Origin: Elusimicrobiota bacterium
Lineage (GTDB): Bacteria; Elusimicrobiota; Elusimicrobia; Elusimicrobiales; UBA9959
NCBI GenBank assembly: GCA_027340875.1
Contig: DAIENX010000007.1
Location: 10,750 to 74,749 of the forward strand
Length of the DNA: 64,000 nucleotides
Direction of reading: 5' to 3'
Shown in pieces: positions 1 through 64,000 of this stretch. Each line of letters starts with the position of its first letter. The stretch's first letter is position 1. Made by a program: the position numbers and the translations under genes. The notes beneath the pieces were generated by a model. It ran no database searches and was not told where the DNA came from. It saw nothing but the letters and a program-made list of their open reading frames with translations.

Positions 1-152
1 CCTCCTTAAATTCACTTCTTCCTAGGCTATATCGTGACATTTTACCCGCCCGCCTTTGATGAGCCGAATGGGGAAACGGACCGAAGTTTTTTGGCCTACG
101 CCCCGCGTGGGCCCGCGGCCACCGCGCCGCGGGCCCGGGCCGCGCCGGTTCC

Positions 153-182
153 TTGACAATACGACGGCGAAAGACATTTAAT
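153..182 (+). promoter_or_regulatory. Putative sigma70-type promoter for the ygeW-like gene
   Basis: TTGACA (153-158), an 18-nt spacer, then TTTAAT (177-182). It lies upstream of the SD-preceded ATG at 231. This is a motif match only. Confidence 0.4.
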
Positions 183-230
183 GAGATGGCCGCGCAAAGC
201 GGCCCAGAACGGATCGCCATGGAGATGAAA

Positions 231-1445
231 ATGCCCACAGGGACGCAAACCAAGAACACTACAGACCTCAGGACGGCCATAGCCGGGCTCGAAAAGCTGG
301 GCGCCGACCTTTACCACAAGGACTTCCTGCTGACCTGGCAGAAATCCGACGCCGAGATACACGCGGTCCTGAAGATCGCCGAGATACTCAAGGAGATGCA
401 CGCGCAGAACATCAGCGCGCGCATGTTCGAGACCGGCCTCGCCGTCTCCAACTTCCGCGACAACTCCACCCGCACGCGCTTCTCGTTCGCCAGCGCCTGC
501 AACCTGCTGGGCCTCGCCGTGCAGGACCTCGACGAGGGCAAGAGCCAGATCGCCCACGGCGAGACCGTGCGCGAGACCGCCAACATGATCTCGTTCCTGA
601 CCGAGGCCGTCGGCATCCGCGACGACATGTTCATCGGCAAGGGCCACACCTATATGAAGGAAGTGGCCGAGGCCCTCGACGACGGTTTCAAGCAGGGAGT
701 GCTGAACCAACGCCCGGCCGTGGTCAACCTCCAGTGCGACCTGGACCACCCGACGCAGAGCATGTCCGACCTGCTGTTCATCAAGAACCACTTCGGCGGC
801 TTCGAGAACCTCAAAGGCAAGAAGATCGCCATGACCTGGGCCTATTCCCCCAGCTACGGCAAGCCGCTCTCCGTGCCGCAGGGCGTCATAACCCTGATGA
901 GCCGCTTCGGCATGGAAGTGGAGCTCGCCTACCCCGAGGGCTACGACCTGCTGCCAGACACGATCGAGGTGGCCAAGAAGCACGCCAAGAAGTCCGGCGG
1001 CTCGTTCAAGGTCTCCAACAGCATGGAGAGCGCCTTCAAGAACGCCGACATCGTCTACCCGAAGAGCTGGGCTCCGTTCAAGGTGATGGAGCGCCGCACC
1101 GCGCTGCTCGAAGGTGGCGACCAGGCCGGCCTGAAGGCCCTCGAGAAGGAGTGCCTCGAGAACAACGCCAAGTTCAAGAGCTGGGAGTGCGACGAGGCCA
1201 GGATGAAGCTGACGAAGGGCGGCAAGGCTACCTACATGCACTGTCTGCCCGCCGACATCACCGACGTCAGCTGCAAGGCCGGCGAGGTGAGCGCGAAGGT
1301 CTTCGAAGGCGCCCGCATAGGCACCTACAAGGAAGCCGGCTACAAACCCTTCGTCATCGCCGCCATGATAGCGGCCTGCACGAAGAAGAACCCGGCCAAA
1401 CTGCTGGCCGAGCTCGTGAAGGCCGACCAGAAGCGCGTGCTGTAA
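231..1445 (+). CDS. ygeW: Knotted carbamoyltransferase, YgeW family (ornithine/aspartate carbamoyltransferase superfamily)
   Basis: Carbamoyl-phosphate motif NSTRTRFSF and the HCLPA motif (MHCLPAD) are present. Long stretches match E. coli YgeW as I recall it (KDFLLTW, DLDEGKSQIAHGETVRETANMISF, KKIAMTWAYSPSYGKPLSVPQG). The track ORF starts at a TTG at 153. GGAG lies 6 nt upstream of ATG 231. ATGs at 186, 219 and 225 are alternative starts. Confidence 0.9.
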   Translation: MPTGTQTKNTTDLRTAIAGLEKLGADLYHKDFLLTWQKSDAEIHAVLKIAEILKEMHAQNISARMFETGLAVSNFRDNSTRTRFSFASACNLLGLAVQDLDEGKSQIAHGETVRETANMISFLTEAVGIRDDMFIGKGHTYMKEVAEALDDGFKQGVLNQRPAVVNLQCDLDHPTQSMSDLLFIKNHFGGFENLKGKKIAMTWAYSPSYGKPLSVPQGVITLMSRFGMEVELAYPEGYDLLPDTIEVAKKHAKKSGGSFKVSNSMESAFKNADIVYPKSWAPFKVMERRTALLEGGDQAGLKALEKECLENNAKFKSWECDEARMKLTKGGKATYMHCLPADITDVSCKAGEVSAKVFEGARIGTYKEAGYKPFVIAAMIAACTKKNPAKLLAELVKADQKRVL

Positions 1446-1460
1446 TACAGGCCGCCGCCT

Positions 1461-1498
1461 AAAGAAGAAGGACGGGCACAGGCCCGTCCTTCTTCTTT
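1461..1498. terminator. Bidirectional intrinsic terminator hairpin between convergent ygeW and a HemN-like gene
   Basis: Perfect 16-17 bp stem: AAGAAGAAGGACGGGC (1462-1477), loop ACAG, GCCCGTCCTTCTTCTT (1482-1497). A- and T-rich arms are on both sides. It overlaps the TAA of the minus-strand gene. Confidence 0.75.
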
Positions 1499-2960
1499 AT
1501 CCGGCTTTCGGAAGCAGCCGGCCGGCTATATGTTCAGGGAAGGCCGGCAGTATCTCCCTAAGGAAACGTCCGAGCCCCACCAGGACCAGGCCGCAGAAAA
1601 GGCAGTCCTCGGGAGTGTTCCTGAGCAGACGTATATACCCGCCGCCCGCCTCTACATACCCGAGAGCCGCCAGTTCCCGCAAAGGGTCGGAAAATTCGGC
1701 CAGCGGGTCCAGGCCGAAGCTCTGCCGGAACTGCGCTATCATCACCGGAGCGCCGCTCCTGAAAGAGACGAACAGGTGCTTGAGCATCTCGTCGCGCAGA
1801 TCGATGGCTCCGCCCGAGAACATCTTGCTTCCGGAGTCGAACCGGCGCGGGACGCGCAGGCTCTGCGCATAGCCGAAGTCGCCGTAAAGCACCGACCTGG
1901 CCCCGCTGCCTATGCCCAGCGTGGAGAAAGAGGCCTGGGAGAAGCCGCTCGAATACGTGTAATATTCGAAATACTTGGCCGCCTTGTCCTTCCGGCAGAA
2001 CAGCCACTCCCGGGTCTGGACGCGGCGCAGCAGCACGTAGCCGCCGGCTTCGGCCAGCTCCAGCATCCTCTTTTCCGTCTTCCCGCGGAATTTCTCCAGG
2101 TGGCGGTAGATAGCTGCGGTATCCCCGCCGTAGAATTTCTTCACGTAGATCGCGGTAGGGCTGAGGCCGTATACGGTCACGGTCTCGGGGCCGCGCCCGA
2201 GCGTTCTTGAAAAGGACCGGAGGAAGCCGGCCGCGCTTTCCCCGTGCAGGCCCATTATCAGGTCGACGTTCATCCCGAAGGCGAAACCGGCGGAGCCGAT
2301 CCGGTCCATGAACTCGATGGCGGCGCCGGTCTTCTGCGGCCGGTTGATCGCCGCGCTCACCTTTTCGTCCAGGGTCTGCACGCCCATCGTGATCTTGTTC
2401 AGCCCGTGGGCCCGCGCGATGTCGATCTTTTCGCGGCTCATCGTGGACGGGGCGCACTCCATCACCTTCTGCCCGTCCTCGGCGAACGAGAAGGAGGAGA
2501 ATATGCCGTCCAGCAGCGCCGACAGCCCGGAGGCGTCCGGATAGCTGGGGGTGCCGCCGATGAAGAGGTGCCTCACCTTCAGCCCGCGGAAGGCCCCGCC
2601 GAAATAGCGCAGCTCCTCCGCTGTCGCTTTCAGGTAGTCCTTCACCTCCTCCGGCGACGCTCCGGTCTTGTTGTAGAACTCGCAGAAATCGCAGCGCGTG
2701 CTGCAGAACGGCACGCTCACGTAAAGATTTACGAAATGACCGGCGTAAGCGGCCGCGCGCCGGCGCAGGAAGAGCTTCCAGCGTTCCCTGGCTTCCCGCG
2801 CGGAGAGCGGGACCTCTTTCCTCTCGCTGGACATCTTGTAATAGAGGTCGGCCAGGTCGAAGCTGTTGGCGCACAGCACGGCGGCCGTGCGGCGCAGCAG
2901 GGCCAGGCCGGCCAGACGCCTTTTGTCCCCGGAGACGCCGCGCGGCTTTCCTGCGCCCAT
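1497..2960 (-). CDS. HemN/HemW-like (class C) radical SAM protein, paralogue 1
   Basis: CX3CX2C motif (VPFCSTRCDFCEFY), a GGTPS motif and GVQTLDEKV..INRPQ. The N-terminal extension carries FDLADLYYKM, shared with the gene at 5866-7365. The ATG at 2960 overlaps the TGA of the upstream gene by 1 nt (TGATG). Confidence 0.85.
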   Translation of the reverse strand: MGAGKPRGVSGDKRRLAGLALLRRTAAVLCANSFDLADLYYKMSSERKEVPLSAREARERWKLFLRRRAAAYAGHFVNLYVSVPFCSTRCDFCEFYNKTGASPEEVKDYLKATAEELRYFGGAFRGLKVRHLFIGGTPSYPDASGLSALLDGIFSSFSFAEDGQKVMECAPSTMSREKIDIARAHGLNKITMGVQTLDEKVSAAINRPQKTGAAIEFMDRIGSAGFAFGMNVDLIMGLHGESAAGFLRSFSRTLGRGPETVTVYGLSPTAIYVKKFYGGDTAAIYRHLEKFRGKTEKRMLELAEAGGYVLLRRVQTREWLFCRKDKAAKYFEYYTYSSGFSQASFSTLGIGSGARSVLYGDFGYAQSLRVPRRFDSGSKMFSGGAIDLRDEMLKHLFVSFRSGAPVMIAQFRQSFGLDPLAEFSDPLRELAALGYVEAGGGYIRLLRNTPEDCLFCGLVLVGLGRFLREILPAFPEHIAGRLLPKAG

Positions 2961-4372
2961 CAGCGCGCCCCCCCTCCGAGACCGGAGATATCCGGAGCGC
3001 TCCGGCCGGAGGCGCTCCTGATCAGGAACATGATGATCAGGAAACGCGCCTTCTTGGTCCAGTAGTTCAGGTGCAGGTCCCCGTCCTTTATAGTTATGGC
3101 GCCGGCTTTGGACAGCGCGGCGAGCGGCTTCCTGAACACCTCGAGGTAGTCCTCGGCGAAGGCCCTGCGCATATAGTCGCCGGGCACCATGTTGTTGTGC
3201 TTGTCCAGGGAGAACACCATGTGCCAGAGCATCTCGTACTTCAGGCCGTGCCTGGAGAAGACCATCTTCTTCCCGTCCGGAGAGAAGCCGCCGCGCAGCG
3301 AATGCTCCGCGTGGTACAGCCCGTAGCCGAAGATGTTGGACTTAGCGCTGGGCCCCAGTCCCAGCACCGAATAGGCGTGCACGTTGTCTATCGTGTAGCC
3401 TCCGGTGGGCTCCTTCTCGAACTCCTTTATGTAGCGGGGAGTGAGCATCGTGTAGACGCGGTTCTCGTAGTGGGAAGGGTCGTAATCCGGGAAGATGAAG
3501 CCGTGCCTGTCCGCCAGCCTCTTCAGCCCCGGAAGCACGGCCCTGGCGAACCTGTTTATATCGTCCACGCACCGCGCATTGTCGTCCCCGTAGAAGTCGC
3601 GCAGGTAGTCCGGCTGCGGCACCAGCCTGTGCACGCTGATGCTGCCAGGCCCCAGCTTCATCACGCGGTCGGCCGTGTCCAGGAACGCCGCTGGCGTGTC
3701 CTTGGTCAGGCCGAGCAGCAGGTCGATGTTCAGCATCGGGATGCCGGAGCGCTTGAGCCGGCCCTGCAGCGCGACAATGTCCCGCCACGTCTGGCAGTCC
3801 CTGTTCACCCGGCTCAGCGTCCTCCTGTTGAGCGTCTGCACCCCGAAGCTGACGCGGTTCAGGCCGTGTTTCTTTATCACGGCCAGGTGCCGCGGCGTCA
3901 TGTTGAGGGGATGGCATTCCAGCCCCCGCTCTCCGGTAGGTCCGAACTTGAACAGCGAGAAGACGCCGGACAGCACGCGGTCCAGCTGCTCCGGGGAAAG
4001 CGTGCTGGGGGTCCCGCCTCCCACGTATAGGTGGGTCACCTTCACCCCCTTCAGCGCCGGCGCCATGAAGGCCATCTCCGCTAGGAGGTCGCGCAGGAAG
4101 CGTTCCACGCTTTCCGGTCCGCCCGGTTCTTCGGAGAAGTACATGCAGTACTTGCAGCGGTGCGCGCAGAAAGGCACATGCACGTAGATACTGAGCAGCT
4201 CCTGCTTGCGGCCGGTCTTTATGTCCGCGGCCAGACCGGACCACAGGGCGCGGACCTGCCTCGGGCTAAGCAGGGATTTCGGCGCGCGGTAATGCAGCAT
4301 CGCCGTGTCCAGGCTCTCGTAGAAGTCCGGGGCTATCCTTTCCGGACCCGTTTTTCCGCTGCGTTCGGTCAT
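2960..4372 (-). CDS. HemN/HemW-like (class C) radical SAM protein, paralogue 2
   Basis: VHVPFCAHRCKYCMYF (CX3CX2C), LYVGGGTPSTL, and GVQTLNRRTLSRVNR. Normal amino-acid composition, unlike the antisense ORFs. Confidence 0.85.
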   Translation of the reverse strand: MTERSGKTGPERIAPDFYESLDTAMLHYRAPKSLLSPRQVRALWSGLAADIKTGRKQELLSIYVHVPFCAHRCKYCMYFSEEPGGPESVERFLRDLLAEMAFMAPALKGVKVTHLYVGGGTPSTLSPEQLDRVLSGVFSLFKFGPTGERGLECHPLNMTPRHLAVIKKHGLNRVSFGVQTLNRRTLSRVNRDCQTWRDIVALQGRLKRSGIPMLNIDLLLGLTKDTPAAFLDTADRVMKLGPGSISVHRLVPQPDYLRDFYGDDNARCVDDINRFARAVLPGLKRLADRHGFIFPDYDPSHYENRVYTMLTPRYIKEFEKEPTGGYTIDNVHAYSVLGLGPSAKSNIFGYGLYHAEHSLRGGFSPDGKKMVFSRHGLKYEMLWHMVFSLDKHNNMVPGDYMRRAFAEDYLEVFRKPLAALSKAGAITIKDGDLHLNYWTKKARFLIIMFLIRSASGRSAPDISGLGGGAR

Positions 4373-4437
4373 AATCCTGGAGCGGCCCCTCGGCCGCCTT
4401 TCTATGATACAAAAACGGGACGCGTTTTCGGCCGGCA

Positions 4438-4470
4438 GGAAAAGGAAAGCCCCGCCGGAGCGGGGCTTTC
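4438..4470 (-). terminator. Intrinsic terminator downstream of ygeY
   Basis: 11-bp stem: GAAAGCCCCGC (4445-4455), 4-nt loop, GCGGGGCTTTC (4460-4470). On the minus strand it is followed by CTTTTCC. Confidence 0.7.
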
Positions 4471-4491
4471 GGTCTTAACGCCGCCGGGCGC

Positions 4492-5682
4492 TTACAGGTA
4501 CTGCGGCAGCGCGGCGTAGAACGCGGCGGCCTTCACCAGGTCCGCCGCGGGCATGAACTCATTGACGGTGTGCGCGTACACCTCGTTGCCGGGGCCGAAG
4601 CCGATCGTAGGTATCTTCAGGCGGCCGGCCGAGGCCACGCCGTTCGTGGAGAACACCCACTTGTCGACCACGGGGTTCTTGCCGAGGGCGACCTTGCCCG
4701 CCAGCTCGCCGGCCTTCACCAGCTTGTGCTCGCGCGGCAGCACCCAGGTGGGGAAGTACTTCTCCTGGTCCACCTTGGCGCCGGTCCAGGCGACGGCGTT
4801 GTACCACAGCACCTCGACCCTGGCCTTGGCCTTCTTCACGGCGGGCAGCTTGTTGATCTCGGCGACCGAGCTCTTCAGCGTCTCGCCCACGGTAAGGCGG
4901 CGGTCCAGGTAGATCGTGCACTCGTCGGGCACGGCGTTGAGGGACGGGGTCTTGCACTCTATCGAGGTCACGGCCACGGTGCCCTTGCCGATGAACTTGT
5001 CGTTCTTGAGGCGCTTGTTGAGGGCGGTGATCTCGTTGATGATGCCGGTCATCTTCACCACGGCGTTGTCGCCGCGCTCCGGGGCGCTGGCGTGGCAGCT
5101 GCGGCCCTTCGTGACGACCTTCATCTCCATGCGGCCGCGGTGGCCGCGGTAGACCTTCAGGTCGGTGGGCTCGGTGATCACTACGAAGTCCGGCCTGATC
5201 TTCTCTTTGTTGACGATGTGGAGGATCGGCAGGCCGTCGCAGTCCTCCTCCATCACGGAGCCGACCACGATCAGCGTGTAGTCGCCCTCGAGCTTCAGGT
5301 CCTTTATGATCTTACCCGCGTAGACCATCGAGGCCATCGACAGCTTCTGGTCGGTGGCGCCGCGGCCGTAGATCGTGTCGTTCTTGTAGATGCCCGCGAA
5401 CGGGTCTATCTTCCAGGCCTTCGGGTCGCCTATACCGACGGTGTCGATGTGGGCGTCCATCATGATCTTCTTCCTGCCGTGGCCGATGAAGCCGATCACG
5501 TTGCCGATCTTGTCGACCTTCACCTTGTCGAAGCCGACCTTGAGCATCTCCTTCTTTATCAGGGCGACGAGCTTGCCCTCCTGGCACGAGAAACTGGGGG
5601 TCCGGATGATGTTGCGCGCGAAGGCCACGATGTCCTTCTTGTACTTGTCCGCGGCCTTGCGTATCAGTTCTGCCTTGTTCAT
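4492..5682 (-). CDS. ygeY: YgeY-family M20 metallopeptidase (selenium-metabolism-linked hydrolase family)
   Basis: M20/ArgE/DapE-type motifs (MDAHIDTV, YGRGATDQK, SVMEEDCDG, GFGPG). It is a neighbour of ygeW as in enterobacteria. A strong SD (AAGGAGA) lies upstream of the ATG at 5682. Confidence 0.9.
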   Translation of the reverse strand: MNKAELIRKAADKYKKDIVAFARNIIRTPSFSCQEGKLVALIKKEMLKVGFDKVKVDKIGNVIGFIGHGRKKIMMDAHIDTVGIGDPKAWKIDPFAGIYKNDTIYGRGATDQKLSMASMVYAGKIIKDLKLEGDYTLIVVGSVMEEDCDGLPILHIVNKEKIRPDFVVITEPTDLKVYRGHRGRMEMKVVTKGRSCHASAPERGDNAVVKMTGIINEITALNKRLKNDKFIGKGTVAVTSIECKTPSLNAVPDECTIYLDRRLTVGETLKSSVAEINKLPAVKKAKARVEVLWYNAVAWTGAKVDQEKYFPTWVLPREHKLVKAGELAGKVALGKNPVVDKWVFSTNGVASAGRLKIPTIGFGPGNEVYAHTVNEFMPAADLVKAAAFYAALPQYL

Positions 5683-5865
5683 TTTATCTCCTTGGGGCGG
5701 CCGGCGCCTGGCGGCGGCGCGGCGGCGTTACGCCCATATTCTATTCAATAGCCGCGGACCTTGTAAACTTGCCTTGCGCTTGCAGGCCCCGGGGAAAATA
5801 GATACAGTCTAGTTGCCCGCGGTCCGGGCCGGGAACTCCGTTCCCCCGCCGGGCCGCCTCCCGAT

Positions 5866-7365
5866 ATGACCCGAACTAGAACCACCGGAACGGCCAGAGC
5901 GGCGCGCCTGCTGCTGATGGGCAGAACGGCGCGCCTGCTCTCCGAGAACGGGTTCGACCTCTGCGACCTGTACTACCGCATGGCCAGCAAGAAGGGCGCG
6001 GAGCGCTTTTCCTCCGAGAGAGCGGCGGCCCTCTGGGAGGAGTTCCTGCGCACCCGCCACCGCGCCGCCGGCGGGCTTACCAACGTCTACGTGAACGTCC
6101 CTTTCTGCAAGACCCGCTGCAGTTTCTGCGGTCTTTACACCCGGCCCGGCGCGGGCCGGCGGGAGATGGAGAGCTACACCTCGGCCCTGATAAGCGAGAT
6201 AGAGCGCTTCGGCCGCGCGTTCCGCGGCGTGAAGGTGAACCATCTTTACGTCGGCGGGACTCCCAGCAGGCTGGACGACGCGGCCTTCGAACGCCTGCTC
6301 GGCGCCATCTTCTCCGGCTTCAGCTTCACTCCGGAAGGCAACCGCATACTCGAATGCGCGCCCAGCAGCATGACCGTGGAGAAACTGCGCGCCGCCGCGG
6401 ACCGCGGCTTCAACAAGATAAACATAGGCGTGCAGACCCTCGACGAGAAGGTGCTGAAGGCCATAGACCGCCCGCAGGACCGCGCCGCCGTGCTGCGCCT
6501 GGTCGGGAGCGTGAACTCCCTCGGCCTGAAGTTCGGCTGCAACGTCGACCTGATAATGGGCCTCTACGGCGAGACGGCCGGGGGCTTCCTGGACTCCTTC
6601 CGCGCGATGGTGAAAAGCTCCCCGCAGACCATCTCGGTCTACGACCTCTACCTGATACCCAGCTACGTGGACAGGTATTACGGCGGCGACCACGGAGCGG
6701 CCGAGGCCGCGCTGGCGCGCGTCCGCGCCGAGGCGGAAGGGCCGATGAGGAAGATGGCGGCCGAGGCCGGCTACGTCCTGACCTGCCGCAACAACTCCAG
6801 GGAATGGGTGTTCAGCCGCCGGGAGAGCCTGAAGAACTACTCGCTTTACACCATCTATACCGGGGAATTCTCCCCCGCGCCGTTCTCCACGCTGGGCCTG
6901 GGGGCCGCGGCCAGGTCGCTGATGTACGGCTACTACAGCTATATGCAGGACGCCGGGACGATGCGGGACTTCTCCCCGGCCGCCCCGATCTTCTCGGGCA
7001 CGCCGGTCAGCATGGACGGCGAGATGATAAAGTTCCTGTTCGTCTGTTTCAGGACCGGGGTTCCGGTCTCGCTGGACTATTTCAGGAAGCGCTTCAAGAC
7101 TGACCTGCTGAAGAGGTTCAAGGCCCCGCTGGCGGAGCTGGCCGGGCTCGGCTACCTTAAGATGACCGGCAGAAAGGTGGAGCTGACCTGCTCCACCCCC
7201 GCCAGCCTCGTCTTCTGCGGCCTGTGCCTGATCGGCATGGAGAGGTTCGTCCGCGAGGCCCTGCCCTTCTTCCCTGAGAACATCCGCAGTTCTTTCGCCG
7301 GCGCCGCGGCGGGGCGCCCGGAGCGTAGCCACCCGCCGGTCAGGCACCGCAACAGCAGGCTCTGA
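5866..7365 (+). CDS. HemN/HemW-like (class C) radical SAM protein, paralogue 3
   Basis: VNVPFCKTRCSFCGLY, LYVGGTPSRL, GVQTLDEKVLKAIDRPQ. The N-terminal FDLCDLYYRM matches the paralogue at 1497-2960. Confidence 0.85.
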   Translation: MTRTRTTGTARAARLLLMGRTARLLSENGFDLCDLYYRMASKKGAERFSSERAAALWEEFLRTRHRAAGGLTNVYVNVPFCKTRCSFCGLYTRPGAGRREMESYTSALISEIERFGRAFRGVKVNHLYVGGTPSRLDDAAFERLLGAIFSGFSFTPEGNRILECAPSSMTVEKLRAAADRGFNKINIGVQTLDEKVLKAIDRPQDRAAVLRLVGSVNSLGLKFGCNVDLIMGLYGETAGGFLDSFRAMVKSSPQTISVYDLYLIPSYVDRYYGGDHGAAEAALARVRAEAEGPMRKMAAEAGYVLTCRNNSREWVFSRRESLKNYSLYTIYTGEFSPAPFSTLGLGAAARSLMYGYYSYMQDAGTMRDFSPAAPIFSGTPVSMDGEMIKFLFVCFRTGVPVSLDYFRKRFKTDLLKRFKAPLAELAGLGYLKMTGRKVELTCSTPASLVFCGLCLIGMERFVREALPFFPENIRSSFAGAAAGRPERSHPPVRHRNSRL

Positions 7366-7372
7366 TCCGCTC

Positions 7373-8779
7373 CTATTCGAAGCAGAACATCTTCATTATC
7401 TTTTCCGAGAGCGGCGCGCAGGCCTCCGGGCCGCGCGAGGAAGCCGCGCGGTAGCGCCAGTCCTCCCCTTTGCCGGCCCTGACGGCGCGGACGAAGTCCA
7501 GCATTTCCGGGATCAGGCAGGTCTCCGGGTTCATCAGCGGGTTCCAGCACCTCTTCGGCGACGCGGCCGTCAGCAGCTTGTAATATTCGCCGCAGAACGC
7601 GGCCCCGGACTTCGGGCGGGCCAGCTCCGCCCAGCCGGAGCAGAAGCCGTCGTACTTATTCCTCCCGTCCCTGAGCGCGGCGTAGGCCGAGAGGTACGGC
7701 AGGGCCGCCTCCTCGCAGGTACGCTTGAGGTCCGGATGTATGGAGCTCAGCGGAGCGCAGCCCTCCAGCGAGCCTTTCGAGAGGGAGACGCAGACGCCGT
7801 ACTCCGCCAGCGCGTCCCACAGGTGCTGCTCCGGCATATGCCTGGCGTCGCCGGAATAGTTCGCTATGACGGTGGATACGTCCACCTTCCGGCCGGCGCA
7901 CCTGTCCTCGCCTTTCGGCTGCCCGCCGCCGTCGCCGCTGTTGCGGTACTCGCGCAGCGCGGTGATGGCCTTGCCGCCGCGCATGTTCTTCAGCGCGGCT
8001 ACGGCGGCCTCGCGCACGCGCGGCGAATCGTCCTTCAGCGCCACTATCGCGGCGTCCACGGCCGCCGGCTTGTCGATCATACCGAAGGCTTCCACCGCGT
8101 AGGTCCTGGCCAGCGGGTCCCTGTCCTTCATCATCTCCAGGGCGGCCCCGAAGGCCTTGTCCCTGTCTATCTGCACCAGCGCCCGCAGCGCCTTGGTGCG
8201 CACGTAGATGCCGGGGTCGCCCAGCAAAGCCGATACCGGCTTATAAGTGGACGGCTCCGCTATCCTGCCCAAGGCCTGGACGGCCTTCTCCCTTATCTGC
8301 TCCTCCGGGTTTCTGAGGCTCTTCACGAGGAAGTCGACGGCCCGCTTGTCCCCTATAACGCCCAGCACCTTTATCTCCCACAGCATCGCGGCCGGGCCGC
8401 TCCGCTCCGCCGCGCGCAGTATGGCGGGCACGGCGTCCCCGCCCATGTCCTCGAGCGCCCTTTCGGCGGCGCCCCTTAATTCGGACTCGTCGGAACCGAG
8501 GAAGCCGATAAGGGCGGTCACGTTCCTCTCGCCGCGCGCCTTTACCAGGGTATTCCTGGCGGCCTGGCGCTTCTTGTCGTCCGGAGACTCGAGCAGGCGC
8601 AGCAGGGCCTTCTCGCTCTCAGCGTCCAGCGAGGCGGCGCGCACCTCGCGCATCGCGGCCTCCCTGACGGACCTGGCCTGCGCCGCCGGGGCGGCGGGCG
8701 CTTCTCCGGCCCGCGCCGGGACCCCGGCCGCGGCCAGCGCTATAGGGACCATCAGCATGCGCAATACGGTTCTCTTCAT
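7373..8779 (-). CDS. Exported HEAT-repeat (PBS-lyase-like HEAT) protein with a C-terminal Cys-rich domain
   Basis: Signal peptide MKRTVLRMLMVPIALAAAGVPARA. Multiple HEAT-like repeats (e.g. DDSPRVREAAVAALKNM). The C-terminal ~190 aa carry about 10 Cys and are homologous to the C-terminus of 27316-28365. SD AGGAGGAG precedes the ATG at 8779. This is the last gene of the long minus-strand train. Confidence 0.8.
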   Translation of the reverse strand: MKRTVLRMLMVPIALAAAGVPARAGEAPAAPAAQARSVREAAMREVRAASLDAESEKALLRLLESPDDKKRQAARNTLVKARGERNVTALIGFLGSDESELRGAAERALEDMGGDAVPAILRAAERSGPAAMLWEIKVLGVIGDKRAVDFLVKSLRNPEEQIREKAVQALGRIAEPSTYKPVSALLGDPGIYVRTKALRALVQIDRDKAFGAALEMMKDRDPLARTYAVEAFGMIDKPAAVDAAIVALKDDSPRVREAAVAALKNMRGGKAITALREYRNSGDGGGQPKGEDRCAGRKVDVSTVIANYSGDARHMPEQHLWDALAEYGVCVSLSKGSLEGCAPLSSIHPDLKRTCEEAALPYLSAYAALRDGRNKYDGFCSGWAELARPKSGAAFCGEYYKLLTAASPKRCWNPLMNPETCLIPEMLDFVRAVRAGKGEDWRYRAASSRGPEACAPLSEKIMKMFCFE

Positions 8780-8803
8780 TTCTCCTCCTGGCGCTCCGGG
8801 ACT

Positions 8804-9676
8804 TCAGGACCGTGGCAGTTCCACAGTTCCGAATCTTCTTATGTAGTCCGCGTACACGCCGTCGCACTCGCCGCGCATCGCGCAGCCGCGGCAGGCGGGT
8901 ATACGCCTCCTCTCGGGAAGCTTCTTCCGGTCCGCTTTCCGGAAACGCCCCTTACCGGCCACGTACTGCCTGGCCTGGCGCTCGAACATCTCCACCCTGT
9001 CGCTGACCTCCCGGAAGAGGCACGGCACCGGCGCGTTTATCAGCGCGGCTTCCGGCTCCCCGGCGCGCAGGCATTCGATTATGACCGGCGCGGCGTCCTT
9101 CACCCTGGGGGTGTGCGGCATCTCCCCGGCCCGCTCTCCGACGTATATGATGTTCCACTTCGTCATCCCCAGGCGTCCCAGCAGGGTCCTGATCCGCGGC
9201 AGGCGCGAGACGTTCTTCCTGACCACCGTGGTATTGGCCGAGATGTTGCGGAAGCCGGCGGCGCGCAGATTGGCCACGCCCTTCAGTATGCGGGCGAAGC
9301 CGCCCTTCGTGCCGGTGAGCCCGTCATGGACGGAAGCCCTGTCGCCGTGCACCGAGAAGCGCACCTCGGTCACCCCCGCCTCCAGCAGGGCCGCGACGAA
9401 CTTCCGGTCGGCGAACATCCAGCCGTTGGTGGTCAGCATGCGCTGCCTGAACCCCAGCCTTTTCGCCGCCCCGAAGATCGCGAAAATATCCTTCCTCAGC
9501 GAGGACTCCCCCCCCAGCACGTCCACCGCCTCCGCGCCGGCCCGCCTGGCCTCCACCAGCTCCGCCAGTATGGCGCGGTGGCTCTTGTCCGGCGCCTTGC
9601 CGCGGTACTCCCTGTCCCAGCAGAAGCCGCAGGAGTTGTTGCAGGTGTAGCCGGTGATCAGCTTGAGCGACCTCAT
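8804..9676 (-). CDS. Radical SAM protein, CX2CX5CX3Y family paralogue
   Basis: The track ORF is 5'-extended. The internal ATG at 9676 forms an ATGA overlap with the upstream stop. N-terminus is MRSLKLITGYTCNNSCGFC (CX3CX2C). Also TTNG and SVHG..VHDGLTG. The C-terminal motif is CRGCAMRGECDGVYADYIRRFG. Confidence 0.85.
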   Translation of the reverse strand: MRSLKLITGYTCNNSCGFCWDREYRGKAPDKSHRAILAELVEARRAGAEAVDVLGGESSLRKDIFAIFGAAKRLGFRQRMLTTNGWMFADRKFVAALLEAGVTEVRFSVHGDRASVHDGLTGTKGGFARILKGVANLRAAGFRNISANTTVVRKNVSRLPRIRTLLGRLGMTKWNIIYVGERAGEMPHTPRVKDAAPVIIECLRAGEPEAALINAPVPCLFREVSDRVEMFERQARQYVAGKGRFRKADRKKLPERRRIPACRGCAMRGECDGVYADYIRRFGTVELPRS

Positions 9677-10602
9677 CGCGCCCCCCCGCGCTTCCGGCCG
9701 GCCGGGGCCTTCTTGAAGCAGAAATAGGCGTCCAGCGTCCTGCCTGACTTCCCGGCCCCGTCCCCGGCCGCGAACAGCACCGGCGCCATCGTCATGCCGG
9801 CGCGCCTCGCGTAGGCGACGAGCGAGAGTATCTTCTGCAGGGCCGCCGGGCGCCCTCCGGCGGCGTAAAGCCCGCAGATCTCCCGCATCGCCGGGGTAAG
9901 ATCGCTTATTCCGCCGGTCTCGTACACCTTGTAGGCCTTCCTCCGGCCGGAGCCGGCGCCGCGCATCTCGTAATAGAAGCACTTCTTTTCCAGCCCCAGC
10001 CCCGCCATCGTCCGCTTCTGCCAGGGCGGCACGCGCAGCCCGGCCGGCGCTTCCCGCCTGAAATAGAGCTTGAAGTCGCGGCCGCGGCCCGGCGTCAGGT
10101 CCAGACAGACGGCCGACAGCGCGTCCAGGTCCGCCTTGGACGGAAGCCTCTTCAGGCCGCAGGCCCCGGAAAGCAGGCCGGCCTTCAACCGCCCGTCATA
10201 GACGGGATAAAGTTCCTCGTGGTAGACCTTCAGCCGCGGGGCGTTCTGGCCGGTGCCCCAGTCCAGGCCCAGCGTGGTCTGATGGGCCGCGCCCAGCGCC
10301 GCGCCGGCCTTCAGGAAGCGTCCGAGCGCGGCCAGGTCGTAGCTGTCTCCGAAAGAAGCGGCATAGCGCATTATCACCCGGCCCAGCGCCCCGCGCTCGC
10401 CGAAATCGCTGACGCTGAAGCGGAAGGCCCCCGGATCGGAGGAGGAGACGCAGACGTCGAGCTTCTGGTTGAGCGGCAGCCATTCTCCCTTCACCCTGCC
10501 GGCGAACAGCCCGGCGATGGCGGCCAGGCCGGCCGGCGGGACCTGAGGGGCCCCCTCGCCGAGGAGCCTGAACAGGCCGGGCAGGGACCCCGCGCTCCGC
10601 AT
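9673..10602 (-). CDS. Hypothetical protein, possible ABBA (alpha-beta-beta-alpha) prenyltransferase-like fold
   Basis: Size is 309 aa. A strand-pair pattern with a basic residue then Y recurs: LGLDWGTG..PRLKVYHE, VCLDLTPGRGRDFKLYFR, YYEMRGAGSGRRKAYKVYE, LFAAGDGAGKSGRTLDAYFCF. This resembles NphB/CloQ/PatF-type proteins. The start overlaps the upstream stop by 1 nt. Function is inferred from sequence pattern only. Confidence 0.6.
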   Translation of the reverse strand: MRSAGSLPGLFRLLGEGAPQVPPAGLAAIAGLFAGRVKGEWLPLNQKLDVCVSSSDPGAFRFSVSDFGERGALGRVIMRYAASFGDSYDLAALGRFLKAGAALGAAHQTTLGLDWGTGQNAPRLKVYHEELYPVYDGRLKAGLLSGACGLKRLPSKADLDALSAVCLDLTPGRGRDFKLYFRREAPAGLRVPPWQKRTMAGLGLEKKCFYYEMRGAGSGRRKAYKVYETGGISDLTPAMREICGLYAAGGRPAALQKILSLVAYARRAGMTMAPVLFAAGDGAGKSGRTLDAYFCFKKAPAGRKRGGAR

Positions 10603-11624
10603 CAGCGCCCCTCTATGTCGCTGGTAAGCTCGTTGTATTTCTTGAGCAGCCGCTTTTTGGCGAGGGCCTTGCGCATCTCTCCCGCGAACTCGGTGAACAG
10701 CAGGCCGGCCTTCACGTTGTTCCGGAGGTTGCCCACGATGTTGTTCTCGCGGTAGATGATGGACATGGCCCGCGTGTTGGACAGCCGGCCCGGGTGCAGC
10801 TTGTCTATGCTCAGCTCCGGGTCGGAGATATGGCCCAGGATGTAGCGGTTGCGCACGGCGTCGTCCTTGACCAGGTAGGCCAGGCAGGCGGAATAGATGT
10901 TGCCGTCGATGTTCACCGACAGCTCGGTGTTCATCGGCATCGGCGAAAGCCAGTTCTTAACGTTCAGCAGCGCCACGCCCTTGTCCTTCAGCGCGGCCAC
11001 CGCCGCCGGCACCAGCTCCTTCAGCTTCTTCCTCAGCAGCTTCAGCTTGGCGTCGGTGAACTTGGGGCCGCAGGAGACCATTATCCAGACCTTCTTGAAG
11101 CCCAGCTCCACCAGCGAATTGAAGCTCTCCAGCAGCCGCGGCGCGGTATCGGGCGTGATCACGGTGTAGCAGTAGGCGTCCAGGCCGTTGCGGAAGATCA
11201 TCGGCAGGTTCTTCACCACCAGCGGGTAGGTCTCGTCCTTGCAGCCCATCCGCGGCCTGTTCTTGTTGTGCGAGCGGCGGTCGCCGTCCAGGCTGACTAT
11301 CAGCAGCACGTCGTGCTTCTTGAAATAGGCTATCTTCGCCTCGTCGAGCAGCGTCGCGTTCGTCGTCATGATGAACTTGACCGTCTTGCCCAGCGAGGCC
11401 GCCTTGCGCTCGCCGTACTCTATCGTCCTGCGGATCAGGTCGAACGGCAGCAGCAGCGGTTCGCCGCCGAAGAACTCCATCTTCAGCTCCTTGTCCTGCG
11501 AGCCGCAGAGCAGGTCCACAGCCTTGAAGAGGTAGTCCTCGGGTATATACTTGTTCTCGAAATGGACCTTGCAGTAAGTGCAGCGCAGGTTGCAGGCCCA
11601 GGTGGTCACGACTAGAAGGTACAT
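10602..11624 (-). CDS. Radical SAM protein (anSME/peptide-maturase-like N-terminus, no obvious SPASM cysteines)
   Basis: MYLLVVTTWACNLRCTYCKV (CX3CX2C), FFGGEPLL, MTTNATLL, SLDGDRRSHNKNR. It lacks the C-terminal CX2CX5C motif of its neighbours. Confidence 0.85.
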   Translation of the reverse strand: MYLLVVTTWACNLRCTYCKVHFENKYIPEDYLFKAVDLLCGSQDKELKMEFFGGEPLLLPFDLIRRTIEYGERKAASLGKTVKFIMTTNATLLDEAKIAYFKKHDVLLIVSLDGDRRSHNKNRPRMGCKDETYPLVVKNLPMIFRNGLDAYCYTVITPDTAPRLLESFNSLVELGFKKVWIMVSCGPKFTDAKLKLLRKKLKELVPAAVAALKDKGVALLNVKNWLSPMPMNTELSVNIDGNIYSACLAYLVKDDAVRNRYILGHISDPELSIDKLHPGRLSNTRAMSIIYRENNIVGNLRNNVKAGLLFTEFAGEMRKALAKKRLLKKYNELTSDIEGR

Positions 11625-11628
11625 GTTC

Positions 11629-13392
11629 TCATCCTATTTCCCCGGACCCGAACCTGCCCAGGTACTCCGAGAAGACCCCGGGGCAGCGCCGGCAGGGGCC
11701 GCAGGAGGCGGGCCTCGTCCGGCCGAACTCGGCGGAGGAATTTATCTCATTATAATAAAATAAGCCGTCCCGGAAGACCAGCAGCCTGGCGGCCGGCGCC
11801 TGCCTGAAACTGGAAGCTCCGGGGAACACGCCGCGCAGCCTGTCCACCACGCAGTCCGGGAAGAGCGTGAACTGGGCGCGTCCGGAAGCCCGCGAGCGGC
11901 GGTAGGCCTCTACCAGGCTGGCATATGAGGGCAGCGCGCTCAGGTACCGTTTCTCCCCGCCCGGGCCCTGGTTGTCCGGGTAGTAATGCCAGACGGAAAG
12001 GCCCCAGTCGCCGGAGTAGGAGCCGACCAGCCCGCCCAGGGCCGGCAGCTCCCGCGCGTTCTTCTTCAGCGCCACCGCGTGGAAGCTGACGTCCAGGCGG
12101 TCTCGCTTGGCCAGCCTCTCCATCAGCGATATCAGCTTCCGCCAGGAGCCGGGCCGGCCGGTGACCGAGTCGTGCGTCTTCGCGGAGGCGCCGTATATCG
12201 GCAGCTCCAGCCCGGTCACGCCCAGCTTCTCCAGACCGTCGAGCGCCGCGTCGTCCAGCGCGAGGCCGGTGGTCCAGAGCCTGATCTTCCGGTAGCCGGC
12301 GCCGCGGCAGCGCCGCAGGAGCTCACCCAGCGCCGGGAACCTGTCGGCCCTGTCCCTGCCCCAGATATTCAGGGTCCTGTCCTTGTTCACCACGGAGAGG
12401 AACCTGCCCAGAACCGGAGACCCCGGGTCGAAGTCCAGCTTCTCCCGCGCCAGCCGGTGGTACTGCCTGCCGCGTATGACGCGCGAGTCGAAGGCGCAGG
12501 TGAAATCGCTGGCCCCGTACTGCAGGTCTATCGCCGCCAGGAAGTCCCGGCCGGCGGAGGGCTTTTCGCCGGCGAGGACCGCGTCGGGCATCACGAGGCG
12601 TCCGCCGCCTACGGCGTCGGAGTAGAGGTACCTGTTGCGCCTCAGCTCGTCTATGCGGCTGGCGGGCGGCAGGAAGCCCAGGTCGCCGCCCAGGTCCTCC
12701 ACGAGGACCCTGGTCGATAGCCCGGCCATGCGGGCGCGCACGGCTCTAACGGCCGAGACGAAGCCTTTCCGGTCCAGCAGGCCGCGCGGCGCGGCGCCGC
12801 CGGGATAGCCGGCCAGCGGCCTGGCCAGCGTGATGAAGGAGAGGCCGAAGCCGTCGAGCAGGGAGAGGACGGCGCCGAGCGACGCGGCGTTGACCCGCGT
12901 CACCGGCACGGCCGCGCCCACTTCCCTGATGCCGGCCGTTCTGGCCGCGCGCAGGCCGGCGAGGTTCTCCGCGAAGGCTTCGCGCCCGACGCCGCAGACG
13001 CGCGCGTAGGTCTTCCCGTCGGCGGCCGGCACCGAGACTATGGCGTAGCCCAGCCCCGCCGAGGCGAGGCCGGCGGCCAGGCCGGGGCGCAGCAAGCCGC
13101 GGCCGTTGGTGGACAAGCCTATGGTGGAGTAGCCCATGGCGCGGGCCGCCGCCACGAACCCCGGCAGGCCGGGGTGCGCGGCCGGCTCCCCGCCGGTGAA
13201 CTCCACGTGATCGAGGCCCATGGACCTGCCGTATTTGAGCCCGGCCAGCACCTTGCCGGCAGGGGCCAGGGCGCCGGACAGCCCGCAGGCGCAGTAGCCG
13301 CAGCGGTTGTCGCAGGCGTCGGAAACGGAAAGGGAAAGTCTGCTGAGGCTTTCCCCGGAAACGCCTCCCGTGGGAACGGCTTCTTCAGCCAC
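11629..13392 (-). CDS. Two-domain radical SAM protein: an intact N-terminal rSAM core plus a degenerate rSAM-like repeat ending in a Cys motif
   Basis: GTG start at 13392, an 8-nt overlap with the upstream gene. The N-terminal half has SDACDNRCGYC, FTGGEPAAHPGL and STNG. The C-terminal half repeats the barrel motifs (LWTTGLALDD, LPIYGASAKTHDSVTGRPGSW) but has no CX3CX2C. It ends in SCGPCRRCPGVFSEYLGRFG. Confidence 0.8.
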   Translation of the reverse strand: MAEEAVPTGGVSGESLSRLSLSVSDACDNRCGYCACGLSGALAPAGKVLAGLKYGRSMGLDHVEFTGGEPAAHPGLPGFVAAARAMGYSTIGLSTNGRGLLRPGLAAGLASAGLGYAIVSVPAADGKTYARVCGVGREAFAENLAGLRAARTAGIREVGAAVPVTRVNAASLGAVLSLLDGFGLSFITLARPLAGYPGGAAPRGLLDRKGFVSAVRAVRARMAGLSTRVLVEDLGGDLGFLPPASRIDELRRNRYLYSDAVGGGRLVMPDAVLAGEKPSAGRDFLAAIDLQYGASDFTCAFDSRVIRGRQYHRLAREKLDFDPGSPVLGRFLSVVNKDRTLNIWGRDRADRFPALGELLRRCRGAGYRKIRLWTTGLALDDAALDGLEKLGVTGLELPIYGASAKTHDSVTGRPGSWRKLISLMERLAKRDRLDVSFHAVALKKNARELPALGGLVGSYSGDWGLSVWHYYPDNQGPGGEKRYLSALPSYASLVEAYRRSRASGRAQFTLFPDCVVDRLRGVFPGASSFRQAPAARLLVFRDGLFYYNEINSSAEFGRTRPASCGPCRRCPGVFSEYLGRFGSGEIG

Positions 13393-14239
13393 GGCGCCTC
13401 CGTGCCACCAGGAATTTAACCATCTCCACCGCGTAAGACTTTACGAAGCCGGGGCAGGAGACGGAATGCGGGCAGGCGGAGCAGACCCCGGCGGGCTTCA
13501 CCCGCAGGCGCGGCTGGAAATCGGCCCCGGAGACCTCCCCGGCGGGGCAGGGCAGGCCCAGCTTCTCCGCCACGCAGAGCGGCACCGCCCCGCCGGCAGG
13601 CAGCATGCACCTGAGCCCCAGCTTCCGGCGGAAGCCGGCTATGGCGGAAAGCGAGCGCAGCGCGGCGGCCGCGTCGGGTATCAGCCAGCGCCTGGCCCGG
13701 ACGCGCGCGCAGTCCGGCTCCAGCAGAGAAAGCACGATGTCCTTAACTCCGTATTTCTTCCTCAGTTCGCGCACCAGGGCAGGCGCGGAGGACTGGTTGC
13801 CGGAATAGACCAGGAAATTGACGGCGGTCCTTATCCCGGCGCGGCGCAGGTTCTTCAGCGCGGCTTCCTTTTTGGCGAAGCCGCCTTTTACCCCGGCGAG
13901 AGCGTCGTATCTCTCCGGGGCCGATTCGAAGAAGCTGAGCACGACCTCGTCCAGGCCCGCCCCGGCCAGCTCCTCCAGGTAATCGGCGGAGGCCAGCCTG
14001 AGGCCGTTCGTCAGCAGCGCCACGTACTTGCCGCCCTTCTTCAGCCGGCGCACGAGGCCGGGCAGGCCGGGATGCAGCGTGGGCTCGCCGCCGGTCACGT
14101 TCACCCGCGCGGGCCCGGGCTCGGCGGCCAGGGCGGCGGCCTGCCTGGCGGCCCCGTCCTTCCGCTTCACGCCGCCGGCGTCGCAGAACAGGCAGTCCTG
14201 GTTGCAGCCGCAGGAAAGTACCAGGCGGGAGGTCTTCAT
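13385..14239 (-). CDS. Radical SAM protein, CX2CX5C family paralogue
   Basis: The internal ATG at 14239 makes an ATGA overlap with the upstream stop. MKTSRLVLSCGCNQDCLFC, VTGGEPTLHPGL, LTNG. C-terminal CSACPHSVSCPGFV. Confidence 0.8.
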   Translation of the reverse strand: MKTSRLVLSCGCNQDCLFCDAGGVKRKDGAARQAAALAAEPGPARVNVTGGEPTLHPGLPGLVRRLKKGGKYVALLTNGLRLASADYLEELAGAGLDEVVLSFFESAPERYDALAGVKGGFAKKEAALKNLRRAGIRTAVNFLVYSGNQSSAPALVRELRKKYGVKDIVLSLLEPDCARVRARRWLIPDAAAALRSLSAIAGFRRKLGLRCMLPAGGAVPLCVAEKLGLPCPAGEVSGADFQPRLRVKPAGVCSACPHSVSCPGFVKSYAVEMVKFLVARRRRG

Positions 14240-15186
14240 TTCGCTCTCTTCCGCCGCTTCGGCCCCGCCCCCGCGGCGGCGGGGCGGCACGGAACGAACT
14301 CGCCCCAGCCGAAAAGCTCCGGGTACTCGCGCCAGGGACCCTCGCACCTGTCGAAGAAGGCGCAGGACGGACACTTCGGCCCCTTGGCCTTGCCCTCGTT
14401 CAGCCTGTATTTACCGAAATCCTCTATCACGGTCCCCGCGTCGAAGATCTTGGTGCGCGGGATTATCGTCTCGGCCACGTAGTCCTCGTAGCCGCCCATG
14501 AAGCAGTACGGTATGGCCTCGGTCATAACGCGCAGGCCGGCGGCAAGGCCGATGTCCAGGCCGCGCTTCACGAAAGGCTCCATCACGGTCTTCTTCGGGA
14601 TCAGCCACCTGGCGTTCGCGGCGGCGCTGCCGAGTATGTGCACGAAGGCGAACTGGAACTGGTCCACGCCCAGCTTGGCCAGCAGCGTGGCTATGGCCGG
14701 CAGGTCCTGCGTGTTGGGTTTGGTTATCACGGTGTTGGTGATGACCCGGAACCCCGCCTTCTTCAGGTTCATTATCCCGGTCACGGTCTCGCGGAACGAG
14801 CCCCCGGCTCCGGTGAGGTAGTCGTGTATCTCCGCCCTGGACCCGTGCAGGGCCGGCGAGGCCTCGGTGGCCCCTGCCGCCGCCGCCTCGCGGCAGAACT
14901 CGGGGTAGCGGAACATGCGGCCGTTGCTCTGGATCTGGATGTTGCGGTAGCCGGTCTTCTTCGCCTCGCGCACTATCTGCAGGAATTCCTTGTGCAGCGT
15001 GGGCTCGCCGCCGGTCAGGACCAGCTCCCGGCCGCCGTCCTCGTAGCCGCGCCTCAGCTCCCTGCGCAGCTGCGCCATGTCCTTGGGCTGGTGCTTCTCC
15101 CGCTTCTTGCCCTGCACGCAGAACACGCACATGTTGTTGCAGCCGAAGGCGACTTTAAGGTCTATCCGCTTCAGGGGTCCGTTCAT
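14236..15186 (-). CDS. Radical SAM protein, CX2CX5CX3W family paralogue
   Basis: VAFGCNNMCVFC, LTGGEPTLHKEF, QSNG, ALHGSRAEIHDYLTGAGGSF. C-terminal CPSCAFFDRCEGPWREYPELFG. The ATG at 15186 makes an ATGA overlap with the upstream stop. An ATG at 15198 is an alternative start. Confidence 0.85.
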   Translation of the reverse strand: MNGPLKRIDLKVAFGCNNMCVFCVQGKKREKHQPKDMAQLRRELRRGYEDGGRELVLTGGEPTLHKEFLQIVREAKKTGYRNIQIQSNGRMFRYPEFCREAAAAGATEASPALHGSRAEIHDYLTGAGGSFRETVTGIMNLKKAGFRVITNTVITKPNTQDLPAIATLLAKLGVDQFQFAFVHILGSAAANARWLIPKKTVMEPFVKRGLDIGLAAGLRVMTEAIPYCFMGGYEDYVAETIIPRTKIFDAGTVIEDFGKYRLNEGKAKGPKCPSCAFFDRCEGPWREYPELFGWGEFVPCRPAAAGAGPKRRKRAK

Positions 15187-16394
15187 ATGAGGCTCCACAG
15201 GCGCCGCAGGGCGATCTTGGCCAGCAGCAGCACGTTGCCGCCGGACAGCGCCGCGGTGACGGCCAGGCCGGCGACTATCCAGAAGGCGAAGGGGCGCACG
15301 TGGAAGACCGGCACCCCCACGTCGTCCTTCGAATCGGCGGCTTTGCTCCTGACGTATTCCTTGAGGCCCTCCAGCTGTTCGGCGGTCAGGCCGTCGCGGT
15401 ACCGGTCGAAGCCGTACTTCTCCGCCAGCTCCGGCTCGGCCTCGCGCAGCTGCTGCAGGTATTCCTCGGAGATTATCATGCCCGGCGTTAGGCTGTCGAG
15501 ACAGACGCGGCGCGTGCCGGACAGCGCCAGGTGCCGGTCGGCGACGGCGTACAAAACGCCCCTGAACAGCATGAACTCCATGCTCATCACGAATCCGTAC
15601 AGCACCAGCCTGGCGAGGCTGAGCGTCTCGGGATTAAGCCTGGACGCGACGGCCAGGAGCAGCAGGCCGGCGAGCAGCGCGCGCGGACCGGCCTTACCGG
15701 CCAGCCAGCCGACGCGCCCGCCCAGCGCGAACATCAGGATGAAGAGGATGTTGCTGTTCACCTGGAAGCCGCCGGTATGCGCCGAGTTCCAGGCCGAGAC
15801 GAAGCTGAACAGCAGAGCGCTGAAGGAGAAGGTCACCAGCCGGCCCGGCTCCCTCGCCAGTCCGGCGGCGGCGGCGCGGGCGGCCGCCCAGCTCTTCCCG
15901 AAGGCTTTGATGGTCCCGTCCGAGAAGAGCAGGCCGAGCTGCTCCCTGGACATCTGCGCGAAATATACCGCCGCGGGCGGGACGAAGATGTTGACCAGCA
16001 GCGACAGCACCAGCGCCACCGGCGCCCAGCTGGCGTACGAGATGACCATCGGTAGCGCCGCGCAGAGCAGGGCGAAGAGCTTGGCGTCGCCCGCCGGCCA
16101 CACCGCGGTCTTCCAAAGTATTATCCCAGCCAGCAGGCCGAGGGCCGCGTTCTCCAGCAGCACCAGGTAGTACCTGTAAACGAAGAACGGCTCCCAGAAT
16201 GGGCCGTGCAGCCCGTACCTGGTCCCGGCCACGCTGACGGACAGCATGACCGCGGCGGCGGCCAGGACGGCAGCCCCGCCGCGGGCCAGGCTCCTGTTGC
16301 GTATCTTGCCGCAAAGGTCGTCCTCCCTGACCACCCTGAGCAGCAGGACGGTCAGGTACAGCGTCAGCAGCAGGCTTACTATCGGCAGGTACAT
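15183..16394 (-). CDS. Polytopic membrane protein, A24 (prepilin/TadV-type aspartic peptidase)-like N-terminal region with a soluble insert
   Basis: Multiple hydrophobic helices. EDDLCGKIRNR resembles the first catalytic-Asp motif (D..x..IPN). WPAGDAKLFALL resembles the G-x-GD-x-KL second motif. A charged region of about 70 aa (EEYLQQLREAEPELAEKYGFDRYRDGLTAEQLEGLKEY) precedes the last helix. Confidence 0.65.
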   Translation of the reverse strand: MYLPIVSLLLTLYLTVLLLRVVREDDLCGKIRNRSLARGGAAVLAAAAVMLSVSVAGTRYGLHGPFWEPFFVYRYYLVLLENAALGLLAGIILWKTAVWPAGDAKLFALLCAALPMVISYASWAPVALVLSLLVNIFVPPAAVYFAQMSREQLGLLFSDGTIKAFGKSWAAARAAAAGLAREPGRLVTFSFSALLFSFVSAWNSAHTGGFQVNSNILFILMFALGGRVGWLAGKAGPRALLAGLLLLAVASRLNPETLSLARLVLYGFVMSMEFMLFRGVLYAVADRHLALSGTRRVCLDSLTPGMIISEEYLQQLREAEPELAEKYGFDRYRDGLTAEQLEGLKEYVRSKAADSKDDVGVPVFHVRPFAFWIVAGLAVTAALSGGNVLLLAKIALRRLWSLI

Positions 16395-16398
16395 AGTT

Positions 16399-17328
16399 CT
16401 AGCGTCCGAGTATCCTGGCCGCTATAGCGGCCGGGTCCGAGAACATCGGGCACAGCTCCTCCGACTTGTAGTACACGTCCTTCTTATAGAGCCCGGCGCA
16501 GATCCTCTTCAGCGTGCAGGCGGCGCAGCGCCCGCCCTTGCCGTAGCTCCAGTCCTCCTGCACTATGAGCTCCTTCTCGTCCAGGAAATACGTGAGCCGG
16601 TTCTCGCCCTTCACTATCTTCCTGGTCTCCGTGGAGCAGTGCGCGAACTCGGCCATGAAGCAGAGCGGCACGCGCTCCACGCGGAAAGTCCGCCCGCCGG
16701 CCTCGAGGAAACGCATCGCGGCGGCCAGCGAGGCCTCGAAGCCGGACAGCGTGGGTATGGTGTCCGGGAACTCCACCACGCGCTCCATGCCCGGGTCCAT
16801 ATTGTTGAAGACGAAATGCGAGATGAACGGGTACTTCGCGCAGAGGAAGCGCGCGGCCAGGTGCAGATGGCCGGAGTTGTAGCGGTTGATGACGGTGTTC
16901 ACGTTCACCGAAACGCCCAGCTTGGCGGCGTTGTCCAGGGTACTGAAGAGGTTCGTCAGCGAGCCCTTGGTCCTGGAAAGGTGCTCCTGCAGCGCCGGCA
17001 CGTGAGAATGTATCGAGACGTGCAGATGTCTCAGCCCGGCGCGGCAGAGCCTGGAGAAATACTTCAAGTCCGCCGTGCGCTGGCCGTTGGTTACTATCCG
17101 CGGCTCCATGCCGAGCGTCCGCGCGTAGGCTATGAAGTCCGGCAGCTTGGGATGCAGCGTCGGCTCGCCGCCGGTGAAGATTATGCCGGAGGCCTTCCGC
17201 TTCGCGTAGTCGCGCATCATAGCGCCGGCCTTTTCCGCGCTTATCACGCTGCCGTTGGAGGGATTGGAGCAGAACCGGCAGTTCTGGTTGCATTCCCTGG
17301 TAAGCTGCAGATAATAAAGCTTCGCCAT
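16399..17328 (-). CDS. Radical SAM protein, CX2CX5CX3Y family paralogue
   Basis: The track ORF is 5'-extended. The ATG at 17328 lies 2 nt after the upstream TAA. MAKLYYLQLTRECNQNCRFC, FTGGEPTLHPKL, VTNG, SIHSHVPALQEHLSRTKGS. C-terminal CAACTLKRICAGLY. Confidence 0.85.
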   Translation of the reverse strand: MAKLYYLQLTRECNQNCRFCSNPSNGSVISAEKAGAMMRDYAKRKASGIIFTGGEPTLHPKLPDFIAYARTLGMEPRIVTNGQRTADLKYFSRLCRAGLRHLHVSIHSHVPALQEHLSRTKGSLTNLFSTLDNAAKLGVSVNVNTVINRYNSGHLHLAARFLCAKYPFISHFVFNNMDPGMERVVEFPDTIPTLSGFEASLAAAMRFLEAGGRTFRVERVPLCFMAEFAHCSTETRKIVKGENRLTYFLDEKELIVQEDWSYGKGGRCAACTLKRICAGLYKKDVYYKSEELCPMFSDPAAIAARILGR

Positions 17329-17330
17329 AG

Positions 17331-18245
17331 TTATAACGTCCCGAGCCCGCTGACGCCGTGGATCTCGAGGTACTCCGGCCAGACCCCGCCGCAGTAATCC
17401 CTGACCCGGCAGCCGGAGCAGAGCGGCGGGAACACCTTGCCCGCGTCCGACCGGCGGCTGGTCCTGCCGAGGGCCGCCTCCACGCACCTCTCCGTGCGCT
17501 CGTGCCAGCCGCCCACGCAGAGCGGCAGGCCGCAGACTGGATTATTGACCACCAGCCCCTTTTTTTCCGCCAGCGAGAGCGCCGCCTCCACGTAAGGGGA
17601 CAGCGCCGCGTAATCGGGCACCAGGCGCGGATCGGCCTTGGCGCGCCCCCGCGGCTGCACCACGGACAGCGAGACCGTCCTGACGGCCGGGAAGCGCCTG
17701 GAAACGAAATCGATGTACCTGGCGGCGCCGCGGTAGTTGCGCGAGCACAGCACCGGGTTCAGTATCACCTCGAGCCCGCAGGCCAGCAAATTGTCTATCC
17801 CTTTCAGGCAGAGGGCATGGGAGCCGGGGACTCCGGTTATACCGTCGTGCACGCGCGCCGAATGGCTGTGCAGCGAGACGAAGGCGCTCGTCGCCCCGGC
17901 CCTGGCCGCGGCGGCCGCCAGCGCCCGGTCCGCGAAGCAGACGGCGTTGGTCTGCACGTCCACCTTCGCGGCCTTCTTCGCCCGGTAAAGCTTTATCAGG
18001 GCGGGCAGGCCCTTGTAGAGCCCGGGCTCCCCGCCGCTTATGGAGATGCGCGCTCCCGGCCTGACGCCGGCCAGCAGGGCCGACCTCATCGCGTTACGCA
18101 GCGCGCGGTCGTCGCGCCGCCGCTCCTCCGGCCGGCGGTCCACGTTGCAGAACACGCAGTTCTCGTTGCAGGCGTAGCCGAGCCTCACCAGTTCGTACGG
18201 GATGTCCTCCCTGGGGTCGTAGCCTTTCTTAGCCTTAGAGCGCAT
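17331..18245 (-). CDS. Radical SAM protein, CX2CX5CX3W family paralogue
   Basis: LGYACNENCVFC, ISGGEPGLYKGL, QTNA, SLHSHSARVHDGITGVPGS. C-terminal CSGCRVRDYCGGVWPEYLEIHG. The start is taken at ATG 18245 (11-nt overlap with the upstream gene). The ATG at 18272 is possible. Confidence 0.85.
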   Translation of the reverse strand: MRSKAKKGYDPREDIPYELVRLGYACNENCVFCNVDRRPEERRRDDRALRNAMRSALLAGVRPGARISISGGEPGLYKGLPALIKLYRAKKAAKVDVQTNAVCFADRALAAAAARAGATSAFVSLHSHSARVHDGITGVPGSHALCLKGIDNLLACGLEVILNPVLCSRNYRGAARYIDFVSRRFPAVRTVSLSVVQPRGRAKADPRLVPDYAALSPYVEAALSLAEKKGLVVNNPVCGLPLCVGGWHERTERCVEAALGRTSRRSDAGKVFPPLCSGCRVRDYCGGVWPEYLEIHGVSGLGTL

Positions 18246-19122
18246 GGAATTCCGAGTCCCCGTAGGTTTCAAGATATTTGGCGTACACCCCGCCGCAGAC
18301 CGCCAGCTTCGAACAGGCCCGGCAGCAGCGCAGGGCCGTCTTTTCCCGGTGGCCGTCCACGGAGCGGCCGCGGCGGCGCAGCATCTCGGTGCGCCGCATC
18401 GCGAACTCGCAGGCGCCCGCCGGCACGCGCGGCAGGGCGGCGCAGAGCGGCACGTCCCAGAGGCGCAGGCTTCGCGGCCAGCGGCCGCGCGCGGGCGCCA
18501 GCTCCTCCACCAGCCTGGAATACCTGACCGAGAGCTTTTTCCAGTCCTTCAGCGCCCGGCCGAACGGCAGCAGTCCGTGGAAGACGATGTTCCTGAGGCC
18601 GCGCAGCGAGAGGAAGAAGTCCCGCAGCTCCCCGAGGCCGTCTATGTTCAGCGCGTTGACCGTGGCGTTCACCGAGACCTGCACCGGCGAGCCCTTCGGC
18701 CGCAGCGAAAGCAGGTTCGACAGGCCGCGCACGGTCTGCGCCCAGCTTCCCGCCGCCCCCGTTATGGCGTCATGCACTTCCGGTCTGGCCCCGTGCAGCG
18801 AGACTATCACCTCGCTGGCGCCCGAGGCCAGCAGTTTGGAGCAGTAATCCCTGTAGGCCAGCATCCTGCCGTTGGTTATGACGGAGATGCCGCTGCAGCC
18901 CAGCCGCGCGGCCTCCCCTATCAGGGCCGGCAGGTCCGGGTTCAGCGTGGGCTCTCCGGAGGTGAAGACCAGCCGGCGCCCCCTCGCGGGCGCCCGAAGC
19001 CCGTCCACGGCGCCGCCGCCCCGGCGGCGGCCGCGGCCGGAGACGTCGGTGCAGAAGACGCAGTTATTGTTGCACTCCGAAGAGGAGGCCGCGTAGAGGA
19101 CTTTCCCTGCCGCCTTAGTCAT
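18235..19122 (-). CDS. Radical SAM protein, CX2CX5CX3Y family paralogue
   Basis: The track's 676-aa ORF is an out-of-frame read-through of the upstream gene. The real start is ATG 19122, an ATGA overlap with the NifD-like stop. MTKAAGKVLYAASSSECNNNCVFC, TSGEPTLNPDL, ITNG, SLHGARPEVHDAITGAAGSW. C-terminal CRACSKLAVCGGVYAKYLETYG. Confidence 0.85.
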   Translation of the reverse strand: MTKAAGKVLYAASSSECNNNCVFCTDVSGRGRRRGGGAVDGLRAPARGRRLVFTSGEPTLNPDLPALIGEAARLGCSGISVITNGRMLAYRDYCSKLLASGASEVIVSLHGARPEVHDAITGAAGSWAQTVRGLSNLLSLRPKGSPVQVSVNATVNALNIDGLGELRDFFLSLRGLRNIVFHGLLPFGRALKDWKKLSVRYSRLVEELAPARGRWPRSLRLWDVPLCAALPRVPAGACEFAMRRTEMLRRRGRSVDGHREKTALRCCRACSKLAVCGGVYAKYLETYGDSEFHAL

Positions 19123-20408
19123 GCGCTCCTCGCCGCGTTGAACATCCGCTGCACCAGGTTCACGGCTCCGGAGAAGCCCAGGAAAGGCTCCGGCCGCAGC
19201 GCGTGGTACCTGTAGGACGGGAAACCCAGGTCCATGCCGGGCAGCCCCAGCAGGGCCGAGCGCCGGCCTACGCTGCTGGATACCAGCAGGTCGCAGCGCC
19301 CGCCGGAGAAAAGCTCCTCTATGGCCCGCCCGTAGGCGAGCACGGGGAAATCCCTCAGCACCGGTCTCCCCGGGAAAGCCGCCTCGGCCGAGGCCCATTT
19401 GCCTCCGGAGCAGGTCAGGAACACTCCGGCCACGCCCATGCCCAGCTCGGCCGCGAAGGCGCAGACCGCCTTTCCCAGGTACGGGTCGCCGGTGAAGCAG
19501 AGCCTTTTCCCGGCCAGCGCGCCGCCCACCGCGGTGCGGGCCAGCGAATGGGCCCCGGAGAGCTCCTCGGCTATGATCGCGTCCGCTTTCACGGCGGAGA
19601 TTCCGGCGGCGCCGGCGGCGGCTTTCAGCCAGGCCGCCGAGGCGGCCAGCCCCAGCGGCAGCTCCAGCTCCAGCAGCCTGGCGCCGGTCCTGCGGGCCAG
19701 CGTCGCGGCCGCGCCGCGCGCGTAAGGCAGGGAGATGATCAGGCCGGCCTGCTCCGCTTCCTTCAGGGAGGCGTAATCGCTCCCTCCGGGCCAGGCGCAG
19801 ACCAGGTCCAGCCCGGCCAGCGCCAGCATGCGGCGCAGCTCCGCGAGGTTGCCGGTCTGGTCGCCCTCGTTGCGGTCCATGAAATGCCCCACTACGGCGA
19901 CCTTGCCGCGCCGGCCGGCGCCCTTCTTCAGCGGCATGTCCGCGGCCATCCTTTCCAGCGCCAGCGCGTAGCCGTCCAGGTAGTCGAAGTCCAGCGCGTT
20001 GGCCGAGGCGCTCACCACCCTGGTGCCGCGCCGCCCCGTCAGCGAGGCGGCCAGCTTCCCGTAATCCCTCCCGGTGAGCGTCATGACCGGCAGCGAGGAG
20101 AGCAGCACCACGCCCGCGCGGCCGCACAGCGCGTCGGCGCGGGCCTCGGCGCCGGAGCTGTCGCCGGCTATTATCTCCCCGGCGTGGGAACCGGTATGCA
20201 GCACGCGGCTGTCGCCGCGGCAGTCCAGCAGCGTGGAGAACAGGTCGTGGGAGCCGTGCACGCACTCGGCCTTGCGCGTCACGCAGTCCGTGCCGTCCAC
20301 CACCGCGTAGGCGTCCGAGACGGCGTTGACGGCGAGGTACAGACCCGTCAGGAAGGACGGCGTGCAGCTCTCTCCCCTGTCCGGGGTATCAGTTCTCTTT
20401 TCTGCCAT
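19119..20408 (-). CDS. Nitrogenase component-1-type oxidoreductase family protein (NifD/NifE/BchN-like)
   Basis: Size is 429 aa. The N-terminal Cys pair SC(15)TPSFLTGLYLAVNAVSDAYAVVDGTDC(42)V has spacing like the BchN-type cluster ligands. The overall layout resembles three Rossmann-like domains (KVAVVGH, LISLPYARG, KRLCFTGDP). The start overlaps the upstream fusion gene by 20 nt. Where the third Cys ligand is expected the sequence reads LSSLPVMT. Confidence 0.8.
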   Translation of the reverse strand: MAEKRTDTPDRGESCTPSFLTGLYLAVNAVSDAYAVVDGTDCVTRKAECVHGSHDLFSTLLDCRGDSRVLHTGSHAGEIIAGDSSGAEARADALCGRAGVVLLSSLPVMTLTGRDYGKLAASLTGRRGTRVVSASANALDFDYLDGYALALERMAADMPLKKGAGRRGKVAVVGHFMDRNEGDQTGNLAELRRMLALAGLDLVCAWPGGSDYASLKEAEQAGLIISLPYARGAAATLARRTGARLLELELPLGLAASAAWLKAAAGAAGISAVKADAIIAEELSGAHSLARTAVGGALAGKRLCFTGDPYLGKAVCAFAAELGMGVAGVFLTCSGGKWASAEAAFPGRPVLRDFPVLAYGRAIEELFSGGRCDLLVSSSVGRRSALLGLPGMDLGFPSYRYHALRPEPFLGFSGAVNLVQRMFNAARSA

Positions 20409-22605
20409 AGCTAGCGAAATCCGACCCGCAGACGGCCAGGATGGTCTCCAGCGTCCTGCAGGCCCCGGCGAAGCCGGGCCTGAACATGTCCAGCGAGACC
20501 TGCGCCTTGCCGGCGTCGGAGACCCGGTAGTCGCAGGAGAAATCGCTCCAGACCGCGGAGATCGCCGGGGAAGCCAGCCTTCGGCGCAGCTCGGCCTCTC
20601 CGGAGAACGCCGCCGTTCTCATATTGAAGGCGGACAGCGGGCCGGAGAACCTCTTCAGGGCCTTCTTCTCCGGGGCGTATACCAGCAGCTCCAGGCCGAA
20701 GCCGGCCTCCGCCAGGAAGGCGGCCGGCGGCACCCCGGCGGAGCGGGCCGGCGTGAATATCCGCTCCAGGTCCGCCTCGCCGGCGACGAAAGCTATCCTC
20801 TTGCCGGCCGCGCGCGCCTTCAGCGCCTTCCATTCCCCAGCGCTGGCGGCCATCGCCGCCCGAACGGTACCGGCCGCCGCCTTGGAGCGGCCGGCCAGCG
20901 CGGCCGCCTCGAGCAGCCAGGCGGCCGTGGCGGAAAATCCGTAGGGCGAGGGCGGGCGCCTGAGACGCTTCTTCCAGCGCCCGCTGAAAGCGGCCTCCAG
21001 CCTGTCGTAGATGAAAGAATCGCTGAGCAGGGCGCTGCCGGCCGACCGCAGGGCCTCGAGGGACTCCCCGTCGTATTCCGGCAGCAGCCAGAACGCCTTT
21101 ACGCCGGCGGAAGAGAGTATGCCGTCCAGCTCCTTAAGGCCGGCCCCGCCGTAGCCGAGCAGAACGGCAGCGTTGGCGGGCAGCCGGAAGCGGCGCCGGC
21201 CGTCCCGCCTGGCGTAGGCGCGGAAGAAGCCCAGCAGCTCGCCGGGCACGGAGCAGCCGTCCAGGCAGGTGGAGCTGACCACCACCGGCACGCCGCTGGC
21301 CTTCTCGGCCTCGCCGGCCAGCTTCCGCACGTCCTCGCCCATAGCGTAAGGTACGCAGCCGTTGGTCATGAAGATATAATCCGGCCTTCCTCCGGCCAGG
21401 TCCGCGGCGATATCCCTTATGCGGCCGCCGCTGCCGAGTATCACTTCCCCTGTGCCCAGCGCGCTGGAGCTCCTGGTGGAGCCGGCTTCCGGGTGCAGCT
21501 CGCTGCCGGGCAGCAGGCTGGCGGGACCGCGCAGGAACGGGACCTTCTCGCTCTCCTCCAGCCGCTCCTGGCTGTAGGCGCATTCCCTGTCCTCGTGGGC
21601 CAGGAAAGCCTGCCGCCCGGTGTAGCGTACCAGCCCGGTGCCGGAGAAGACGGCGTCCGAGAAGAAGCGGCGCCAGCCGTCGCCGGCGCCCGAGGGCGGC
21701 CTGGCGGGCGAGGAGATCTTGAAGGACGCCCCGCAGGCCTCCGGCGCGTGGCAGGCAGCGGGCACGTCGGGCGGGGCGGCCGGAAGCACGCGCGGCTTCT
21801 TCCCGCGGCCGGAGAGCAGCGGCAGCAGTATCCTGCCGTCCACCGGCCGCGGCAGGGAGCCGGCGGCATCGGAAGCGTCCAGGCCGGCCTTTATCCTCCT
21901 GACCGCCGCGGCGAAAGGCGAGCGCGGGGCCAGGCGCACCACCGCGGCCCCGGCGGCTTCGGCCTCCCTGACCGCCGGGTCCAAAGGACAGCGGGCCAGT
22001 ATGCCGGCCTTTATCAGCGCGGCGAACTTGTCCACGGCGCCGCCGCGGCCGCCGTCCGCGCCGTTGGCCACCAGCCCCATCAGGCCGGCGCCGCTGCCGG
22101 CGTGCACGGTCATCGCGCGGGCTATGTTGTTGGCGGCGTAGAGTGACATCAGGTCTTCCGAGACCACTATCAGCACCTTGCGCCCGAAGCCTTTTCTCAG
22201 CGGCACGGCGAAGCCGCCGCAGACTATGTCGCCCAGCACGTCGAAGATCACCGCGTCGTAGTCGGCGGCCACCTTCTCGCGGGCGGATTCCAGCAGCTCG
22301 AAGGTCTTCAGCAGGCCCATGCCGGCGCAACCCTCTCCCGGAGCGGGGCCGCCGGCCTCCAGGCAGTCCACGCCCCTGCCTGTCCTGTAGATCAGCTTCT
22401 CCAGCGTCGGGCGGCCGCCGCGCAGCGCCTCCACCACGGTCGGGATGCCCTCGCCGCCTGTCAGCAGCAGCGCGGAATCGCTCTTCGGGTCGCAGCCCAC
22501 GTGCAGGACCCGCTTGCCCTCCATGGCGTACAGCTCGCTGAGGTTGGCTGCTATGGTGGATTTGCCTATCCCGCCCTTGCCCAGGATGACGATGCGCTCA
22601 GACAT
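20389..22605 (-). CDS. Fusion protein: NifH/BchL/CfbC-type Fe-protein ATPase (N-terminal) plus a nitrogenase component-1-like (NifK/BchB-like) domain (C-terminal)
   Basis: The N-terminal ~250 aa carry the P-loop ILGKGGIGKST, switch I GCDPKSDS, and both 4Fe-4S Cys ligand contexts (GEGCAGMG and DVLGDIVCGGFAVP). A Pro/Ala/Arg-rich linker contains CHAPEAC. The C-terminal ~400 aa carry component-1-like motifs (DYIFMTNGCVPYAMGEDV, VPVVVSSTC, KRIAFVAGE). Confidence 0.9.
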   Translation of the reverse strand: MSERIVILGKGGIGKSTIAANLSELYAMEGKRVLHVGCDPKSDSALLLTGGEGIPTVVEALRGGRPTLEKLIYRTGRGVDCLEAGGPAPGEGCAGMGLLKTFELLESAREKVAADYDAVIFDVLGDIVCGGFAVPLRKGFGRKVLIVVSEDLMSLYAANNIARAMTVHAGSGAGLMGLVANGADGGRGGAVDKFAALIKAGILARCPLDPAVREAEAAGAAVVRLAPRSPFAAAVRRIKAGLDASDAAGSLPRPVDGRILLPLLSGRGKKPRVLPAAPPDVPAACHAPEACGASFKISSPARPPSGAGDGWRRFFSDAVFSGTGLVRYTGRQAFLAHEDRECAYSQERLEESEKVPFLRGPASLLPGSELHPEAGSTRSSSALGTGEVILGSGGRIRDIAADLAGGRPDYIFMTNGCVPYAMGEDVRKLAGEAEKASGVPVVVSSTCLDGCSVPGELLGFFRAYARRDGRRRFRLPANAAVLLGYGGAGLKELDGILSSAGVKAFWLLPEYDGESLEALRSAGSALLSDSFIYDRLEAAFSGRWKKRLRRPPSPYGFSATAAWLLEAAALAGRSKAAAGTVRAAMAASAGEWKALKARAAGKRIAFVAGEADLERIFTPARSAGVPPAAFLAEAGFGLELLVYAPEKKALKRFSGPLSAFNMRTAAFSGEAELRRRLASPAISAVWSDFSCDYRVSDAGKAQVSLDMFRPGFAGACRTLETILAVCGSDFASYGRKEN

Positions 22606-23617
22606 GTCCCACCGCCTCTCCCGCGGCCGGCCGGGCGCGCAGTATCCGGGCCGCGGCGGCCGCGGGGATGGGGCGCAGTTCGCCGTCGCCGAACCTGTCG
22701 AGGTAGGCCCCGAAGACCCCGGCGCAGCGGTCCGCCAGCGCGCAGCCCGAGCAGCGCTCCGTCCTCGTCCGCTTCAGCGGCGGGACCACGCTCTTCTTAA
22801 CCGAGAGCACGTTCTCCTTCAGGTAGGAGCGCCCGCGCTCCAGCACGAGCCGCGGGGAGAAGAGCAGGTCGTTGGAGAAAGGGGCCAGCGGGCCCAGCGC
22901 GCAGAAAGGGGCCCCGGAGACGACCAGGCGGGCGCCGTTGGCGCGTATGGTCCCGGCGGCTGAACGCACGGCGCGCGCGAAGTCCGGCAGCCTCACGGTC
23001 AGGCTCCCGTAGGAGGAGCGCACGTTCCCCCACGGTATCAGCTGCGACATCATGTAGACCCCCGGCCGGCCGCGGGAGAAGACGTACTTCGCTATGTCCG
23101 CCGTTCTCCCGGAGTTGAGGGAGCAGACCACGGTGTGGCACATGAACAGCTTGAGCTTCCCGAAGCGTTCCACGTTCGAAAAGACCTTTTCGACCGTGGA
23201 GAAGGCGGACGGCATCCGCGTGACGGCGCGCGCCAGTCCCTCTTCGTTCCAGTGCACAGAGAGGCAGAGTTCGTCGATGTCCGGCAGCAGCCGTGCCGCC
23301 GCCGCGGGGTCGGCCAGTCCCGTGCCGTCGGTGGTGACCTGCACCGAGTAGCCCAGCAGCTTGGCTATGCGCAGTATGCGCCCGAACTGCGGATGCACGG
23401 TGGGCTCCCCGCCCAGCAGCGTCAGGTGCCCGGCGCCGCCGCTCCGGAGCTTCTTCATTATCGAGCAGGCCTCCGCGAGCGGCATGAAGCCGCCGCCGGA
23501 GCGCAGGCTGCGCGCCTCGCAGCAGAAGACGCAGCGGCGGCGGCAGACCTTGGAGATCCGCAGCTCGGCCCGCTCCCCGGCGGCGCCGGGGGCGCTCAGT
23601 AGGTCCTCTCCGTGCAT
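22598..23617 (-). CDS. Radical SAM protein, CX2CX5CX3F family paralogue
   Basis: ISKVCRRRCVFCCE, LLGGEPTVHPQF, TTDG, SVHWNEEGLARAV. C-terminal CSGCALADRCAGVFGAYLDRFG. The start is taken at ATG 23617 (22-nt overlap with the upstream gene). Its stop overlaps the NifH-fusion start by 8 nt. Confidence 0.8.
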   Translation of the reverse strand: MHGEDLLSAPGAAGERAELRISKVCRRRCVFCCEARSLRSGGGFMPLAEACSIMKKLRSGGAGHLTLLGGEPTVHPQFGRILRIAKLLGYSVQVTTDGTGLADPAAAARLLPDIDELCLSVHWNEEGLARAVTRMPSAFSTVEKVFSNVERFGKLKLFMCHTVVCSLNSGRTADIAKYVFSRGRPGVYMMSQLIPWGNVRSSYGSLTVRLPDFARAVRSAAGTIRANGARLVVSGAPFCALGPLAPFSNDLLFSPRLVLERGRSYLKENVLSVKKSVVPPLKRTRTERCSGCALADRCAGVFGAYLDRFGDGELRPIPAAAAARILRARPAAGEAVGHV

Positions 23618-24327
23618 ATGTTGTACTTCACGTAATTGGGCGCGCGGTCCTCGCGCACCCGGCTGTCCACGGCCCGCTGCTTCCGCGGCCTGGCCCCGTC
23701 CGGCCTGAGCGCGGCGTAGTCCACGTGCGTGTCCGTCTCGTTCTCCTTGAGGTCCCAGACCGCGCATTTCAGCCCGAGCGCCATCATCCCGGAGACGGTC
23801 TCCTTTATCCTGCCCTGGTTGGCCTTCAGGCGCAGCGTGTGCATCTCTATCCTAGTGCCGGGAAAGGACTTTATGTTCTTTATGGCCTTCAGCAGGGCCG
23901 CGTAGCTGCCTTTCTTCCTGGTCACGGCGTCGTGCACGGCCGCGTCCGGCCCGTAGACCGGCAGCAGGAAGGCGTTGACCCCGGCCGCGACCAGCGCGGC
24001 CGTCAGCCGGCGGCTGCGCAGCTTGACGCCGTTCGACATCAGCTCTATATAGGCGAAGCCTTCCTTCACTCCCATCCTGACCACGGACTCCAGCAGCCAC
24101 GCGGGGGCCATCGTGGGCTCGTCGCCGCCGAGGCAGAGCCGCCTGACTCCGCGCCGGCGGAGCACCCGCATCAGCGCGAGGAAGCGTATCAGCACCTCGC
24201 GCCACCGCTCCTCGGTGAAGGTGAAGGAGGTCTTGTGCGGGTGCCTGTTCCGCTGGCAGAAGACGCAGTCGATGTCGCAGCCGAACGGGAACGCCAGCAG
24301 CAGCTTGTCCTCCTTCCTGGCGTTCAT
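23596..24327 (-). CDS. Short radical SAM protein without a C-terminal Cys motif
   Basis: The ATG at 24327 makes an ATGA overlap with the upstream stop. MNARKEDKLLLAFPFGCDIDCVFC (CX3CX2C), LGGDEPTMAP, MSNG, PVYGPDAAVHDAVTRKKGSY. Size is 243 aa. Confidence 0.75.
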   Translation of the reverse strand: MNARKEDKLLLAFPFGCDIDCVFCQRNRHPHKTSFTFTEERWREVLIRFLALMRVLRRRGVRRLCLGGDEPTMAPAWLLESVVRMGVKEGFAYIELMSNGVKLRSRRLTAALVAAGVNAFLLPVYGPDAAVHDAVTRKKGSYAALLKAIKNIKSFPGTRIEMHTLRLKANQGRIKETVSGMMALGLKCAVWDLKENETDTHVDYAALRPDGARPRKQRAVDSRVREDRAPNYVKYNICTERTY

Positions 24328-25310
24328 GCGGCCTTCACCTCCGTTATGGGACGGAAGAAAGGGGCCTGCTCCGGGAAGGCCTCGAGATACTTCCGGAAGA
24401 TGCCTCCGCAGGAGCGCCGCAGCGCGCAGCGGCCGCAGGACTTCAGATAGACGCGCCGCCGCGTCGGGCGCAGCGAGACCGTCTCCTTCAGGCCGGCGCG
24501 CCCGCCGGGGAGCGCCGCCCTCTCCACGGTCAGCCGCGGCGAGTAGTAGAGGTCGTTGGAAAGGTCGTAATGACCGTTCAGCGAACAGGCCGGCGCGCCG
24601 AAGAAGCGCAGCGTCACGCCGAACAGCGCGGCCTGCTCCCGCAGGTCCCCTATGCGCCGGCCTATGGCGGTGAGGTCCGGAGCCAGCGAGGCGTAGTCCT
24701 CGCAGGCGCCGCCCTCCGGGGCCGGGTTGGAGATCATGTAATGCCGGACGAACCCAGAGCGGGAGACCAGGCGCAGGATGTCCGAGACCAGCTTGAAGTT
24801 CTTTTTGACGGCCACGGTGTTGACCATCAGGAACAGCCTGCCGCCGCCGGCCTTGCCCAGGTTGTCCAGCGCGGCCATGGCGTCGTCGAAGCTGCCCTTC
24901 CTGCCGGTCAGCGCGTCGTGTATCTTGGCCGTAGGTCCGTGGCAGGAGAGCATGGCCTCGTCCAGCAGCGGCGCGGTACGGCGGACGAAAGCGGGATCGG
25001 CGAAGGCGAGGCCGTTGGTGGTGACGCTGGTCCTGAACCCAAGCGCCCTGGCCGCACCGAGGGCGGCCGGCAGCGCGGCGCACAACGACGGCTCTCCTCC
25101 GGTGAAAGTGACGTGGGAGAAGCCGGCCCTGCGTTTCTCGCGCAGGATGCCTGCTATCTCCGACCCCGTCAGGTCCAGCGAGCCGAACCGGCGCAGCCTG
25201 TTCCGCTCGCTGCAGAACAGACAGCTGTTCTCGCAGGTGTAGGAAACGTGTATCTCCAGCCGCTCCACCGCGGCTTTCTTCGCTCCAGCGCCGTGTACCG
25301 TTCGGCTCAT
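24324..25310 (-). CDS. Radical SAM protein, CX2CX5CX3F family paralogue
   Basis: The ATG at 25310 makes an ATGA overlap with the upstream stop. HVSYTCENSCLFC, FTGGEPSLCAAL, TTNG, SCHGPTAKIHDALTGRKGSF. C-terminal CGRCALRRSCGGIFRKYLEAF. Confidence 0.85.
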   Translation of the reverse strand: MSRTVHGAGAKKAAVERLEIHVSYTCENSCLFCSERNRLRRFGSLDLTGSEIAGILREKRRAGFSHVTFTGGEPSLCAALPAALGAARALGFRTSVTTNGLAFADPAFVRRTAPLLDEAMLSCHGPTAKIHDALTGRKGSFDDAMAALDNLGKAGGGRLFLMVNTVAVKKNFKLVSDILRLVSRSGFVRHYMISNPAPEGGACEDYASLAPDLTAIGRRIGDLREQAALFGVTLRFFGAPACSLNGHYDLSNDLYYSPRLTVERAALPGGRAGLKETVSLRPTRRRVYLKSCGRCALRRSCGGIFRKYLEAFPEQAPFFRPITEVKAA

Positions 25311-26434
25311 GCGACGCACCTCCCGGAACGGACCGGCTTCAACGCCGAGAAACCCCTGGCCATCACGGTCCATATCCTGGCTCCGCGGCAGGCCGGGCCC
25401 AGCCGGCAGCGTCGGCAGGCGGAACCCTTCACGGTCAGCCTCTCCGCTATGAAGAACTCGGCCACCTTCATCAGGCCGGCCCTTGGCGTTATCTTTTTCA
25501 CGGCCCTCCGCTTCTCCGGCAGGCAGGCCGGCGCCGGGACCGTCTTAAGGGAACCTTCCGCCCGCAGCAGCTCGAGGTCCGAGCAGAACTGTGCCATCAC
25601 GCAGGACGCGCACCGCGCCCCCTTGCAGTGCATCTCCTCTCCGGCGTACAGGAAGGCCTCCAGCGGCCGGCGCATCCCCCGCACCTCGTCCATCAGCTTG
25701 CCGGGGTGCTGTATATACCGCTCGTTGCCCTCCAGCACTGCGGCGGGGAAGCGGTTCGTCCAGACGTGGGCGTTGACGGATTCGGAGAAGCGGAACACCT
25801 TTTCCAGCACCTTCCTCTTGGAAGCCGGGTCATAGGAAAGTTTCTTCCAGTTCTCCCACGCCCTGCCGAAAGGTATCAGGTTCAGCAGGTCGTACTCGTC
25901 CACGCCGAGGCGGTGCAGCAGGCCGACTATCTCGCGGACGGAGTCGGCGTTAAGCCTGTTCACCACGATGTCGCTGCTGACTATCAGGCCCGGCACCTTC
26001 TTGGCGTTGGCGATGGCCAGCAGGGTCTGCGCGAAAGCGCCGGGGACCCCGACCAGCGCGTCGTGCTGCCCGGAGGTGGCCCCGTGCACGGAGAACGTTA
26101 TCTCGGTGAGCCCGGCGGCCACAGCGCGCTTCAGAAAGCCATCGTAGCAGAACATCCGCCCGTTGCTGATGGCCTGCACGTGGGTATAGCCGAGCTTCCT
26201 CGCCTTCGCCACTATGGCCGTGAATTTGGGGTGTATCGTGGGCTCTCCGCCGCTCAGCACCACCCGGCGGCAGCCCTCCGCCCGGCCCCGCCTCAGGTCG
26301 GCCTCTATCTCTCCGAGCGGCAGATGTTCGCCGCAGATGGAGTCCGCGTCCAGACAGAAAAGGCAGCGGTTGTTGCAGGCCCTGGTCAGCCTGACCCATT
26401 TCCGCTTTTCCGGGGCGGCGGTTCTTTCCGTCAT
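25307..26434 (-). CDS. Radical SAM protein, CX2CX5C family paralogue with an additional CX4CX2CX5C motif
   Basis: The track ORF is 5'-extended. The ATG at 26434 lies 4 nt after the upstream TAG. LTRACNNRCLFC, LSGGEPTIHPKF, ISNG, SVHGATSGQHDALVGVPGAF. PFGRAWENWKKLS is shared with 18235-19122. Also CKGARCASCVMAQFC and CRRCRLGPAC. Confidence 0.85.
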   Translation of the reverse strand: MTERTAAPEKRKWVRLTRACNNRCLFCLDADSICGEHLPLGEIEADLRRGRAEGCRRVVLSGGEPTIHPKFTAIVAKARKLGYTHVQAISNGRMFCYDGFLKRAVAAGLTEITFSVHGATSGQHDALVGVPGAFAQTLLAIANAKKVPGLIVSSDIVVNRLNADSVREIVGLLHRLGVDEYDLLNLIPFGRAWENWKKLSYDPASKRKVLEKVFRFSESVNAHVWTNRFPAAVLEGNERYIQHPGKLMDEVRGMRRPLEAFLYAGEEMHCKGARCASCVMAQFCSDLELLRAEGSLKTVPAPACLPEKRRAVKKITPRAGLMKVAEFFIAERLTVKGSACRRCRLGPACRGARIWTVMARGFSALKPVRSGRCVA

Positions 26435-26438
26435 AGTT

Positions 26439-27386
26439 CTATCCAAGAAGTATCCTCTCTGCCAGCCTGTCCGCGGCCATCCCGCCGGCCACGGCCTTGG
26501 CCCCGAAAAGCTTCTTCGCCATGCCGGAGTAATCAGGACGGCGTCCGCTCCCGGCGCCCAGAGCCTCCAGCCCGCCGGCCAGCATCTGCGCGGCCTGGCC
26601 CGGGTCCCTCGCGGCAAGGACGAGGTTGGAGTGATAGCACCTGCCGTCAGTGTCCACCGTGGTCCCGGGATTGAAAAGCGGCACCGGGCCTTCGCGCGAG
26701 GCGTTCTCGATGACAACGGCCCCGGAATCGGCCAGTTCCCTGATATGCCTCAGCGCCCTGGCGAGCTTGGCGAGGGCGGCCGGCGTCCATTCCCGGTAAT
26801 AGGCCGGCAGGACGTTGACCCTGGGCGGTCGTCCGCGCGAAGCGGCTATCACGCGCTTCAGGACCCCGAGCGAAGAAAGCGGGTCGCGCTCGGGCAGCAG
26901 CAGGTTCCAGATCAGGTTGGGCAGGGCCGCGAACCTGCGGCTGACGCTCACCGAGGAGTTAATGTTCACCTGCACCCACGGCCGGGCCGAGAAATACCGG
27001 AGCTTCGCCGCGTCCAGCAGCAGGCCGTTCGTGCCCACCTCCGCGCGGCCGCGGTAGCCGGCCGCCTCCAGCATGCCTATGCCAGTCCTCACCAGCCCGA
27101 AGCGCAGCAGCGGCTCCCCGCCGAAAAACTTGACCGCGCCGCCCCCCAGGGCGGCGGAACAATACTGCTTTATAGCGCTTTTCAGGACCGCCGCGGGCAT
27201 GTCCGCCCGCCCGGTCGCGACGGGACATTCGGGGCACGCCGACTGGCAGCGCCGGGTGAGGATAAGGGTCAGCTGCGGGGCCGGCGCGCCCCCGCGGCAG
27301 GCCGGAAGGGCCGAGTTACTGGCCCTTCGCCGGTTCCTTTCCTTTGGTCTGCTTGCCCTGCGGCTGTACGCCCATCCTCTTGTCAT
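26439..27386 (-). CDS. Radical SAM-like protein (divergent, GGEPLL type)
   Basis: LILTRRCQSACPEC (CX3CX2C), FFGGEPLLRFG, GTNGLLLD. It lacks the CX2CX5C tail. The ATG at 27386 overlaps the upstream gene by 71 nt and I found no better start, so the start is uncertain. Confidence 0.65.
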   Translation of the reverse strand: MTRGWAYSRRASRPKERNRRRASNSALPACRGGAPAPQLTLILTRRCQSACPECPVATGRADMPAAVLKSAIKQYCSAALGGGAVKFFGGEPLLRFGLVRTGIGMLEAAGYRGRAEVGTNGLLLDAAKLRYFSARPWVQVNINSSVSVSRRFAALPNLIWNLLLPERDPLSSLGVLKRVIAASRGRPPRVNVLPAYYREWTPAALAKLARALRHIRELADSGAVVIENASREGPVPLFNPGTTVDTDGRCYHSNLVLAARDPGQAAQMLAGGLEALGAGSGRRPDYSGMAKKLFGAKAVAGGMAADRLAERILLG

Positions 27387-28365
27387 CTTCAGCCTTCTGC
27401 TTTACCATGTCGGCCATTATCTTGTGGCGGAACGAGCTCGTGCAGTAGCCGGTGGCGAGCTTCTTGGCCAAAGGTGCGCAAACCGACGGGTCCCTGGACT
27501 GCAGCACGTGGAGCAGCCATTTCTCGTCCGGGGTGGAATCCCCCCTCACCAGCGCGGCGCTGAGCTGGCATTCTTTCTTCCGCGGGCCGCTCAGTTTGCC
27601 GCAGGCCGCCCGCCCGTTGATGAACAGGAAGTTGGATTCGCAGTTGGGCGGCAGACCGAGCGAGCGGCACTCCGGGGTCCGCCTCTTCGCGATAGAGTCG
27701 GTAATGAACCGACAGAAGTCGGGGCTGGGACGCCCCCCCCTGAACGCGTTGTTAACGAACTTCTCGCATTTCCCGTCGTTCGTCTTCCTGTTCAGGGCCG
27801 AATACATGAAATCGTAGTAATCGGCGGCGAAACAGACCCTCTCCAGGTTCTGCTGGACGCAGTCGAGACGGCCACCGCTGATAAGCCGGCAGACGCCGTA
27901 GTCCAGGAAGAGATCGAGTATAGTCTCATCCTCGGGCATGTTGCTGTTGGTATTGAAGAAGAACCGGAAGTTCTTGTCGAAATGCCTGACGATAGCGTCC
28001 GGGTTGTCCGAGAAGGCCTTTATACAGTCGCTGTCGGCCGCGTTCACCGGGACGTCCTCTGGCTGGGAATAATACCCGCCGGAGGCGCTTTCGTACTGGC
28101 CGCTCTGGGGGATATTGCTCTGGGTATCGGTCGACGCCTGGCTGACCAGCGCGGCGGCGTCCGGAGGAAGCGCCTGGCCGACCTCCTGTTGCTGGGCCGC
28201 GGGGTAGGCCGGAGCCGCCGGCTGCTCGATGCCTATCTTCGCGGCGTTCCTGTCGGTGACCATCTTCAGGGCGAAAAGCACGCCCATCAGCGCCACCAGC
28301 AGGCCGATAAGCAGCTTCGGGGACATCGCCCCGGGTCTGTAGCCTTTCCTCATCGCGCTCACCAT
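27316..28365 (-). CDS. Membrane-anchored or exported Cys-rich protein, paralogous to the C-terminal domain of 7373-8779
   Basis: N-terminal helix LLIGLLVALMGVLFAL, then a low-complexity linker, then about 230 aa with about 13 Cys. MPEDETILDLFLDYGVCRLISGGRLDC aligns with MPEQHLWDALAEYGVCVSLSKGSLEGC. DPSVCAPLAKKL aligns with PEACAPLSEKI. ATG 28353 is an alternative start. Confidence 0.7.
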   Translation of the reverse strand: MVSAMRKGYRPGAMSPKLLIGLLVALMGVLFALKMVTDRNAAKIGIEQPAAPAYPAAQQQEVGQALPPDAAALVSQASTDTQSNIPQSGQYESASGGYYSQPEDVPVNAADSDCIKAFSDNPDAIVRHFDKNFRFFFNTNSNMPEDETILDLFLDYGVCRLISGGRLDCVQQNLERVCFAADYYDFMYSALNRKTNDGKCEKFVNNAFRGGRPSPDFCRFITDSIAKRRTPECRSLGLPPNCESNFLFINGRAACGKLSGPRKKECQLSAALVRGDSTPDEKWLLHVLQSRDPSVCAPLAKKLATGYCTSSFRHKIMADMVKQKAEDDKRMGVQPQGKQTKGKEPAKGQ

Positions 28366-28655
28366 TGCCCGTGGCTGCCGTGCGAACCGTGCGAACCGTG
28401 CGAGCCGTGGCTGCTGTGCGAACCGTGCGAACCGTGCGAGGCGTGACTCACGTGGCCCGACGCGTTGCCGCTGCTGTGGAAGTAGTTTGCATGCGCTAGC
28501 GCGTCAGCGTGCTCTGTCACCACTCCGACGGCGGTGGCTACCAGTCCGAGGACGACCGCGGCCTTGACCACGTCGCTCTTGACTATCTTGCCCTCCTCGC
28601 TCGAAAGGAAGCGGGAAAGGTCTACCGACAGTTTCTTTTTCTGTTTTCCGGCCAT
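28359..28655 (-). CDS. Small membrane-anchored His-Xaa-Ser repeat protein (HxsA-like candidate rSAM substrate)
   Basis: Size is 98 aa, with a basic N-terminus and one hydrophobic helix (AAVVLGLVATAVGVV). The C-terminus holds nine consecutive H-x-S triplets: HVS HAS HGS HGS HSS HGS HGS HGS HGS, then HGQW. It lies 19 nt downstream of an rSAM/SPASM gene. Confidence 0.7.
   Translation of the reverse strand: MAGKQKKKLSVDLSRFLSSEEGKIVKSDVVKAAVVLGLVATAVGVVTEHADALAHANYFHSSGNASGHVSHASHGSHGSHSSHGSHGSHGSHGSHGQW
28369..28449 (-). repeat. Coding tandem repeat, 9-nt period nested in a 36-nt duplication, encoding (S-H-G)n
   Basis: The plus strand reads ccgtggctg ccgtgcgaa ccgtgcgaa ccgtgcgag, then a repeat of the same 36 nt with one mismatch (28369-28404 versus 28405-28440), then one degenerate unit. 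Confidence 0.9.
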
Positions 28656-28674
28656 ATTTCGCCCCGTTCTCGGT

Positions 28675-30144
28675 CTATACGTGTATCCCGGCCGCTCCGG
28701 CGCTGCTGCCGGCCCAGGATTCGAACAGCTTCCTAACCTTCGGCTCGCGCAGCCGCGCGAACAGGTAGTCCATCACTCCGGTGTAGATCTCGCACCGGAA
28801 GTTGGGATGATGCATGTACAGGTCGTTGTGCTCCGAATAGTTGAAGACCGGGCATACGCCGCAGTAGGGCTTGTAGACGCAGGAGGAGCAGAGCGTCTGT
28901 ATGTCCGTGACCGACGCGGTGACCACGCATTTCACCACTGAGCTCGACGCCAGGTCCGCGTAGGTCTCCTTCTTCAGGTCGCCCATGCAGAACGAATCGG
29001 TCCCCTCCGCCGCCAGCATGCGCCCCTCGTCGCAGGTGAAGACGCGGCCGTCGTAGTCGTAGGCGATCTGGCCTATCCCCGCCCCGCAGGGGGACCGGAG
29101 GTCCATGAAGTTCGGGTCGGTGCCGGTCAGGATCTTCCTCAGGAATATCCTGGCCGTGTGCTCGACCAGGGAGGCCTTCTTCTTCAGGTTCAGCTCTATG
29201 ATGTAGTCCAGCGCCTTCGTGTAGAACTCTATGTACTCCCGCGCCGTGTAGCCTATCCCAGGCCAGGCCTTCTTCGCCGCGCCGAACGGATTGAGGAAGC
29301 GCAGGAAGATGGAGCGGGCGCCGATGCGGACGTATTCGTCCACTATGTCCTTGTGGCGCCCCAGGGACTGCTGCGTCACCGTGAGCAGGGCGTCCGGCCC
29401 GTTCTTGGTCCTGGCCGTGCGCTTCTTGATGGTCTTCCACCACTTCACGACCTGGGCGTGGCTGCTGCCGCCGGTGGCCACCCGGTTCTTGTCGTGCAGG
29501 TCGGCGGGACCGTCCAGCGAGGTGCAGATGGCGACGTTGTGCTTGAGCAGGAAGTTCAGCCTCTCTCCGGTCATGGCCGACAGGTTGGTGACCAGGCTCA
29601 GGCTCACCTTCTTATCGAAGGTCTTCGTGCGGGCGGCGGCCTCGTTGACCACGAACTCCAGCACGGGCCAGTTGAGCAGCGGCTCCCCGCCCTGGAACTC
29701 TATGGTGATGTTGTCGGCCGGGGAAGCGAAGATGGCGTCCAGCACCCTGGAGGCCGTCTCCCTGTTCATGTCCAGGCCGCGGCCGCTCCTCTTGGACGAG
29801 GCGTGGCAATACACGCAGTCGTGGTTGCAGCGCCGCGTCAGCACGGCTATGTGCAGCGCCGGGCCGGAGAAGAGGAAATGGTTCTTCTCGAGCCACCTCT
29901 CGGCCAGGCCGGAAAAGTCCATGTAGTCGCGGACGAGGCCCTTGCGGGAGAGGTCCTTGTACTCAGCCGAGTCCTTGTCCAGCTTGCCGGCCGCCAGCCG
30001 CGAGAAGACATCGCCGGAGATGAAGGCGTGCTCGCCTATGTCGTTGGTGACCAGGTATTCGTCGCCCCACTTCTTGTAGCGCAGAAAACCGGTCTTCTTC
30101 GGGTCGAAGTCAATTCTTTCTTTTTGCTTTTCTGGCCTTCGCAT
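28675..30144 (-). CDS. Radical SAM/SPASM peptide-maturase-like protein (HxsB-like)
   Basis: LTRRCNHDCVYCHAS (CX3CX2C), FQGGEPLL, VTNLS, SLDGPADLHDKNR. SPASM-type cysteines are present (RSPCGAGIGQIAYDYDGRVFTCDEG, then CSSCVYKPYCGVCPVFNY). An N-terminal extension of about 105 aa precedes the core. Confidence 0.9.
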   Translation of the reverse strand: MRRPEKQKERIDFDPKKTGFLRYKKWGDEYLVTNDIGEHAFISGDVFSRLAAGKLDKDSAEYKDLSRKGLVRDYMDFSGLAERWLEKNHFLFSGPALHIAVLTRRCNHDCVYCHASSKRSGRGLDMNRETASRVLDAIFASPADNITIEFQGGEPLLNWPVLEFVVNEAAARTKTFDKKVSLSLVTNLSAMTGERLNFLLKHNVAICTSLDGPADLHDKNRVATGGSSHAQVVKWWKTIKKRTARTKNGPDALLTVTQQSLGRHKDIVDEYVRIGARSIFLRFLNPFGAAKKAWPGIGYTAREYIEFYTKALDYIIELNLKKKASLVEHTARIFLRKILTGTDPNFMDLRSPCGAGIGQIAYDYDGRVFTCDEGRMLAAEGTDSFCMGDLKKETYADLASSSVVKCVVTASVTDIQTLCSSCVYKPYCGVCPVFNYSEHNDLYMHHPNFRCEIYTGVMDYLFARLREPKVRKLFESWAGSSAGAAGIHV

Positions 30145-30571
30145 TTTTGTTTTCTTCCCACGGTATGGCTATTCCCAGAGCATCGGTCTTGTAGTCGCCG
30201 CTCTCCGCCTCTTTCAGCAGCTTCTCGATCTCCTTCTCCAGCTCCGCGTCCAGCACCGGGGCGGCGGCCGCCGGTTCCGCGGGTCTGGGCTGCGCGGAAA
30301 GAAGGGCCCTGACCACTATCCTCTCGCGCAGGGCCTGGTTCACGGCCGAGACCTTGAGGCGGAAAGCGTGGTGCAGCAGTTCGTTGCGGAACTCGCCCTC
30401 CAGGTCGCGGCCCGCCGGGAACTTGCCGTTCTTGGACTCCAGCACGGCCGAGAGAGCGCCGCCCTTGTCCTTGCCCAGCTTCACGTACGCGGCCTTGGAG
30501 AACGTGTATGCCGCGGCATAGACGCACTCGATAGGGTAAACGGAAAGATCTATCTTCACCTGTATTTTCAT
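30110..30571 (-). CDS. Small hypothetical protein, possible HxsD-like accessory protein
   Basis: Size is 153 aa. GAGGA SD lies 5 nt upstream of ATG 30571. The 3' end overlaps the start of the rSAM/SPASM gene by 35 nt. ELLHHAFRLKV is loosely reminiscent of the LLNDYxLRE signature I recall for HxsD. The C-terminus is acidic then basic. Confidence 0.55.
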   Translation of the reverse strand: MKIQVKIDLSVYPIECVYAAAYTFSKAAYVKLGKDKGGALSAVLESKNGKFPAGRDLEGEFRNELLHHAFRLKVSAVNQALRERIVVRALLSAQPRPAEPAAAAPVLDAELEKEIEKLLKEAESGDYKTDALGIAIPWEENKNAKARKAKRKN

Positions 30572-30590
30572 GCTGATCCTCTAACGCAGT

Positions 30591-31154
30591 TTATCTCAAC
30601 CTGCAGCAAAGCATTTCGCCAGTAGCCTGTATACCGCCGGGAGGGCCCATCTGGTACATCTGGTTGCCGACGCGGGCGGCCACTACGGCGGTCTTGGCGC
30701 CGAGACACATCGTGACGACGCCGTAAGAATAGCTCTGCCAGGAACAGTCCAGCGGGACCGTCGGGTCGGACCAGCGGGCCAGGCCGTTGCCGTCCGAGGT
30801 AAGCAGCCGGCCGTTGGCCTGCGTGCCGTCCTGCAGCTCGAAGCTGCCGACCACGTGGAGTTTTGCGGCCGGGGAAGGGGTGCCTATTCCAACATTGCCG
30901 CCGTCCCTGGCCAGCAGGGTCTGGCTGGTGGTAAGTATGCTGACGTAGCCGCCGTAGGGGGCAGGGTAATAAGTGGTCAGCGTAAGCGTCTCGGAGCCGA
31001 TGAAGCCCGGATGCCAGCAGATGAACATGAGGGCCATCAGCGCCACCACCGTCTTCCGGTGCGTCCTGCCGAGCCTGTCCAGCCAGGCAGGCAGGCCGGG
31101 CTGGTGAAGCCAGTCCAGCGAGAACCTTATAACGATATCGCGGTTATTTTTCAT
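30591..31154 (-). CDS. Membrane-anchored surface protein with a tail-fibre-like YYP-x-P-x-G-x-Y / GNVGIGT motif
   Basis: Start taken at ATG 31154 (MKNNRDIV). Hydrophobic helix VVALMALMFICW. TLTTYYPAPYGGYVSILTT, then GGNVGIGTPSPAAKLHVVG, a pattern common in phage tail-fibre and endosialidase-chaperone-like proteins. The tail is Cys-containing. This is the first gene after the promoter and leader. Confidence 0.6.
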   Translation of the reverse strand: MKNNRDIVIRFSLDWLHQPGLPAWLDRLGRTHRKTVVALMALMFICWHPGFIGSETLTLTTYYPAPYGGYVSILTTSQTLLARDGGNVGIGTPSPAAKLHVVGSFELQDGTQANGRLLTSDGNGLARWSDPTVPLDCSWQSYSYGVVTMCLGAKTAVVAARVGNQMYQMGPPGGIQATGEMLCCRLR

Positions 31155-31340
31155 AGTCGCCGCCCCCGATAAGCGCGAAAAGCACATCCTTGCGCAACGG
31201 CCCCTACGGTCGGGACGCGTTGCATATCACACGGACCGCCACGGGCTTGCTCCCATGGCACTCACCGATCCGGATTTCGTTCGCGCGCCTACGCGCATGC
31301 TAGCCATCCGCCGGCTTACGCCGGCGATACTTCGACTATA
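31155..31340 (-). promoter_or_regulatory. Long structured 5' leader (candidate cis-regulatory RNA) of the 24-kb gene train
   Basis: About 185 nt lie between the predicted -10 and ATG 31154. Minus-strand hairpins include CGCCGGC-GUAA-GCCGGCG (a GNRA loop), UGCGCG-UAGG-CGCGCG, GCCAUGGG-AGCAAG-CCCGUGGC, and a 12-bp bulged helix UGCAACGCGUCCC...GGGGCCGUUGCG. I could not recognise a known riboswitch class. Confidence 0.3.
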
Positions 31341-31346
31341 TTATTA

Positions 31347-31375
31347 ATTATAGCAGAAATCTTTCCGATTTTCAA
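31347..31375 (-). promoter_or_regulatory. Near-consensus sigma70 promoter for the long minus-strand operon
   Basis: The minus strand reads TTGAAA (31375-31370), a 17-nt spacer, then TATAAT (31352-31347). It sits in an AT-rich island inside otherwise GC-rich DNA. Confidence 0.6.
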
Positions 31376-31505
31376 TGGGAGCCGCCTTCAGCCGCGGCCG
31401 CTGGAGGGACCGCCCGTCCCGGACAGGCTCCAGGGCAGAAAAGCCCGGCAGGCCCATGTGCAGGAGGTCCCGGCATTACCGGGGGCCAGCGATCAGGCAG
31501 ACCCC

Positions 31506-32984
31506 TCAGCTGCCGGCCTTTATCCCTCTCGACCTGACGAACTTGTCGAGGTCGAACTTCTCGAAGGGCTGGTAATTCTTCTGCCGCCAGGGCTTGTTGG
31601 TGATGAAGCTCCAGCCCATCTTGATGAACATGTTGAGGTAGGTCCTATGGAGCGGCTTCTTCGAGAAGAAATAGTTCCCGAGGAACTTCCTGTTCACGAT
31701 AAGTGCCTTCCCGATCCATTTTTTATAGTACTTGTCGGCCTCCCCGACCGACATATCCGCGGTCCTGGTTATCGCGTTGAGCCAGTTGAACTGCGAGAAA
31801 TCCGTCACCTCTATCGCGCCCATCTTCTTGCATTCGTCGTAATAGGGGGTGCCCGGCAGCGGCGTGGTGAAATCCGGGCCCACGATGTCGCAGTTCTCGA
31901 TCAGGAAGTCGAGGGTATTGTGCAGGTCCTCCTTGGTATCCCACGGACTGCCCCACATCAGCATTCCCATGATTATGAAATTGTGCTTCTGGGCTATCTT
32001 TATGGCCTTGTTTATCACCTCGAGGGTCTGCGGCTTCTGCAGCCTTTGCAGTTCGCTGGGCTTCGAGGTCTCTATCCCCAGCATGATCTGATACACGCCT
32101 ATCTCGTTGAGGTCCTTCATCAGGCTCTCGTTCCTGATCACGTTGAAGCAGGTCGTCTGTATCCACATCAGGACGCCCAGCTTCCTGGCCCGCATGAGCT
32201 TTATGAACTCCCGGGTGCGGTCCTGGTCGTGGAGGAAGTCGTTGTCCCCGACGTAGAAGACCTTTTTGCCGTATTTCTTGCTCAGCAGCTCGAGCACGTC
32301 CACCATGTACTTCGCCCCGTGCCCGCGCCAGGAATGCTGCCAGTGTATGGCCTCGCTGCAGAACCTGCAGTGCCCCACGCAGCCCCTCGCGAAATTCACG
32401 GTGAAGCCGACCTTGCCGCCGAACGGGGCCAGGCCGTACCTCTCCATCGGGAACAGGTCGAAGGCGGGCATCGGGAGCTCGTCCAGGTCCTTTATCATCG
32501 GCCGAGGGGCGTTCTTTACGGCCTCTCCGTCCTTGAGCCAGGCCAGGCCTTTTATCCCCGAAAGGTCTCTCTCCTTCTTCTCCACGGCCCGGAGCAGCTC
32601 CATCAGCGTGACCTCTCCCTCGCCCGTGACGATGTAATCGAACAGCCCGCTTTCAAGGGCGTCCTTCCACATGTAGGAGCCCATATAGCCGCCGGTCACT
32701 ATCTTGGCGCCGGGCAGCACCTTTCTCGCTATCTTCGCGGCGTTCACCGTATCCTGCCAGAAAGCCGTTACCGACCCGGTTATGGCCACGACGTCCGGCC
32801 GCTCATTATCGAGCGTCTCCGCCGTTCTGTCCCATGGCTTATCGGGCGCGACGGCGGCGTCGAAGACCTTCGTTTCGAACTCTTTCCTGGCTACCGCGGC
32901 GAGGTATATGAGCGACGGCGAGGCCGTCACGCCCCTGAAAAATTCCCAGTATTGGTGGAGCGGTTCAAGAAAAAGGACTTTCAT
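31506..32984 (-). CDS. B12-binding-domain radical SAM protein (class B rSAM)
   Basis: The N-terminal cobalamin-binding-like Rossmann region has DVVAITGSVTAF and KIVTGGY. rSAM motif FARGCVGHCRFCSE. Size is 492 aa. It is visibly less GC-rich than the upstream cluster. GGGAGA SD precedes ATG 32984. Confidence 0.9.
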   Translation of the reverse strand: MKVLFLEPLHQYWEFFRGVTASPSLIYLAAVARKEFETKVFDAAVAPDKPWDRTAETLDNERPDVVAITGSVTAFWQDTVNAAKIARKVLPGAKIVTGGYMGSYMWKDALESGLFDYIVTGEGEVTLMELLRAVEKKERDLSGIKGLAWLKDGEAVKNAPRPMIKDLDELPMPAFDLFPMERYGLAPFGGKVGFTVNFARGCVGHCRFCSEAIHWQHSWRGHGAKYMVDVLELLSKKYGKKVFYVGDNDFLHDQDRTREFIKLMRARKLGVLMWIQTTCFNVIRNESLMKDLNEIGVYQIMLGIETSKPSELQRLQKPQTLEVINKAIKIAQKHNFIIMGMLMWGSPWDTKEDLHNTLDFLIENCDIVGPDFTTPLPGTPYYDECKKMGAIEVTDFSQFNWLNAITRTADMSVGEADKYYKKWIGKALIVNRKFLGNYFFSKKPLHRTYLNMFIKMGWSFITNKPWRQKNYQPFEKFDLDKFVRSRGIKAGS

Positions 32985-33176
32985 TACGGTTTCTCCCTGC
33001 TGGCCGGCCGCAAGATCGAACGCGGCTCCGCGTCATCCCTCCTCACGACGGGAACACGGAACCCCGCATCTACAAACTACCACATTACTGACCCTTAAGC
33101 CAAGAGCGGCGGCTTTCATCGGGAGGGGCGCGGGACAGTTGGTCCCGCGGCGTCCGCAGTGCCGCGGTCCAGGGTA

Positions 33177-33205
33177 TTGACAGCCGCCGGGTTTCGTCTT
33201 ATAAT
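33177..33205 (+). promoter_or_regulatory. Consensus sigma70 promoter for the small-ORF / rSAM-SPASM operon
   Basis: TTGACA (33177-33182), a 17-nt spacer, then TATAAT (33200-33205). Both hexamers match consensus perfectly. Confidence 0.65.
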
Positions 33206-33232
33206 CGGATTATACGGGTGACAGGAGGAAAG

Positions 33233-33343
33233 ATGCCTGCGATCGCTAAATCTCCGGTAAAACCGGCTAAAAAACTGAACAAAACGCTGAAAGCGGACAA
33301 GAAACTGTCGCGGTACTGCCGTTCCGGCAGGGTTCTCTGGTAA
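33233..33343 (+). CDS. Unannotated 36-codon Lys-rich ORF, a candidate RiPP precursor peptide
   Basis: My manual translation is MPAIAKSPVKPAKKLNKTLKADKKLSRYCRSGRVLW, then TAA. AGGAGG lies 4 nt upstream of ATG 33233, about 28 nt downstream of the consensus -10. It is followed by a hairpin and then the rSAM/SPASM gene. It is too short for the ORF track. Lys codons are mostly AAA, which is atypical for this genome. Confidence 0.4.
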   Translation: MPAIAKSPVKPAKKLNKTLKADKKLSRYCRSGRVLW

Positions 33344-33362
33344 ACCGGTCCGATAACGCGAC

Positions 33363-33396
33363 GAAGTCCCCGTAACCGCGGGGACTTCTCGTTTCC
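33363..33396 (+). terminator. Intercistronic hairpin (attenuator or partial terminator) between the small ORF and the rSAM/SPASM gene
   Basis: Perfect 10-bp stem: GAAGTCCCCG (33363-33372), loop TAACCG, CGGGGACTTC (33379-33388). It is followed by TCGTTTCC, a weak T tract. Confidence 0.5.
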
Positions 33397-33419
33397 AGCG
33401 GACCGTCAAACGGAGAAAG

Positions 33420-34907
33420 ATGGCACAAAAACCGGCATTCCTCTTCGAGAAACTCGGGCGCCGCATCGGCGTCTCTACCGGCACCGGCGATTTCTACGAG
33501 CTGTCCCCTGCCGTCTACAAGGCCCTTAAGAAGTGGAATAGCGCGATCGAAGAAAAGGGCGGAAAACTCTCGACCGCGGCGGCGGAAAAGCTGGCCCGCG
33601 GCTTTTCGGTCCCGGCGGAGATCTCCGCTCTGTTCCCGCTGCGCGCCGCCAGGTCCGGGCCTCCCGACATCCGCGCCCGCCTGACCGACCTGACGCTGAA
33701 CATAACCTCCGACTGCAACCTGCGCTGCGTCTACTGCTGGAACGATACCGGGAAATATTCGAACGGTTCGTTCAAGAAGGCGAAGAGCGCCCGTCCGGAA
33801 GCCGCGGCCTGCCCTCCCCCGATGTCCGTGGAAACGGCCTGCCGGGCCGTGGACCTGCTGGTCAAGATGAGCCGCGGGGAAAAACAGCTGGTCGTGGATT
33901 TTTACGGCGGGGAGCCTCTTAAGAACCTGCCCACGCTCCTGGGCGCGGTCGCCTACTGCAAGGCCCTGGGAAAGAAAACGAACATCCGGTTCCATTTCCT
34001 GCTGGCCACCAACGGGACCCTGCTGACCCCGGCGCTGGCCGAGAAGCTGCTGGGACTGGGGGTACAGATAGCGGTAAGCGTGGACGGCCCCAGGAAGCTG
34101 CACGACCGGAACAGGCCCTTTCACGACGGGAAAGGCAGCTTCGCCGCGATAGCGCGAAACCTGCGGAACATGCGTCCGGAGACGAGACGCAGGCTGGTCG
34201 GGAGGACGACCGTCACCCCTTACTACACGGACATGGTCGCGCTTTACCGCAACCTAAAGGACCTGGGGTTCGAGCGCGTGGAGATCTTCGAGAGCGAGGA
34301 CGCGTGCCACAAGATAACCCCGGGGAGGGAAGCCGTTTTCTTCCACAAGGAAAAGGACTTCCGCAGGATCCTCGGGGAGTACGATCTGCTGGCCGGGAAA
34401 TATTCGGACGAGGCCGTAAAGGGCGTCCTGGATTACGGAAAGACCTTCTTCAACAGGTTCTTCAAGCTGATGCAGAGGCTTTATTACAACCAGCAGGTCA
34501 CCGGCGGGTGCCCGGCGGCCCAGGGCCAGATAGCGGTGTCGTCCGACGGCGAGATCTTCCCCTGCACCTCGTTCATAGGGATAAAGGCCTTCTCCCTCGG
34601 GAACGTGCACTCCGGGCTGGACCGCAAAAAACATCTCTCGCTGCTGCGGAAAACCGCCGGAAGGTTCAGGAGGTGCGCCGGCTGCGAGATCTTCAGCGTC
34701 TGCGGGACCACCGGGTCCTGCCTGAACATCAACCATTATTTCAACGGGGACGTATCCAGGCCTCATGCCAGGAGTTGCAGGCTGTTCACGGAAAAGATAA
34801 AGCTGGCCATGGCCGTGCTCGCCGACCTTTCGGAAAGGATGCCGGACAGGCTGGAGGCTCTTTTCGGCCACGATCCCGTAGGACGTAGAGGGAACGAACT
34901 CTATTGA
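33420..34907 (+). CDS. Radical SAM/SPASM domain peptide-maturase-like protein
   Basis: LNITSDCNLRCVYCWND (CX3CX2C), FYGGEPLKN, ATNGTLL, SVDGPRKLHDRNR. SPASM cysteines are present (GGCPAAQGQIAVSSDGEIFPCTSF, then CAGCEIFSVCGTTGSCLN). An N-terminal extension of about 95 aa may be an RRE-like peptide-binding domain. GGAG SD is present. Confidence 0.9.
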   Translation: MAQKPAFLFEKLGRRIGVSTGTGDFYELSPAVYKALKKWNSAIEEKGGKLSTAAAEKLARGFSVPAEISALFPLRAARSGPPDIRARLTDLTLNITSDCNLRCVYCWNDTGKYSNGSFKKAKSARPEAAACPPPMSVETACRAVDLLVKMSRGEKQLVVDFYGGEPLKNLPTLLGAVAYCKALGKKTNIRFHFLLATNGTLLTPALAEKLLGLGVQIAVSVDGPRKLHDRNRPFHDGKGSFAAIARNLRNMRPETRRRLVGRTTVTPYYTDMVALYRNLKDLGFERVEIFESEDACHKITPGREAVFFHKEKDFRRILGEYDLLAGKYSDEAVKGVLDYGKTFFNRFFKLMQRLYYNQQVTGGCPAAQGQIAVSSDGEIFPCTSFIGIKAFSLGNVHSGLDRKKHLSLLRKTAGRFRRCAGCEIFSVCGTTGSCLNINHYFNGDVSRPHARSCRLFTEKIKLAMAVLADLSERMPDRLEALFGHDPVGRRGNELY

Positions 34908-34978
34908 ACCCGGCGACCGCGGTCAACGGACAATGTCCGCAAGGGTCAATACCCAGGGCCGCGCCGCATATGCTTCCC

Positions 34979-36514
34979 TCAGCGCTTCCCGGAGCCGGAC
35001 GCAACGTATTCCGCGGCGAGCTTCGCCGCGCTGCCGCCGGATTGTATGGCCATGGTCATCCCTGAACCGGGAGAAGTCCACTGTCCCGAGAGGAAAAGAC
35101 CGCGCACGGGGGAGACCTGCGGCAATCTGTCGAACAGCGTCTGGCCGACCTTGTTCTCCCAGCCGTAGATCGCCCCCTCGTCCACCCCGGTCCGCGCCTC
35201 TATGGAGGCCGGGTCGAAGATCTCCATCTCGCGCACCTTGCTCCGAAGGCCCGGCAGCACGCTCTCGACCATGTCTATCAGGCGGTCCGCACGGGCCGCG
35301 CGGTTCTTCTTCCAGTAAGCCCGGCCGCGCCAGGGAGAGAGCGTGATGACCGCCAGCGAGCTGCAGCCGCGCGGCGCCTGCGAAGGATCCGCGAGGGAAT
35401 GGAGGCAGAGGCCGAACGAGCTGATCTCCCCCTGCGTCGTCAGAGCGTAGTTCTCGTCGTGATCGAGGCCGCGGTAGAAGCTGGTGGCGTAGACCGGCGG
35501 CCTCTCGAGCCGCCCGATATCCAGCTCCGCGCCTATCAGCAAATGGAACGCGGACAGCGAGGTGCTCATCCCGCGCAGGCGCGAGAGGTAAGGCGCCGGC
35601 GCGACGCTCGCACCGAGCATGGCGCCGAAGGTAAGCCTGGCCGGGGCGTTGGAGATGACGCAGCGCGCGTCCACGCGGGTCCCGTCCTCGAGCTCCACCC
35701 CCTTCGCCGCGCCGGCGGCGGTAAGTATGCGCCGCACGGGCGCGCCGGTCCTCACCGTCCCGCCGCGCGCTGTTATGGAGCCGGCCAGCGCCTCGCTCAG
35801 GCTGCGCGAGCCGCCCCTGATATAGAAGGGCTTCTCCGCCGTGAAGGCGCCCAGCATGGCCACCATCATCATGGCGGGCACCCGGCCCGGCGGCACGCCC
35901 AGGTATACCCAGGGAGCGCCGAGTATGGCCACCAGCTCGGGGGACCGGAAATGCTCGCGGCAGTAATCCCCGAAGGTCCGCTTGGCATAGCGCATCATGG
36001 CCGCCGAATTGACCATATTGCGCAGTTCGGCGGCCGGGCTGGAGCATTCCCTGAGGCGGTCCCTCCAGCCGCCGGACTTCAGCATGCGGTCCATCCGGTA
36101 GAGACTGCGGCCCTGCTCGAGCATTTTGCTTATCGCGCGGCGCTCGGCGGGGAAACGCCTGCAGAGGGCCGCCTCGAGCTCGCCGGCGTCGGCGGGGAAC
36201 AGGAAGCGGAGCCCCGGGAACACCACCTCCATGAAAGCGGGCAGCTCGATGAACTCCACCTTCCGGTCCACCCCCATCTCCCGGAGCAGTCCCGCGCTCT
36301 GGGTACCCGTACTGCCGAGGCCGTAGACCTGGTGCAGCGCCCGCTCGAACGAGTAGCCGCCGCGCCTCACTACGCTGGCGTTGCCCCCCACCTCCTCGTT
36401 GCGCTCGGCCAGGAAGACCTTGTAGCCGCGGCTGGCCAGCAAGGCCCCCGCCGACAAGCCTCCGAGGCCGCCGCCTATCACCGCCGCGTCGAAATCAGTG
36501 CCGTTCTTTTTCAT
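34979..36514 (-). CDS. FAD/NAD(P)-dependent oxidoreductase, phytoene desaturase (CrtI)-like family
   Basis: N-terminal dinucleotide-binding motif DAAVIGGGLGGLSAGALLASRGYKVFLAERNEEVGG. Size is 511 aa. The C-terminus has GLFLSGQWTSPGSG, typical of amine-oxidase/CrtI-fold enzymes. Confidence 0.85.
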   Translation of the reverse strand: MKKNGTDFDAAVIGGGLGGLSAGALLASRGYKVFLAERNEEVGGNASVVRRGGYSFERALHQVYGLGSTGTQSAGLLREMGVDRKVEFIELPAFMEVVFPGLRFLFPADAGELEAALCRRFPAERRAISKMLEQGRSLYRMDRMLKSGGWRDRLRECSSPAAELRNMVNSAAMMRYAKRTFGDYCREHFRSPELVAILGAPWVYLGVPPGRVPAMMMVAMLGAFTAEKPFYIRGGSRSLSEALAGSITARGGTVRTGAPVRRILTAAGAAKGVELEDGTRVDARCVISNAPARLTFGAMLGASVAPAPYLSRLRGMSTSLSAFHLLIGAELDIGRLERPPVYATSFYRGLDHDENYALTTQGEISSFGLCLHSLADPSQAPRGCSSLAVITLSPWRGRAYWKKNRAARADRLIDMVESVLPGLRSKVREMEIFDPASIEARTGVDEGAIYGWENKVGQTLFDRLPQVSPVRGLFLSGQWTSPGSGMTMAIQSGGSAAKLAAEYVASGSGKR

Positions 36515-36668
36515 AGTTTCACCCGGGGACCGGGTCTCCCGCGCATTCCGCCTATAATATCAAAAAGCGGAAGAGCTTTCGTCAGAAGACGCAGCTTCTG
36601 CCAAAATGAACGGTGGGCGGGATGCCAGGGGAGAACGGGGACGGGGGGAAGGGCGGTTTTCCGCGGTT

Positions 36669-37055
36669 TCAGAGCAGCACTACCAGCAGGGTCGCGCCGA
36701 ACTTTTCCTTCAAAAAGGCCCGCGCCTCCTCCGCGATGTCCCTGAAATCCTCCAGGTCGGCGGGAGAGGCGGAGAGGAAAGAGGCCGGGTCCCGGACCGC
36801 CAGCACGTAACCCTTCGCCGGGACCTCGTTCGGGAGCGAACGCAGGCAGTCCAGCAGGGCGTCCCAGTTCCCGCCGAAATAGGCCGGGAACCTGAACGCC
36901 GACGAGACCGCGGCCAGCAGCCCGGCCTTGTCCCTGGCCGCAGATCCGTCTATGAAGGCCGTAAAATAATCCGGAGGAGGGAACCTTTTCAGGACCTCCT
37001 CCTCCGAAGCGGACCCCTTGAGGTCCAGGAACAGCCCGCCGGCGCCCGGGGGCAT
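36669..37055 (-). CDS. Barstar-family ribonuclease inhibitor
   Basis: FRFPAYFGGNWDALLDCL is the hallmark barstar motif. Size is 128 aa. It starts 5 nt downstream of the RNase gene. Confidence 0.85.
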   Translation of the reverse strand: MPPGAGGLFLDLKGSASEEEVLKRFPPPDYFTAFIDGSAARDKAGLLAAVSSAFRFPAYFGGNWDALLDCLRSLPNEVPAKGYVLAVRDPASFLSASPADLEDFRDIAEEARAFLKEKFGATLLVVLL

Positions 37056-37060
37056 GCGGC

Positions 37061-37621
37061 TCAGTAGACCACCGTCAGCAGGATAAAGTTCTTGTAGTGG
37101 TCGGGGGTGTAGTAGATCTTCTCGCCGCCGCCTATTATCACCCGCTCCGAGCCGCGGGCGCTGAGGTCGGGGGCCACCTGGTAGGTGGTGCCGCCTATGG
37201 TCACCGTGTGCGGCGCGTTGCCGGTCAGAAGCGTGTACTCGTGGTAGTAGCCCTTGGGCTGCTGCGGCAGGCGTCCTTCCTTGTTGGAGAAGATCGCGCC
37301 GTCCTGGGAATACGGGAGATGGTTCCCGTTGTAGATGTCGGAGATCAGCTTCATCAGCGCCTTGATGCGGGCGCCGTCCTGGATGGCGGGGCTGAAGTCG
37401 CGGCCGGGAGCGGGCGCGCCGGCCGAGGCGCGCGTTTCCGCAGCGGGAGCGGCCATCGGAACGATAATCTCATTCGGGGAGGGGATCGCGTCCAGGCCCT
37501 GCAGCACCACCGCGCCGGACAGGTCGCCCAGCGCTGTCGCGCCTGGGCGCTCGGCGAAGACCCGTGGCGAAACCGCGAGCAGGGAAAGTATTACGGCGGT
37601 CTGAAACCATCTTTTAAGCAT
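37061..37621 (-). CDS. Secreted guanyl-specific ribonuclease (barnase / RNase Sa / N1-T1 family)
   Basis: Start taken at ATG 37621 (MLKRWFQTAVILSLLAVSPRVFA, a signal peptide). Catalytic-core motifs are GYYHEYT, RGSERVI and YYTPDHY. Confidence 0.85.
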   Translation of the reverse strand: MLKRWFQTAVILSLLAVSPRVFAERPGATALGDLSGAVVLQGLDAIPSPNEIIVPMAAPAAETRASAGAPAPGRDFSPAIQDGARIKALMKLISDIYNGNHLPYSQDGAIFSNKEGRLPQQPKGYYHEYTLLTGNAPHTVTIGGTTYQVAPDLSARGSERVIIGGGEKIYYTPDHYKNFILLTVVY

Positions 37622-37756
37622 GTTCTTTTTCCTTGTGTTGTAATGGCGCCGATCGCGCTCGCGTTCCGGCATTACCGCAGTTATATTTTAGTATATAACG
37701 TTTTTCTGCCTAGGGCCCTAGGACCCAGACCCGCCTAGGCCCAAAGACCCAGAGAA

Positions 37757-37787
37757 CCAAAAGAAAGGCCGGGGCGGGCCCGGCCTT
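37757..37787 (-). terminator. Intrinsic terminator downstream of the PIN-PhoH gene
   Basis: 9-bp stem AAGGCCGGG / CCCGGCCTT (37765-37773 and 37779-37787) with a 5-nt loop. On the minus strand it is followed by TCTTTTGG. Confidence 0.65.
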
Positions 37788-37808
37788 CCCTTGACCGGCT
37801 GGAGCCGG

Positions 37809-39113
37809 TTACAGCAGCTCGGCCACGAGCGCCGCCAGCGAGCTGCGCTCGGTCTTCGTGAACGTCAGGTGGCCGTACATTTTCTGGCCCTTCATGCGGT
37901 CCACGATATAGGTCAGGCCGTTGGACGCTATGTCCAGGTACGGATTGTCTATCTGGTACGGATCGCCTGTCACCACGACCTTGGTGCCCTCCCCGGCGCG
38001 CGAAAGTATCGTCTTGATCTCGTGCGGCGTCAGGTTCTGCGCGTCGTCCACTATCATGTACTGCTTCGGCAGCGAGCGGCCGCGGATATGCGTGACGGAG
38101 GCTATCTCTATCTTCTCGTTCTGCAGCAGGTATTCGAACTTCTCCAGCGCGCTCTCCTGGTGGCGCTTGTCCATCACGAACTCGAGGTTGTCGTAGATAG
38201 CCCCCATCCACGTAGAGAGCTTCTCCTCCTTGGTGCCGGGGATGAAGCCGATGTCCTTTCCGACCGGGACTATCGGACGGCAGATGATCAGCTTGCGGTA
38301 GACGTTCTCTTCCACCGACTTCTGCAAACCGCAGACCAGCGTGCAGAGGGTCTTGCCCGTGCCGGCGGAACCGAGCAACGTGACCAGCTTGACCGAGTCG
38401 TCGAGCAGCAGCTCCATCGCGCAGCGCTGCTCCTTGTTGAGCGGGCGGATGCCCCACGGCGAGGGCTCCGGGTTCAGCGCCCGGATCTTCGACGGGTCGG
38501 CCGGGTCCACGCGGCCGAGCGCCGACTTCTTCTGGTCGTCCTTGGCGTGGATCACGACGAATTCATTGGGGGACAGCTCGCTGTCCTTCGGGCTGTCGAT
38601 CACGTGGTCCTTGTAGAACTTGTCCACCGACGGCGCGGGGACCTGCAGCGTGACCAGCCCTGGGTAAAGCTCGTCCACCTTCACCTTGCCGGACTCGTAG
38701 TCCTGCGACACCAGCCCGACGGCCTCGGCCTTCAGGCGCAGGTTGATGTCCTTGGTCACCAGTATCGCGGTGTGCTTCTTCTGGCCGTACCAGTAGGCGG
38801 TGTTCAGGATGCGGTTGTCCATCTCCGTCAGCTTGAACTCCTTGGGCAGCACCTGAACGTGGTCCAGGTCCACCACCAGCGTGCCGCCGTTCTCCATCTT
38901 GACGCCGGCGTTCAGCTTGCCTTTCAGGCGGTATTCGTCGAGCTTGCGCGAGACTATGCGCGCGCTCTTGCCGCGCTCGTCGGCCGCGTGTTTGAAGGTG
39001 TCCAGTTCCTCTATGACGGAGATCGGTATGACCACCGTATTATCCTCGAATTTGGTGAACGACAGCGGGTCGTGGATAAGCACGTTCGTGTCGAGGATGA
39101 ATACTTTTTTCAT
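37809..39113 (-). CDS. PhoH2-type protein: N-terminal PIN domain fused to a PhoH-like ATPase
   Basis: The track ORF is 5'-extended. The ATG at 39113 is preceded by GGAGGA. PIN motif KVFILDTNVLIHDP. PhoH Walker A GSAGTGKT and Walker B-like MIVDDAQN. Confidence 0.9.
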   Translation of the reverse strand: MKKVFILDTNVLIHDPLSFTKFEDNTVVIPISVIEELDTFKHAADERGKSARIVSRKLDEYRLKGKLNAGVKMENGGTLVVDLDHVQVLPKEFKLTEMDNRILNTAYWYGQKKHTAILVTKDINLRLKAEAVGLVSQDYESGKVKVDELYPGLVTLQVPAPSVDKFYKDHVIDSPKDSELSPNEFVVIHAKDDQKKSALGRVDPADPSKIRALNPEPSPWGIRPLNKEQRCAMELLLDDSVKLVTLLGSAGTGKTLCTLVCGLQKSVEENVYRKLIICRPIVPVGKDIGFIPGTKEEKLSTWMGAIYDNLEFVMDKRHQESALEKFEYLLQNEKIEIASVTHIRGRSLPKQYMIVDDAQNLTPHEIKTILSRAGEGTKVVVTGDPYQIDNPYLDIASNGLTYIVDRMKGQKMYGHLTFTKTERSSLAALVAELL

Positions 39114-39347
39114 TGGTTCCTCCGTTTCCGGTCCGGCCGGCGGAAGCCGGGGCTCAAGCCCCGGAAGACCGCAACTTTTCCGCCCCCCGGTCCGTAATTG
39201 TGATAGCAGGATATCGGGCCCCGCTAATTCTAGCATAAATCCCGCGAAAGCGGTTTTATGAGCGGGCGCTAAAATAGTAAGATATCGATATCCACCGCCA
39301 CCGCCCTACGGGGCGGCGGCGTCGTTCATCTGGCAACAAGGACAAAG

Positions 39348-41789
39348 ATGCGAATTTCCACCGTTCTACTACTGCTCTCCGCCCTGCCGGCCGCCATGGC
39401 CGGCGCCCAATCCACACCCGCCGCCACCGGCGACCTTCCCGGCATGCAGCAGCAGGCGCCGGCCGCGCCGCGCGTAGTGCTGCCTGCCGAGCACCTGGTC
39501 ATAGAGGTCCCGAAAGCGGACGCGGACGACCTGGGCGAAGGGCCGTGGGCCGTGGCCGAAACGGCCGTAAAGGGCAACGTCAATCTTAAGCCCAAGACCG
39601 TCATCAAGGCCGGCAAGGCCAGAAAGGGGCGGGTCTACATGAAGGACTTCGTGCAGGACGACATCGAGGCCATCCTGGCGCTGGGCAGCGTGGACAAGGT
39701 CTCCGTGGACATAGCCAGGATGCCTGGCGCGGAGATACCGGAGAAGCTCTCCCGGGCCGCCGGCGTGACCGAGGCCGTCCGCGTCACTTATATCATCACA
39801 GAGAAGCCCCTGATCCGCAGCCTCGACGTCAGCGGCAACAAGGACCTCTCGAAGGGCCGCGTCAAGGACGAGATGACGCTGAAGAAGAAGGACTATTTCG
39901 ACGAGCTGAAGGTGCGCGAGGACCTTATCAAGATCGCCGACATGTACCGCGAGAAGGGTTACATCGACATCCAGACCGACTACGACGTGAAGTTCGATTC
40001 CTCCTCCTCCGCCTGCGATCTTACCATCAAGGTGAAGGAAGGCAACAAGGCCCGCGTGGCGGCCGTGGAGATAACCGGCGCCGAGGGCTTCCCGCTGAAG
40101 AAGCTCGTCAAGAAGTTCAAGAACCGCCCGAAGAAGGTCTACGCCCCGCAGGAGCTGTCCGCCGACGTGGAGAAGCTCAAGGACTTCTACAAGAACAACG
40201 GCTACGCCGATTTCTCGGTGGACAGGACCTCCACCTCGTTCAACGAGAACCGCTCCAGCGCGACCATACACATAACCGTCACGGAAGGAAAGAAGATAAA
40301 GTTCGGAGGCACCTATTTCTCCGGCAACTCCGTCTACCTGCCGAGCGACCTGACGCCGCTGGTAGAGTACCGGCGGGGCAAGTATTTCAGCCAGGAGAAG
40401 CTGGACGACACCGTGCGCGCGTTGCAGGACAAGTACGCCGACAAGGGCTACCTGAAGGCCGTGATCGTCCCGCAGCGCAACTTCGTCGAGTCCACCGGGG
40501 AGACCGACATAACGTTCCTGATCACCGAGAACTCCCAGATCTACGTCGCCCACATCGACGTGGAAGGCAACAAGGCCACGAAGACCCACGTGCTGCGCCG
40601 CGAGATCACGCAGAAGGAGGGCGAGGTGTTCAGCTCCTCCAAGATCCGCCGCAGCCAGGAGAAGATCTTCAACCTCGGTTTCATAGACGACGTGGCCCCG
40701 GTCATCAACCCTACGCCCGACCCGGACAAGGTGGACCTCGTCTTCGACGTCACGGAGGGCAAGCCCGGCATGCTGACCGCGGGCGCCGGCATCTCGTCCA
40801 CCGACGGCCTGGTCGGCACGCTGTCGATGTCGCACATGAACATGTTCGGCAGGGCCCAGCGGATGTCCCTCTCCTGGAACTTCGGCAAGCGCGTGCAGGA
40901 CTACTATCTGAGCTGGATGACCCCGTGGGTCGGGGACCACCCCACGTCGCTCGGCGTGGACGTGTTCAATACGCGCCATTACAAGCCCTACCGCGACACC
41001 ATCTCCGCCTACACGGAGCGCCGCACCGGCGGCAAGATCACCCTGGGCCCGCGCTTCCAGGAGGACAAATACCAGCTGCGGACCTCGTACACCTACGAGA
41101 AGGTGCGGATAACCGGCGTGGACCAGATCTATCAGGGAGAGCTGCAGGAGGGCACCAGCGTCACTTCCTCTGTGTACGTGGAGCTGACGCGCGACACCCG
41201 CGACAACGTCTGGGACCCGACCCGCGGCACCAAAACCTCCCTGGGCTTCGATTACGCCGGCGGCCCGCTGCAGGGCGACGTGAACTACTACAAACCCACG
41301 CTCTCCTACAGCTACAACCTGAAGCTCTTCTCGATAGACGACTACCCGTTCGTGATGTCTTTCGCCAACCGCTTCGGCTTCGTCGGCCGCTTCGGGAGCA
41401 CTAAGAAGGTCCCCGTATACGAGCGCTACTTCCTCGGCGGCGCGGAGACCGTGCGCGGCTATTCCAACAACGGCCAGATAGGCCCGCTGAACGGCGGCCG
41501 CGTCTACGACGTGGCTAACCTCGAGTTCAAGATCCCGCTGGCGCGGGAGAAGCACAGGACGATAGTGCAGTGGGGCTTCTTCCTGGACGCCGGCAACTCG
41601 TGGGACGGCTTCGACAGGATCAGCACCCGCTTCGGCACCGGGACCACGAACATGAAGGCGGGCGCCGGGTTCGGCATACGTTTCACGACCCCGGCCTTCC
41701 CGATACGGCTGGATTGGGGCTACGGCTTCAACCACAAGGCCGGCGAACAGCGCTCCGACATCTACTTCACGCTGGGCAACCTGTTCTAG
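39348..41789 (+). CDS. bamA: Outer membrane protein assembly factor BamA
   Basis: Signal peptide, then repeated POTRA-like units (e.g. ITEKPLIRSLDVSGN, IKVKEGNKARVAAVEITG, ITENSQIYVAHIDVEGN). The C-terminal beta-barrel has RGY, GFGIRF and a terminal aromatic (LGNLF). Size is 813 aa. Confidence 0.9.
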   Translation: MRISTVLLLLSALPAAMAGAQSTPAATGDLPGMQQQAPAAPRVVLPAEHLVIEVPKADADDLGEGPWAVAETAVKGNVNLKPKTVIKAGKARKGRVYMKDFVQDDIEAILALGSVDKVSVDIARMPGAEIPEKLSRAAGVTEAVRVTYIITEKPLIRSLDVSGNKDLSKGRVKDEMTLKKKDYFDELKVREDLIKIADMYREKGYIDIQTDYDVKFDSSSSACDLTIKVKEGNKARVAAVEITGAEGFPLKKLVKKFKNRPKKVYAPQELSADVEKLKDFYKNNGYADFSVDRTSTSFNENRSSATIHITVTEGKKIKFGGTYFSGNSVYLPSDLTPLVEYRRGKYFSQEKLDDTVRALQDKYADKGYLKAVIVPQRNFVESTGETDITFLITENSQIYVAHIDVEGNKATKTHVLRREITQKEGEVFSSSKIRRSQEKIFNLGFIDDVAPVINPTPDPDKVDLVFDVTEGKPGMLTAGAGISSTDGLVGTLSMSHMNMFGRAQRMSLSWNFGKRVQDYYLSWMTPWVGDHPTSLGVDVFNTRHYKPYRDTISAYTERRTGGKITLGPRFQEDKYQLRTSYTYEKVRITGVDQIYQGELQEGTSVTSSVYVELTRDTRDNVWDPTRGTKTSLGFDYAGGPLQGDVNYYKPTLSYSYNLKLFSIDDYPFVMSFANRFGFVGRFGSTKKVPVYERYFLGGAETVRGYSNNGQIGPLNGGRVYDVANLEFKIPLAREKHRTIVQWGFFLDAGNSWDGFDRISTRFGTGTTNMKAGAGFGIRFTTPAFPIRLDWGYGFNHKAGEQRSDIYFTLGNLF

Positions 41790-41840
41790 AAGGCGGGAGA
41801 CGAGAGTACTGGAGGATCGGCCGGGACAGCCCCGGCCCCT

Positions 41841-42653
41841 ATGGCTATGAAAGAACTCCTTTTTGCCGCGCTGCTGGCGCTGCCGGCGGCTAAAGCCAAC
41901 GCGCTCGAATTGCTGCTCGAGGAGAACCGCGGCGAATCCGGCACGATAGGCTACGTGGACATCGACCGCGTCTTCAAGGAATATTCCGGCACCACCGGCG
42001 CGCGCGAGGACTTCCTGGCCGAGATAAAGAAGAAGGAGGACTCCCTCAACGCCAGGAAGACCGAGATCTTCACGCTGAAGGCCGAGATCGCCAAGTTGCG
42101 ACAGGAAAGGGAGTTCGCTCTTACGCTGCCGTCCCTGATGGAGACCAGGCGCAGCGTGGCCGAGGCCGCCGCGCAGGCCGCGCAGGCCGTCTCCACCGAG
42201 ACCGTCTCCCTCTCCACTTCCTCGCCCGAGGCGTCCACCTCCGCCGTCCAGGGCGCCGCCGCGCCCGTGCCCTCTACCGCCGTACCGGCGGGGCTGCCGG
42301 GCATGACGGGCATAGATATGCCCGGGGTGGCCCGCGTCCCCGTCTCCCACTTCAAGTTCTCGGTCTCCACCTCCGTCCCGGAGATAGACGCCGCCATAAC
42401 CGGCAAAGAGACCGACCTGTCACGCAAGGAGGAGTCGCTGCGCCAGGCCCAGAAACAGGCCGAGCGCGAGCTGCTCGACTACGAGAGCCGCAAGAGCGAG
42501 CTGCTGCTGGGGCGCATCTACGTGGCCCTCAAGGAGCTGGCGACAAAGGAGGAGGTCAGCGTGGTGGTGGACAAGCGCAACATCCTCTACGGCCAGCACG
42601 CGGTGGACCTGACCGACAAGCTTATGAAGAAGCTGGAGGAGGGCGGCCTATGA
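41841..42653 (+). CDS. OmpH/Skp-like periplasmic chaperone with a low-complexity insertion
   Basis: It has a signal peptide. It is coiled-coil and charged on both sides of an Ala/Ser/Pro-rich insert. It occupies the canonical position between bamA and lpxD. Its stop overlaps the lpxD start. Confidence 0.7.
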
Positions 42654-43678
42654 GCCTCGCCGCCTCCGAAGTGGAGAAGCTGGCGCAGGGCAAGCTACGC
42701 GGCGACCCCGGCCTGATGCTGCGAGGCGCCGCCCCGCTGGAGAAGGCCGGCCCCTCGGACCTCGCCTTCCTCGCGGACCCGGCCCTCGCCGCGGCCGCCG
42801 CGGCCTCGAAGGCCGGCTGCCTGCTGGCCCCCGACGGCAGCGAAGCGGCCCTCTCCGAGTTCAAGGGCGCGGTGGTCTTCACGAAGAACCCGAAGTACGC
42901 CTTCATGCTGGCCCTGCGCCGCTTCGAGGCCGACCTGAGGCCGCTCCCGGACCGCGGCAGGCACCCGACGGCCGTCATCTATCCCACGGCGAAGATCGGG
43001 GCCGACTCGCACGTCGGTCCCGGCGCCGTCGTCGAAGAGGGCGCCTACATAGCCCCCGGCGCCTCGATAGGCGCGCAGTGCTATATCGGCCGCAACGCTA
43101 AGGTGGGCATGGGCACGAGGCTTTACCCCGGCGTTAAAATGATGGATTCCTGCGAGATAGGCTCCGGCTGCATAATACACGCCGGCACGGTCATAGGTTC
43201 CGACGGTTACGGTTACGTTTCCCCCCGCGGCAAACACGAGAAGATCCCGCAGATAGGAAAGGTCGTCATAGAGGACGACGTAGAGATAGGCGCCAACTGC
43301 GCGGTAGACCGCGCCGCGCTGGAGGTCACGCTGATAGGCGCGGGCACGAAGATAGACAACTTGGTGCACATAGCTCACAACGTGAGGATCGGCAGGAACT
43401 GCCTGATCATGGCGCAGGCCGCGATAGCCGGCTCCACCGAGGTAGGCGACAACGCGATAATCGGCGGCCAGGCCGGCATCTCGGACCACGTGAAGATCGG
43501 GGAGAACTCCGCGGTGATGGCCAGGACCGGCATCATGAGCGACCTCTCCCCGGGACAGGTGGTGTTCGGCCATATCGGCCGGCCGCGCATCCAGGCCATG
43601 AAGATAGAGGCCCTGCTCTCCAAGCTGCCGGAGATGCACCGCACGCTCTCGAAGATAAAGAAGCGCCTCGGGATCTAG
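42650..43678 (+). CDS. lpxD: UDP-3-O-acylglucosamine N-acyltransferase
   Basis: Left-handed beta-helix hexapeptide repeats, GSDGYGY, and [24 protein letters not shown]. Its context is skp-lpxD. Confidence 0.9.
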
Positions 43679-43967
43679 ACGGGCTGAGCCTGGCGAGGGT
43701 ATGCCTTCTCCGGGTACGCGCGGCCACACCGTGGCCGTGCTCTTTCACTCGGGCTCGGCGCTGCGCAAGCCTCGCCCTCGCGAGGCCCCTGTCGCCGAAA
43801 TAGTTGGAGGGGTGACGACCGGGCCGTTTTTCCGGGCCGGCCGCGTAAGGTGAACGGCAGGCACGCATCTCGCCAGCCTAGCAGGGGATGGGTGGAGCGG
43901 ACGGGACGGGAAAGCGGACCGGGCGGCAGGACCCCGAACCTGCATTCGGCGACACAATTCAAAACGC

Positions 43968-44801
43968 ATGAGAACTACAACCAAAGAGACGGCTACGATA
44001 GACGGGATCGGCCTCCATAAAGGCAAACCATCCAGGGTCACCTTCAGACCCGCGGAAGGCCCGACCGGGTACAGGTTCCTGCACCCGGCCTTCTCCGCCC
44101 CGCTGCCCGCCAGGCTGGACCGCATGGCAGGCACCGCTCGCGGCACCAACATCACCGACGGCAGGACCACCATCTACACCGTGGAACACCTGCTCTCCGC
44201 GGCCGCCGGCCTCGGCATAGACGACCTGGACATAGAGCTCTCCGGAGAGGAGCCGCCCGCGGCCGACGGCTCGGCCCTGCCATTCGCGCTGGCGCTGAAG
44301 GGCGCGGGCATGGTTCCAAAACCGGCGCAGGAGCGCAGGACGATTTCGCTCTCCGTCCCGGTCCGCTTCGAGAACGCCGGCACGCGCATCTCCGCCGAGC
44401 CGCGTCCCGGCGGCGTCTCTTTCAGGTTAGTCTACGACTACCCGCACAAGCTGGTGGGACGGCAGGCGGTGGAATTCTCGCTTTCTCCGGAGGCTTATCT
44501 GAAAGAAGTCGCGCCGGCCCGCACCTTCGGCTTCTCGCACGAACTCGAGGCCCTGAAGAAGGCCGGCCTCGCGCTGGGAGGCTCGCTGGACAACGCGGTG
44601 GTGATAGCGGAGGAGGAGGTGCTGGCCAAGGACGGCCTGCGCTTCGCTGACGAGTTCGCCCGCCACAAACTGCTGGACCTGATAGGGGACCTGGCGCTGG
44701 CCGGTCTGCCGCTGGCCGGCGTCCATATAGAGGCCGAGCGCCCCGGCCACGCCGCCAACGTCAATTTTGCTAAACTATTGTCGGAGAAGGCCAACCTATG
44801 A
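43968..44801 (+). CDS. lpxC: UDP-3-O-acyl-N-acetylglucosamine deacetylase
   Basis: GIGLHKGKPSRVTFRPA, TVEHLLSAAAGLGIDDL, EEPPAADGSALPF, and HKLLDLIGDLALAG with GHAANV at the C-terminus. These are classical LpxC motifs. Confidence 0.9.
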   Translation: MRTTTKETATIDGIGLHKGKPSRVTFRPAEGPTGYRFLHPAFSAPLPARLDRMAGTARGTNITDGRTTIYTVEHLLSAAAGLGIDDLDIELSGEEPPAADGSALPFALALKGAGMVPKPAQERRTISLSVPVRFENAGTRISAEPRPGGVSFRLVYDYPHKLVGRQAVEFSLSPEAYLKEVAPARTFGFSHELEALKKAGLALGGSLDNAVVIAEEEVLAKDGLRFADEFARHKLLDLIGDLALAGLPLAGVHIEAERPGHAANVNFAKLLSEKANL

Positions 44802-45259
44802 CCGAAACCAAAGCCCCGGCGTACAAGCCCGTGCGCGTCATCCCCTGCGAAGACATACTGAAGATCATCCCCCACCGCTACCCGTTCATGATGGTGGACC
44901 GCGTTGAAGTGGTGGAGGAGGGAAAGTACTGCGTGGGCGTGAAATGCGTCAGCGCCAACGAACTCTACTTCCACGGCCACTTCCCGGAGAAGCCGATAAT
45001 GCCAGGCGTGCTGATGCTCGAAGGCATGGCGCAGACCGCGGCCGCGATGATGATGGACCTGCCCGAGACCAAGGGCCGCCTGGGCTTCTTCGCCGGCATC
45101 AACAAGGCCAAGTTCCGCCGTCAGGTGGTGCCCGGCGACGTGCTTAAGATGCACGTTGAGATAGTGAAATTCAAGAGCAGGATAGGCAAGGTCAGGGGCT
45201 CGGCCTGGGTAGGCGACGAGCCGGCCGCCGGGGCCGAACTGACCTTCGCGATAGGCTGA
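44798..45259 (+). CDS. fabZ: 3-hydroxyacyl-ACP dehydratase FabZ
   Basis: LPHRYPFMMVD, FHGHFPEKPIMPGVL, and a hot-dog fold length of 153 aa. The start overlaps the lpxC stop. Confidence 0.9.
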   Translation: MTETKAPAYKPVRVIPCEDILKIIPHRYPFMMVDRVEVVEEGKYCVGVKCVSANELYFHGHFPEKPIMPGVLMLEGMAQTAAAMMMDLPETKGRLGFFAGINKAKFRRQVVPGDVLKMHVEIVKFKSRIGKVRGSAWVGDEPAAGAELTFAIG

Positions 45260-45284
45260 CCCTTAAGACTTCACAGGAGAGAAC

Positions 45285-46094
45285 ATGGCGACCAAGATAC
45301 ATCCCACGGCGGTGATAGACCCTAAGGCCCAGATCGACAACGACGTAGAGATAGGCCCGCTGACCGTGATAGGCGAGGACGTGCAAATAGGCGCCGGCAC
45401 GAAGATAGGCCCGCACTGCATCCTCGAGTTCTGCACCGTCGGCAAGAACAACTGGCTCACCGGCGCCGCCTACGTGGGCATGCCGCCGCAGGACTGGAGC
45501 TACAAGGGCGAGCACAAGCGCTTCATCATGGGCGACTCCAACGTGATCCGCGAGAACGTCACGCTGCACCGCGGCGCGCACACCGACATCACTACGATGG
45601 GCTCCAACTGCATGCTGATGGCCAACTCGCATATCGGCCACGACTGCCGCGTCGGGAACAACGTCATCATGGTCAACTGCGCCTCCGCCGCCGGCCACGT
45701 GGAGATAGGCGACAGGGCGCTGATCAGCGGCCTCGCCGGCATACACCAGTTCACGCGCATAGGCAGGTTCGCGATGATCTCCGGAGGCGGCATGGCCAAC
45801 CAGGACATCATCCCCTACGTCACCGCGCAGGGCGACCGCGCCAAGCCCGTCGGCCTGAATCTGGTCGGCATGAGGCGCAACGGCTTCACCCGCGAGCAGA
45901 TAAAGGCCGTAAAGCACGTTTTCAAGACCCTGTTCTTCCGCGGCCTGCTGCTGAAGGACGCGGTGGCGAAGCTCCGCGCCGATAACCTGCCCGCCGAAGC
46001 CGCGCTGATCCTCGACTTCGTCGAGGCCTCCAAGCGCGGCATAGCGAGGCCGCGCCGCAACGCAGGCTCGCTGGAGAAGGACCTGGCAGACTGA
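45285..46094 (+). CDS. lpxA: Acyl-ACP--UDP-N-acetylglucosamine O-acyltransferase
   Basis: IHPTAVIDPKAQI, hexapeptide repeats, HIGHDCRVGNN, and a helical C-terminal domain. Size is 269 aa. Confidence 0.9.
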   Translation: MATKIHPTAVIDPKAQIDNDVEIGPLTVIGEDVQIGAGTKIGPHCILEFCTVGKNNWLTGAAYVGMPPQDWSYKGEHKRFIMGDSNVIRENVTLHRGAHTDITTMGSNCMLMANSHIGHDCRVGNNVIMVNCASAAGHVEIGDRALISGLAGIHQFTRIGRFAMISGGGMANQDIIPYVTAQGDRAKPVGLNLVGMRRNGFTREQIKAVKHVFKTLFFRGLLLKDAVAKLRADNLPAEAALILDFVEASKRGIARPRRNAGSLEKDLAD

Positions 46095-46936
46095 TGGGCG
46101 AAAAGATCGGCATCATCGCGGGCGGAGGCAGCTTCCCGCTGCTGTTCGCCGCCGAGGCCAAAAAGGCGGGCCGCGAGGTCTACGCCGTAGCGCTCAACGA
46201 CATAACCTCCAGGGACATCGAGCTGTCCGCCGCCGAGACCGCCTGGTTCCGGCTGGGCAACATAGGCGGGCCGATAGATTTCTTCAAGAAGAACGGCGTG
46301 ACGCGCACGCTGATCGCCGGTTCCGTGCAGCACGTCAACGTCTTCGGCGGCATCCTGCCGGACCTGCGCGGCGCGAAGCTGCTGCTGAAGCTCCGCGACA
46401 AGAAGGCCAACTCCATCTTTTCCGCCATCGCGGACGAGCTGGCCGCGGACGGCATAGAGGTAGCCAGCTCCGCCACGCTGCTCGAACACCTGCTCGTCAA
46501 GCCCGGCCTCCTCGCCGGCCGGCATCCCGGTTCCGACACCCTCAAGACCGCGGCCTACGGCTGGAAGGCCGCGAAGGCCCTGGCCGCGCTGGATATAGGC
46601 CTCACGGTGGTCCTGCGCGACCAGGTCGTAGTAGCCGCGGAGGGGATAGAGGGAACCGACGCGTGCATAAAGCGCGCCGGCGCGCTGACCCGGGAGAAGG
46701 GCGGGGAACTCACCGTCGTGAAGGTAGCGCGTCCCGGACAGGACATGCGCTTCGACCTGCCGGTGGCCGGCGCCAGCACGCTCAAGGTCATGAAGGAAGC
46801 CGGCGCCGCGACGCTCGTGCTGGAAGCCGGCAAGACCCTGATCCTCGGCCTGGACGATTTTCTAACCGCCGCAGCCGAGACCGGCATCTCCGTACTCGGC
46901 GCTGACGACAACACCTTCAAGGACGAGCCGGTCTAG
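46094..46936 (+). CDS. lpxI: UDP-2,3-diacylglucosamine hydrolase LpxI (DUF1009 family)
   Basis: IGIIAGGGSFPLL, AAEGIEGTDACIKRAG, KVARPGQDMRFDLPVAG. It lies directly after lpxA. Confidence 0.8.
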   Translation: MGEKIGIIAGGGSFPLLFAAEAKKAGREVYAVALNDITSRDIELSAAETAWFRLGNIGGPIDFFKKNGVTRTLIAGSVQHVNVFGGILPDLRGAKLLLKLRDKKANSIFSAIADELAADGIEVASSATLLEHLLVKPGLLAGRHPGSDTLKTAAYGWKAAKALAALDIGLTVVLRDQVVVAAEGIEGTDACIKRAGALTREKGGELTVVKVARPGQDMRFDLPVAGASTLKVMKEAGAATLVLEAGKTLILGLDDFLTAAAETGISVLGADDNTFKDEPV

Positions 46937-46963
46937 CCTCCGGGGCCCTCCGCTGGCACAGCG

Positions 46964-47608
46964 ATGAACGAGCTGCTCTACAAGAACTCCCCCGGACACT
47001 GGCTGCTCTCGCTGCTGGCGCGCTTCTACATACGTTTCCTCGGCCTGACCTCCCGCATACACATCAAAGGACGCAGGCATCACCCCGGCCCCGCCGTCTA
47101 CGCTCTGTGGCACCGGCAGGAGGTGCTGATGATCTGGCTGCACCGCGGCAAGGGGCTCTGCGGCCTGGTCAGCCAGAGCAAGGACGGGGAGTACATGGCC
47201 CGCATCCTGCTCGGCATGGGCTTCAACGTGATACGCGGCTCCTCGACCACCGGCGGCTCGCAGGCCCTGCGCGCCCTCACCAAGGCGGCCAGGGCCGGCT
47301 ACTCCATAGCCGTCACGCCCGACGGCCCGAAGGGCCCCATCTTCAAGGTACACCCCGGCAGCGTCTTCATAGCGCAGAAGGCCGGAATACCGATAATCCC
47401 CGCCGCCTGCGCGCTGTCGAACAAGAAGATACTCCGCAGCTGGGACAAGTACCAGTTCCCGCTGCCTTTCGGCCGCATAGAGGCCGTCTACGGCGAGCCG
47501 CTCTTCGTGGCCGAGACCGACGACGTCCAGGCCAAGGCCCTGGAACTGGAAACCAGGCTCAACGCCCTCACCGAAGAAGCCGAAAAGCTGCTCGCCGCCG
47601 GGAACTGA
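46964..47608 (+). CDS. DUF374-type lysophospholipid acyltransferase-like protein
   Basis: YALWHRQE, SQSKDGEYMARIL, GSSTTGG, VTPDGPKGP. Its context is a lipid A / Kdo cluster. Confidence 0.7.
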   Translation: MNELLYKNSPGHWLLSLLARFYIRFLGLTSRIHIKGRRHHPGPAVYALWHRQEVLMIWLHRGKGLCGLVSQSKDGEYMARILLGMGFNVIRGSSTTGGSQALRALTKAARAGYSIAVTPDGPKGPIFKVHPGSVFIAQKAGIPIIPAACALSNKKILRSWDKYQFPLPFGRIEAVYGEPLFVAETDDVQAKALELETRLNALTEEAEKLLAAGN

Positions 47609-47609
47609 C

Positions 47610-49616
47610 ATGCGGGACCAGGGGCGATATCCTCAGCTCCTTTTCAGCGCCACCGCCTTTCTGGGCTCCTTCCTGCTGTTCCAGCTGGAGCTGCTGGCCG
47701 GCTCCGCCGTGCTGCCGCTGTTCGGCGGCGGCTACTACGTCTGGACCGTCTGCCTGCTGTTCTACCAGGCCGTGCTCGTCGCCGGCTACGCCTATGCGCT
47801 GCTGCTCTCCGAGAGACTGCCTGGCCGGCGGCTTCTTTCCCTGCACCTGGCGCTGCTGGCCGCGGCGCTGGCGCTGTTCTCCGGGCGCTTCCACGGCCAG
47901 GTGCTGGCCGCGCCGATAGGGGACCTGCTGGCGCGGCTCGCCCTCTTCATAGGCCTGCCGTTCCTGGTCCTATCCGCGTCCACGACGCTCTGCCACCGGC
48001 TGCTGGCCGAGACAGGCAGCCGCAGCCCGTTCAGGGTCTTCGCGTGGTCCAACGCCGGGTCGCTGGCCGGCATGCTCTCCTTCTCGCTGCTCGTCGAGCC
48101 GCGCCTGGCCGCGCCGCAGACGGTGCACCTATGGCGCTGGCTGTTCGGCGGCTACATACTGCTGCTGCTCGCCGCGCGCGCGGCCTTCACGTATTCCCCG
48201 GCACCGCCGACCCCTCCGGCGGGAACAGAGCGCCCCCGCTGGGCGCTCTGGCTGGCGCTGCCGGCGGCCACCTCCGCCATGCTCGCCGCCGTCACCAGCT
48301 ACCAGAGCTCGGCCACGGCTTCGATGCCGCTGACCTGGATGATACCGCTGTCGGCCTACCTGTTCTCGTATGCACTGCTGTTCTCCGGCCGCGAATTCCG
48401 GACCGGCACCCTGCGCTTCTTCCTCTTCGGACTGCTTGCCGTCCTGCTGTTCCTGTTGTGGCGGATGCAGGCCCCGGTCAGCACCGCGCTGGTGGCCCTG
48501 CTGAACTGGGCGCTTCTCTTCGTCTGCGTGGCCGCGCACCGCGAGCTCTACGGGGCCAGGCCGCGCGACCCGGCGCTGGCCCCGCGCTTCTACCTCGCGA
48601 TGGGCCTCGGCGGCGTACTGGGCACGGCGCTGGTCACGCCTGCAGGGGCTTTGCGCTTCGGCTACGGCTTCGCCGACCTCTATATAGCCGCGGCCGCCCT
48701 GATCGGCGCGATGTCGTACGCCGCCGGCCGGCAGAAAGGGTTCGGAGGACGCGCCGCGCTGGCCTCGCTGCTGCTCTTGGGGGCGATAGTCTGGGGCGGG
48801 GCGAAGGTCTCCGGCGAATCCACGGTCTTCGCGCTGCGCAACTTCTACGGCATGTACCGCGTGGAGGAGGACAGGGCCGCCGGCATACGCCGCTTCGTGC
48901 ACGGCGCCACCGTGCACGGCATACAGCGCATCTCCGGCGGCGCCGAGGGCCAGGCCACCACCTACTACGCGGCCGGCTCCCCTATCAGCGAGGTGCTGAA
49001 CTCCTTCCCGGCCGAGCGCGTGGGGGCCGTGGGGCTGGGGATCGGGGTGAGTTGCGCGGACGCGAAGCCCGGCACCGAGTGGACCTTCTACGAGCTGGAC
49101 CCGGACGTCGAGATGATAGCCAGTAAATACTTCTCGTTCCTGCCGCGCTGCCGGGCGAAGGTCTCGGTGATCACCGGCGACGCGAGGGTGAACCTGGCCA
49201 AGGCTCCCCCTGGCTGCTACGATCTGCTCTACCTCGACGCCTTCACCGGCGGCGCCGTCCCGTTCCATCTGCTGACAAAGGAAGCGCTGGAACTCTATAA
49301 GGAGAAGCTGAAGCCGGGCGGGCTGATGGTCTTCCATGTCTCCGCCAACTTCCTGGACATCTCGCCGGTGATAGCCATGTCAGCGGAAGCGGCCGGCCTG
49401 CGGAGCCTCTACAAGGAGATCTCCTACGACCCCTCGGACCCGGCCCGCCTGAGCTCCGAATGGCTGGCCGTGACGGATGATCCGTCCCACCTTCGGACGC
49501 TGAGGGCCAGCGGCTGGACCGCGGCTTCGGTGCCGCAGGGCTGGCGGGTCTGGACCGACGACTACCGCGACGTGCTGAAAGCCCTGAAATTCCGACCCGG
49601 CCCGTTGCGGCCGTAA
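47610..49616 (+). CDS. Fused polytopic membrane domain plus a spermidine-synthase-like (class I SAM-dependent/aminopropyl transferase fold) domain
   Basis: The N-terminal ~400 aa are highly hydrophobic with many helices. The C-terminus has GLGIGVS, YELDPDV, ITGDARV, and DLLYLDAFTGGAVPFHLLTKEA. Confidence 0.75.
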   Translation: MRDQGRYPQLLFSATAFLGSFLLFQLELLAGSAVLPLFGGGYYVWTVCLLFYQAVLVAGYAYALLLSERLPGRRLLSLHLALLAAALALFSGRFHGQVLAAPIGDLLARLALFIGLPFLVLSASTTLCHRLLAETGSRSPFRVFAWSNAGSLAGMLSFSLLVEPRLAAPQTVHLWRWLFGGYILLLLAARAAFTYSPAPPTPPAGTERPRWALWLALPAATSAMLAAVTSYQSSATASMPLTWMIPLSAYLFSYALLFSGREFRTGTLRFFLFGLLAVLLFLLWRMQAPVSTALVALLNWALLFVCVAAHRELYGARPRDPALAPRFYLAMGLGGVLGTALVTPAGALRFGYGFADLYIAAAALIGAMSYAAGRQKGFGGRAALASLLLLGAIVWGGAKVSGESTVFALRNFYGMYRVEEDRAAGIRRFVHGATVHGIQRISGGAEGQATTYYAAGSPISEVLNSFPAERVGAVGLGIGVSCADAKPGTEWTFYELDPDVEMIASKYFSFLPRCRAKVSVITGDARVNLAKAPPGCYDLLYLDAFTGGAVPFHLLTKEALELYKEKLKPGGLMVFHVSANFLDISPVIAMSAEAAGLRSLYKEISYDPSDPARLSSEWLAVTDDPSHLRTLRASGWTAASVPQGWRVWTDDYRDVLKALKFRPGPLRP

Positions 49617-49694
49617 TCCCCCATATTTAGTAGAATAATAAGATTGACGGGCCGCGCGGCCGGTCCGCGCTATCCGTTTTCTTTGAGGACACTT

Positions 49695-50765
49695 ATGGCT
49701 GACAAAGAGAAGAAACTGAGGTTCGGCGTCGTAGGCGCCGGCAAACTGGGCGGCTTCCATACACGCACCCTTTCGACCATGCCCGAAGTGGAGCTGGTCG
49801 GGGTCTCCGACCCCAACCTGCTGCGGGCCCAGGTGCTGGCCTGGCGCCACAACTGCGTGGCCTATAAGACCGTGGAGGAGCTGCTCAACCAGGTGGACGC
49901 GCTGGTGATAGCCGCCCCCACCGAATACCACGCCGAACTGGGCGTGAAGGCCCTGTCGGCAGGCGTGCACGTGCTGATGGAGAAACCGATAACGAATTCC
50001 GAGGAGGGCGCCCGCAAGCTGCTGGACCTCTCCGAGAAGAACAAGGTGGTCCTGCAGGTTGGGCACTCCGAGCGCTTCAACGCGGCCGTCGTGGAAACGA
50101 TGAAGCACGTCAAGAACCCGCGCTACGTCACGATAGAGCGCCTCGGGCCGTACGACCCGCGCGTGGCCGCCACCGGCGTCACGCTGGACCTGATGATCCA
50201 CGACCTTGACATCATCCTCACGATGATAGACTCCGAGATAGAGTCCTTCGAGGCCATCGGGGCCAGCATGCTGTCCAACCACGAGGACATCTCCAACGTG
50301 CGCCTGAAGTTCCGGAACGGCTGCGTGGCGGACATCACGGCCAGCCGCGCCACGATGGAAGCCTCCCGTCGCATGCGCATCTACCAGCAGGACGCCTACA
50401 TCTCGGTGGACTACGTCAGCTCCCGGCTCAAGATCTACACGAAGAAGAACCCCGTGATAAAATCGCTGCGCGACATAGAGATCACCTACCCTAAGTTCGC
50501 GCCGAAACAGCCGATCCGCGAGGAGCTGTACCATTTCATAGACTGCATCAAGACCTCCAAGACCCCGACGCCCAGCGGCGAGAAGGGCCTGAAGGCGCTG
50601 CGGCTGGCGCTCGACATCACCGACAAGATGCGCCGCTTCGAGGTCTCCGGCTCCAAGACCGAGCAGTCTCCCGAGTCCATCTCGGGAACGCTGGCCGACA
50701 TAGGCAAGGTCACCAAGGTCCTGGTGGAGGAAAGCCTCAAGAACGCCGGGATAGACAAGCACTAG
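49695..50765 (+). CDS. Gfo/Idh/MocA-family NAD(P)-dependent oxidoreductase
   Basis: Start taken at ATG 49695 (MADKEKKLRFGVVGAGKLGGFH, a Rossmann motif). EKPI motif (VLMEKPIT). It lies between the lipid A genes. Confidence 0.8.
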   Translation: MADKEKKLRFGVVGAGKLGGFHTRTLSTMPEVELVGVSDPNLLRAQVLAWRHNCVAYKTVEELLNQVDALVIAAPTEYHAELGVKALSAGVHVLMEKPITNSEEGARKLLDLSEKNKVVLQVGHSERFNAAVVETMKHVKNPRYVTIERLGPYDPRVAATGVTLDLMIHDLDIILTMIDSEIESFEAIGASMLSNHEDISNVRLKFRNGCVADITASRATMEASRRMRIYQQDAYISVDYVSSRLKIYTKKNPVIKSLRDIEITYPKFAPKQPIREELYHFIDCIKTSKTPTPSGEKGLKALRLALDITDKMRRFEVSGSKTEQSPESISGTLADIGKVTKVLVEESLKNAGIDKH

Positions 50766-50785
50766 CCGGAGCGCCCTACTCAACC

Positions 50786-51930
50786 ATGGCCAAGATAGCA
50801 CCCTCGAACAAGAACATTCTGGTGGTTGCAGGCGACCCCTCCGGCGACCTGCACGCCGCCAACCTGATACGCGCCCTGCAGGCCAAAGACCCGGAGATCA
50901 CCGTCACCGGCATAGGCGGAGTGCGGATGCAGGAGGTCTCAACCCACTTCATCTACAACCTGGTCTCGGTCGGCGCCGTGGGCTTCTCGGAACCGTTCAA
51001 GCACTTCTTCCTGTGGCTAAAGCTGATCAAGCTGGTCAGGCGCTACATGGAGGAGCGGCGCCCGGCCTGCGTGATAGCGGTGGACTTCTACGGCTTCAAC
51101 CACCAGGTGCTGGGCCTGGCCGCCCACCGCAAGATCCCCGCGTTCTACTACATAAGCCCGCAGGTCTGGGCCAGCCGCGCCGGCCGGGCCGCCAAGATCG
51201 CCAAGCTGACCAAGGAGATCTTCGTGATCTTCCCGTTCGAGGAGGAGCTCTACAGGAAGGCCGGCGGCAACCCTTCCTTCGTCGGCCACCCGCTGCTGGA
51301 CATCATGCCGGAGCCGGAGAAGCGCGAGGGCCTGCCCCCCGGAGGAGAGCTGCGCATCGGCATACTGCCTGGCTCGCGCAAGACCGAGATCTACCGCCAC
51401 CTGCCGCTGTTCGTCAAGGCGTTCTACCGCATAAAGGAGCAGCACCCGAAGGCCCGCGCCTACCTGTTCGCCGTGCCGGAATTCCCGGACGAGGCGATGG
51501 TGCCGGCGCTCGAGGAAGCCGAGAAGTACTGGTCCAAGGACGTCGAGATAGTCCGCGAGAAGGACTACCGCGAGCGCGCCAAGCTCGACTTCGCCTTCAC
51601 CTGCTCCGGCACGGCCACGCTCGAGAACGCGCTGCTCGGCGTGCCGATGGCCGTCGCCTACAAGATGCAGAAGCTCACCTACGAGGTGGCAAAGCTAGTC
51701 GTCAAGACGCCGTATATCTCGCTGGTCAACATCCTGCTGAAGCGCCCCGCCGTCAAGGAGCTGATACAGGACAAGGCCACGGTCGACAACCTGGCCCAGG
51801 AGGCCTTCGCCTACATCAACAACCCGCCGCGCATGCAGGCGGCCCGCAAGGAGCTGATAGCGATGCGCTCCCTGCTGGGCGAGCGCGGGGCCGCGCGCCG
51901 CGCGGCCGACAAGATCCTGGCGCACCTTTC

Positions 51931-51934
<4 letters not shown>
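50786..51934 (+). CDS. lpxB: Lipid-A-disaccharide synthase
   Basis: ILVVAGDPSGDLHAANLIRAL, YYISPQVWASR, GHPLLD, and SGTATLE. These are classical LpxB motifs. Confidence 0.9.
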
Positions 51935-53697
<1,763 letters not shown>

Positions 53698-53703
53698 TCC
53701 ATT

Positions 53704-54426
53704 ATGGTCATCCTCTTCAGCATCCTGGCGGTAGTTTTCACCATGGCGGGAGCGGCGGCCGTGCTGAAGCTGGGCGGTTTCAGCAGGACTTTCCTGGCGC
53801 GCGCGCTGGCCTACGCCGCGGGCGTGCTGATCTCGGTGGCGCTGCTCGACATCCTCCCGGCCGGCTTCGGCTTCGACGCGCAGGCGCTCTCCTACGGTGC
53901 GCTGGCCGGGCTGCTCGCCCTGTTCACGCTCGAGACCTTCGCCGCCCACAGCTCCTGCAGCGAGTTCATGGAGGACTGCCATGTCCACGACATAGGCGCC
54001 TTCGCGCTGGCGGCGATGGGCCTGCACTCCCTGCTGGACGGTTTCAATATCGCCGTGGGCTTCTCCTCCGGCTCGGCGGCCGGCTTCAACGTGGCGCTGG
54101 GCGTGATCCTGCACAAGTTCGCGGACGGCGTCACGCTGGTCTCGCTGCTGCTGCACGCCGGCCGTACGCCGCGCAAAGCCCTGGTCTTCAGCCTGTGGCT
54201 GGCCGCGGCCACCCCCTTCGGGGCGCTGGTCGCCGCGCCGCTGCTGCGGGCCCTGCCCGCGGGGGCCGAAGCTTTCGCGCTCGGCCTCTCCGGCGGCTCG
54301 TTCCTCTATATCGCGATGGCCGACATCCTGCCCGAGCTGCACCGTCACGACGACAAGTTCGCGCGCCTGATCTACCCGGCCGGCTACCTGACCGTATACC
54401 TCATCAAGAAACTGGGAGCGCATTGA
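53704..54426 (+). CDS. ZIP-family divalent metal transporter (ZupT-like)
   Basis: About 8 hydrophobic helices, HSLLDGFNIAVG and HKFADGV motifs, and a His/Cys-containing loop (HSSCSEFMEDCHVHD). Confidence 0.8.
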   Translation: MVILFSILAVVFTMAGAAAVLKLGGFSRTFLARALAYAAGVLISVALLDILPAGFGFDAQALSYGALAGLLALFTLETFAAHSSCSEFMEDCHVHDIGAFALAAMGLHSLLDGFNIAVGFSSGSAAGFNVALGVILHKFADGVTLVSLLLHAGRTPRKALVFSLWLAAATPFGALVAAPLLRALPAGAEAFALGLSGGSFLYIAMADILPELHRHDDKFARLIYPAGYLTVYLIKKLGAH

Positions 54427-54427
54427 C

Positions 54428-55870
54428 ATGGAACTGGACGAACTGCTGAAGAAATTCCGGGAATACTCCTCGCAGGACACCACCGTCCTGGAATACGCCT
54501 GGAACTACTCCTGCGAGGCGCACCAGGACCAGAAGCGCGCCTCCGGCGAGAAGTATTTCGTCCACTGCGCGGCCGTGGCCGAGATCCTCGTGGACTACAA
54601 GATGGACCTCGAGACCGTGGCGGCGGGACTGCTGCACGACGTGCTCGAGGACACGAAGATACCGCACGAGACCTTCAAGAAGGAGTTCGGCGACGAGATA
54701 TACGCGCTCGTGGCCGGCGTGACCAAGATCGAGACCCTCAAGTTCTCCTCCCGCGACGAGGCCCAGGCCGAGAACTGGCGCAAGATGATCCTGGCCACCG
54801 CGAAGGACATCCGCGTGATCGTGATAAAGCTGGCCGACCGCCTGCACAACATGCGCACGTTGAACTTCATGCCTAAGGAAAAGCGCCTCGAGATCAGTCA
54901 CGAAACCCTCTCCCTCTACGCCCCGCTCGCGCAGCGGCTGGGCATCTTCCATCTGAAATCGGAACTCGAGGACCTGTCGTTCAAGTACCTGCATCCCGAC
55001 GAGTACCAGAGCCTGCTGACCAAGGTGCAGCTGCGCTACGCCAAGCGCGAGAAGCTGCTGGACGATTTCCGCGCCGAGCTGGAGAAGCACCTAAATGGCG
55101 CCAACGTGCCCTTCCGGGTCCTCTCCCGCGCGAAGAACCTATATTCCATCTACCGCAAGATGCTGCGCCAGGCTAAGCCGTTCGAGGAGATCCAGGACGC
55201 GCTCGGCGTACGCGTGATCACCGACACGGTGCTCAACTGCTACGCGCTGCTCGGCACCGTCCACTCCGTCTTCAAACCGGTGGCCGGCTCGTTCACCGAC
55301 TATATCGCGGTCCCGAAGATGAACCTTTACCAGAGCCTGCACACCAGCGTGATCGCGGCCTCCGGCGAGGTCATCGAGATCCAGATCCGCACCGAGGACA
55401 TGCACCACACCTCGGAGTACGGCATCGCGGCGCACTGGCGCTACAAGATGGGCGACAAGGGAGCGGACCGCCACCTTGACGAGAAACTGAACTGGCTGCG
55501 GCAGTGGATGGAGTGGCTGCAGGACCTCTCCAGCCCGCGCGAGTTCATAGAAAGCTTCAAGACCGACCTCGAGCTGGACCAGATCTTCATCTTCACGCCG
55601 AAGGGCGACGTGAAGCCGCTGCCGGTGGACGCCACGCCGATAGATTTCGCCTACGCGATACACACCGATGTGGGCAACACCTGCATAGGCGCCAAGGTCA
55701 ACAACAAGATGGTCCGCCTGGACCACTCGCTCAAGAGCGGCGACATCTGCGAGATCATCACCCGCAAGAATTCCGCCCCGCGCAAGGACTGGCTCGGCGC
55801 CGTAAAGACGGCGGGCGCGCGCAGCCATATCCGCAAGTACCTGCGCGAGCACGGCCAGTCGGAAGAGTAA
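54428..55870 (+). CDS. RelA/SpoT-homologue (p)ppGpp hydrolase/synthetase with a TGS domain, lacking the C-terminal ACT/RRM region
   Basis: HD hydrolase motifs (HCAAVAEIL, LLHDVLEDT). Synthetase motifs (KNLYSIYRKM, LGVRVIT, YQSLHTSV, EIQIRT). TGS domain (IFIFTPKGDVKPLPVDATPIDFAYAIHTDVG). Size is only 480 aa. Confidence 0.85.
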   Translation: MELDELLKKFREYSSQDTTVLEYAWNYSCEAHQDQKRASGEKYFVHCAAVAEILVDYKMDLETVAAGLLHDVLEDTKIPHETFKKEFGDEIYALVAGVTKIETLKFSSRDEAQAENWRKMILATAKDIRVIVIKLADRLHNMRTLNFMPKEKRLEISHETLSLYAPLAQRLGIFHLKSELEDLSFKYLHPDEYQSLLTKVQLRYAKREKLLDDFRAELEKHLNGANVPFRVLSRAKNLYSIYRKMLRQAKPFEEIQDALGVRVITDTVLNCYALLGTVHSVFKPVAGSFTDYIAVPKMNLYQSLHTSVIAASGEVIEIQIRTEDMHHTSEYGIAAHWRYKMGDKGADRHLDEKLNWLRQWMEWLQDLSSPREFIESFKTDLELDQIFIFTPKGDVKPLPVDATPIDFAYAIHTDVGNTCIGAKVNNKMVRLDHSLKSGDICEIITRKNSAPRKDWLGAVKTAGARSHIRKYLREHGQSEE

Positions 55871-55872
55871 CG

Positions 55873-56250
55873 GTGAACTTCCCGGAGCTCTCCGACATCA
55901 CCCCGCAGAAGGCCGAAGCGCTCAAGGCGCGCATCGCGCGCCTCGCGATAGACCTGCGCCTGGTGGAGGAGCAGTTCGTGCGCGGCGGCGGCAAGGGCGG
56001 CCAGAAGATAAACAAGACGGCCAATGCGGTGCTGCTGCGCTACGCGCCGCTGGGGCTGGTCGTCCGCTGCCAGCGCGAGCGCAAGCGCTCGCTCAACCGC
56101 TTCCTGGCCCTCAGGGAGCTCGTGGACGAGATAGAGCTGCGCGTCTCCCCGGGAACCTCGGAGCGCCTCAAAGAGATAGCCCGGATAAGGAAAAGAAAAT
56201 CCCGCGCGCGGTCCAGGCGCGCGGGCGGAGGAGAAGGGGCCGGCATATAG
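55873..56250 (+). CDS. Class I release-factor-domain (GGQ) protein, ArfB/peptidyl-tRNA-hydrolase-like
   Basis: GGGKGGQKINKT (GGQ motif) and a basic C-terminal tail (RKRKSRARSRR). There is no in-frame ATG, so the start is taken at GTG 55873, 3 nt after the rel stop. The track ORF is 5'-extended over rel. Confidence 0.65.
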   Translation: MNFPELSDITPQKAEALKARIARLAIDLRLVEEQFVRGGGKGGQKINKTANAVLLRYAPLGLVVRCQRERKRSLNRFLALRELVDEIELRVSPGTSERLKEIARIRKRKSRARSRRAGGGEGAGI

Positions 56251-56259
56251 CCGGCCTCT

Positions 56260-58074
56260 TCATTTTGAGAATCTGCTGGCTTCCTTCTGGAACTTGACTA
56301 TCAGCGGCGCATAGGCGCGCGCCGCCTTCTTCCCCTCTTCCCCGTATTCGGAGTCGAAAGCCTTCACGCCGCCCTTGTAAGCCTCCAGCGGCATTTCAAG
56401 CGTGCCGCTCGACGTGATGATGGCAGCGGTGTCCCAGGACGCGCAGGACACGAAGGACCGCGGAGAAACGTCGAACAGGCTGCGTCCGCTGGAATAGTCG
56501 GACGGGGGGTTCTTTACGCCCAGCAACGGCATCAGCGTCGGCACTATATCCAGATGGCTCGTCATGGCCGAGGAGACCAGCGGTTTTCGGCCGGGCACGT
56601 ACAGCACCAGCGGCACGCGCACCTCTTCCGGACTGTAGCCCTGGTTGTGGCCGTAACGGCCGCGCTCCAGGAAGGCCTCGCCGTGGTCTCCCAGCACCAG
56701 GATGACCGTGTCCTTCATCCCTCCGGTATCCGCTATCGTCTTCAGTATCTCCCCTGCCAAGCGATCGTCGTAGTAGACCGAGTTCTTGTACATGTTGAAC
56801 AGCGGGCCGATATTGTCCCTGTTAAGGGCCAGGCGGTTCGCGTTAGCCGCGGGCCTGAACTTCTCTAATTCGGGCGGGTAGCCGTAAGCCCCGTGCGAGG
56901 CGTCGTAGAAGACGAAGGCGAAATACGGAGAACCCCGGCGGCGGGAGCGCAGGTAGGAGACGAACTCCTTAGTTATACGCCCGTCCCGGGCCACCACGTC
57001 GGCGCCGTCCGGATCGTCGTAGACGCCGCCTCTGGGGACCCTGGCGAAGGCGGTCTTATCGAACTCGGGAAAACTCAGCTTCGAACTGGCGTACAACCGG
57101 ATGTCGTAGCCCTGAGCCTGCAGCTCGTCCATGAGCACCGGCGGGCGGCGCTCACCCAGCATGTCGAACCAGTAGTTGCCGTAGATGCCGTAGAAGATGG
57201 AGAAGATGCCGAACCTGGTGCAGTTGCCGCCGCTGTAGTGATCCGTGAAAATGGCGCTCTTCTTCCCCAGCGCCCAGGTCTCCGGCATGATGTCCGGCTT
57301 CAGCATGTCCCGGCGCAGCGAGTCCACCACCAGGACCACGAAGTTCAGCGGCCTGGCCGGCCGCTCCGCCCGCAGCGGGACCAGCGGGTAGGCCAACCCT
57401 GAGTAACGCTTGTCTATGCCGCCCCTGACCTCCGAGTCCAGTCTGACGCCCAGGTACTTATTGGCGAAACTCCGTATCCTCAGCGGCTGGTAGAGCGGGT
57501 AAAGCTGGGCGTTGCGGGTGATGTAGACCGAGTCGTACAGCGTGCCCCACGCGAAGAGACCTTTATCCGCCAGCACGAACAGCAACAAAACGGCGGCGGC
57601 CGTCCTGGCCGCGCGGCGGCTGAAGCCCGCCCGCACCCTTTCCGATAGCTTCCAGAGCGGCCGCTGCGCCGCCAGCATCGCGGCCGCCAGGAGAACGTAG
57701 AAGAGCTTCATGCCCCAGCCCTGTTCCAGCGAGTCGAGGCCTCCGGGGGTCAGGACCAGGTTGACCACCATCGAGTTCAGGTGGAACTTGAATATCTTGT
57801 ATACGCCGGCGTCGGTGACCAGCAGCAGCTGGAAGAGGCCCAGCAGCGCGCCGGGCAGCGCCGGCCCGCGGCCGAGACGATACAGCAGCAGGGCCGGGAC
57901 GGAGACGGCCGCGCAGAGCATCAGCGTATTGGAGACCAGCGCCACCGCCGCGAAGGCCAGCTCGAGCGGGTGCCGGCCCGCGAAGAGGAGGAAAAAGGAG
58001 GAGACGGCCAGGGACAGGCAGAAATTCAGGGCCAGGAAAGCCGTAAATCTGTTCAGGTCGCAGCTCTTTGTCAT
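56260..58074 (-). CDS. Membrane-anchored sulfatase-family protein (YejM/PbgA- or LTA-synthase-like)
   Basis: Start taken at ATG 58074. There are about 5 N-terminal helices, then a sulfatase fold (NFVVLVVDSLR, GGNCTRFG, VILVLGDHGEAF, YGHNQGY). Confidence 0.8.
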   Translation of the reverse strand: MTKSCDLNRFTAFLALNFCLSLAVSSFFLLFAGRHPLELAFAAVALVSNTLMLCAAVSVPALLLYRLGRGPALPGALLGLFQLLLVTDAGVYKIFKFHLNSMVVNLVLTPGGLDSLEQGWGMKLFYVLLAAAMLAAQRPLWKLSERVRAGFSRRAARTAAAVLLLFVLADKGLFAWGTLYDSVYITRNAQLYPLYQPLRIRSFANKYLGVRLDSEVRGGIDKRYSGLAYPLVPLRAERPARPLNFVVLVVDSLRRDMLKPDIMPETWALGKKSAIFTDHYSGGNCTRFGIFSIFYGIYGNYWFDMLGERRPPVLMDELQAQGYDIRLYASSKLSFPEFDKTAFARVPRGGVYDDPDGADVVARDGRITKEFVSYLRSRRRGSPYFAFVFYDASHGAYGYPPELEKFRPAANANRLALNRDNIGPLFNMYKNSVYYDDRLAGEILKTIADTGGMKDTVILVLGDHGEAFLERGRYGHNQGYSPEEVRVPLVLYVPGRKPLVSSAMTSHLDIVPTLMPLLGVKNPPSDYSSGRSLFDVSPRSFVSCASWDTAAIITSSGTLEMPLEAYKGGVKAFDSEYGEEGKKAARAYAPLIVKFQKEASRFSK

Positions 58075-58098
58075 CTTTTGGAAGTTGACCAAAATCAG

Positions 58099-58127
58099 TT
58101 GACAACGGTCAACACATCTGCTAGATT
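58099..58127 (+). promoter_or_regulatory. Putative promoter for the 58155 gene, with an overlapping palindrome
   Basis: TTGACA (58099-58104), a 17-nt spacer, then TAGATT (58122-58127). The -35 is part of the inverted repeat TTGAC-AACG-GTCAA (58099-58112). Confidence 0.35.
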
Positions 58128-58154
58128 TTAGCCGAAACAGCGTAGCTATATTAT

Positions 58155-59261
58155 ATGAAAATGGCAAAACCCGCGCTTTTCATCCTTGCCCTGCCTTTCC
58201 TGCTCTGCGGCCGCGCGGCCGCCATCGACCTGAACGCCACGCACGCGGCCGACTTAGCGGCGCTGGCCTCGGACATGGACATGCCGGCCCCGCAGCCTCC
58301 GCTGGCCGGGGTACTGACCCAGGTGAACGGCATGGACCCGATAGTAATAACGCTGCCCGGACTGAAGTTCTCGGAGATAGGCTGGGGGTCGGCCGACCTG
58401 GGGAATTTTCTCAAGCTCATCCGCAGGATCTTCCCCCACAGGGACCTGACCGAAGCGGACGAGGCCGGGACCGGCTTCGACGCGCGCTACTTTTTCCCCG
58501 AAGAGGACGAGGCCGGCCTGGAGGCCGAGCGGGAAGTGGTGCGCCTGCCGGATAACTACCTCGAGCTCAAGCTGCAGGAGCTGCCCGGCTACGCGGACCA
58601 CGACGTCATAGTAATACCCTTCACCTGGTCCAGGGACCCCGGGGACACCCGGAAGACGGTGCGCAGGCTGCAGGCGAAGATCATAGAGGTCTACGACAAA
58701 TACAAGGACTCAGGCAGGCCGATCTACATCCTGGCCCACAGCTGGGGCTCGGTGCTGGCCCACACGGCGCTGCACCGGGTAGGGAAAAGGCGCGGCGACG
58801 TCCGCATAGACAAGCTGATCACCGTCGGCTCCCCGCTGGTGCCCTCCAACCCGGTGGTCAAGATGTTCCTGCGCTTCGAGGCCCTGAAAAGCGGCCTGGT
58901 CCGGAAGGTCAGGAAGCCGGCGGTAGTCGGCGTCTGGCGGAATATCTGGGCCATGCGCGACTCGTTCTCCAACGCCATCCCGGCGGCCGACTCCAACTAT
59001 CAGGTAGACGCGGAAGTGGGCAACGTGGAACACAACCTGATCGACTTCATCCTTCACAACAAGCCGCTGCGGGCCGCCGCCAGGCGGGACCTTTTCACCA
59101 TACGCAACGTGAAGACCTGGCATGGCTCCTATTTCTACGACTACAAGGCCGCGCTGAAGACGCTGAACCGCGAGATCTTCGTGCCGGTATTCCGCCCGGT
59201 CCTGGCCCCGCAGGTGGTGGACTGCGGCAAGGACCCCGCCTCTTTCATGTGCCCCATCTAG
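58155..59261 (+). CDS. Exported alpha/beta-hydrolase (lipase/esterase-like) protein
   Basis: Signal peptide MKMAKPALFILALPFLLCGRAAA. Nucleophile elbow LAHSWGS (G-x-S-x-G-like). Size is 368 aa. Confidence 0.6.
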   Translation: MKMAKPALFILALPFLLCGRAAAIDLNATHAADLAALASDMDMPAPQPPLAGVLTQVNGMDPIVITLPGLKFSEIGWGSADLGNFLKLIRRIFPHRDLTEADEAGTGFDARYFFPEEDEAGLEAEREVVRLPDNYLELKLQELPGYADHDVIVIPFTWSRDPGDTRKTVRRLQAKIIEVYDKYKDSGRPIYILAHSWGSVLAHTALHRVGKRRGDVRIDKLITVGSPLVPSNPVVKMFLRFEALKSGLVRKVRKPAVVGVWRNIWAMRDSFSNAIPAADSNYQVDAEVGNVEHNLIDFILHNKPLRAAARRDLFTIRNVKTWHGSYFYDYKAALKTLNREIFVPVFRPVLAPQVVDCGKDPASFMCPI

Positions 59262-59279
59262 CCGCCCCTCGGCGATCCC

Positions 59280-59309
59280 AAGGCCCGCCTCCCGGCGGGC
59301 CTTGTTTTT
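59280..59309 (+). terminator. Intrinsic terminator
   Basis: 10-bp stem: AAGGCCCGCC (59280-59289), loop TCCC, GGCGGGCCTT (59294-59303), followed by GTTTTTAT. Confidence 0.7.
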
Positions 59310-59339
59310 ATGGGCCCCCATATTTGCGATAATCTTAGT

Positions 59340-60362
59340 ATGGACTTCCAGAAGCTCTCCGCGTTCCTGGAAAAGAGCGGCCTGCCGGCCTTCCGCATGA
59401 AACAGGTGCGCGCCGCCGTCTACCGCGGCATGGCCGCCTCCTGGGACGATGTTACCGTGCTCCCGGCCCCCCTCAGGGAACAGCTGTCCCGGGAGTTCCG
59501 CCTGCATTCCGTGGAGCAGCTGGAAGCGCAGGTATCGGCCAAGGGCGACGCGGTCAAGTTCCTGTACGGCCTGAAGGACGGCCGCAAGATAGAGACAGTG
59601 CTGCTGAACCTGCTGCCGGAAAAGTGGAGCCTCTGCGTCTCCACCCAGGTGGGCTGCCCTGTGCGCTGCCCGTTCTGCGCCACCGGCAAGAAGGGGCTGA
59701 AGAGGAACCTCTCTCCCGACGAGATAACCGACCAGTTCCTGGCGGCCGGCGCCTGGCTCAGGAAGGCCCGCGGCCAGAAGATAGGCAACGTGATCTTCAT
59801 GGGCATGGGCGAGCCGTTCTACAACTACGACGCCGTGGGCGAGGCCATAAAGACCATGACCGACCCCGACAGGATCGGCCTGGGCCAGCGCCACATCTCG
59901 GTCTCCACCGCCGGCCACGTGCCCGGCATCCGGCGCTTCGCGAAGGATTTCCCGCAGTGCAACCTGGCGATATCGCTGCACGCCTCAGAGGACGCGCTGC
60001 GCAACGAGCTGGTTCCGCTTAACAGGCAGTACCCGCTGTCCCAGCTGGCCAAGGCCCTGAACGACTACATCTTCAGCACCCGCCGCCGCGTGTTCGTGGA
60101 GTACGTGCTGATGGACGGCGTGAACAACAGCCGCTCCCAGGCCGGCAAGCTCAACTCCTGGCTGCGCTCGGTGGCCGCCCCCAAGTATTTCACGATAAAC
60201 CTGATCCCCTACAACCGCACCGGCTGCCCTTACAATACGCCGGCCAAGGACCGCGTTAAGGTTTTCGCGGGTCTTATGGAGACCTACGGCTTCGAGGTCA
60301 CCGTCCGCAAGAGCCTGGGCGACGACATAGCCGGCGCCTGCGGCCAACTGTCCGGAAAATAG
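59340..60362 (+). CDS. rlmN: 23S rRNA (adenine2503-C2)/tRNA methyltransferase RlmN (radical SAM)
   Basis: Start taken at ATG 59340 (MDFQKL). FRMKQV, STQVGCPVRCPFCATG, FMGMGEPF, SVSTAG, ISLHA, and a terminal GDDIAGACGQL. Confidence 0.9.
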   Translation: MDFQKLSAFLEKSGLPAFRMKQVRAAVYRGMAASWDDVTVLPAPLREQLSREFRLHSVEQLEAQVSAKGDAVKFLYGLKDGRKIETVLLNLLPEKWSLCVSTQVGCPVRCPFCATGKKGLKRNLSPDEITDQFLAAGAWLRKARGQKIGNVIFMGMGEPFYNYDAVGEAIKTMTDPDRIGLGQRHISVSTAGHVPGIRRFAKDFPQCNLAISLHASEDALRNELVPLNRQYPLSQLAKALNDYIFSTRRRVFVEYVLMDGVNNSRSQAGKLNSWLRSVAAPKYFTINLIPYNRTGCPYNTPAKDRVKVFAGLMETYGFEVTVRKSLGDDIAGACGQLSGK

Positions 60363-60386
60363 CGCCCGCCCGCCGCGTCTTGCACG

Positions 60387-60425
60387 AAAGAAAAGCCCCC
60401 GGCGTTGCCGGGGGCTTTTCTTTTT
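60387..60425. terminator. Bidirectional intrinsic terminator between convergent rlmN and the YeeE-rhodanese gene
   Basis: 14-bp GC-rich stem: GAAAAGCCCCCGGC (60390-60403), loop GTT, GCCGGGGGCTTTTC (60407-60420). It is extended by A/T pairs, with T tracts on both strands. Confidence 0.75.
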
Positions 60426-60438
60426 CGGACGGCGCGCT

Positions 60439-61626
60439 CTAGCAGCCGCCGAGTATGCGCTTGGCCTTCTTGACCGCCGGCTCCGCCGGCGCGGCCTTGA
60501 GCAGGCCGGGCACGATCCGCTTCGCTTCCTCGCGGAAACGGTAGGCGTTGTCCCGCTCGAAAGCGGAAGCGCCGGCCGCCGGCTTGAAATCCAGTATCCG
60601 GTCCCTGAACGCCTTCAGCCCGCCCTCCAGTATCCTTATGTCCCGGAAGCCCAGCCTGTCGGCGATGAAGGCCATCCTGCGCTCCGTCTGTTCGTCCTCG
60701 GCCGCGAACACGTAGGTCAGCCCGCGGGTCAGCAGGGTCCTGGCGGCCTGCTTCTCGAACAGCCCTCCGGCAGTGAACGGCACCGAGCCCGGCAGCGGCA
60801 TCTTGGCGCGCGCCTCCTCGGGCCGGAAATCCACGATGCGCATCTTATCCCCGCCGTCCATCAGCCTGAGCGCGAACTCGTCGGGGGTCATCGCGTCGGC
60901 CTTATAGGCCTGCGCGGCCCCCGGGGCCTCGGAGGCCTCGAGCAGCGAGGCCTTCCTGGAGGGCATCAGCAGGGCTGCCGCGGCCAGCACCAGCCCCGCG
61001 GCTCCGAGCCCGGCGTAGTACGGCGTGAACCGCACCGCCGGCCTCTTCACGCCGTTGACCCTGTTCTCTATGATAGAGACGGCCCAGAAAGCCCCGAGCG
61101 CGGCCAGCACCAGCAGGAAGGCGAACAGGCTCTGCGAGATGCGCAGGCTGTCGAAGACCTGCGGACTGCCCCACGGCGCGGCCATATAGAGCTTCACGAA
61201 CAGCGGATAGCCCTCGGCGAAGATGAACACGCCGAGGAAGGCGCCGCCTATGAAGACCATCGCGTCCAGCTTGCCTATGGCCGCCGCGCAGATACTGGTG
61301 CCCGGGCAGAACCCGCCAACCACGAAGCCCAGCCCCATTATCAGGCCGCCGACTATGGCGGCCCAGAGGAAGGTCGGGTTTATGTAGACCAGGCTCATGT
61401 CCAGCAGGCCGAAGTGCTCTAGGCCTATCACGCCCAGCATGGCCGTCACGCCGGCGGTGAAGAACACGCGCAGCACCGTGAAGTCATAGCCGTAGAACAG
61501 GCCCACCAGCTTCCTCGTGCTCGAGAAGCCGGCCTGTTCCAGCACCATGCCGAAAAGCAGCCCTACCCCCAGGGCTACGAGATAGTTCAGATTGTTGCTG
61601 ATTATGTCTGGTACTAAAGGCCCCAT
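60439..61626 (-). CDS. YeeE/YedE-family sulfur-compound transporter fused to a C-terminal rhodanese-like domain
   Basis: The hydrophobic N-terminal half has VVGGFCPGTSICAA (the conserved YeeE Cys motif). The C-terminal ~110 aa look rhodanese-like (RIVDFRPEE, LPGSVPF, ILEGGLKAF). Where the catalytic Cys loop is expected the sequence reads YVFAAEDEQTE, with no Cys. Confidence 0.8.
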   Translation of the reverse strand: MGPLVPDIISNNLNYLVALGVGLLFGMVLEQAGFSSTRKLVGLFYGYDFTVLRVFFTAGVTAMLGVIGLEHFGLLDMSLVYINPTFLWAAIVGGLIMGLGFVVGGFCPGTSICAAAIGKLDAMVFIGGAFLGVFIFAEGYPLFVKLYMAAPWGSPQVFDSLRISQSLFAFLLVLAALGAFWAVSIIENRVNGVKRPAVRFTPYYAGLGAAGLVLAAAALLMPSRKASLLEASEAPGAAQAYKADAMTPDEFALRLMDGGDKMRIVDFRPEEARAKMPLPGSVPFTAGGLFEKQAARTLLTRGLTYVFAAEDEQTERRMAFIADRLGFRDIRILEGGLKAFRDRILDFKPAAGASAFERDNAYRFREEAKRIVPGLLKAAPAEPAVKKAKRILGGC

Positions 61627-61636
61627 ATATCTCTCC

Positions 61637-62176
61637 TCATATCCAGAGCTTCCGGACGAAGTACGCGAAGCCGTACGCGCCGGCGAAGATGAAGATCATC
61701 GTTATTATGCCGCCGGTGGACATCACGGCCATGCCGCTCAGCGCCGCTCCGCTGGTACAGCCGCGGCCCAACTGCGCGCCGATGCCCCACAGAACGCCGC
61801 CGGCCAGCGCGCCCCAGACCCTCATCCTGTTGGTGGCGGAAGGTCCCTTGTCGAACCTGAAGGCCAGCCGGTCGGAGATCAGGCCCGACAGGAAGGCGCC
61901 GATGATCACGCCGACCGCCTCGAAGACCAGCCAGTTCTTGAGCGGCCCCTCGGGGTGCTGCGCCGCGTATTCGCTGTAGAACTCTGACGACGCCGCGTGA
62001 CCCGGCGCCACCGCCTGCACCGCCGCCACCACTCCGCTCTTCAGCGCGCCGCTGGCCCCAAGTCCGCGGCCCGTCATGAAGATCGTGGCCAGCAGTACCA
62101 TACCCAGCAGGAAGCCCGCCAGGTACGGGTTCATATACTTAGTCTCTTGCGCGTCTTTTACGTGTTCACTCTTCAT
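61637..62176 (-). CDS. YeeE/YedE-family membrane protein
   Basis: Size is 179 aa with 4 helices. GRGLGASGA and GRGCTSGAALSG motifs. It pairs with the downstream YeeE gene. Confidence 0.8.
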   Translation of the reverse strand: MKSEHVKDAQETKYMNPYLAGFLLGMVLLATIFMTGRGLGASGALKSGVVAAVQAVAPGHAASSEFYSEYAAQHPEGPLKNWLVFEAVGVIIGAFLSGLISDRLAFRFDKGPSATNRMRVWGALAGGVLWGIGAQLGRGCTSGAALSGMAVMSTGGIITMIFIFAGAYGFAYFVRKLWI

Positions 62177-62786
62177 CTTCCAGCTCCTCCCAGCCCGTCA
62201 ACATGGCCTTCAGGTTGGACGTCACGGTGCTGCCGGTGGTCATAAGGTAAAGGTGCCCGATCAGGAACGCCGCCAGCGCGAAGGCGCAGGCCGTATGCAC
62301 CAGCGCTACGGGGCCCAGGGAGCCGGCCGACAGGAAGCCCGGCAGGCCGCCGCCCTGGTAGCGGTAGAACATGTACAGCAGGCCGGACAGCAGCGTGGCC
62401 GGCAGCAGGAAGACCTTCAGGCCGAAGTAGGCCAGCTTCTGCAGCGGGTTCAGCTTGGAATGCGCGGTCTTCTTGGTAGGGTGCGGCGCGTTCCGGAAGA
62501 TACCGAACACGTAGTACTCCAGCTGCGCCGAGATGTTCTTCGTGGTCGGCACGTACTGTTTCCATTCGCCCGTGGTGAAATGCCAGAAGATAGCGAAGGC
62601 TATCAGCACCATCAGCAGCCAGGTGGCGTCGTTGTGGTAGCGGACGGCGTCCCTGAAGCCGAGGAAGGAATAGGCGCCGTGTATCTCGAACCCGGTGAAG
62701 CCGAGGAAGATGATCAGCACGGCCTGCGTCCAGTGCCAGAACCGCTCGAAGCCGGTGTAGATCCTCACTTTCTTATGCGTCTTCAT
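62166..62786 (-). CDS. b-type dihaem cytochrome membrane subunit (FdnI / Ni-Fe hydrogenase cytochrome b family)
   Basis: GFERFWHWTQAVLIIFLGFTGF, four helices with conserved His residues (HW, HG, YHND, VHT, GH). ATGA overlap with the upstream cytochrome c gene. Confidence 0.8.
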   Translation of the reverse strand: MKTHKKVRIYTGFERFWHWTQAVLIIFLGFTGFEIHGAYSFLGFRDAVRYHNDATWLLMVLIAFAIFWHFTTGEWKQYVPTTKNISAQLEYYVFGIFRNAPHPTKKTAHSKLNPLQKLAYFGLKVFLLPATLLSGLLYMFYRYQGGGLPGFLSAGSLGPVALVHTACAFALAAFLIGHLYLMTTGSTVTSNLKAMLTGWEELEDEE

Positions 62787-64000
62787 TTTTTCTCACCGCC
62801 TTTGTAGGCCCTGCGGCTGATGATGCGGCCCGCGCCGTGCAGCAGCACGCCCAGCAGGGTTACTATCAGCATCAGCTTCCCCAGTATATCTAGCGCTTTA
62901 GAGCGGTCCCTGCCCGGCAGGTAGAAGCCGTTCAGTCCCGCCAGACGGCCGCCGTCACGCTCGTGGCATTCCGAGCATTTCAGCGTCTCTTCCTTGGGCG
63001 CAACCATGTGGTTCAGGGGCCAGTTCATGTCGGTACGGATGAAGGTTATCTTGCCGCTGAACGGCAGCCCGACCTTCTTCATGCCGAGCCGCGCGGCCGA
63101 CTGCCAGTCGAAGTCCTTCCAGAAGCCGCCCTCGCCTTTCCTGTCGGCGTACAGCTTCGGCTGTATCAGCGTCTTATTTACCGGGTCGAAGGGCTGGTTG
63201 GCCCGGTGCACCTTCACCGGTATTATCTTCGCGTTGTCGTCGGAATAGGAGCCGTAGAGCGGGTTCAGCACCAACGGCTTCGAGGTATCCTCCACCTTGT
63301 CGCCGCTCAGGTAATGCGAGGCGGTGCCGTTGGACCAGGCGTATTCCGGCTTCAGGTGGTCGCCCCACTTGAACGAGCCCTTTATCGACAGGTAGGTATG
63401 GTTGCCCCGCTCGTCCTCCTCGGAATAGGGCTTGCCGTCCCTGAGCTTTCCAGCCGTGGACCAGTCCCAGAACACCTTGGTGGAGTTGGCCTTGGCGTAG
63501 AGCGGGATGTGGCAGCTCTGGCAGGCCACTTTGGCGGTATGCTCGTTGATCACCCTGTCCTTGTGCGGCGAGGCGGTGTGGCACCGCTCGCAGGTGACCC
63601 GGTTACGGTCCATGGACGAAAGCGAGTACATCTTTCCGGAGATCTCGTGGTTCTCCGTGAGGTGGCAGTCGACGCACTGCATGTTGGCGCCGTTCTGCGC
63701 CATGTGCACGTCCAGTTCTCTGGAGGGCTCGAACTGCGCCTTCTCCAGGTCCCCGTGCTTGACGTTGTTGCCGCCGCCGCCGAAGAAGTGGCAGATGCCG
63801 CAGTTGGCGCGCCTGGGCAGGCCGACGCTGCGGGCCGCAGCGCCGAGGTCCACTTTCGGGTCCGGCGCGCCGCCCATGTCGGAGCCTTTCGCGTAGGTCT
63901 CGGAATTGTCGTGGCAGACCAGGCAGTCCACGTCATCGGGGTCCTTAGGTACGGAGCCGTCCGCGTTTCGCCCGTAGCCCGGGTGGCACTTGGCGCAGCT
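62783..64000 (-). CDS. Multihaem c-type cytochrome, octahaem tetrathionate-reductase-like family (5' end outside the window)
   Basis: Seven CXXCH motifs fall in the window: CAKCH, CLVCH, CGICH, CVDCH, CERCH, CQSCH and CSECH. The first comes from my own translation of 63932-64000, upstream of the track's GTG start. There is a C-terminal membrane helix. The frame stays open to the window edge. Confidence 0.85.
   Translation of the reverse strand, partial: SCAKCHPGYGRNADGSVPKDPDDVDCLVCHDNSETYAKGSDMGGAPDPKVDLGAAARSVGLPRRANCGICHFFGGGGNNVKHGDLEKAQFEPSRELDVHMAQNGANMQCVDCHLTENHEISGKMYSLSSMDRNRVTCERCHTASPHKDRVINEHTAKVACQSCHIPLYAKANSTKVFWDWSTAGKLRDGKPYSEEDERGNHTYLSIKGSFKWGDHLKPEYAWSNGTASHYLSGDKVEDTSKPLVLNPLYGSYSDDNAKIIPVKVHRANQPFDPVNKTLIQPKLYADRKGEGGFWKDFDWQSAARLGMKKVGLPFSGKITFIRTDMNWPLNHMVAPKEETLKCSECHERDGGRLAGLNGFYLPGRDRSKALDILGKLMLIVTLLGVLLHGAGRIISRRAYKGGEKK

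Follow-up and report, generated by a model that had tools for sequence, protein, structure and literature searches.

The canonical HXS anti-phage system is made up of HxsD, HxsB, HxsC and HxsA; more than 99.8% of HXS systems consist of these four proteins, 99.7% occur in Pseudomonadota, and a term search of the paper finds neither HemN nor nitrogenase in it (Li et al., Nat Commun 2026, PMC13128918). The Group VI NFL clusters of groundwater Elusimicrobia, as described in the available text of Meheust et al. 2020 (10.1101/765248), combine NifH/D paralogues with many radical SAM genes, some of them with HemN_C. The tetrapyrrole-cofactor role proposed for Group VI rests on gene context, i.e., on HemN_C-type and B12-binding radical SAM genes, and the step from HemN_C-bearing radical SAM genes near Group VI paralogues to a tetrapyrrole is, in the same part of that source, already published. 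In the available text of PMC13474568, Group VI is the sole nitrogenase-like group that has no characterised member, still so in 2026. Some HemN-like enzymes, NosN, NocN (9P2U) and TbtI among them, belong to pathways for ribosomal peptides; TbtI methylates a heteroaromatic ring carbon, in a thiazole of the TbtA precursor (PMC10114718).

The window analysed here, a stretch of 64,000 nucleotides from an Elusimicrobiota bacterium, contains three HemN-like genes, A, B and C, next to a long operon on the minus strand (Table 1). This operon is a His-Xaa-Ser (Hxs) system of non-canonical make-up that includes a nitrogenase-like fusion of Group VI, and the locus is of the same kind as the groundwater clusters. 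Like the canonical HXS system it has a true HxsB, an HxsA with HxS repeats and HxsC-like genes, which here are many; unlike the canonical system the locus extends over more than 20 kb, with HemN-like genes and a NifH-NifD fusion. A, B and C are not among the four HXS components, and are at most accessory to a non-canonical variant. The explanation towards which we lean, with the balance tipped modestly in its favour, is that the three are intact two-SAM, 'class C'-type accessory tailoring enzymes of the adjacent Hxs/Group VI cluster, and not haem enzymes.

Table 1. Features of the window discussed in the text
Feature	Position	Strand	Remarks
ygeW, knotted carbamoyltransferase	153..1445	+	NF005538 683.5 bits, cut-off 453; conserved core gene flanking variable slot
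Bidirectional terminator hairpin	1460..1499	both strands	Between ygeW and A; overlaps A stop codon
HemN-like A (P0001)	1497..2960	-	487 aa; motifs YVSVPFC, GGTPS; Radical_SAM and HemN-family NCBIfam matches
HemN-like B (P0002)	2960..4372	-	470 aa; canonical YVHVPFC, GGGTPS; coupled with A
Terminator-like hairpin	4445..4470	-	After ygeY, upstream of B; 11 bp, -23.8 kcal/mol, z -2.8, T-rich tail
ygeY, M20 hydrolase	4492..5682	-	NF009555 564.4 bits, cut-off 321; conserved core gene
Divergent intergenic region ygeY / C	5683..5865		One sigma-70-like site, minus strand, 5767-5738
HemN-like C (P0003)	5866..7365	+	499 aa; A paralogue; convergent with the large operon's last gene
HEAT/PBS-lyase-like repeat protein	7373..8779	-	Pfam HEAT_2 4e-29; last gene of the minus-strand operon
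HxsC/HxsC4-like and PapB-like radical SAM array	8804..26716	-	Pfam and NCBIfam
NifH-NifD fusion	20389-22605	-	Inside the radical SAM array
HxsA-like precursor	28359..28655	-	98 aa; C-terminal run of His-x-Ser repeats (translation)
HxsB radical SAM/SPASM maturase	28675..30144	-	TIGR03978 489.4 bits, cut-off 370

The three HemN-like genes

That A, B and C are full-length HemN-family paralogues, as the original prediction had it, is borne out: their reading frames are intact, and each contains one Pfam Radical_SAM domain (PF04055; E 6e-17 for A, 2e-18 for B and 8e-18 for C) and a CxxxCxxC motif (CSTRCDFC, CAHRCKYC and CKTRCSFC, respectively). In the NCBIfam scan they match HemN-family models exclusively, and none of them matches an Hxs model. 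A and C are 47% identical over 460 aa, while B is 29% identical to A and to C alike. The predicted TGATG that links two of the genes is found as cTGATGg at 2958-2962, where the stop codon of B overlaps the start codon of A. The junctions of the region are bridged independently by contigs from public runs, which cover 1265-3207 in three of four runs and also 3179-4519/4543, 5620-6540 and 6616-7558. A has a single relative, at 47% identity, in a word-indexed search of 5.8 billion clusters.

The distinctive N-terminal extension ascribed to two of the genes is likewise present, in residues 19-43 of A and 15-39 of C, and it is seen again in the G023 orthologue, P0004 and P0106. In a MAFFT alignment its FDLxDLYY core aligns with DWDLALIQKY in the N-terminal segment of E. 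coli HemN. A nine-row alignment with E. coli HemN shows that C62, C66, C69, G112, G113, T114 and P115, as well as E145, Q172, R184 and D209, are invariant in all three proteins, the eight positions from G112 onwards being so in every one of the nine rows, and these we take, from the E. coli HemN structure, to be SAM-binding and catalytic positions. A and C have one glycine fewer ahead of GGTPS. Unlike HemN, the three have E, M or G in place of the fourth cysteine of CxxxCxxCxC; the equivalent of Y56 is kept in A, B and C, and that of H58 is kept in B alone, A having S and C having N at this position. Both the fourth cysteine and the Y56/H58 pair are presumably important in E. coli HemN. Pfam HemN_C is unreported for the three at E 1e-5, and is listed for their relative P0004 in the precomputed Pfam lists.

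The genes fall far below the models of the characterised families. For A, B and C, in this order, the scores are 105.3, 126.0 and 112.0 bits for HemN/CgdH (TIGR00538, cut-off 324.95), 80.8, 106.7 and 81.6 bits for HemW (TIGR00539, cut-off 205.4), 106.2, 146.0 and 110.4 bits for HemZ (TIGR03994, cut-off 321.4), and 95.2, 109.9 and 120.1 bits for ChuW/HutW (TIGR04107, cut-off 400), so that on the HemN-family equivalog models 80-146 bits stand against cut-offs of 205-400. The STM4012 family (NF006067) is the best curated model for A and C, near full length, and the second best for B, with 132.8, 131.3 and 130.1 bits, far under its cut-off of 380. No curated NCBIfam cut-off is reached by any of the three. 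A true HemN is encoded elsewhere in the genome, on contig C14 (404.3 bits, against 324.95), as is a true HemW, on contig C91 (254.7 bits, against 205.4), and a housekeeping role for A, B and C was therefore rejected. ChuW/HutW, a class C methyltransferase of anaerobic haem degradation, is HemN-like as well, and the HutW model matches the N-terminal region in part, from position 14-18; haem-uptake genes are absent from the neighbourhood of A, B and C.

Phylogenetic position and genomic context

In the trees the three genes belong to a separate, uncurated HemN-like branch, distinct from HemN, HemW, HemZ and ChuW. A branch with support 100 sets them together with database hits (56 of 82 rows) apart from the reference rows (FastTree), and the same split has support 99, with 25 of 43 rows on the side of A, B and C, in a quick IQ-TREE run. 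The references are E. coli HemN, with which the genome's own C14 gene goes, HemW rows, with the C91 gene, HemZ, and ChuW of E. coli O157; the trees were built without NosN, TbtI, Jaw5, C10P, MenK, HutW and STM4012 references. The phylogeny called for by the original prediction upholds the separation from housekeeping HemW in both trees and from HemN, HemZ and ChuW (support 99-100). We define clade I as the side of this branch that excludes HemN, HemW, HemZ and ChuW. None of 64 clade members scanned reaches E 1e-55 on any NCBIfam model. The best solved homologue of the clade is HemN (PDB 1OLT, 152.8 bits), with profile positions 70-465 matched to chain residues 49-445; NocN is matched with 102.4 bits in the radical SAM core only (profile positions 69-271).

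In a survey of 151 proteins of this clade, the best 150 of an exhaustive profile search and P0017, 18 carry an extra radical SAM domain homologous to the HxsC-like proteins of the present operon, and 7 are tandem HemN-like pairs. The NCBIfam models identify HxsC/HxsC4 domains in P0147, P0108 and P0199, and a HemN-like/HxsC-like fusion in G020 carries two CxxxCxxC motifs. Two such fusions form the sister group of the subclade with A and C (support 95). These fusions indicate coupling to HxsC-like enzymes, and not the identity of the substrate.

Consider now the neighbourhood. In the closest relative, G023, B and C are kept in the same places at 86% nucleotide identity, the orthologue of B (P0015) being 81% and that of C 82% identical; A is missing as an exact gene-sized indel, and a hairpin equivalent to that at 1460-1499 directly follows the P0002 orthologue. 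A is accordingly dispensable in that genome. In 400 other Elusimicrobiota genomes HxsB is listed at most 15 kb from 18 of 45 full-length HemN-like places, and when up to 10 kb on each side was fetched for 22 further places, 14 had NifH/D-like or HxsC-like neighbours and 8 had neither Hxs nor Nif neighbours. Taken over the examined Elusimicrobiota places, 32 of 40 lie near HxsB, HxsC-like or NifH/D-like genes, a count which pools clade I with clade II, a second HemN-like lineage, and which concerns HemN-like genes generally rather than the clade of A, B and C; about 3% would be expected by chance, according to our own rough estimate, if a genome of 2.8 Mb holds three such neighbourhoods of 30 kb each. 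Members of clades I and II occur within about 15 kb of such genes in three Elusimicrobiota families. HemN-like genes are embedded on the same strand in Hxs/NFL operons at G316:C68 and G313:C63, and one lies within another HxsB/HxsC/NifHDK-like cluster at G018:C43. With NifH as such the association is loose: a HemN-like gene is present on the NifH contig in 2 of 12 NifH-bearing congeners (3 of 18 NifH-like places). The shared pathway of the original prediction is supported in part: synteny, adjacency and fusions tie the genes to the Hxs-type radical SAM genes rather than to the NifH fusion, with which few congeners show the expected co-occurrence.

A, B and C all lie outside the large operon: C is encoded on the other strand, with the HxsC-like genes setting in 1.4 kb away, and B and A are parted from the operon by ygeY and the terminator-like hairpin. 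The HEAT/PBS-lyase-like protein has no homologue at the other loci examined. A B12-binding radical SAM gene also occurs nearby. The two predicted hairpins are found, that at 1460-1499 with a perfect 18-bp stem (-40.9/-41.5 kcal/mol and z -8.8/-7.8 for the two strands), and ygeW and ygeY are what they were said to be, both scoring above their cut-offs. Upstream lie a ygeX-like PLP enzyme, an amino-acid/carbamate-kinase-like gene and ygeW. The insertion between ygeW and ygeY is not a clue to the pathway. The interval varies from less than 0.2 to 9 kb and holds unrelated cargo in 12 congeners, for instance NDK, LpoB and LPP20 in G008 and AsnB, TPR/GDSL, NifHD, NifK-like and ApbE in G024; ygeW copies 77-92% identical adjoin ygeY in congeners, directly so in G012, G014 and G017. 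In the genus, ygeY is found in 40 of 43 genomes (80-100% identical at 35 of 41 places), and HemN-like genes are present at ygeW/ygeY in this genome (G000) and G023 only. The interval is a variable insertion slot in the genus, which ygeW and ygeY bound, and they are probably not pathway partners.

Weighing the explanations

The link of A, B and C to the neighbouring radical SAM operon is based on synteny in G023, recurrent adjacency in Elusimicrobiota and fusions with HxsC-like enzymes. As tailoring enzymes of this operon, each would bind two SAM molecules, as other HemN-like enzymes do, and would use a SAM-derived methylene radical for methylation, alkylation or oxidative decarboxylation of the very substrate of the HxsB- and HxsC-like enzymes. 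In our view a tetrapyrrole in free form is a less likely candidate for this substrate than the His-x-Ser repeat peptide HxsA or a product from it. The coupled genes B and A are probably co-translated and may act jointly, since tandem HemN-like fusions occur elsewhere. As functional analogues we favour the class C methyltransferases of peptide natural products, while noting that thiopeptide genes are absent. A more specific proposal, possible but doubtful, is that the HemN-like enzymes associated with Group VI are peptide-directed two-SAM enzymes which act in complex with, or fused to, HxsC-type enzymes and bring about, for example, imidazole C-methylation or alkylation of the His-x-Ser protein.

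Suppose instead that the substrate is a porphyrinoid, which the HemN-like enzymes decarboxylate, methylate or open at the ring, and that the Group VI NifH/D-like reductase then reduces the product to a novel cofactor. We consider this unlikely, and the evidence points both ways. In sequence the clade resembles HemN, matched from end to end, more closely than it does NocN, a methylase from a peptide pathway; the HemN-like N-terminal segment of A and C, the PBS-lyase-type HEAT protein and the B12-binding radical SAM gene would suit a tetrapyrrole; the genome, having its own HemN, makes haem; and every characterised Group IV-B and V nitrogenase-like enzyme acts on tetrapyrroles, in the available text of the two Group VI sources (10.1101/765248, PMC13474568). 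Against it, A, B and C fail all curated haem-enzyme models and lie outside the HemN, HemW, HemZ and ChuW groups, HxsC-type enzymes, which belong to a peptide system, are the partners in the fusions, the operon is headed by a true HxsB and a repeat peptide, HxsA, a HemN-like gene is missing at most NifH-like loci of the genus, and coproporphyrinogen oxidases are, according to a review, a minority of HemN-like proteins (PMC10114718). Nothing tested points specifically to the tetrapyrrole substrate that had been suggested. A separate explanation, in which the three are HemW-like haem chaperones for the multihaem cytochromes of the organism, is very improbable: they share with HemW the superfamily core and the lack of the fourth cysteine, which we take to be missing from HemW, but score 80-107 bits on its model, lie apart from its rows in both trees, begin with a long N-terminal segment absent from HemW, and coexist with a true HemW elsewhere in the genome.

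The three genes might also be cargo of the variable slot, independent of the Hxs/NFL operon and belonging, for example, to a separate small-molecule pathway. The unrelated cargo of the same interval in congeners, the separate terminators and different strand, the exact indel of A and the 8 of 22 fetched loci that are without Hxs or Nif genes all fit such an accident, and the loose NifH link, the position outside the large operon and the dispensability of A count against tailoring enzymes of the operon. Chance does not readily produce fusions with HxsC-like domains, repeated same-strand embedding in Hxs/NFL operons, or the observed 32 of 40 places, and we hold mere neighbourhood to be quite improbable. 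Least probable of all is that A, B and C work with ygeW and ygeY in a purine/selenium-associated catabolic cluster, to which their interleaving and the ygeX-like and kinase-like genes upstream would point; for the slot is empty or otherwise filled in congeners, and the conserved ygeY is accompanied by HemN-like genes in two genomes only.

Consequences for Group VI and Hxs loci

A, B and C exemplify the HemN_C-type context genes behind the tetrapyrrole proposal for Group VI. Whereas HemN_C and B12 domains are taken as a sign of tetrapyrroles in the available texts of 10.1101/765248 and PMC13474568, the HemN-like genes here form a separate, Hxs-tied clade. The argument is weakened by this clade being their own, outside HemN, HemW, HemZ and ChuW, and by its repeated fusion to HxsC-type peptide-modifying enzymes, and the three genes are therefore weak evidence for a tetrapyrrole role of Group VI.

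In some Elusimicrobiota, Hxs-type systems are frequent and much enlarged, an HxsB over its cut-off being present in 89 members of a sample of 401 genomes, in contrast to the recently reported four-gene units, 99.7% of them in Pseudomonadota (PMC13128918). Were the peptide-directed proposal true, the entire Group VI NFL/radical SAM super-locus of groundwater Elusimicrobiota would yield a heavily tailored peptide, and not a porphyrinoid. Such a peptide could serve as a diversified anti-phage effector of the HXS type or as a metal-binding cofactor derived from a peptide, and no member of the superfamily before this nitrogenase-like reductase would have had a peptide as its substrate.

Arrangement of the HemN-like genes and the adjoining operon

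The three HemN-like radical SAM (rSAM) genes A, B and C lie where the original prediction had placed them, and its TGATG overlap of B and A, the N-terminal motif common to two of the proteins and both hairpins are found in the window sequence as well. Every junction of the region is spanned by contigs from public sequencing runs, none of the runs recorded as RNA containing the stretch. Two runs each have a single contig that links 644 directly to 5700, leaving out 5,055 bases, with a shorter side of only 21 letters; this join may come from a relative or be a repeat artefact rather than a variant without the ygeW-ygeY block. The source assembly is a metagenome-assembled genome (MAG) of 2.8 Mb, 92% complete; the GC content of the window is about 64%, and the host is a diderm, with BamA, OmpH, LpxD and LpxC at 39-45 kb of the window.

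Features of the trio region, with stretches of congener loci that show the variable ygeW-ygeY interval
Feature	Position	Strand	Remark
ygeW	153-1445	+	window's left end
Hairpin, perfect 18-bp stem	1460-1499		between ygeW and A
HemN-like A (P0001)	1497-2960	-
HemN-like B (P0002)	2960-4372	-
Terminator-like hairpin	4445-4470		between B and ygeY
ygeY	4492-5682	-
HemN-like C (P0003)	5866-7365	+
HEAT-repeat gene	7373-8779	-	end of minus-strand operon; 7 bases from C's stop
NifH-NifD fusion	20389-22605	-	within minus-strand operon
Variable ygeW-ygeY interval	L040 7132-18632
Variable ygeW-ygeY interval	L052 3545-11250
Variable ygeW-ygeY interval	L046 2535-5098

From its far end, the adjoining operon of about 24 kb begins with an ORF like HxsD of the His-Xaa-Ser (Hxs) system, followed by a true HxsB (489 bits against a cut-off of 370) and an HxsA of 98 aa whose His-x-Ser repeats form a run; further on come about a dozen HxsC/HxsC4-like rSAM genes together with the NifH-NifD fusion. 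The HEAT-repeat protein at the operon's end has sub-threshold matches to HEAT models of the phycobilin-lyase type (CpcE/F, NblB) and a match to the PADLOC model HEAT-ARM_XIII at 1.1e-16, all of them probably repeat-driven, and no homologue of it was found in the other Hxs loci examined.

The layout is the same in the closest relative, the congener G023 (86% nucleotide identity), from which A is exactly absent, so that the same hairpin stands 17 nt past the stop of the B orthologue. The sole block without alignment between the window and G023 is window 31181-36715 against 6657-10870 of the G023 locus L028; it carries a B12-rSAM gene, another rSAM gene and an amine oxidase in the window, and a separate NifH-like gene (299-aa frame, G023:C58:26845-27603) in G023. 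Upstream of B (window 4373-4445) a possible -10 region, TTTTTGTATCAT, is kept in G023 (L029, about 170-205), and may belong to a promoter of the B(-A) unit just past the ygeY terminator. An 11-mer with exactly two copies in the window, one upstream of B and the other of the orf at 30591-31187, was rejected as a shared promoter motif: the G023 counterparts lack it, and when one mismatch is allowed its 4 matches are at chance level (2.99 expected).

Separation from the housekeeping haem enzymes

The genome has a HemN of its own on contig C14 (404.3 bits against a cut-off of 324.95) and a HemW on contig C91 (254.7 against 205.4), and the trio stays below the cut-off of every HemN, HemW, HemZ, HutW and STM4012 model (80-146 bits against 205-400). 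Phylogenetic references were E. coli HemN, HemW and ChuW, source-named HemW and HemZ proteins and the genome's own HemN and HemW; in two unrooted trees, whose rows do not include NosN, TbtI, Jaw5, MenK, HutW or STM4012, one branch parts the trio and its database hits from all references, with support 100 (FastTree, 82 rows) and 99 (IQ-TREE quick, 43 rows). Tight clustering with housekeeping HemW had been named as evidence against a shared pathway; the trio falls outside the HemW rows in both trees and below the HemW cut-off. By these sequence comparisons, the three proteins are not the housekeeping HemN or HemW enzymes. They retain the cluster cysteines and HemN G112-P115, E145, Q172, R184 and D209, whereas all three lack HemN's fourth cysteine and His58 is retained in B only. 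Sequence comparison identifies just two solved relatives: HemN (1OLT), matched over its full length at 152.8 bits, and the class C methylase NocN (9P2U), matched in the core alone at 102.4 bits. PADLOC has no match for any of the three.

Word-indexed searches bring up hardly any close relatives, with one protein for A, at 47%, and for B its G023 orthologue at 81%, followed by proteins at 32% and 30%. An exhaustive HMMER search with a five-row profile and an E-value limit of 1e-30 gives 2,916 proteins; the 150 that score highest (at least 234 bits) nearly all match most of the profile, with a few partial matches; none of 64 scanned clade proteins matches an NCBIfam model at E 1e-55 or better. 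Within this clade, A groups with C, C's G023 orthologue, P0004 and P0106 (support 99-100), and B sits in another part, while a second HemN-like lineage of the genus (clade II; G018, G012, G014, G011, G020 and G003) lies on the reference side of the trees. That A is a recent duplicate of C is ruled out: A stands at much the same distance (44-48%) from C, its G023 orthologue and P0004, from which it follows that the A/C split is older than the two species. One clade member, P0017, is labelled Polyangiaceae; a cluster look-up of ten members gave a single name, an Elusimicrobiota MAG for P0108, and look-alike clusters in the Atlas name Myxococcota, Pseudomonadota and Elusimicrobiota, as leads only. 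A profile search with the five-row alignment gave 80 matches in 79 loci, two of them G023 contigs and the others with HemW-like or distant HemN-like genes, and no Hxs/Nif neighbours were found in the 14 loci annotated, those with the longest matches.

Fusions and neighbourhoods in other genomes

When 151 proteins (the best 150 of the profile search and P0017) are compared with the window's proteins, 18 have one or two additional rSAM domains, for which the operon's HxsC-like proteins are the best matches, and seven are tandem HemN-like pairs. The HxsC/HxsC4 domains of P0147, P0108 and P0199 are confirmed by NCBIfam, and the A/C subclade has two HxsC-like fusions as its sister group. In clade II, the long form of G020 is a fusion with two clusters and alone is clear; those of G003 and G014 were rejected as HxsC fusions, their C-terminal stretch of about 290 aa being without CxxxCxxC and matching only weakly (E 6e-4), and both overlap the next gene, which is HxsC-like, by 4 nt. 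The fusions are Rosetta-stone evidence for joint action of HemN-like and HxsC-like enzymes, and the tandem forms parallel the coupled B-A pair, for which a complex prediction, with a score of 0.00 and a mark of 0.32, counts neither way on a heterodimer. In L067 (G404:C62), 7670-13368 is a same-strand run of a PapB-like rSAM gene, two adjoining HemN-like genes, a second PapB-like and an HxsC-like rSAM gene, which is the unfused counterpart of the tandem fusions.

The neighbour counts pool clades I (the trio's) and II. Outside the window's own genome, 45 full-length HemN-like places are listed, and for at least 18 of them a listed HxsB lies no more than 15 kb away on that contig. Of the remaining 27, 22 were fetched and annotated in 20 stretches, six with NifH/D-like genes, six with HxsC-like rSAM genes only and eight with neither, so that 14 of the 22 places are linked to Hxs/Nif genes. 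Together with the 18, this puts 32 of the 40 places examined near Hxs or Nif genes. A same-strand run of NifHD-like, rSAM, HemN-like, rSAM and rSAM genes encloses the HemN-like gene of both G316:C68 and G313:C63. Many HemW-type matches in the small genomes (1.2-1.9 Mb) of family f2 contain one or two in-frame TAA/TGA codons, the likeliest cause being that the N-terminal part of the profile extends upstream of the real start.

The co-occurrence of such genes with the NifH fusion, which the original prediction had set as a check, proves weak: among 40 relatives there are 18 NifH-like places in 12 genomes, and a HemN-like match shares the contig only in G023:C58 and G018:C43, in the latter embedded on the opposite strand in a different HxsB/HxsC/PapB-like/NifH-D-K-like cluster. 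Hxs clusters with HemN-like genes and with no NifH-like gene in the examined stretches are found in G003, G014, G020, G011 and G012, loci chosen for their HemN-like hits, from which no frequency is derivable.

The interleaving with ygeW and ygeY had been taken as odd; the arrangement stands and gives no pointer to a pathway, as the interval varies in length and cargo across the genus. It is shorter than 0.2 kb in G012, G014 and G017, 1.3-5.3 kb in seven other congeners and 8.5-9.1 kb in G006 and G024, with NDK, LpoB and LPP20 as cargo in G008, and AsnB, TPR/GDSL, a NifH-NifD fusion, a NifK-like gene and ApbE in G024. The ygeY gene is present in 40 of the 43 genomes of the genus (35 of 41 places 80-100% identical), and in 12 of 13 congener loci examined ygeW or ygeY is flanked on one or both sides by Hxs-type genes in rSAM clusters. 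From the variable interval and these flanks, ygeW and ygeY look like conserved anchors within a hypervariable Hxs super-locus.

A proposed role for the trio in the Hxs system

According to Li et al. 2026 (PMC13128918), the four-gene HXS is an anti-phage system in which HxsA is matured by HxsB and HxsC, and 99.7% of such systems are in Pseudomonadota; a term search of the paper finds neither HemN nor nitrogenase. At odds with this distribution, 89 of the 401 Elusimicrobiota genomes sampled have an HxsB over cut-off, almost all from three families (43/47, 8/10 and 34/47); these searches scored three candidates per genome, and all three HxsB places match in many genomes. A literature search, with subscription papers and supplements outside its scope, found no paper linking HemN-like enzymes to Hxs systems.

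The substrate of the trio could be a tetrapyrrole. Meheust et al. 2020 (10.1101/765248) predict tetrapyrrole reduction for the Group VI nitrogenase-like (NFL) paralogues, with up to 13 rSAM genes alongside, some with HemN_C or B12 domains, and a 2026 Chem Rev review (PMC13474568) repeats the context argument for a group with no characterised member. Against a peptide-directed accessory role count, as real points, the nearest solved relative being HemN, the HemN-like N-terminal segment, the HEAT/PBS-lyase-like and B12-rSAM genes nearby, the position of the trio outside the operon, the dispensability of A in G023, the unlinked 8 of 22 fetched loci and the pooling of two HemN-like lineages in the neighbour counts. 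Most HemN-like proteins are not coproporphyrinogen oxidases according to a perspective (PMC10114718), in which a two-SAM methylene-radical mechanism is common to them, including TbtI, a peptide thiazole methylase. Since HxsB, HxsC and HxsA, rather than NifH, are the constant companions, and since there is precedent for HemN-like enzymes acting on peptides, we infer that a peptide or peptide-derived product ranks ahead of a tetrapyrrole. Taken together, the separateness from the haem enzymes, the HxsC-like fusions and the recurrent adjacency would make the trio accessory enzymes of the Hxs/NFL cluster.

What the first reader, a model, noticed from the sequence alone, without database searches (positions are those of the whole stretch)
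7373..31375. A 24-kb, 23-gene translationally coupled operon packed with 14 radical SAM genes around a nitrogenase paralogue
From the near-consensus promoter at 31347-31375 down to 7373, every gene is on the minus strand and no intergenic gap exceeds 24 nt. Junctions are ATGA overlaps at 9673, 14236, 15183, 19119, 24324 and 25307. There are 1-nt overlaps at 10602, 8-nt overlaps at 13385 and 22598, and overlaps of 7-71 nt or gaps of 2-4 nt elsewhere.

The content is highly unusual. It holds 14 rSAM genes, a NifH-like/component-1-like pair, an A24-peptidase-like membrane protein, a possible ABBA-fold protein, a His-Xaa-Ser repeat peptide and two exported Cys-rich proteins. No canonical pathway I know combines these.

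Hypothesis 1: a multi-step anaerobic tailoring pathway for a tetrapyrrole-type or other redox cofactor. All characterised non-nitrogenase members of this superfamily (DPOR, COR, CfbCD) reduce tetrapyrroles, and NirJ/AhbC/AhbD-type and HemN-type rSAM enzymes tailor tetrapyrrole side chains.

Hypothesis 2: a very large RiPP-type peptide-maturation system. This rests on the repeat peptide, the peptidase, the SPASM enzyme and the prenyltransferase-like fold.

From memory only, a similar co-occurrence was reported in groundwater Elusimicrobia, with function unknown.
Basis: partly seen in the sequence, partly recalled or inferred. Interest (0 to 1): 0.95.

Follow-up and report, generated by a model that had tools for sequence, protein, structure and literature searches.

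The report
Giant peptide-tailoring operon with nitrogenase-like enzyme
This 24-kb operon from an uncultured Elusimicrobia bacterium looks like a factory that chemically remodels a small exported histidine-serine repeat peptide. A nitrogenase-like enzyme of unknown function is built into it, which gives that enzyme family its first concrete, testable candidate substrate.

Summary
There are 23 co-directional genes at 7373-31187 on the minus strand, with no gap above 24 nt and six ATGA overlaps. Fourteen are radical SAM (rSAM) genes, and an 11/12 promoter match lies at 31347-31375.

The window comes from an Elusimicrobia MAG. The NifH-NifD fusion and its NifK-like partner belong with the 'Group VI' nitrogenase-like (NFL) proteins of Méheust et al. 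2020. A 2026 review still lists their function as unknown, with a tetrapyrrole role proposed.

The operon begins with a His-Xaa-Ser (Hxs) peptide-maturation module:
- HxsD;
- HxsB, which passes its curated cut-off;
- a 98-aa HxsA4 precursor, which also passes.

Eleven of the rSAM genes are old HxsC-like paralogues. One membrane protein carries prepilin-peptidase (A24) motifs. One unknown protein models as an ABBA prenyltransferase.

HxsA4 peptides with the same partners recur beside NFL genes in other Elusimicrobia and in Myxococcota, where the order is HxsB-NflHD-NflK-HxsA. Similar clusters in three other phyla show no NFL in the stretch of DNA available.

Best reading: an expanded Hxs peptide-maturation system with the NFL as an accessory ATP-driven reductase. 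NFL action on the peptide is inferred only from gene linkage. I found no paper in the held library linking Hxs to NFL.

The parts
31347..31375 (-). Sigma-70-type promoter-like site, TTGAAA-17-TATAAT preceded by TG. It lies about 160 nt upstream of the g1 ATG.
   Evidence: 11 of 12 match; sequence read. A consensus match only; no transcript data.
30591..31187 (-). g1: 198-aa protein with an N-terminal hydrophobic segment, a GNVGIGT...KLHVVG motif and C-terminal cysteines. Function unknown.
   Evidence: No Pfam or NCBIfam hit. Partial matches to g1 lie upstream of HxsD in L001, L150, L151 and L155; in L147 the match lies just after HxsD.
30110..30571 (-). g2: HxsD-like small protein. In E. coli, HxsD is the partner of HxsC.
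   Evidence: TIGR03976 scores 48.2 bits against a cut-off of 50. Orthologues in L001 and L150-L155 carry a precomputed PF27806 HxsD hit.
28675..30144 (-). g3: HxsB, a radical SAM/SPASM maturase.
   Evidence: TIGR03978 scores 489 bits against a cut-off of 370. The closest homologues are named HxsB in Elusimicrobia MAGs.
28359..28655 (-). g4: HxsA4-type precursor peptide, 98 aa. It has a Lys-rich N-terminus, a conserved FLSSEEGK motif, a 17-residue hydrophobic stretch, an ADA|L signal-peptidase-like site, 10 His-Xaa-Ser units and a C-terminal SHGQW.
   Evidence: NF038313 scores 64.4 bits against a cut-off of 55. Twelve family members from 12 loci are compared.
27316..28365 (-). g5: membrane-anchored or exported Cys-rich protein (12 Cys).
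   Evidence: No family hit. A gene of about 300 aa with an N-terminal anchor and 11-14 Cys follows HxsA4 in L001, L134, L152 and L153; in L154 the same kind of gene occupies the equivalent position, but the ORF before it has no HxS repeats.
26439..27386 (-). g6: divergent rSAM of the HxsB/anSME-like group, without a SPASM domain.
   Evidence: Pfam Radical_SAM scores 21.6 bits, below the cut-off. CQSACPEC motif present. BLAST links it to g20 and g3.
25307..26434 (-). g7: HxsC-like rSAM.
   Evidence: Best NCBIfam hits are HxsC4 (94 bits) and HxsC (90 bits), both below cut-off. Orthologues at 45-49% identity lie in L007, L095, L096, L108, L125, L147, L150, L151 and L155.
24324..25310 (-). g8: HxsC-like rSAM.
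   Evidence: Orthologues at 39-51% identity lie in L009, L108, L151, L152, L153 and L155.
23596..24327 (-). g9: short HxsC-like rSAM lacking the C-terminal Cys motif.
   Evidence: An orthologue lies directly upstream of NflHD in L007 and L134.
22598..23617 (-). g10: HxsC-like rSAM.
20389..22605 (-). g11: NflHD, a 738-aa fusion. A NifH-like ATPase/[4Fe-4S] domain (residues 1-265) is joined by a variable linker to a NifD-like domain.
   Evidence: Pfam Fer4_NifH 222 bits and Oxidored_nitro 54.6 bits. Best NCBIfam hit is CfbC at 222 bits against a cut-off of 402. In an alignment of 22 fusions the P-loop, Cys93, Cys129, Cys342 and Cys417 are invariant.
19119..20408 (-). g12: NflK, a NifK/BchN-like partner of 429 aa.
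   Evidence: Oxidored_nitro 141 bits. Best NCBIfam hit is BchN at 54 bits against a cut-off of 324. Asp38 is invariant and Cys42 is present in 10 of 11 orthologues.
18235..19122 (-). g13: HxsC-like rSAM.
   Evidence: HxsC4 126 bits against a cut-off of 500.
17331..18245 (-). g14: HxsC-like rSAM.
   Evidence: HxsC 104 bits against a cut-off of 268. Orthologues at 38-48% identity lie in L009, L108, L152 and L153.
16399..17328 (-). g15: HxsC-like rSAM, one of the two best-conserved partners.
   Evidence: Orthologues at 46-55% identity lie in L009, L069, L095, L101, L108, L123, L147, L151, L152 and L155.
15183..16394 (-). g16: polytopic membrane protein with prepilin-peptidase (A24) aspartyl-protease motifs. 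It is the candidate leader peptidase.
   Evidence: ED..KIRN and WPAGDAKLF are invariant in 6 orthologues. PF01478 is the only Pfam family hit, by 2 of 6 orthologues with best E = 0.0016. The orthologue in L155 carries a precomputed weak PF01478 hit.
14236..15186 (-). g17: HxsC-like rSAM, the best-conserved protein of the system.
   Evidence: Orthologues at 53-62% identity are found across Elusimicrobia, Myxococcota, Azambacteria, Schekmanbacteria and Omnitrophica. An AF2 model (pLDDT 78) is closest to the RiPP maturase SkfB, E = 6e-13.
13385..14239 (-). g18: HxsC-like rSAM.
11629..13392 (-). g19: 587-aa protein with two rSAM-like halves. Only the first half has CX3CX2C.
   Evidence: Pfam finds 2 Radical_SAM stretches. 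HxsC4 scores 73 bits. Similar double rSAM proteins of 671-681 aa occur in L153 and L155.
10602..11624 (-). g20: rSAM of the peptide-maturase (PapB/HxsB/anSME-like) group, without a SPASM domain.
   Evidence: PapB 143 bits and HxsB 114 bits, both below cut-off.
9673..10602 (-). g21: protein with an ABBA (aromatic prenyltransferase) fold.
   Evidence: AF2 model with pLDDT 76 and pTM 0.79 shows five beta-beta-alpha-alpha repeats. Foldseek top hits are DMATS1 (8db1, E = 6e-8), KgpF, PirF, LimF, PagF and FunA. Orthologues lie in L152, L153 and L154. The family is rare, with 42 representatives.
8804..9676 (-). g22: HxsC-like rSAM.
   Evidence: HxsC4 93.5 bits. An rSAM-HEAT fusion in L002 links g22 and g23.
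7373..8779 (-). g23: exported protein with a signal peptide, HEAT repeats and a Cys-rich C-terminal domain. It is the last gene of the operon.
   Evidence: HEAT_2 101 bits. Only weak similarity to PBS-lyase-type HEAT proteins. The convergent gene 5866-7365 ends 7 nt away.
31506..32984 (-). Probable associated gene upstream: a B12-binding rSAM, BchE-like by best hit.
   Evidence: Pfam B12-binding plus Radical_SAM. BchE 214 bits against a cut-off of 481. B12-binding rSAM-type genes sit inside HxsA4 clusters in L151, L154 and L155.
1497..7365 (.). Probable associated genes downstream: three HemN/HemZ-like rSAMs (5866-7365 plus strand; 2960-4372 and 1497-2960 minus strand) and an M20 peptidase (4492-5682 minus strand).
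   Evidence: all are below curated cut-offs. HemN-like rSAMs lie inside HxsA4 clusters in L108, L150, L153 and L154. The M20 and OTCase-like genes are interleaved with a different Hxs/NFL cluster in L017.

Best explanation
The operon is an expanded His-Xaa-Ser (Hxs) peptide-maturation and export system of the HxsA4 type.

Proposed course of events:
1. A 98-aa precursor is made. It has a conserved Lys-rich leader, a signal-peptide-like hydrophobic stretch and 10 His-Xaa-Ser units ending in SHGQW.
2. It is modified in the cytoplasm by HxsB (rSAM/SPASM) with HxsD.
3. It is further modified by a battery of eleven anciently diverged HxsC-like rSAM enzymes with a C-terminal auxiliary-cluster motif, and by two SPASM-less maturase-like rSAMs.
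4. It is probably prenylated by an ABBA-fold enzyme.
5. It is processed by an A24-type membrane aspartyl peptidase and delivered to the envelope. There the Cys-rich anchored protein g5 and the exported HEAT/Cys-rich protein g23 are likely partners.

The Group VI nitrogenase-like pair (NflHD fusion plus NflK) is an accessory tailoring module of this system. I infer that it uses ATP hydrolysis in the NifH domain to deliver low-potential electrons through an inter-subunit Fe-S cluster, and that it reduces a double bond in a conjugated, His-derived structure made on the peptide by the rSAM enzymes. This would be analogous to what DPOR, COR and CfbCD do on tetrapyrroles.

What is shown: gene content, family assignments, folds and motifs, operon compaction, and conservation of the gene set with HxsA4 peptides across phyla.

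What is inferred: every chemical step, the order of steps, export, and above all that the NFL substrate is the peptide.
For: Family assignments: HxsB scores 489 bits against a cut-off of 370, HxsA4 64.4 against 55, and HxsD 48.2 against 50. HxsD orthologues carry PF27806. For nine of the eleven paralogues the best NCBIfam hit is HxsC or HxsC4; g18 scores best on MoaA and PqqE with HxsC third, and g19 scores best on HxsC4. They form one BLAST family, and nine have CX2CX5C at the C-terminus.

Structural and motif evidence:
- The g17 model is closest to the RiPP maturase SkfB.
- g21 has an ABBA fold, with peptide prenyltransferases among the top hits, including the His-geranyltransferase LimF.
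- g16 has A24 motifs and weak PF01478 hits.

Synteny:
- L001 (85% identity) and L134 (about 65%) keep the whole gene order.
- HxsA4 peptides lie beside NFL genes in L017, L069, L108, L123, L134, L150/L009 and L151.
- In the Myxococcota loci L069 and L123 the order is HxsD-HxsB-NflHD-NflK-HxsA4, so the NFL genes sit between maturase and precursor.
- Of 38 NflK-positive loci of at least 15 kb, 15 hold HxsC-like rSAMs and 6 hold an HxS-repeat ORF within 10 kb. The figure is 0 of 43 for control NifH/CfbC loci (Fisher p = 2e-6 and 0.009).

Against a free-tetrapyrrole route: Méheust et al. report uroporphyrinogen III capacity in only a subset of the genomes that carry the paralogue.

Precedent: E. 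coli HxsB/C/D mature HxsA by an rSAM-dependent +8 Da modification and export it (PMC13128918).
Against: - Linkage is not universal. Of the 38 NflK-positive loci, 23 show no Hxs or HxsC-like gene within 10 kb. Examples are the cultured Pseudenhygromyxa sp. WMMC2535 and GWA2_69_24.
- HxsA4 multi-rSAM clusters in Azambacteria, Schekmanbacteria, Omnitrophica and one further contig show no NFL within the DNA available. The NFL is therefore not needed for the core chemistry.
- No HxsC paralogue reaches a curated HxsC or HxsC4 cut-off.
- Every characterised tetrapyrrole-type relative of the NFL acts on a tetrapyrrole, and no nitrogenase-like enzyme is known to act on a peptide.
- HemN-like, BchE-like and, in L156, TP_methylase-fused rSAMs accompany the clusters.
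- There are no transcript, protein or product data.
Confidence: 0.55

Rival explanations
1. This is the published hypothesis: tetrapyrrole or other small-molecule cofactor tailoring. The NFL reduces a free tetrapyrrole, and many of the rSAM enzymes (HemN-like, BchE-like, NirJ/Ahb-like) tailor its side chains. The Hxs peptide module is either an unrelated neighbour or supplies a His-rich peptide that binds or carries the cofactor.
For: - NFL best hits are CfbC and BchN/BchB.
- Three HemN/HemZ-like rSAMs and one BchE-like rSAM flank the operon.
- g23 has weak PBS-lyase-type HEAT similarity.
- An rSAM-TP_methylase fusion lies beside NFL genes in L156.
- Méheust et al. and the 2026 review propose this role.
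- Of 38 NFL loci, 23 have no Hxs genes nearby.
Against: - All of these matches are far below curated cut-offs: CfbC 222 against 402, BchN 54 against 324, BchE 214 against 481, HemN at most 126 against 325, and AhbD/NirJ at most 77 against 500.
- HemN-like and B12-rSAM enzymes are also common peptide and natural-product methylases (general knowledge).
- HemN-like and B12-rSAM genes also sit in HxsA4 clusters that show no NFL.
- No hem or cob biosynthesis gene lies in the 64-kb window.
- Only a subset of carrier genomes can make uroporphyrinogen III.
- In Myxococcota the NFL genes lie between HxsB and HxsA4.
Confidence: 0.2
2. The NFL is not a tailoring enzyme. It would instead be an ATP-driven low-potential electron source, or an Fe-S cluster scaffold like NifEN, that serves the many rSAM enzymes of the operon by reducing or loading their clusters.
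For: - The NifH domain is intact, with the P-loop, switch regions and both cluster cysteines invariant.
- Fourteen to nineteen rSAM enzymes need reduced [4Fe-4S] clusters.
- The NFL is dispensable in some HxsA4 clusters, as a helper would be.
- The D and K subunits keep few conserved cluster ligands.
Against: - The D and K partners are conserved as a pair and fused to the H domain, which an electron donor alone would not need.
- NFL relatives occur with no rSAM nearby.
- No precedent is known to me.
Confidence: 0.1
3. This rival concerns physiological role. The system would be an anti-phage HXS-type defence, as in E. coli, with the matured HxsA4 peptide acting in the envelope against incoming phage DNA. 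The NFL and the extra rSAMs would only elaborate the effector.
For: - The HxsD-HxsB-HxsA core is shared with the E. coli HXS system, whose matured HxsA is a periplasmic effector.
- HxsA4 has a signal-peptide-like N-terminus.
- The locus differs strongly between related genomes: L017 shares 83-85% DNA identity with the window at two genes but only about 40% protein identity across the cluster, as defence islands do.
- A barnase/barstar pair and a PIN-PhoH gene lie nearby.
Against: - HxsA4 lacks the peptidoglycan-binding domain of E. coli HxsA.
- There are no PADLOC hits beyond generic rSAM similarity.
- Individual paralogues are conserved at 50-60% identity across phyla, and the system occupies more than 10 kb of a contig from a CPR (Azambacteria) MAG. 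Both fit a conserved cellular function better than a mobile defence system.
- The HXS paper found 99.7% of its systems in Pseudomonadota.
Confidence: 0.12

Closest known systems
Group VI nitrogenase-like (NFL) gene clusters of groundwater Elusimicrobia (Méheust et al. 2020, ISME J; preprint 10.1101/765248; reviewed in Chem Rev 2026, PMC13474568)
   Same: - The organism group is the same.
- The closest full-length homologues of g11 include proteins of the genomes named in that paper: GWA2_69_24, RBG_16_66_12 and GWF2_62_30.
- The NifH domain has the P-loop and two cluster cysteines, and the D and K subunits are divergent and lack FeMo-co ligands.
- There are many adjacent rSAM genes, up to 13 reported there, some with B12 or HemN_C domains.
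- No NifB was detected.
   Different: - The paper and the review propose a tetrapyrrole substrate. In the texts I could search they do not mention a precursor peptide, HxsA, HxsB or HxsD.
- Here the cluster begins with an Hxs module and most of the rSAM genes are HxsC-like.
- In this window H and D are fused.
HxsABCD His-Xaa-Ser system (Haft and Basu 2011 families TIGR03976-03979; E. coli HXS anti-phage system, Nat Commun 2026, PMC13128918)
   Same: - It has an HxsD-like protein, an HxsB rSAM/SPASM maturase and an HxS-repeat substrate with an export signal.
- It has HxsC-like rSAMs.
- HxsD precedes HxsB.
   Different: - The known system has four genes in the order D-B-C-A. Here there are 23 genes in the order D-B-A-..., with eleven HxsC-like paralogues, none reaching the HxsC cut-off.
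- The substrate is a 98-aa peptide with 10 repeats (7-28 in relatives) and no peptidoglycan-binding domain.
- Added components are an NFL reductase, an ABBA-fold enzyme, an A24-like peptidase and Cys-rich exported proteins.
- The host phyla are Elusimicrobia, Myxococcota, CPR (Azambacteria), Schekmanbacteria and Omnitrophica rather than Pseudomonadota.
DPOR (BchLNB), COR (BchXYZ) and CfbCD, the ATP-dependent nitrogenase-like reductases of tetrapyrroles
   Same: - They share the two-component logic: a NifH-type ATPase with a bridging [4Fe-4S], plus a NifD/K-type catalytic component with few cluster ligands.
- The invariant Asp38 plus Cys42 in NflK and two Cys in the D domain recall the 3-Cys-plus-Asp cluster of DPOR. 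This rests on my recollection of the DPOR structure.
   Different: - Scores are far below the family cut-offs.
- H is fused to D.
- The genomic partners are peptide-maturation genes, not bch, chl or cfb genes.
Cyanobactin-type and DMATS-type ABBA prenyltransferases (PagF, KgpF, PirF, LimF, DMATS1)
   Same: g21 models as the ten-stranded alpha-beta-beta-alpha barrel, with TM-scores of 0.5-0.65 and E down to 6e-8. Several of the hits prenylate RiPP peptides, and LimF does so on histidine.
   Different: - There is no sequence-level family match and identity is only 9-17%.
- Donor-binding residues were not checked.
- The family is small, with 42 representatives.

Membership tests
Hxs (His-Xaa-Ser) peptide-maturation system | A substrate protein or peptide with tandem His-Xaa-Ser repeats (HxsA family) | tested here: met
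   g4 scores 64.4 bits on NF038313 (HxsA4) against a cut-off of 55 and has 10 HxS units.
Hxs (His-Xaa-Ser) peptide-maturation system | HxsB, an rSAM/SPASM maturase (TIGR03978) | tested here: met
   g3 scores 489.4 bits against a cut-off of 370, matching profile positions 4-466 of 466.
Hxs (His-Xaa-Ser) peptide-maturation system | HxsC, a second smaller rSAM (TIGR03977, or NF038332 for type 4) | tested here: not met
   Most of the eleven paralogues have HxsC or HxsC4 as best hit. The top scores are 106 bits against 268 (g17) and 126 bits against 500 (g13). They are related, but none is a member by the curated thresholds.
Hxs (His-Xaa-Ser) peptide-maturation system | HxsD small protein (TIGR03976 / PF27806) | tested here: inconclusive
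   g2 scores 48.2 bits against a cut-off of 50. The 88%-identical orthologue in L001 and the orthologues in L150-L155 carry a precomputed PF27806 hit.
Hxs (His-Xaa-Ser) peptide-maturation system | [quoted passage not shown] | tested here: not met
   The order here is D-B-A, followed by 19 further genes.
Group VI nitrogenase-like (NFL) system | NifH-like protein with Walker A and switch motifs and the two [4Fe-4S] cysteines | tested here: met
   GKGGIGKS, Cys93, Cys129, CDPK.D and D..GD.VCGGF are invariant in 22 fusions.
Group VI nitrogenase-like (NFL) system | Divergent NifD- and NifK-like partners that lack FeMo-co ligands and most P-cluster cysteines | tested here: met
   In the D domain only Cys342 and Cys417 are invariant. 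Cys417 aligns with the G/S-C-x4-G-D/E-D motif of nitrogenase-type chains in PDB entries 9d9u and 9fmg; I take that position to be the alpha-Cys154 site from memory. No invariant His was found. In NflK only Cys42 (10 of 11) and Asp38 are conserved.
Group VI nitrogenase-like (NFL) system | Phylogenetic placement of NifH in the Group VI clade | not tested
   No tree with labelled Group I-V references was built. Membership rests on the closest full-length homologues being proteins of genomes named by Méheust et al..
Group VI nitrogenase-like (NFL) system | Co-occurrence with many rSAM genes and absence of NifB | tested here: met
   There are 14 rSAM genes in the operon and 5 flanking it. None has NifB among its listed NCBIfam hits.
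DPOR / COR / CfbCD tetrapyrrole reductases | Score above the curated equivalog cut-offs for BchL/X/CfbC and BchN/B/Y/Z | tested here: not met
   CfbC 222 against 402; BchX 177 against 331; BchL 170 against 345; BchN 54 against 324; BchB 38 against 509.
DPOR / COR / CfbCD tetrapyrrole reductases | Genomic association with tetrapyrrole biosynthesis genes | tested here: not met
   None lies in the 64-kb window. The rest of the genome was not available.
Peptidase A24 (prepilin / type IV leader peptidase) | Polytopic membrane protein with two catalytic Asp, the second in a G-x-G-D-x-K-L type motif | tested here: inconclusive
   D25, in ED..KIRN, and D103, in WPAGDAKLF, are invariant. The motif comparison with A24 rests on my memory of the family. 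PF01478 is hit by only 2 of 6 orthologues (E = 0.0016) and not by the window protein. A weak precomputed hit exists in L155.
ABBA aromatic prenyltransferases | Ten-stranded antiparallel barrel built of alpha-alpha-beta-beta repeats | tested here: met
   The AF2 model has pLDDT 76 and pTM 0.79. Seventy-eight PDB matches have E <= 0.001, and the 50 listed are all prenyltransferases of this fold.
ABBA aromatic prenyltransferases | Residues that bind the prenyl-diphosphate donor; prenyl-transfer activity | not tested
   The alignment depth was only 6 close sequences. No residue-level comparison was made.

The most novel reading that the evidence does not exclude
Group VI nitrogenase-like enzymes, or at least the large subset linked to HxsA4 clusters, would be the first nitrogenase-family reductases to act on a ribosomally made peptide. 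They would use ATP-coupled low-potential electrons to reduce a His-derived conjugated heterocycle, built by HxsB- and HxsC-type radical SAM enzymes on His-Xaa-Ser repeats. The result would be an exported, prenylated and heavily modified repeat peptide of a new chemical class.
Probability: 0.35. Interest if true: 0.92.

Novelty: new variant of a known kind. Interest (0 to 1): 0.8.

Why it matters
[quoted passage not shown] The only proposal so far, a tetrapyrrole substrate, rests on analogy.

This window, together with the related loci, shows that many of these enzymes sit inside a conserved multi-phylum peptide-maturation system with an identifiable precursor, HxsA4. That turns the question into a direct experiment: co-express the peptide and its maturases with and without the NFL, and read the mass.

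If the link is real, it would have three consequences:
- It would extend nitrogenase-family chemistry from N2, tetrapyrroles and small sulfur compounds to peptides.
- It would define one of the most rSAM-dense RiPP-like pathways known.
- It would show that the recently characterised E. coli HXS system is the minimal member of a much larger and more elaborate family, widespread in uncultured lineages.

Tried and rejected
- One rSAM paralogue per repeat: rejected. Repeat number varies from 7 to 28 among HxsA4 peptides, while the same orthologous rSAM set recurs.
- rSAM paralogues as housekeeping enzymes (MoaA, HemN/HemW, NirJ/AhbC/AhbD, PqqE, viperin): rejected. All scores are far below curated cut-offs.
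- Recent tandem duplication of the rSAM genes: rejected. The paralogues are only 24-33% identical to one another, whereas individual orthologues are 45-62% identical across phyla.
- Other kinds of repeat peptide in NFL loci that lack HxS peptides: none found by a generic tandem-repeat search of six-frame translations. The small ORFs in L002 are not repeat peptides.
- Known defence-system models (PADLOC): only generic rSAM similarity to pVip.
- tRNA and Rfam scans of the window: nothing found.
- The genome-contig scan with the NflHD alignment was swamped by generic NifH patterns. Only about 10 of its 80 loci were true NFL fusions. The rest served as a control set.
As a result g16 was not modelled, g21 was modelled on a shallow 6-sequence alignment, and g17 on its window paralogues.
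- The C-terminal auxiliary-cluster region of g17 is poorly modelled (pLDDT below 50), so no Twitch or SPASM assignment was made from structure.

Full report
**1. The observation**

The region 7373-31187 holds 23 minus-strand genes. I fixed their frames by codon-position GC (position 3 is 0.77-0.93) and by homology.
- Six ATGA overlaps, at 25307, 24324, 19119, 15183, 14236 and 9673.
- A 1-nt overlap at 10602.
- 8-nt overlaps at 22598 and 13385.
- Other overlaps of 7-71 nt.
- Gaps of 2-24 nt.

A sigma-70-type site (TTGAAA, 17 nt, TATAAT preceded by TG; 11 of 12 positions) lies at 31375-31347. Terminator-like hairpins inside the operon are no more frequent than in shuffled sequence. The operon ends 7 nt from a convergent gene.

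Pfam finds Radical_SAM in 14 genes. One of them, g6, is below the cut-off. All 14 carry CX3CX2C.

The system probably extends further. Five more rSAM genes lie just outside the stated coordinates:
- A B12-binding, BchE-like gene at 31506-32984.
- A SPASM-type gene at 33420-34907.
- Three HemN/HemZ-like genes at 5866-7365, 2960-4372 and 1497-2960.

**2. Source and the nitrogenase-like pair**

g11 (738 aa) is a NifH domain fused to a NifD-like domain. g12 (429 aa) is NifK/BchN-like.

- An 85%-identical protein is annotated from an Elusimicrobia MAG.
- More distant full-length homologues (32-36% identity) include proteins of Elusimicrobia GWA2_69_24, RBG_16_66_12 and GWF2_62_30.
- Those are genomes named by Méheust et al. 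2020. That paper defined a 'Group VI' nitrogenase paralogue co-occurring with up to 13 rSAM genes and proposed a tetrapyrrole substrate.
- A 2026 Chem Rev review still lists the function as unknown.

In 22 aligned fusions the P-loop, the switch regions and both NifH cluster cysteines are invariant. The D domain keeps only Cys342 and Cys417, and no invariant His. Cys417 aligns with the G/S-C-x4-G-D/E-D motif of nitrogenase-type chains in the PDB; I take that to be the alpha-Cys154 position from memory. NflK keeps Asp38, and Cys42 in 10 of 11 sequences.

Scores against CfbC, BchL, BchX, BchN and BchB are far below the curated cut-offs. The pair works like an ATP-dependent NFL reductase with a simple Fe-S cluster. 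It is not a member of DPOR, COR or CfbCD.

**3. The key finding: an Hxs module heads the operon**

NCBIfam identifies three Hxs components:
- g3 is HxsB (489 bits against a cut-off of 370).
- g4 is an HxsA4 His-Xaa-Ser repeat protein (64.4 against 55).
- g2 is HxsD-like (48.2 against 50).

Orthologues of g2 carry Pfam PF27806 HxsD.

Eleven rSAM genes (g7-g10, g13-g15, g17-g19, g22) form one family:
- Most have HxsC or HxsC4 as best match, but far below the cut-offs.
- They are only 24-33% identical to one another.
- They share GGEP and HG..HD..TG..GSF motifs.
- Nine have a C-terminal CX2CX5C-G motif, together with an upstream P-x-C. This suggests an auxiliary cluster.
- A model of g17 (pLDDT 78) is closest to the RiPP maturase SkfB.

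g6 and g20 are SPASM-less relatives of the HxsB/PapB/anSME group.

**4.

g16 has invariant ED..KIRN and WPAGDAKLF motifs. These resemble the two aspartate motifs of prepilin peptidases; the comparison rests on my memory of that family. Peptidase_A24 is the only Pfam family hit by its orthologues, by 2 of 6 with E = 0.0016. A further orthologue in L155 carries a weak precomputed hit.

g21 has no sequence-family hit. It models (pLDDT 76, pTM 0.79) as five beta-beta-alpha-alpha repeats. By Foldseek it matches only ABBA prenyltransferases. These include the peptide prenyltransferases KgpF, PirF, PagF and the histidine geranyltransferase LimF, with E down to 6e-8 and TM-scores of 0.5-0.65. Its family is rare, with 42 representatives among 1.84 billion.

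**5. Comparative evidence**

*Close relatives.* L001 (85% identity) and L134 (about 65%) keep the whole order from HxsD onward.

*HxsA4 peptides.* I found twelve in twelve loci. They share these features:
- A Lys-rich N-terminus.
- A conserved [FY]L[STN]xxE.K motif.
- A hydrophobic stretch of about 17 residues, usually followed by an AxA-type site.
- In the two Myxococcota peptides, a T-R-R-x-L-V twin-arginine-like motif before the hydrophobic stretch.
- 7-28 HxS units.
- A C-terminal aromatic residue (SHGQW, GSW or GSY).

*HxsA4 beside NFL genes.* They lie next to NFL genes in L017, L108, L134, L150 (contiguous with L009, RBG_16_66_12) and L151. They also do so in the Myxococcota loci L069 and L123, where the order is HxsD-HxsB-NflHD-NflK-HxsA4.

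*Recurring orthologues.* Orthologues of individual paralogues recur with the NFL:
- g17 at 53-62% identity.
- g15 at 46-55%.
- g7 at 45-49%.
- g8, g14 and the g16 membrane protein.

g17 and g15 are better conserved than the NFL proteins themselves.

*Counts.* Among 38 NflK-positive loci of at least 15 kb:
- 15 hold HxsC-like rSAMs.
- 12 hold clear g7, g15 or g17 orthologues.
- 6 hold an HxS-repeat ORF within 10 kb.

The corresponding figure is 0 of 43 in control NifH/CfbC loci from the same scan (Fisher p = 2e-6, 4e-5 and 0.009).

*From the other side.* HxsB homologues at 47-59% identity are abundant in Elusimicrobia MAGs.

**6. Limits of the association**

Of the 38 NFL loci, 23 show no Hxs-related gene within 10 kb. 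They include the cultured Pseudenhygromyxa sp. WMMC2535 and GWA2_69_24. More distant NFL relatives sit in other contexts, for example beside a FecCD-type importer (L157).

Conversely, HxsA4 multi-rSAM clusters occur in a Candidatus Azambacteria (CPR) MAG, a Schekmanbacteria MAG, an Omnitrophica MAG and one further contig. These contain HxsD, HxsB, a Cys-rich anchored protein, orthologues of g17, g8, g14, g7, g15, g16 and g21, and HemN-like and B12 rSAMs. HxsA4 itself was found in three of the four; the ORF after HxsB in the Omnitrophica locus has no HxS repeats. They show no NFL in the DNA available, although some contigs end soon after.

My reading is that the HxsA4 multi-rSAM system is the conserved core. 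The NFL is an accessory module that has joined it in Elusimicrobia and Myxococcota.

**7. Mechanism**

What is shown: the parts list, the family, fold and motif assignments, the compaction of the operon, and conserved linkage across phyla.

What comes from precedent: in E. coli, HxsB, HxsC and HxsD mature HxsA, with N-terminal processing and a +8 Da change on an SHRSS motif. The product acts in the periplasm (PMC13128918).

What I infer for this operon:
1. HxsA4 is recognised through its conserved leader.
2. It is modified repeatedly on its HxS units by HxsB/HxsD and the HxsC-like enzymes, and possibly by the flanking HemN-like and B12 rSAMs acting as methylases.
3. It is prenylated by g21.
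4. It is cleaved by g16.
5. It is exported to join g5 and g23 in the envelope.

I propose that the NFL carries out an ATP-driven two-electron reduction of a conjugated His-derived structure on the peptide. I give this 0.35-0.5. It is the simplest way to explain why the NFL genes lie between maturase and precursor in Myxococcota, and why the best-conserved partners of the NFL are peptide-maturase-type rSAMs.

The rival explanations are:
- The published tetrapyrrole hypothesis (about 0.2).
- A helper role as an electron donor or cluster scaffold (about 0.1).

At the level of physiology, an HXS-like anti-phage role is possible (about 0.12). Conservation across phyla, including in a CPR MAG, fits a conserved envelope or cofactor function better.

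**8. Novelty**

The co-occurrence of this NFL with many rSAM genes is published. I found no link to the His-Xaa-Ser system or to any precursor peptide in the following:
- the Méheust preprint or its held supplements;
- the 2026 review section on Group VI;
- any paper in the held library retrieved by 'His-Xaa-Ser', the Hxs gene names, or 'nitrogenase-like' together with 'RiPP'.

I therefore rate the operon as a new variant of a known kind. It is an Hxs system expanded from 4 to at least 23 genes and joined to a Group VI NFL. The link gives a direct experimental route to an open question.

**9. Rest of the window**

The remaining genes are ordinary:
- bamA-skp-lpxD-lpxC-fabZ-lpxA-lpxI.
- An MsbA-like ABC transporter.
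- relA/spoT.
- Sulfur-transport genes.
- Cytochrome b561 and a multihaem cytochrome c.

The organism is therefore a diderm that uses haem, but no haem or corrin biosynthesis gene lies in these 64 kb.

Noticed in passing
window 33177-34907 (+): A perfect sigma-70 consensus (TTGACA-17-TATAAT, 12 of 12) at 33177-33205 is followed by a 41-aa ORF at 33218-33343 (MTGGKMPAIAKSPVKPAKKLNKTLKADKKLSRYCRSGRVLW). After that comes a PapB-like rSAM/SPASM gene at 33420-34907 (215 bits against a cut-off of 340). This may be a second, small RiPP unit, transcribed divergently from the big operon.
   Followed up: partly
L017 (JAJZPF010000005, 'bacterium SKS1.bin115') against window 280-1452 and 4492-5688: L017 is 83-85% identical in DNA to the window only at the OTCase-like gene and the M20 peptidase gene. 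It nevertheless carries a different Hxs/NFL cluster, about 40% identical in protein, interleaved with those two genes. Either the locus is a variable island in closely related genomes, or the OTCase-like and M20 genes belong to the system.
   Followed up: partly
window 31188-31346 (-): A GC-rich leader of about 160 nt with obvious hairpins (for example GCCGGCGTAAGCCGGC) lies between the promoter-like site and the first ATG. No Rfam family matches it.
   Followed up: no
L150 plus L009 (Elusimicrobia RBG_16_66_12, MGUL01000186, about 35.7-76.6 kb): The two loci overlap. Together they form a cluster of about 35 kb or more, with HxsD-HxsB-HxsA4 (146 aa, 26 repeats), three separate NFL sets and more than ten rSAM genes.
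   Followed up: partly
L156 13596-15293 and 8073-9989 (Elusimicrobia, ERZ27254745 k141_864251): Beside three NFL sets lie an rSAM fused to a TP_methylase domain (PF00590) and an rSAM fused to Sel1 repeats. The TP_methylase family includes tetrapyrrole methylases, but also diphthine synthase, which acts on a modified histidine (general knowledge). The fusion therefore does not decide between the hypotheses.
   Followed up: no
L157 10001-14674 (ERZ21878447 ctg45165l): A 1106-aa protein has two NifH domains plus a NifD-like domain and a NifK-like partner. It sits directly after a periplasmic-binding-protein/FecCD/ABC importer and before an ABC exporter. This is a different context for a distant NFL relative.
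   Followed up: no
L069 14327-14713 and L123 11358-11792 (Myxococcota): The myxobacterial HxsA4 peptides have a T-R-R-x-L-V motif before the hydrophobic stretch and an AQA site after it. This looks like a twin-arginine export signal. The Elusimicrobia peptides lack the Arg pair.
   Followed up: no
window 36669-39236 (-): A secreted-ribonuclease (barnase-like) and barstar pair lies at 36669-37672, and a PIN-PhoH fusion at 37809-39236. These sit between the rSAM region and the bamA-lpx housekeeping block.
   Followed up: no
window 153-1445 (+): A 430-aa aspartate/ornithine carbamoyltransferase-family protein, longer than the roughly 310 aa I recall for typical OTCases, lies next to the HemN-like rSAM genes. 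Its orthologue lies between HxsB and NflHD in L017.
   Followed up: partly
L002 683-2626 (Elusimicrobia GWA2_69_24): A single 647-aa protein fuses an HxsC-like rSAM domain to HEAT repeats. This matches the adjacent gene pair g22 (rSAM) and g23 (HEAT) in the window and suggests that the two act together.
   Followed up: no

Follow-up and report, generated by a model that had tools for sequence, protein, structure and literature searches.

The HXS system is an antiphage system of Enterobacteria in which an HxsC-HxsD complex has been seen by pull-down, and HxsC-HxsD together with HxsB is proposed to put a covalent modification on an HxS repeat of HxsA (PMC13128918). The tail of the enterobacterial HxsC reads C342-x2-C345-x5-C351-TGYF and is described by the authors as a second 4Fe-4S site or domain; a C342A/C345A double mutant had a lower efficiency of HxsA cleavage and kept partial function (PMC13128918). 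For Group VI-like clusters of nitrogenase-like (Nfl) genes, tetrapyrrole chemistry has been proposed by Meheust et al. (10.1101/765248) and in a 2026 review (PMC13474568), and neither mentions Hxs genes or a peptide.

The window (the whole 64,000-nucleotide stretch that was analysed) carries an array in which an earlier note had described nine tandemly expanded radical SAM (rSAM) paralogues with a truncated SPASM-like C-terminal signature. All nine open reading frames (ORFs) were confirmed on the minus strand, each with a CX3CX2C motif and a match to Pfam Radical_SAM (E 1e-12 to 1e-25). Gene starts were trimmed to plausible sites, and the positions by which the note named the genes are their low (stop-codon) ends. 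The paralogues are A (8804..9676; CX3CX2C at 9620-9643, upstream Cys219, C-terminal motif CRGCAMRGECDGVY at 8852-8893), B (13385..14239; VPLC at 13574-13582, motif CSACPHSVSCPGFV at 13442-13483), C (14236..15186; IPYC228, motif CPSCAFFDRCEGPW at 14332-14373), D (16399..17328; VPLC, motif CAACTLKRICAGLY at 16486-16527), E (17331..18245; LPLC, motif CSGCRVRDYCGGVW at 17379-17420), F (18235..19122; VPLC, motif CRACSKLAVCGGVY at 18283-18324), G (22598..23617; APFC, motif CSGCALADRCAGVF at 22712-22753), H (24324..25310; APAC, motif CGRCALRRSCGGIF at 24396-24437), and I (25307..26434), whose C-terminal module is duplicated. Module 1 of paralogue I is CX4CX2CX5C (25571-25612 plus C270), and module 2 consists of PAC304 and CRRCRLGPACRGAR (25376-25417). 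Paralogue J (11629..13392, minus strand) is two fused HxsC-like units. Its N-terminal unit has CX3CX2C, and its C-terminal unit lacks it and carries FPDC and the variant CGPCRRCPGVF (11671-11703), located where it had been claimed. An eleventh HxsC-like gene, overlooked in the earlier note, is K (23596..24327, minus strand, 243 aa), an rSAM core that lacks the C-terminal Cys module and has a 92% identical orthologue at locus L004. Overlaps of a few bases between neighbouring genes of the array are operon-like. Of the further motifs said to be shared, (T/S)GGEPT and HD..TG hold only approximately (GGESS stands in A, and HD is missing from D and G). The genes are true paralogues, but a recent duplication is not supported, as the copies are 21-37% identical to one another and several have orthologues of 46-64% identity in other genomes. 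Paralogue C is a widely conserved “core” type, and its orthologues of about 60% identity adjoin HxsB and HxsA4 in other phyla.

NCBIfam assigns the best matches of all nine paralogues to HxsC4 and HxsC, with HxsC4 on top for most; none passes the curated cut-off of either HxsC (TIGR03977; 267.9, best score 106) or HxsC4 (NF038332; 500, best score 126). In paralogues B, E, and F the profile match extends to the last profile positions, reaching 289 of 292 in the HxsC profile for E. The best tblastn matches of E on plasmids are hxsC genes annotated by PGAP, over 97% of the length of E. When aligned with HxsC of S. meliloti and Aminobacter, FPLC and CLNCSSQKTCGGFFEW / CQDCRLRSDCGGFFEW of these proteins share the columns of the window motifs. 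The cysteines of Klebsiella HxsC (101/105/108, 317 in YPLC, and 342/345/351) match the positions of the residues mutated in the published work (PMC13128918). Along with J and K, the nine genes belong to the HxsC lineage within the radical SAM enzymes, of which they are old and differentiated members. Since no window paralogue comes near the 500-bit HxsC4 cut-off, the array represents further, unnamed subfamilies.

The nine C-terminal motif strings quoted earlier were found verbatim near the C-termini and follow CX2CX5C-x-G-x-(mostly aromatic). Of the 181 six-frame ORFs that reach 100 aa or more, 12 contain C..C.....C: the nine paralogues, two genuine SPASM proteins, and an antisense artefact. 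In composition-preserving shuffles, only 0.12 of the nine would be expected to carry it, which excludes chance for the motif. The cysteines are positionally homologous, falling in the same MAFFT columns in eight paralogues; all ten modules share the three Cys columns once module 2 of paralogue I is used, and of the two CX2CX5C motifs in that gene the note had quoted the second, a valid homologue. Family-wide, glycine stands at +2 in 249 of 266 motifs, and the position of the fourth SPASM cysteine is mostly aromatic, as had been noted (W/F/Y in 176 of 266). An invariant P-x-C cysteine, which the earlier note also passed over, lies 40-50 residues upstream of CX2CX5C. The four cysteines are invariant across the ten window modules, and C228, C272, C275, C281, and G283 vary little or not at all among 77 sequences. 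Because this fourth cysteine is invariant, the array modules likely have a complete four-Cys site. In module 1 of subfamily I, P-x-C is lost and a conserved cysteine at -5 is gained, in four of four orthologues.

We consider it unlikely that the module represents a SPASM or twitch domain cut down to CX2CX5C with an aromatic residue for the fourth ligand, holding a three-Cys cluster with an open iron (compare MoaA) or forming a new substrate-binding variant. C-x2-C-x5-C-x-G does resemble the SPASM CX2CX5CX3C segment locally, the +2 glycine is common to both, and some AhbD proteins retain just CX2CX5C and one distal cysteine (PMC10452713). Full-length Foldseek matches (265-348 aligned columns) include the SPASM/twitch proteins SuiB, SkfB, and CteB, and the topology predicted between P-x-C and the motif, short strands followed by a helix, would be compatible with SPASM. 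However, Pfam SPASM gave no match to the nine full proteins, nor, at E<=10, to their C-terminal segments taken alone. Alignments by hhalign with the window's own SPASM proteins and by PDB profile search covered only the core and left the module unmatched. The AlphaFold2 model of paralogue C is confident in this region (pLDDT 94-97 over residues 231-300). For a model of the domain alone, itself confident, no Foldseek match went below E=3.4. Both the invariant upstream cysteine and the replacement cysteine of subfamily I argue for a four-Cys site. The module is the standard HxsC tail, not SPASM minus a ligand. A distinct variant is likewise not supported, as the module is the usual C-terminus of PGAP-annotated HxsC, and clustering at 50% identity gives about 2,100 clusters that carry it. 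What the earlier note observed is confirmed, and its interpretation is partly supported.

Four-Cys motifs with CX2C are often zinc-binding. A structural zinc site, or another non-cluster site, that stabilises the C-terminal barrel cap would also accommodate the partial function retained by HxsC C342A/C345A, and none of the Fe-S-specific profiles matches the module. We regard this as improbable, less likely even than a reduced SPASM domain: the authors of the HXS study annotated a second 4Fe-4S domain (PMC13128918), the spacing and the +2 glycine agree with SPASM cluster-binding segments, and auxiliary clusters are the rule within this branch of the superfamily (PMC10452713). In every copy but K, the four invariant cysteines would most probably bind a single, putative auxiliary Fe-S cluster.

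The array shares its strand, with close spacing, with three Hxs genes. HxsA4 (28359..28655, minus strand) is a His-Xaa-Ser repeat peptide of 98 aa (NF038313, 64.4 bits against a cut-off of 55) that comprises a leader, a hydrophobic stretch, and the tail SHASHGSHGSHSSHGSHGSHGSHGSHGQW; about ten SHG repeats form its end. HxsB, a radical SAM/SPASM maturase (28675..30144, minus strand), scores 489.4 bits against a TIGR03978 cut-off of 370, and an HxsD-like protein of 153 aa (30110..30571, minus strand) falls just below that of TIGR03976 (48.2 bits against 50). Within the array lie a NifK/BchN-like Oxidored_nitro protein of 429 aa (19119..20408, minus strand), the second subunit of a nitrogenase-like enzyme, and a 738-aa protein (20389..22605, minus strand) in which a NifH-like ATPase is fused to a NifD-like Oxidored_nitro domain; the two are Group VI-like. 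The gene of a polytopic membrane protein of 403 aa (15183..16394, minus strand), with no family match, recurs immediately upstream of the C-type gene at related loci.

HxsA4 is a candidate substrate of the array, and modification of its repeats is the most likely function suggested by this analysis. The N-terminal CX3CX2C cluster of each HxsC-like enzyme cleaves SAM, and by analogy with the HXS system the diverged enzymes would most likely act on the His/Ser repeats of HxsA4 with radical modifications that differ or follow one another. The earlier proposal, in which either one scaffold undergoes many radical steps or many related sites are targeted, agrees with the presence of an HxS-repeat peptide in the operon. 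The ATP-dependent nitrogenase-like reductase (NifH-NifD fusion and NifK-like protein) and HemN-like enzymes may supply reduction and methylation. Because the array is HxsC-type and its operon is shared with an HxS-repeat peptide, the reductase may act on a peptide and not on a tetrapyrrole. Taken as a whole, an HxsC-lineage array with four-Cys auxiliary-cluster tails that carries out multi-step radical modification of the peptide, with help from the reductase and HemN-like proteins, is in our judgement rather probable. Several observations count against it, namely the scores below the HxsC and HxsC4 cut-offs, the missing N-terminal domain of about 95 residues, the merely lowered activity of the HxsC double mutant (PMC13128918), the many Group VI-like loci free of Hxs genes within 10 kb, and the number of repeats, which at other loci does not follow the number of paralogues.

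Also counting against it, and suiting the published idea of tetrapyrrole chemistry, are four genes within or beside the operon, of which three are HemN-like and one is a BchE-like rSAM gene. On that reading, the nitrogenase-like enzyme could join the rSAM array in making or reducing a tetrapyrrole-type cofactor, with HxsD, HxsB, and HxsA4 as a separate neighbouring cassette; we hold this to be possible but doubtful. By score, the NifH part is closest to CfbC and the NifK-like part to BchN/BchB. Numerous Group VI-like loci, eight Myxococcota-type ones among them, have no HxsC-like gene within 10 kb, and HxsB is found at only about five. On the other hand, the scan of operon ORFs turned up no gene for core tetrapyrrole biosynthesis, and HemN-like proteins can be class C methyltransferases acting on peptides. 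The array genes are full-length homologues of HxsC, the sole characterised HxsC is implicated in peptide modification, and the three Hxs genes are closely spaced, on the same strand, with an array of overlapping genes. The Hxs and Nfl neighbourhood also recurs in four distant lineages. Such loci (L016, L021, L030, L038) come from Deltaproteobacteria, a Methanosarcinales MAG, and Elusimicrobia. HxsB lies immediately next to nitrogenase-like genes in L021, L030, and L038 (512, 527, and 397 bits), an HxsA4-type peptide lies beside them in L021 and L038, and L016 has HxsB-like and HxsD-like ORFs. A C-type orthologue adjoins HxsB in L001 and two HxsA4 genes in L002. These neighbourhoods are consistent with peptide modification by the array.

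Compared with SPASM/twitch enzymes (anSME, PqqE, SuiB, SkfB, BtrN, AhbD), the window proteins share the superfamily branch by core similarity, a Cys-rich C-terminal extension past the partial barrel, and a local CX2CX5C-x-G. However, the module has four conserved cysteines instead of seven to eight, its fourth cysteine lies upstream and not downstream, and profile and domain-level structure matches are both absent. The Group VI clusters that Meheust et al. (2020) described from groundwater Elusimicrobia likewise have a NifH/D/K-like set and many flanking rSAM genes, some with HemN_C, and genomes named in that study appear among the related loci retrieved; that study left its rSAM genes unclassified, and in the window NifH and NifD are fused. 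The “rare” HxsC4/HxsA4 variant (NF038332, NF038313) is approached through the peptide, which passes the HxsA4 cut-off, through HxsC4 as the top model for most paralogues, and through L030, where a 325-bit HxsC4-like gene adjoins HxsB and Nfl genes, although the best window score is only 126 against 500. HxsC (TIGR03977) of the enterobacterial HXS system shares with the array the CX3CX2C core, P-x-C, and the C-x2-C-x5-C-x-G-aromatic-aromatic tail in the same columns, and both systems co-encode HxsB, HxsD, and an HxS-repeat protein. The window paralogues are only 24-31% identical to HxsC, score far under the family cut-off, and all lack the N-terminal domain of canonical HxsC. The HXS partner is a periplasmic HxsA with a peptidoglycan-binding domain, whereas the window partner is of HxsA4 type with membrane-anchored SHG repeats. 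Finally, the HXS system has a single HxsC, while the window has eleven copies embedded among nitrogenase-like genes.

Between 1.5 and 34.9 kb, the window contains 19 rSAM-domain genes. A minus-strand operon (GC about 0.65-0.71) spans ~30.6 kb down to at least ~7.4 kb, and minus-strand genes go on to 1.5 kb, two HemN-like rSAM genes among them. After spurious upstream extensions were trimmed off, nine related rSAM paralogues were placed on the minus strand: A (8804-9676), B (13385-14239), C (14236-15186), D (16399-17328), E (17331-18245), F (18235-19122), G (22598-23617), H (24324-25310), and I (25307-26434). Most adjacent genes of the array overlap by a few bases, and gene lengths called independently in a syntenic, 94% identical contig (L004) agree with those in the window. 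All nine products match Radical_SAM (PF04055; 47.6-90.2 bits, cut-off 29.5) and have the CX3CX2C core, and the C-terminal strings quoted for them in the earlier note were found verbatim in each. Among 181 six-frame ORFs with a length of 100 aa or more, 12 contain the pattern C..C.....C (the nine paralogues, two true SPASM proteins, and one antisense artefact), while shuffling predicts that 0.12 of the nine would carry it. Thus, the claim that nine rSAM genes share a C-terminal motif is real. The artefact arises because the antisense of the SHG repeats (27073-28446, plus strand) reads CEPCEPCEP..., giving a spurious long ORF; such ORFs are a trap for motif scans in sequence of such high GC.

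Two further HxsC-like genes lie in the array, both on the minus strand. Gene J (11629-13392) is a two-unit fusion, the second unit of which lacks CX3CX2C and ends FPDC...CGPCRRCPGVF. Gene K (23596-24327) encodes a 243-aa HxsC-like core that ends before the Cys module; because it is kept at 92% identity in L004, it is probably functional rather than a pseudogene. Housekeeping genes occupy 35000-64000 (PhoH/PIN, BamA, LpxD, an ABC transporter, RelA/SpoT, and a sulfatase-family protein); therefore, the operon is chromosomal in an Elusimicrobia-like genome and on no obvious mobile element.

Assignment of the paralogues to a named family came from several comparisons. In the search for an existing HMM family, HxsC4 (NF038332) and HxsC (TIGR03977) ranked first among NCBIfam models for nearly all paralogues, below their cut-offs, and B, E, and F matched the HxsC profile through to its end. 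When protein E was compared with plasmids by tblastn, PGAP-annotated hxsC genes led the matches, with 97% of its length covered. The C-terminal module (an upstream P-x-C and the motif CX2CX5C-x-G-x-aromatic, the last residue being mostly aromatic) aligns column for column with three annotated HxsC proteins. In Sinorhizobium and Aminobacter HxsC, F-P-L-C and CLNCSSQKTCGGFFEW or CQDCRLRSDCGGFFEW share columns with the P-x-C and motif of the window. Enterobacterial HxsC has its cysteines at 101/105/108 (core), 317 (YPLC), and 342/345/351 (CDECTQKSSCTGYF), a numbering that agrees with the positions mutated in the HXS study of 2026, which describes the C-terminal module as the "second 4Fe-4S domain" (PMC13128918).

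A profile restricted to the module matched 2,100 cluster representatives at E<=1e-3 among 1.84 billion proteins. In the top 150 representatives, which contain 266 motifs, Gly occupies position +2 in 249 and W/F/Y occupies +4 in 176; therefore, as judged by these frequencies, the whole signature characterises HxsC-type enzymes as a family, even at the position where an aromatic residue stands in for Cys. The earlier note had proposed the motif as a distinct variant, and this is not supported, as the trait already belongs to a named family and about 2,100 representatives match the module. Many of the module-profile matches (P0121-P0270) are proteins of 600-1300 residues with two to four fused HxsC-like units, each bearing its own CX3CX2C and CX2CX5C-x-G-W, and gene J is a two-unit example of such proteins. 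On a Clostridium perfringens plasmid (L009), a 304-aa rSAM protein (4986-5900) with FPPC and CVGCDRNQKCGGIYNEY has the same HxsC-type module, and its gene is clustered with an NHLP-type precursor, DUF6365 proteins, MtnK, and MetK; the HxsC-type module is therefore used in non-Hxs peptide clusters too.

The window paralogues differ from HxsC and HxsC4 in falling below both curated cut-offs, and from HxsC in having no ~95-residue N-terminal domain. Whole-protein scores of the nine against TIGR03977 are 41.6-106.4 bits (cut-off 267.9), the best scores against NF038332 are 126.4 bits (F) and 125.7 bits (C) against a cut-off of 500, and in alignment with annotated HxsC the N-terminal domain is absent from all window paralogues. 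By these measures they fall outside HxsC as strictly defined. Identity among them is only 21-37%, while C, D, H, and I have orthologues of 46-64% identity in other genomes. We regard the paralogues as old, differentiated subfamilies; this low mutual identity and the several closer orthologues elsewhere rule out a recent tandem duplication.

SPASM domains have seven or eight Cys and two clusters, and twitch domains are a truncated form with three or four Cys and one cluster (PMC10452713). The earlier note had described the C-terminal segment as a truncated SPASM/twitch domain, for which the comparisons gave no support beyond the rSAM core. Pfam SPASM (PF13186) matched neither the full proteins at E<=0.01 nor the isolated C-terminal segments at E<=10, while the window HxsB does give a weak PF13186 match. 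Sequence homology was rejected: hhalign of a 77-sequence profile against the two SPASM proteins of the window aligned only the rSAM core, and a profile search of PDB sequences was confined to the core as well. Structural comparison gave no clear support either. A full-length AF2 model (pLDDT 94.8) gave core-dominated Foldseek matches, SkfB, BlsE, and MoaA among them, and a model of the domain alone (pLDDT 87) gave nothing below E=3.4. In place of the SPASM set of seven to eight Cys with CX2CX5CX3C and a downstream Cys, only four are conserved, none of them downstream. The four Cys do fit the loose definition of a twitch domain (PMC10452713), and the local CX2CX5C-x-G resembles a SPASM segment, so the module could loosely be named twitch-like. 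Because every homology test run was negative or uninformative, SPASM ancestry of the module is possible but unsupported.

The fourth conserved Cys stands in a P-x-C context 40-50 residues ahead of the motif (C228 in protein C) and is nearly invariant in the 77-sequence alignment of paralogues and homologues. In the ten window modules, this Cys is invariant, as are the three Cys of the motif and its +2 Gly. Gene I has its entire C-terminal module duplicated in tandem: module 2 retains P-A-C and CX2CX5C-x-G, and module 1 has lost P-x-C and gained a new Cys five residues ahead of the motif (CX4CX2CX5C). Both features are kept in three orthologues from other genomes. As patterns of conservation, the four invariant Cys and the compensating Cys in module 1 argue for a four-ligand rather than a three-ligand site. 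The proposal of a missing fourth ligand is rejected, and that ligand is probably supplied by the upstream cysteine. The exception to the four-Cys count is subfamily I (window 25307-26434; L010, L015, L016), with eight conserved Cys through its duplicated module. Enzymes of this subfamily may hold two auxiliary clusters, which would equal the SPASM number but by another route.

Other Hxs components are encoded upstream in the operon on the same strand as the array. They are a marginal HxsD-like gene (30110-30571; 48.2 bits, cut-off 50), HxsB (28675-30144; 489 bits, cut-off 370), and a 98-aa HxsA4-type precursor (28359-28655; 64.4 bits, cut-off 55) that ends SHASHGSHGSHSSHGSHGSHGSHGSHGQW. The precursor has a leader with conserved FL-x-SEEGKI, a hydrophobic segment, and ~ten SHG repeats ending in QW, and the same build recurs in L021, L038, L002/L003, and L092-L094. 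A metagenome scan with HxsB found 12 loci, mostly short, which confirmed the HxsD-HxsB-HxsA4 order and are little informative on linkage to nitrogenase-like genes. A one-to-one relation between repeat and paralogue number was rejected, since other loci have 13-25 repeats and two or three HxsC-like genes in the available contig sequence. PADLOC, with a 2023 library older than the HXS paper, gave only generic viperin-core matches for HxsB, HxsD, HxsA4, two paralogues, and the nitrogenase-like fusion.

Several further proteins are encoded in and around the array. Three HemN/HemZ-like rSAM genes (1497-2960 and 2960-4372, minus strand; 5866-7365, plus strand) score below family cut-offs, and L018 has three HemN-like genes as well, placed upstream of its nitrogenase-like genes. 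An M20 peptidase (4492-5682, minus strand) flanks the array, and a BchE-like B12-binding rSAM protein (31506-32984, minus strand) and a PapB-like rSAM/SPASM maturase (33420-34907, plus strand) are encoded just beyond HxsD. A 403-aa polytopic membrane protein (15183-16394, minus strand) without a Pfam or NCBIfam match lies immediately upstream of the C-type gene in L004 and L005, with weaker matches in L010, L018, and L028. Its sequence includes A-G-D-A-K-L, which recalls GxGD aspartyl peptidases, and our guess is that it might be a GxGD-type leader peptidase. A secreted HEAT-repeat protein (7373-8779, minus strand) and a membrane-anchored protein (27316-28365, minus strand) have a Cys-rich C-terminal domain in common, in which the cysteines align (BLASTP E=5e-7); both end near C-A-P-L and have no family match. 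At E<=5, Pfam gave nothing for the 403-aa membrane protein, a 309-aa protein, or the Cys-rich 349-aa protein.

The function of Group VI nitrogenase paralogues is still unknown according to a 2026 review (PMC13474568). Hxs genes or peptides are mentioned neither in the original description of Group VI clusters nor in that review (PMC13474568), and no paper in the searchable literature contains "His-Xaa-Ser" and "nitrogenase" together. In the middle of the array are a Group VI-like NifH-NifD fusion (20389-22605, minus strand; 738 aa) followed by a NifK/BchN-like gene (19119-20408, minus strand), here called Nfl. Full-length fusions resembling it are present in Elusimicrobia, Deltaproteobacteria, and Myxococcota MAGs (L010-L037). 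Scanning species-representative genomes with the fusion gave 80 loci. Motif-bearing HxsC-like genes lie within 10 kb of Nfl in L010, L011, L013-L016, L018, L019, L028, L030, L038, and L075. Where tested, HxsB within that distance exceeds its cut-off in L021, L030, and L038 (512, 527, and 397 bits), and L016 has an HxsB-like ORF (264 bits to the window HxsB). Next to HxsB, L021 encodes an HxsA4 peptide (64.6 bits) and L038 an HxsA4-like one. These Hxs-Nfl loci derive from Elusimicrobia, two Deltaproteobacteria MAGs, and one Methanosarcinales MAG. About 50 of the 80 are ordinary NifH/CfbC-type loci of methanogens and Firmicutes that have no Hxs genes, and none occur within 10 kb in eight Group VI-like loci of Myxococcota. 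Therefore, Hxs-Nfl linkage recurs in different phyla without being universal. Homologues of the C-type paralogue number more than 1,900, and identity among the best 120 is 55-94%. Because its orthologues directly adjoin HxsB in L001 (Deltaproteobacteria) and HxsB with two HxsA4 genes in L002 (Parcubacteria), C is the core HxsC partner in a system of HxsA4 type, one that also occurs by itself.

In the enterobacterial HXS system, HxsA processing needs HxsB, HxsC, and HxsD, all three, and an HxsC-HxsD complex was seen by pull-down (PMC13128918). HxsA gains 8 Da on one HxS repeat (SHRSS), and the authors propose the HxsC-HxsD core as the installer (PMC13128918). Building on the rSAM core, shared module, and co-encoded Hxs components found here, the SAM cluster of each window paralogue would be used for hydrogen abstraction in the repeat region (His/Ser/Gly) of HxsA4. 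At the C-terminal four-Cys site, an auxiliary cluster would transfer electrons or contact the substrate, and different or successive modifications would be installed by different HxsC-like subfamilies. The Nfl enzyme would perform low-potential, ATP-driven reduction of an intermediate, and HemN-like proteins may serve as methyltransferases. That the Group VI-like reductase and up to eleven HxsC-type enzymes form one pathway converting HxsA4 to an extensively modified peptide, or to a cofactor or metallophore derived from a peptide, is a tentative proposal, which we consider rather unlikely as a whole. If true, the reductase would be the first nitrogenase homologue to act on a ribosomal peptide and not on N2, a tetrapyrrole, or a small sulfur compound. 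A tetrapyrrole substrate is a serious rival, and it leaves the HxsC family assignment untouched. With the peptide reading, the Group VI question gains a testable candidate substrate (98 residues, ~ten SHG repeats) as against an unspecified tetrapyrrole.

The observation in the earlier note was confirmed and its interpretation in part, with the motif now a family trait of HxsC and the ligand claim set aside. The cysteine signature alone is not new, being the tail of the named family HxsC; the novelty lies in what the entire array consists of, mainly HxsC homologues with HxsB, HxsD, and HxsA4. The "extensive suite of radical SAM proteins" beside Group VI paralogues is, in the window and partly in several related loci, mainly HxsC homologues. 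Many subfamilies, and fusion proteins of two to four units, have arisen among HxsC-type enzymes, which points to a broader, unexplored radical chemistry on His/Ser-rich repeats. The array joins HXS peptide maturation and antiphage defence to nitrogenase-like enzymes, fields unconnected in the searchable literature. As in the characterised HXS system, HxsB and HxsD are co-encoded with a His-Xaa-Ser repeat protein, and the complete array represents a novel form of that system, combined with a nitrogenase-like enzyme.
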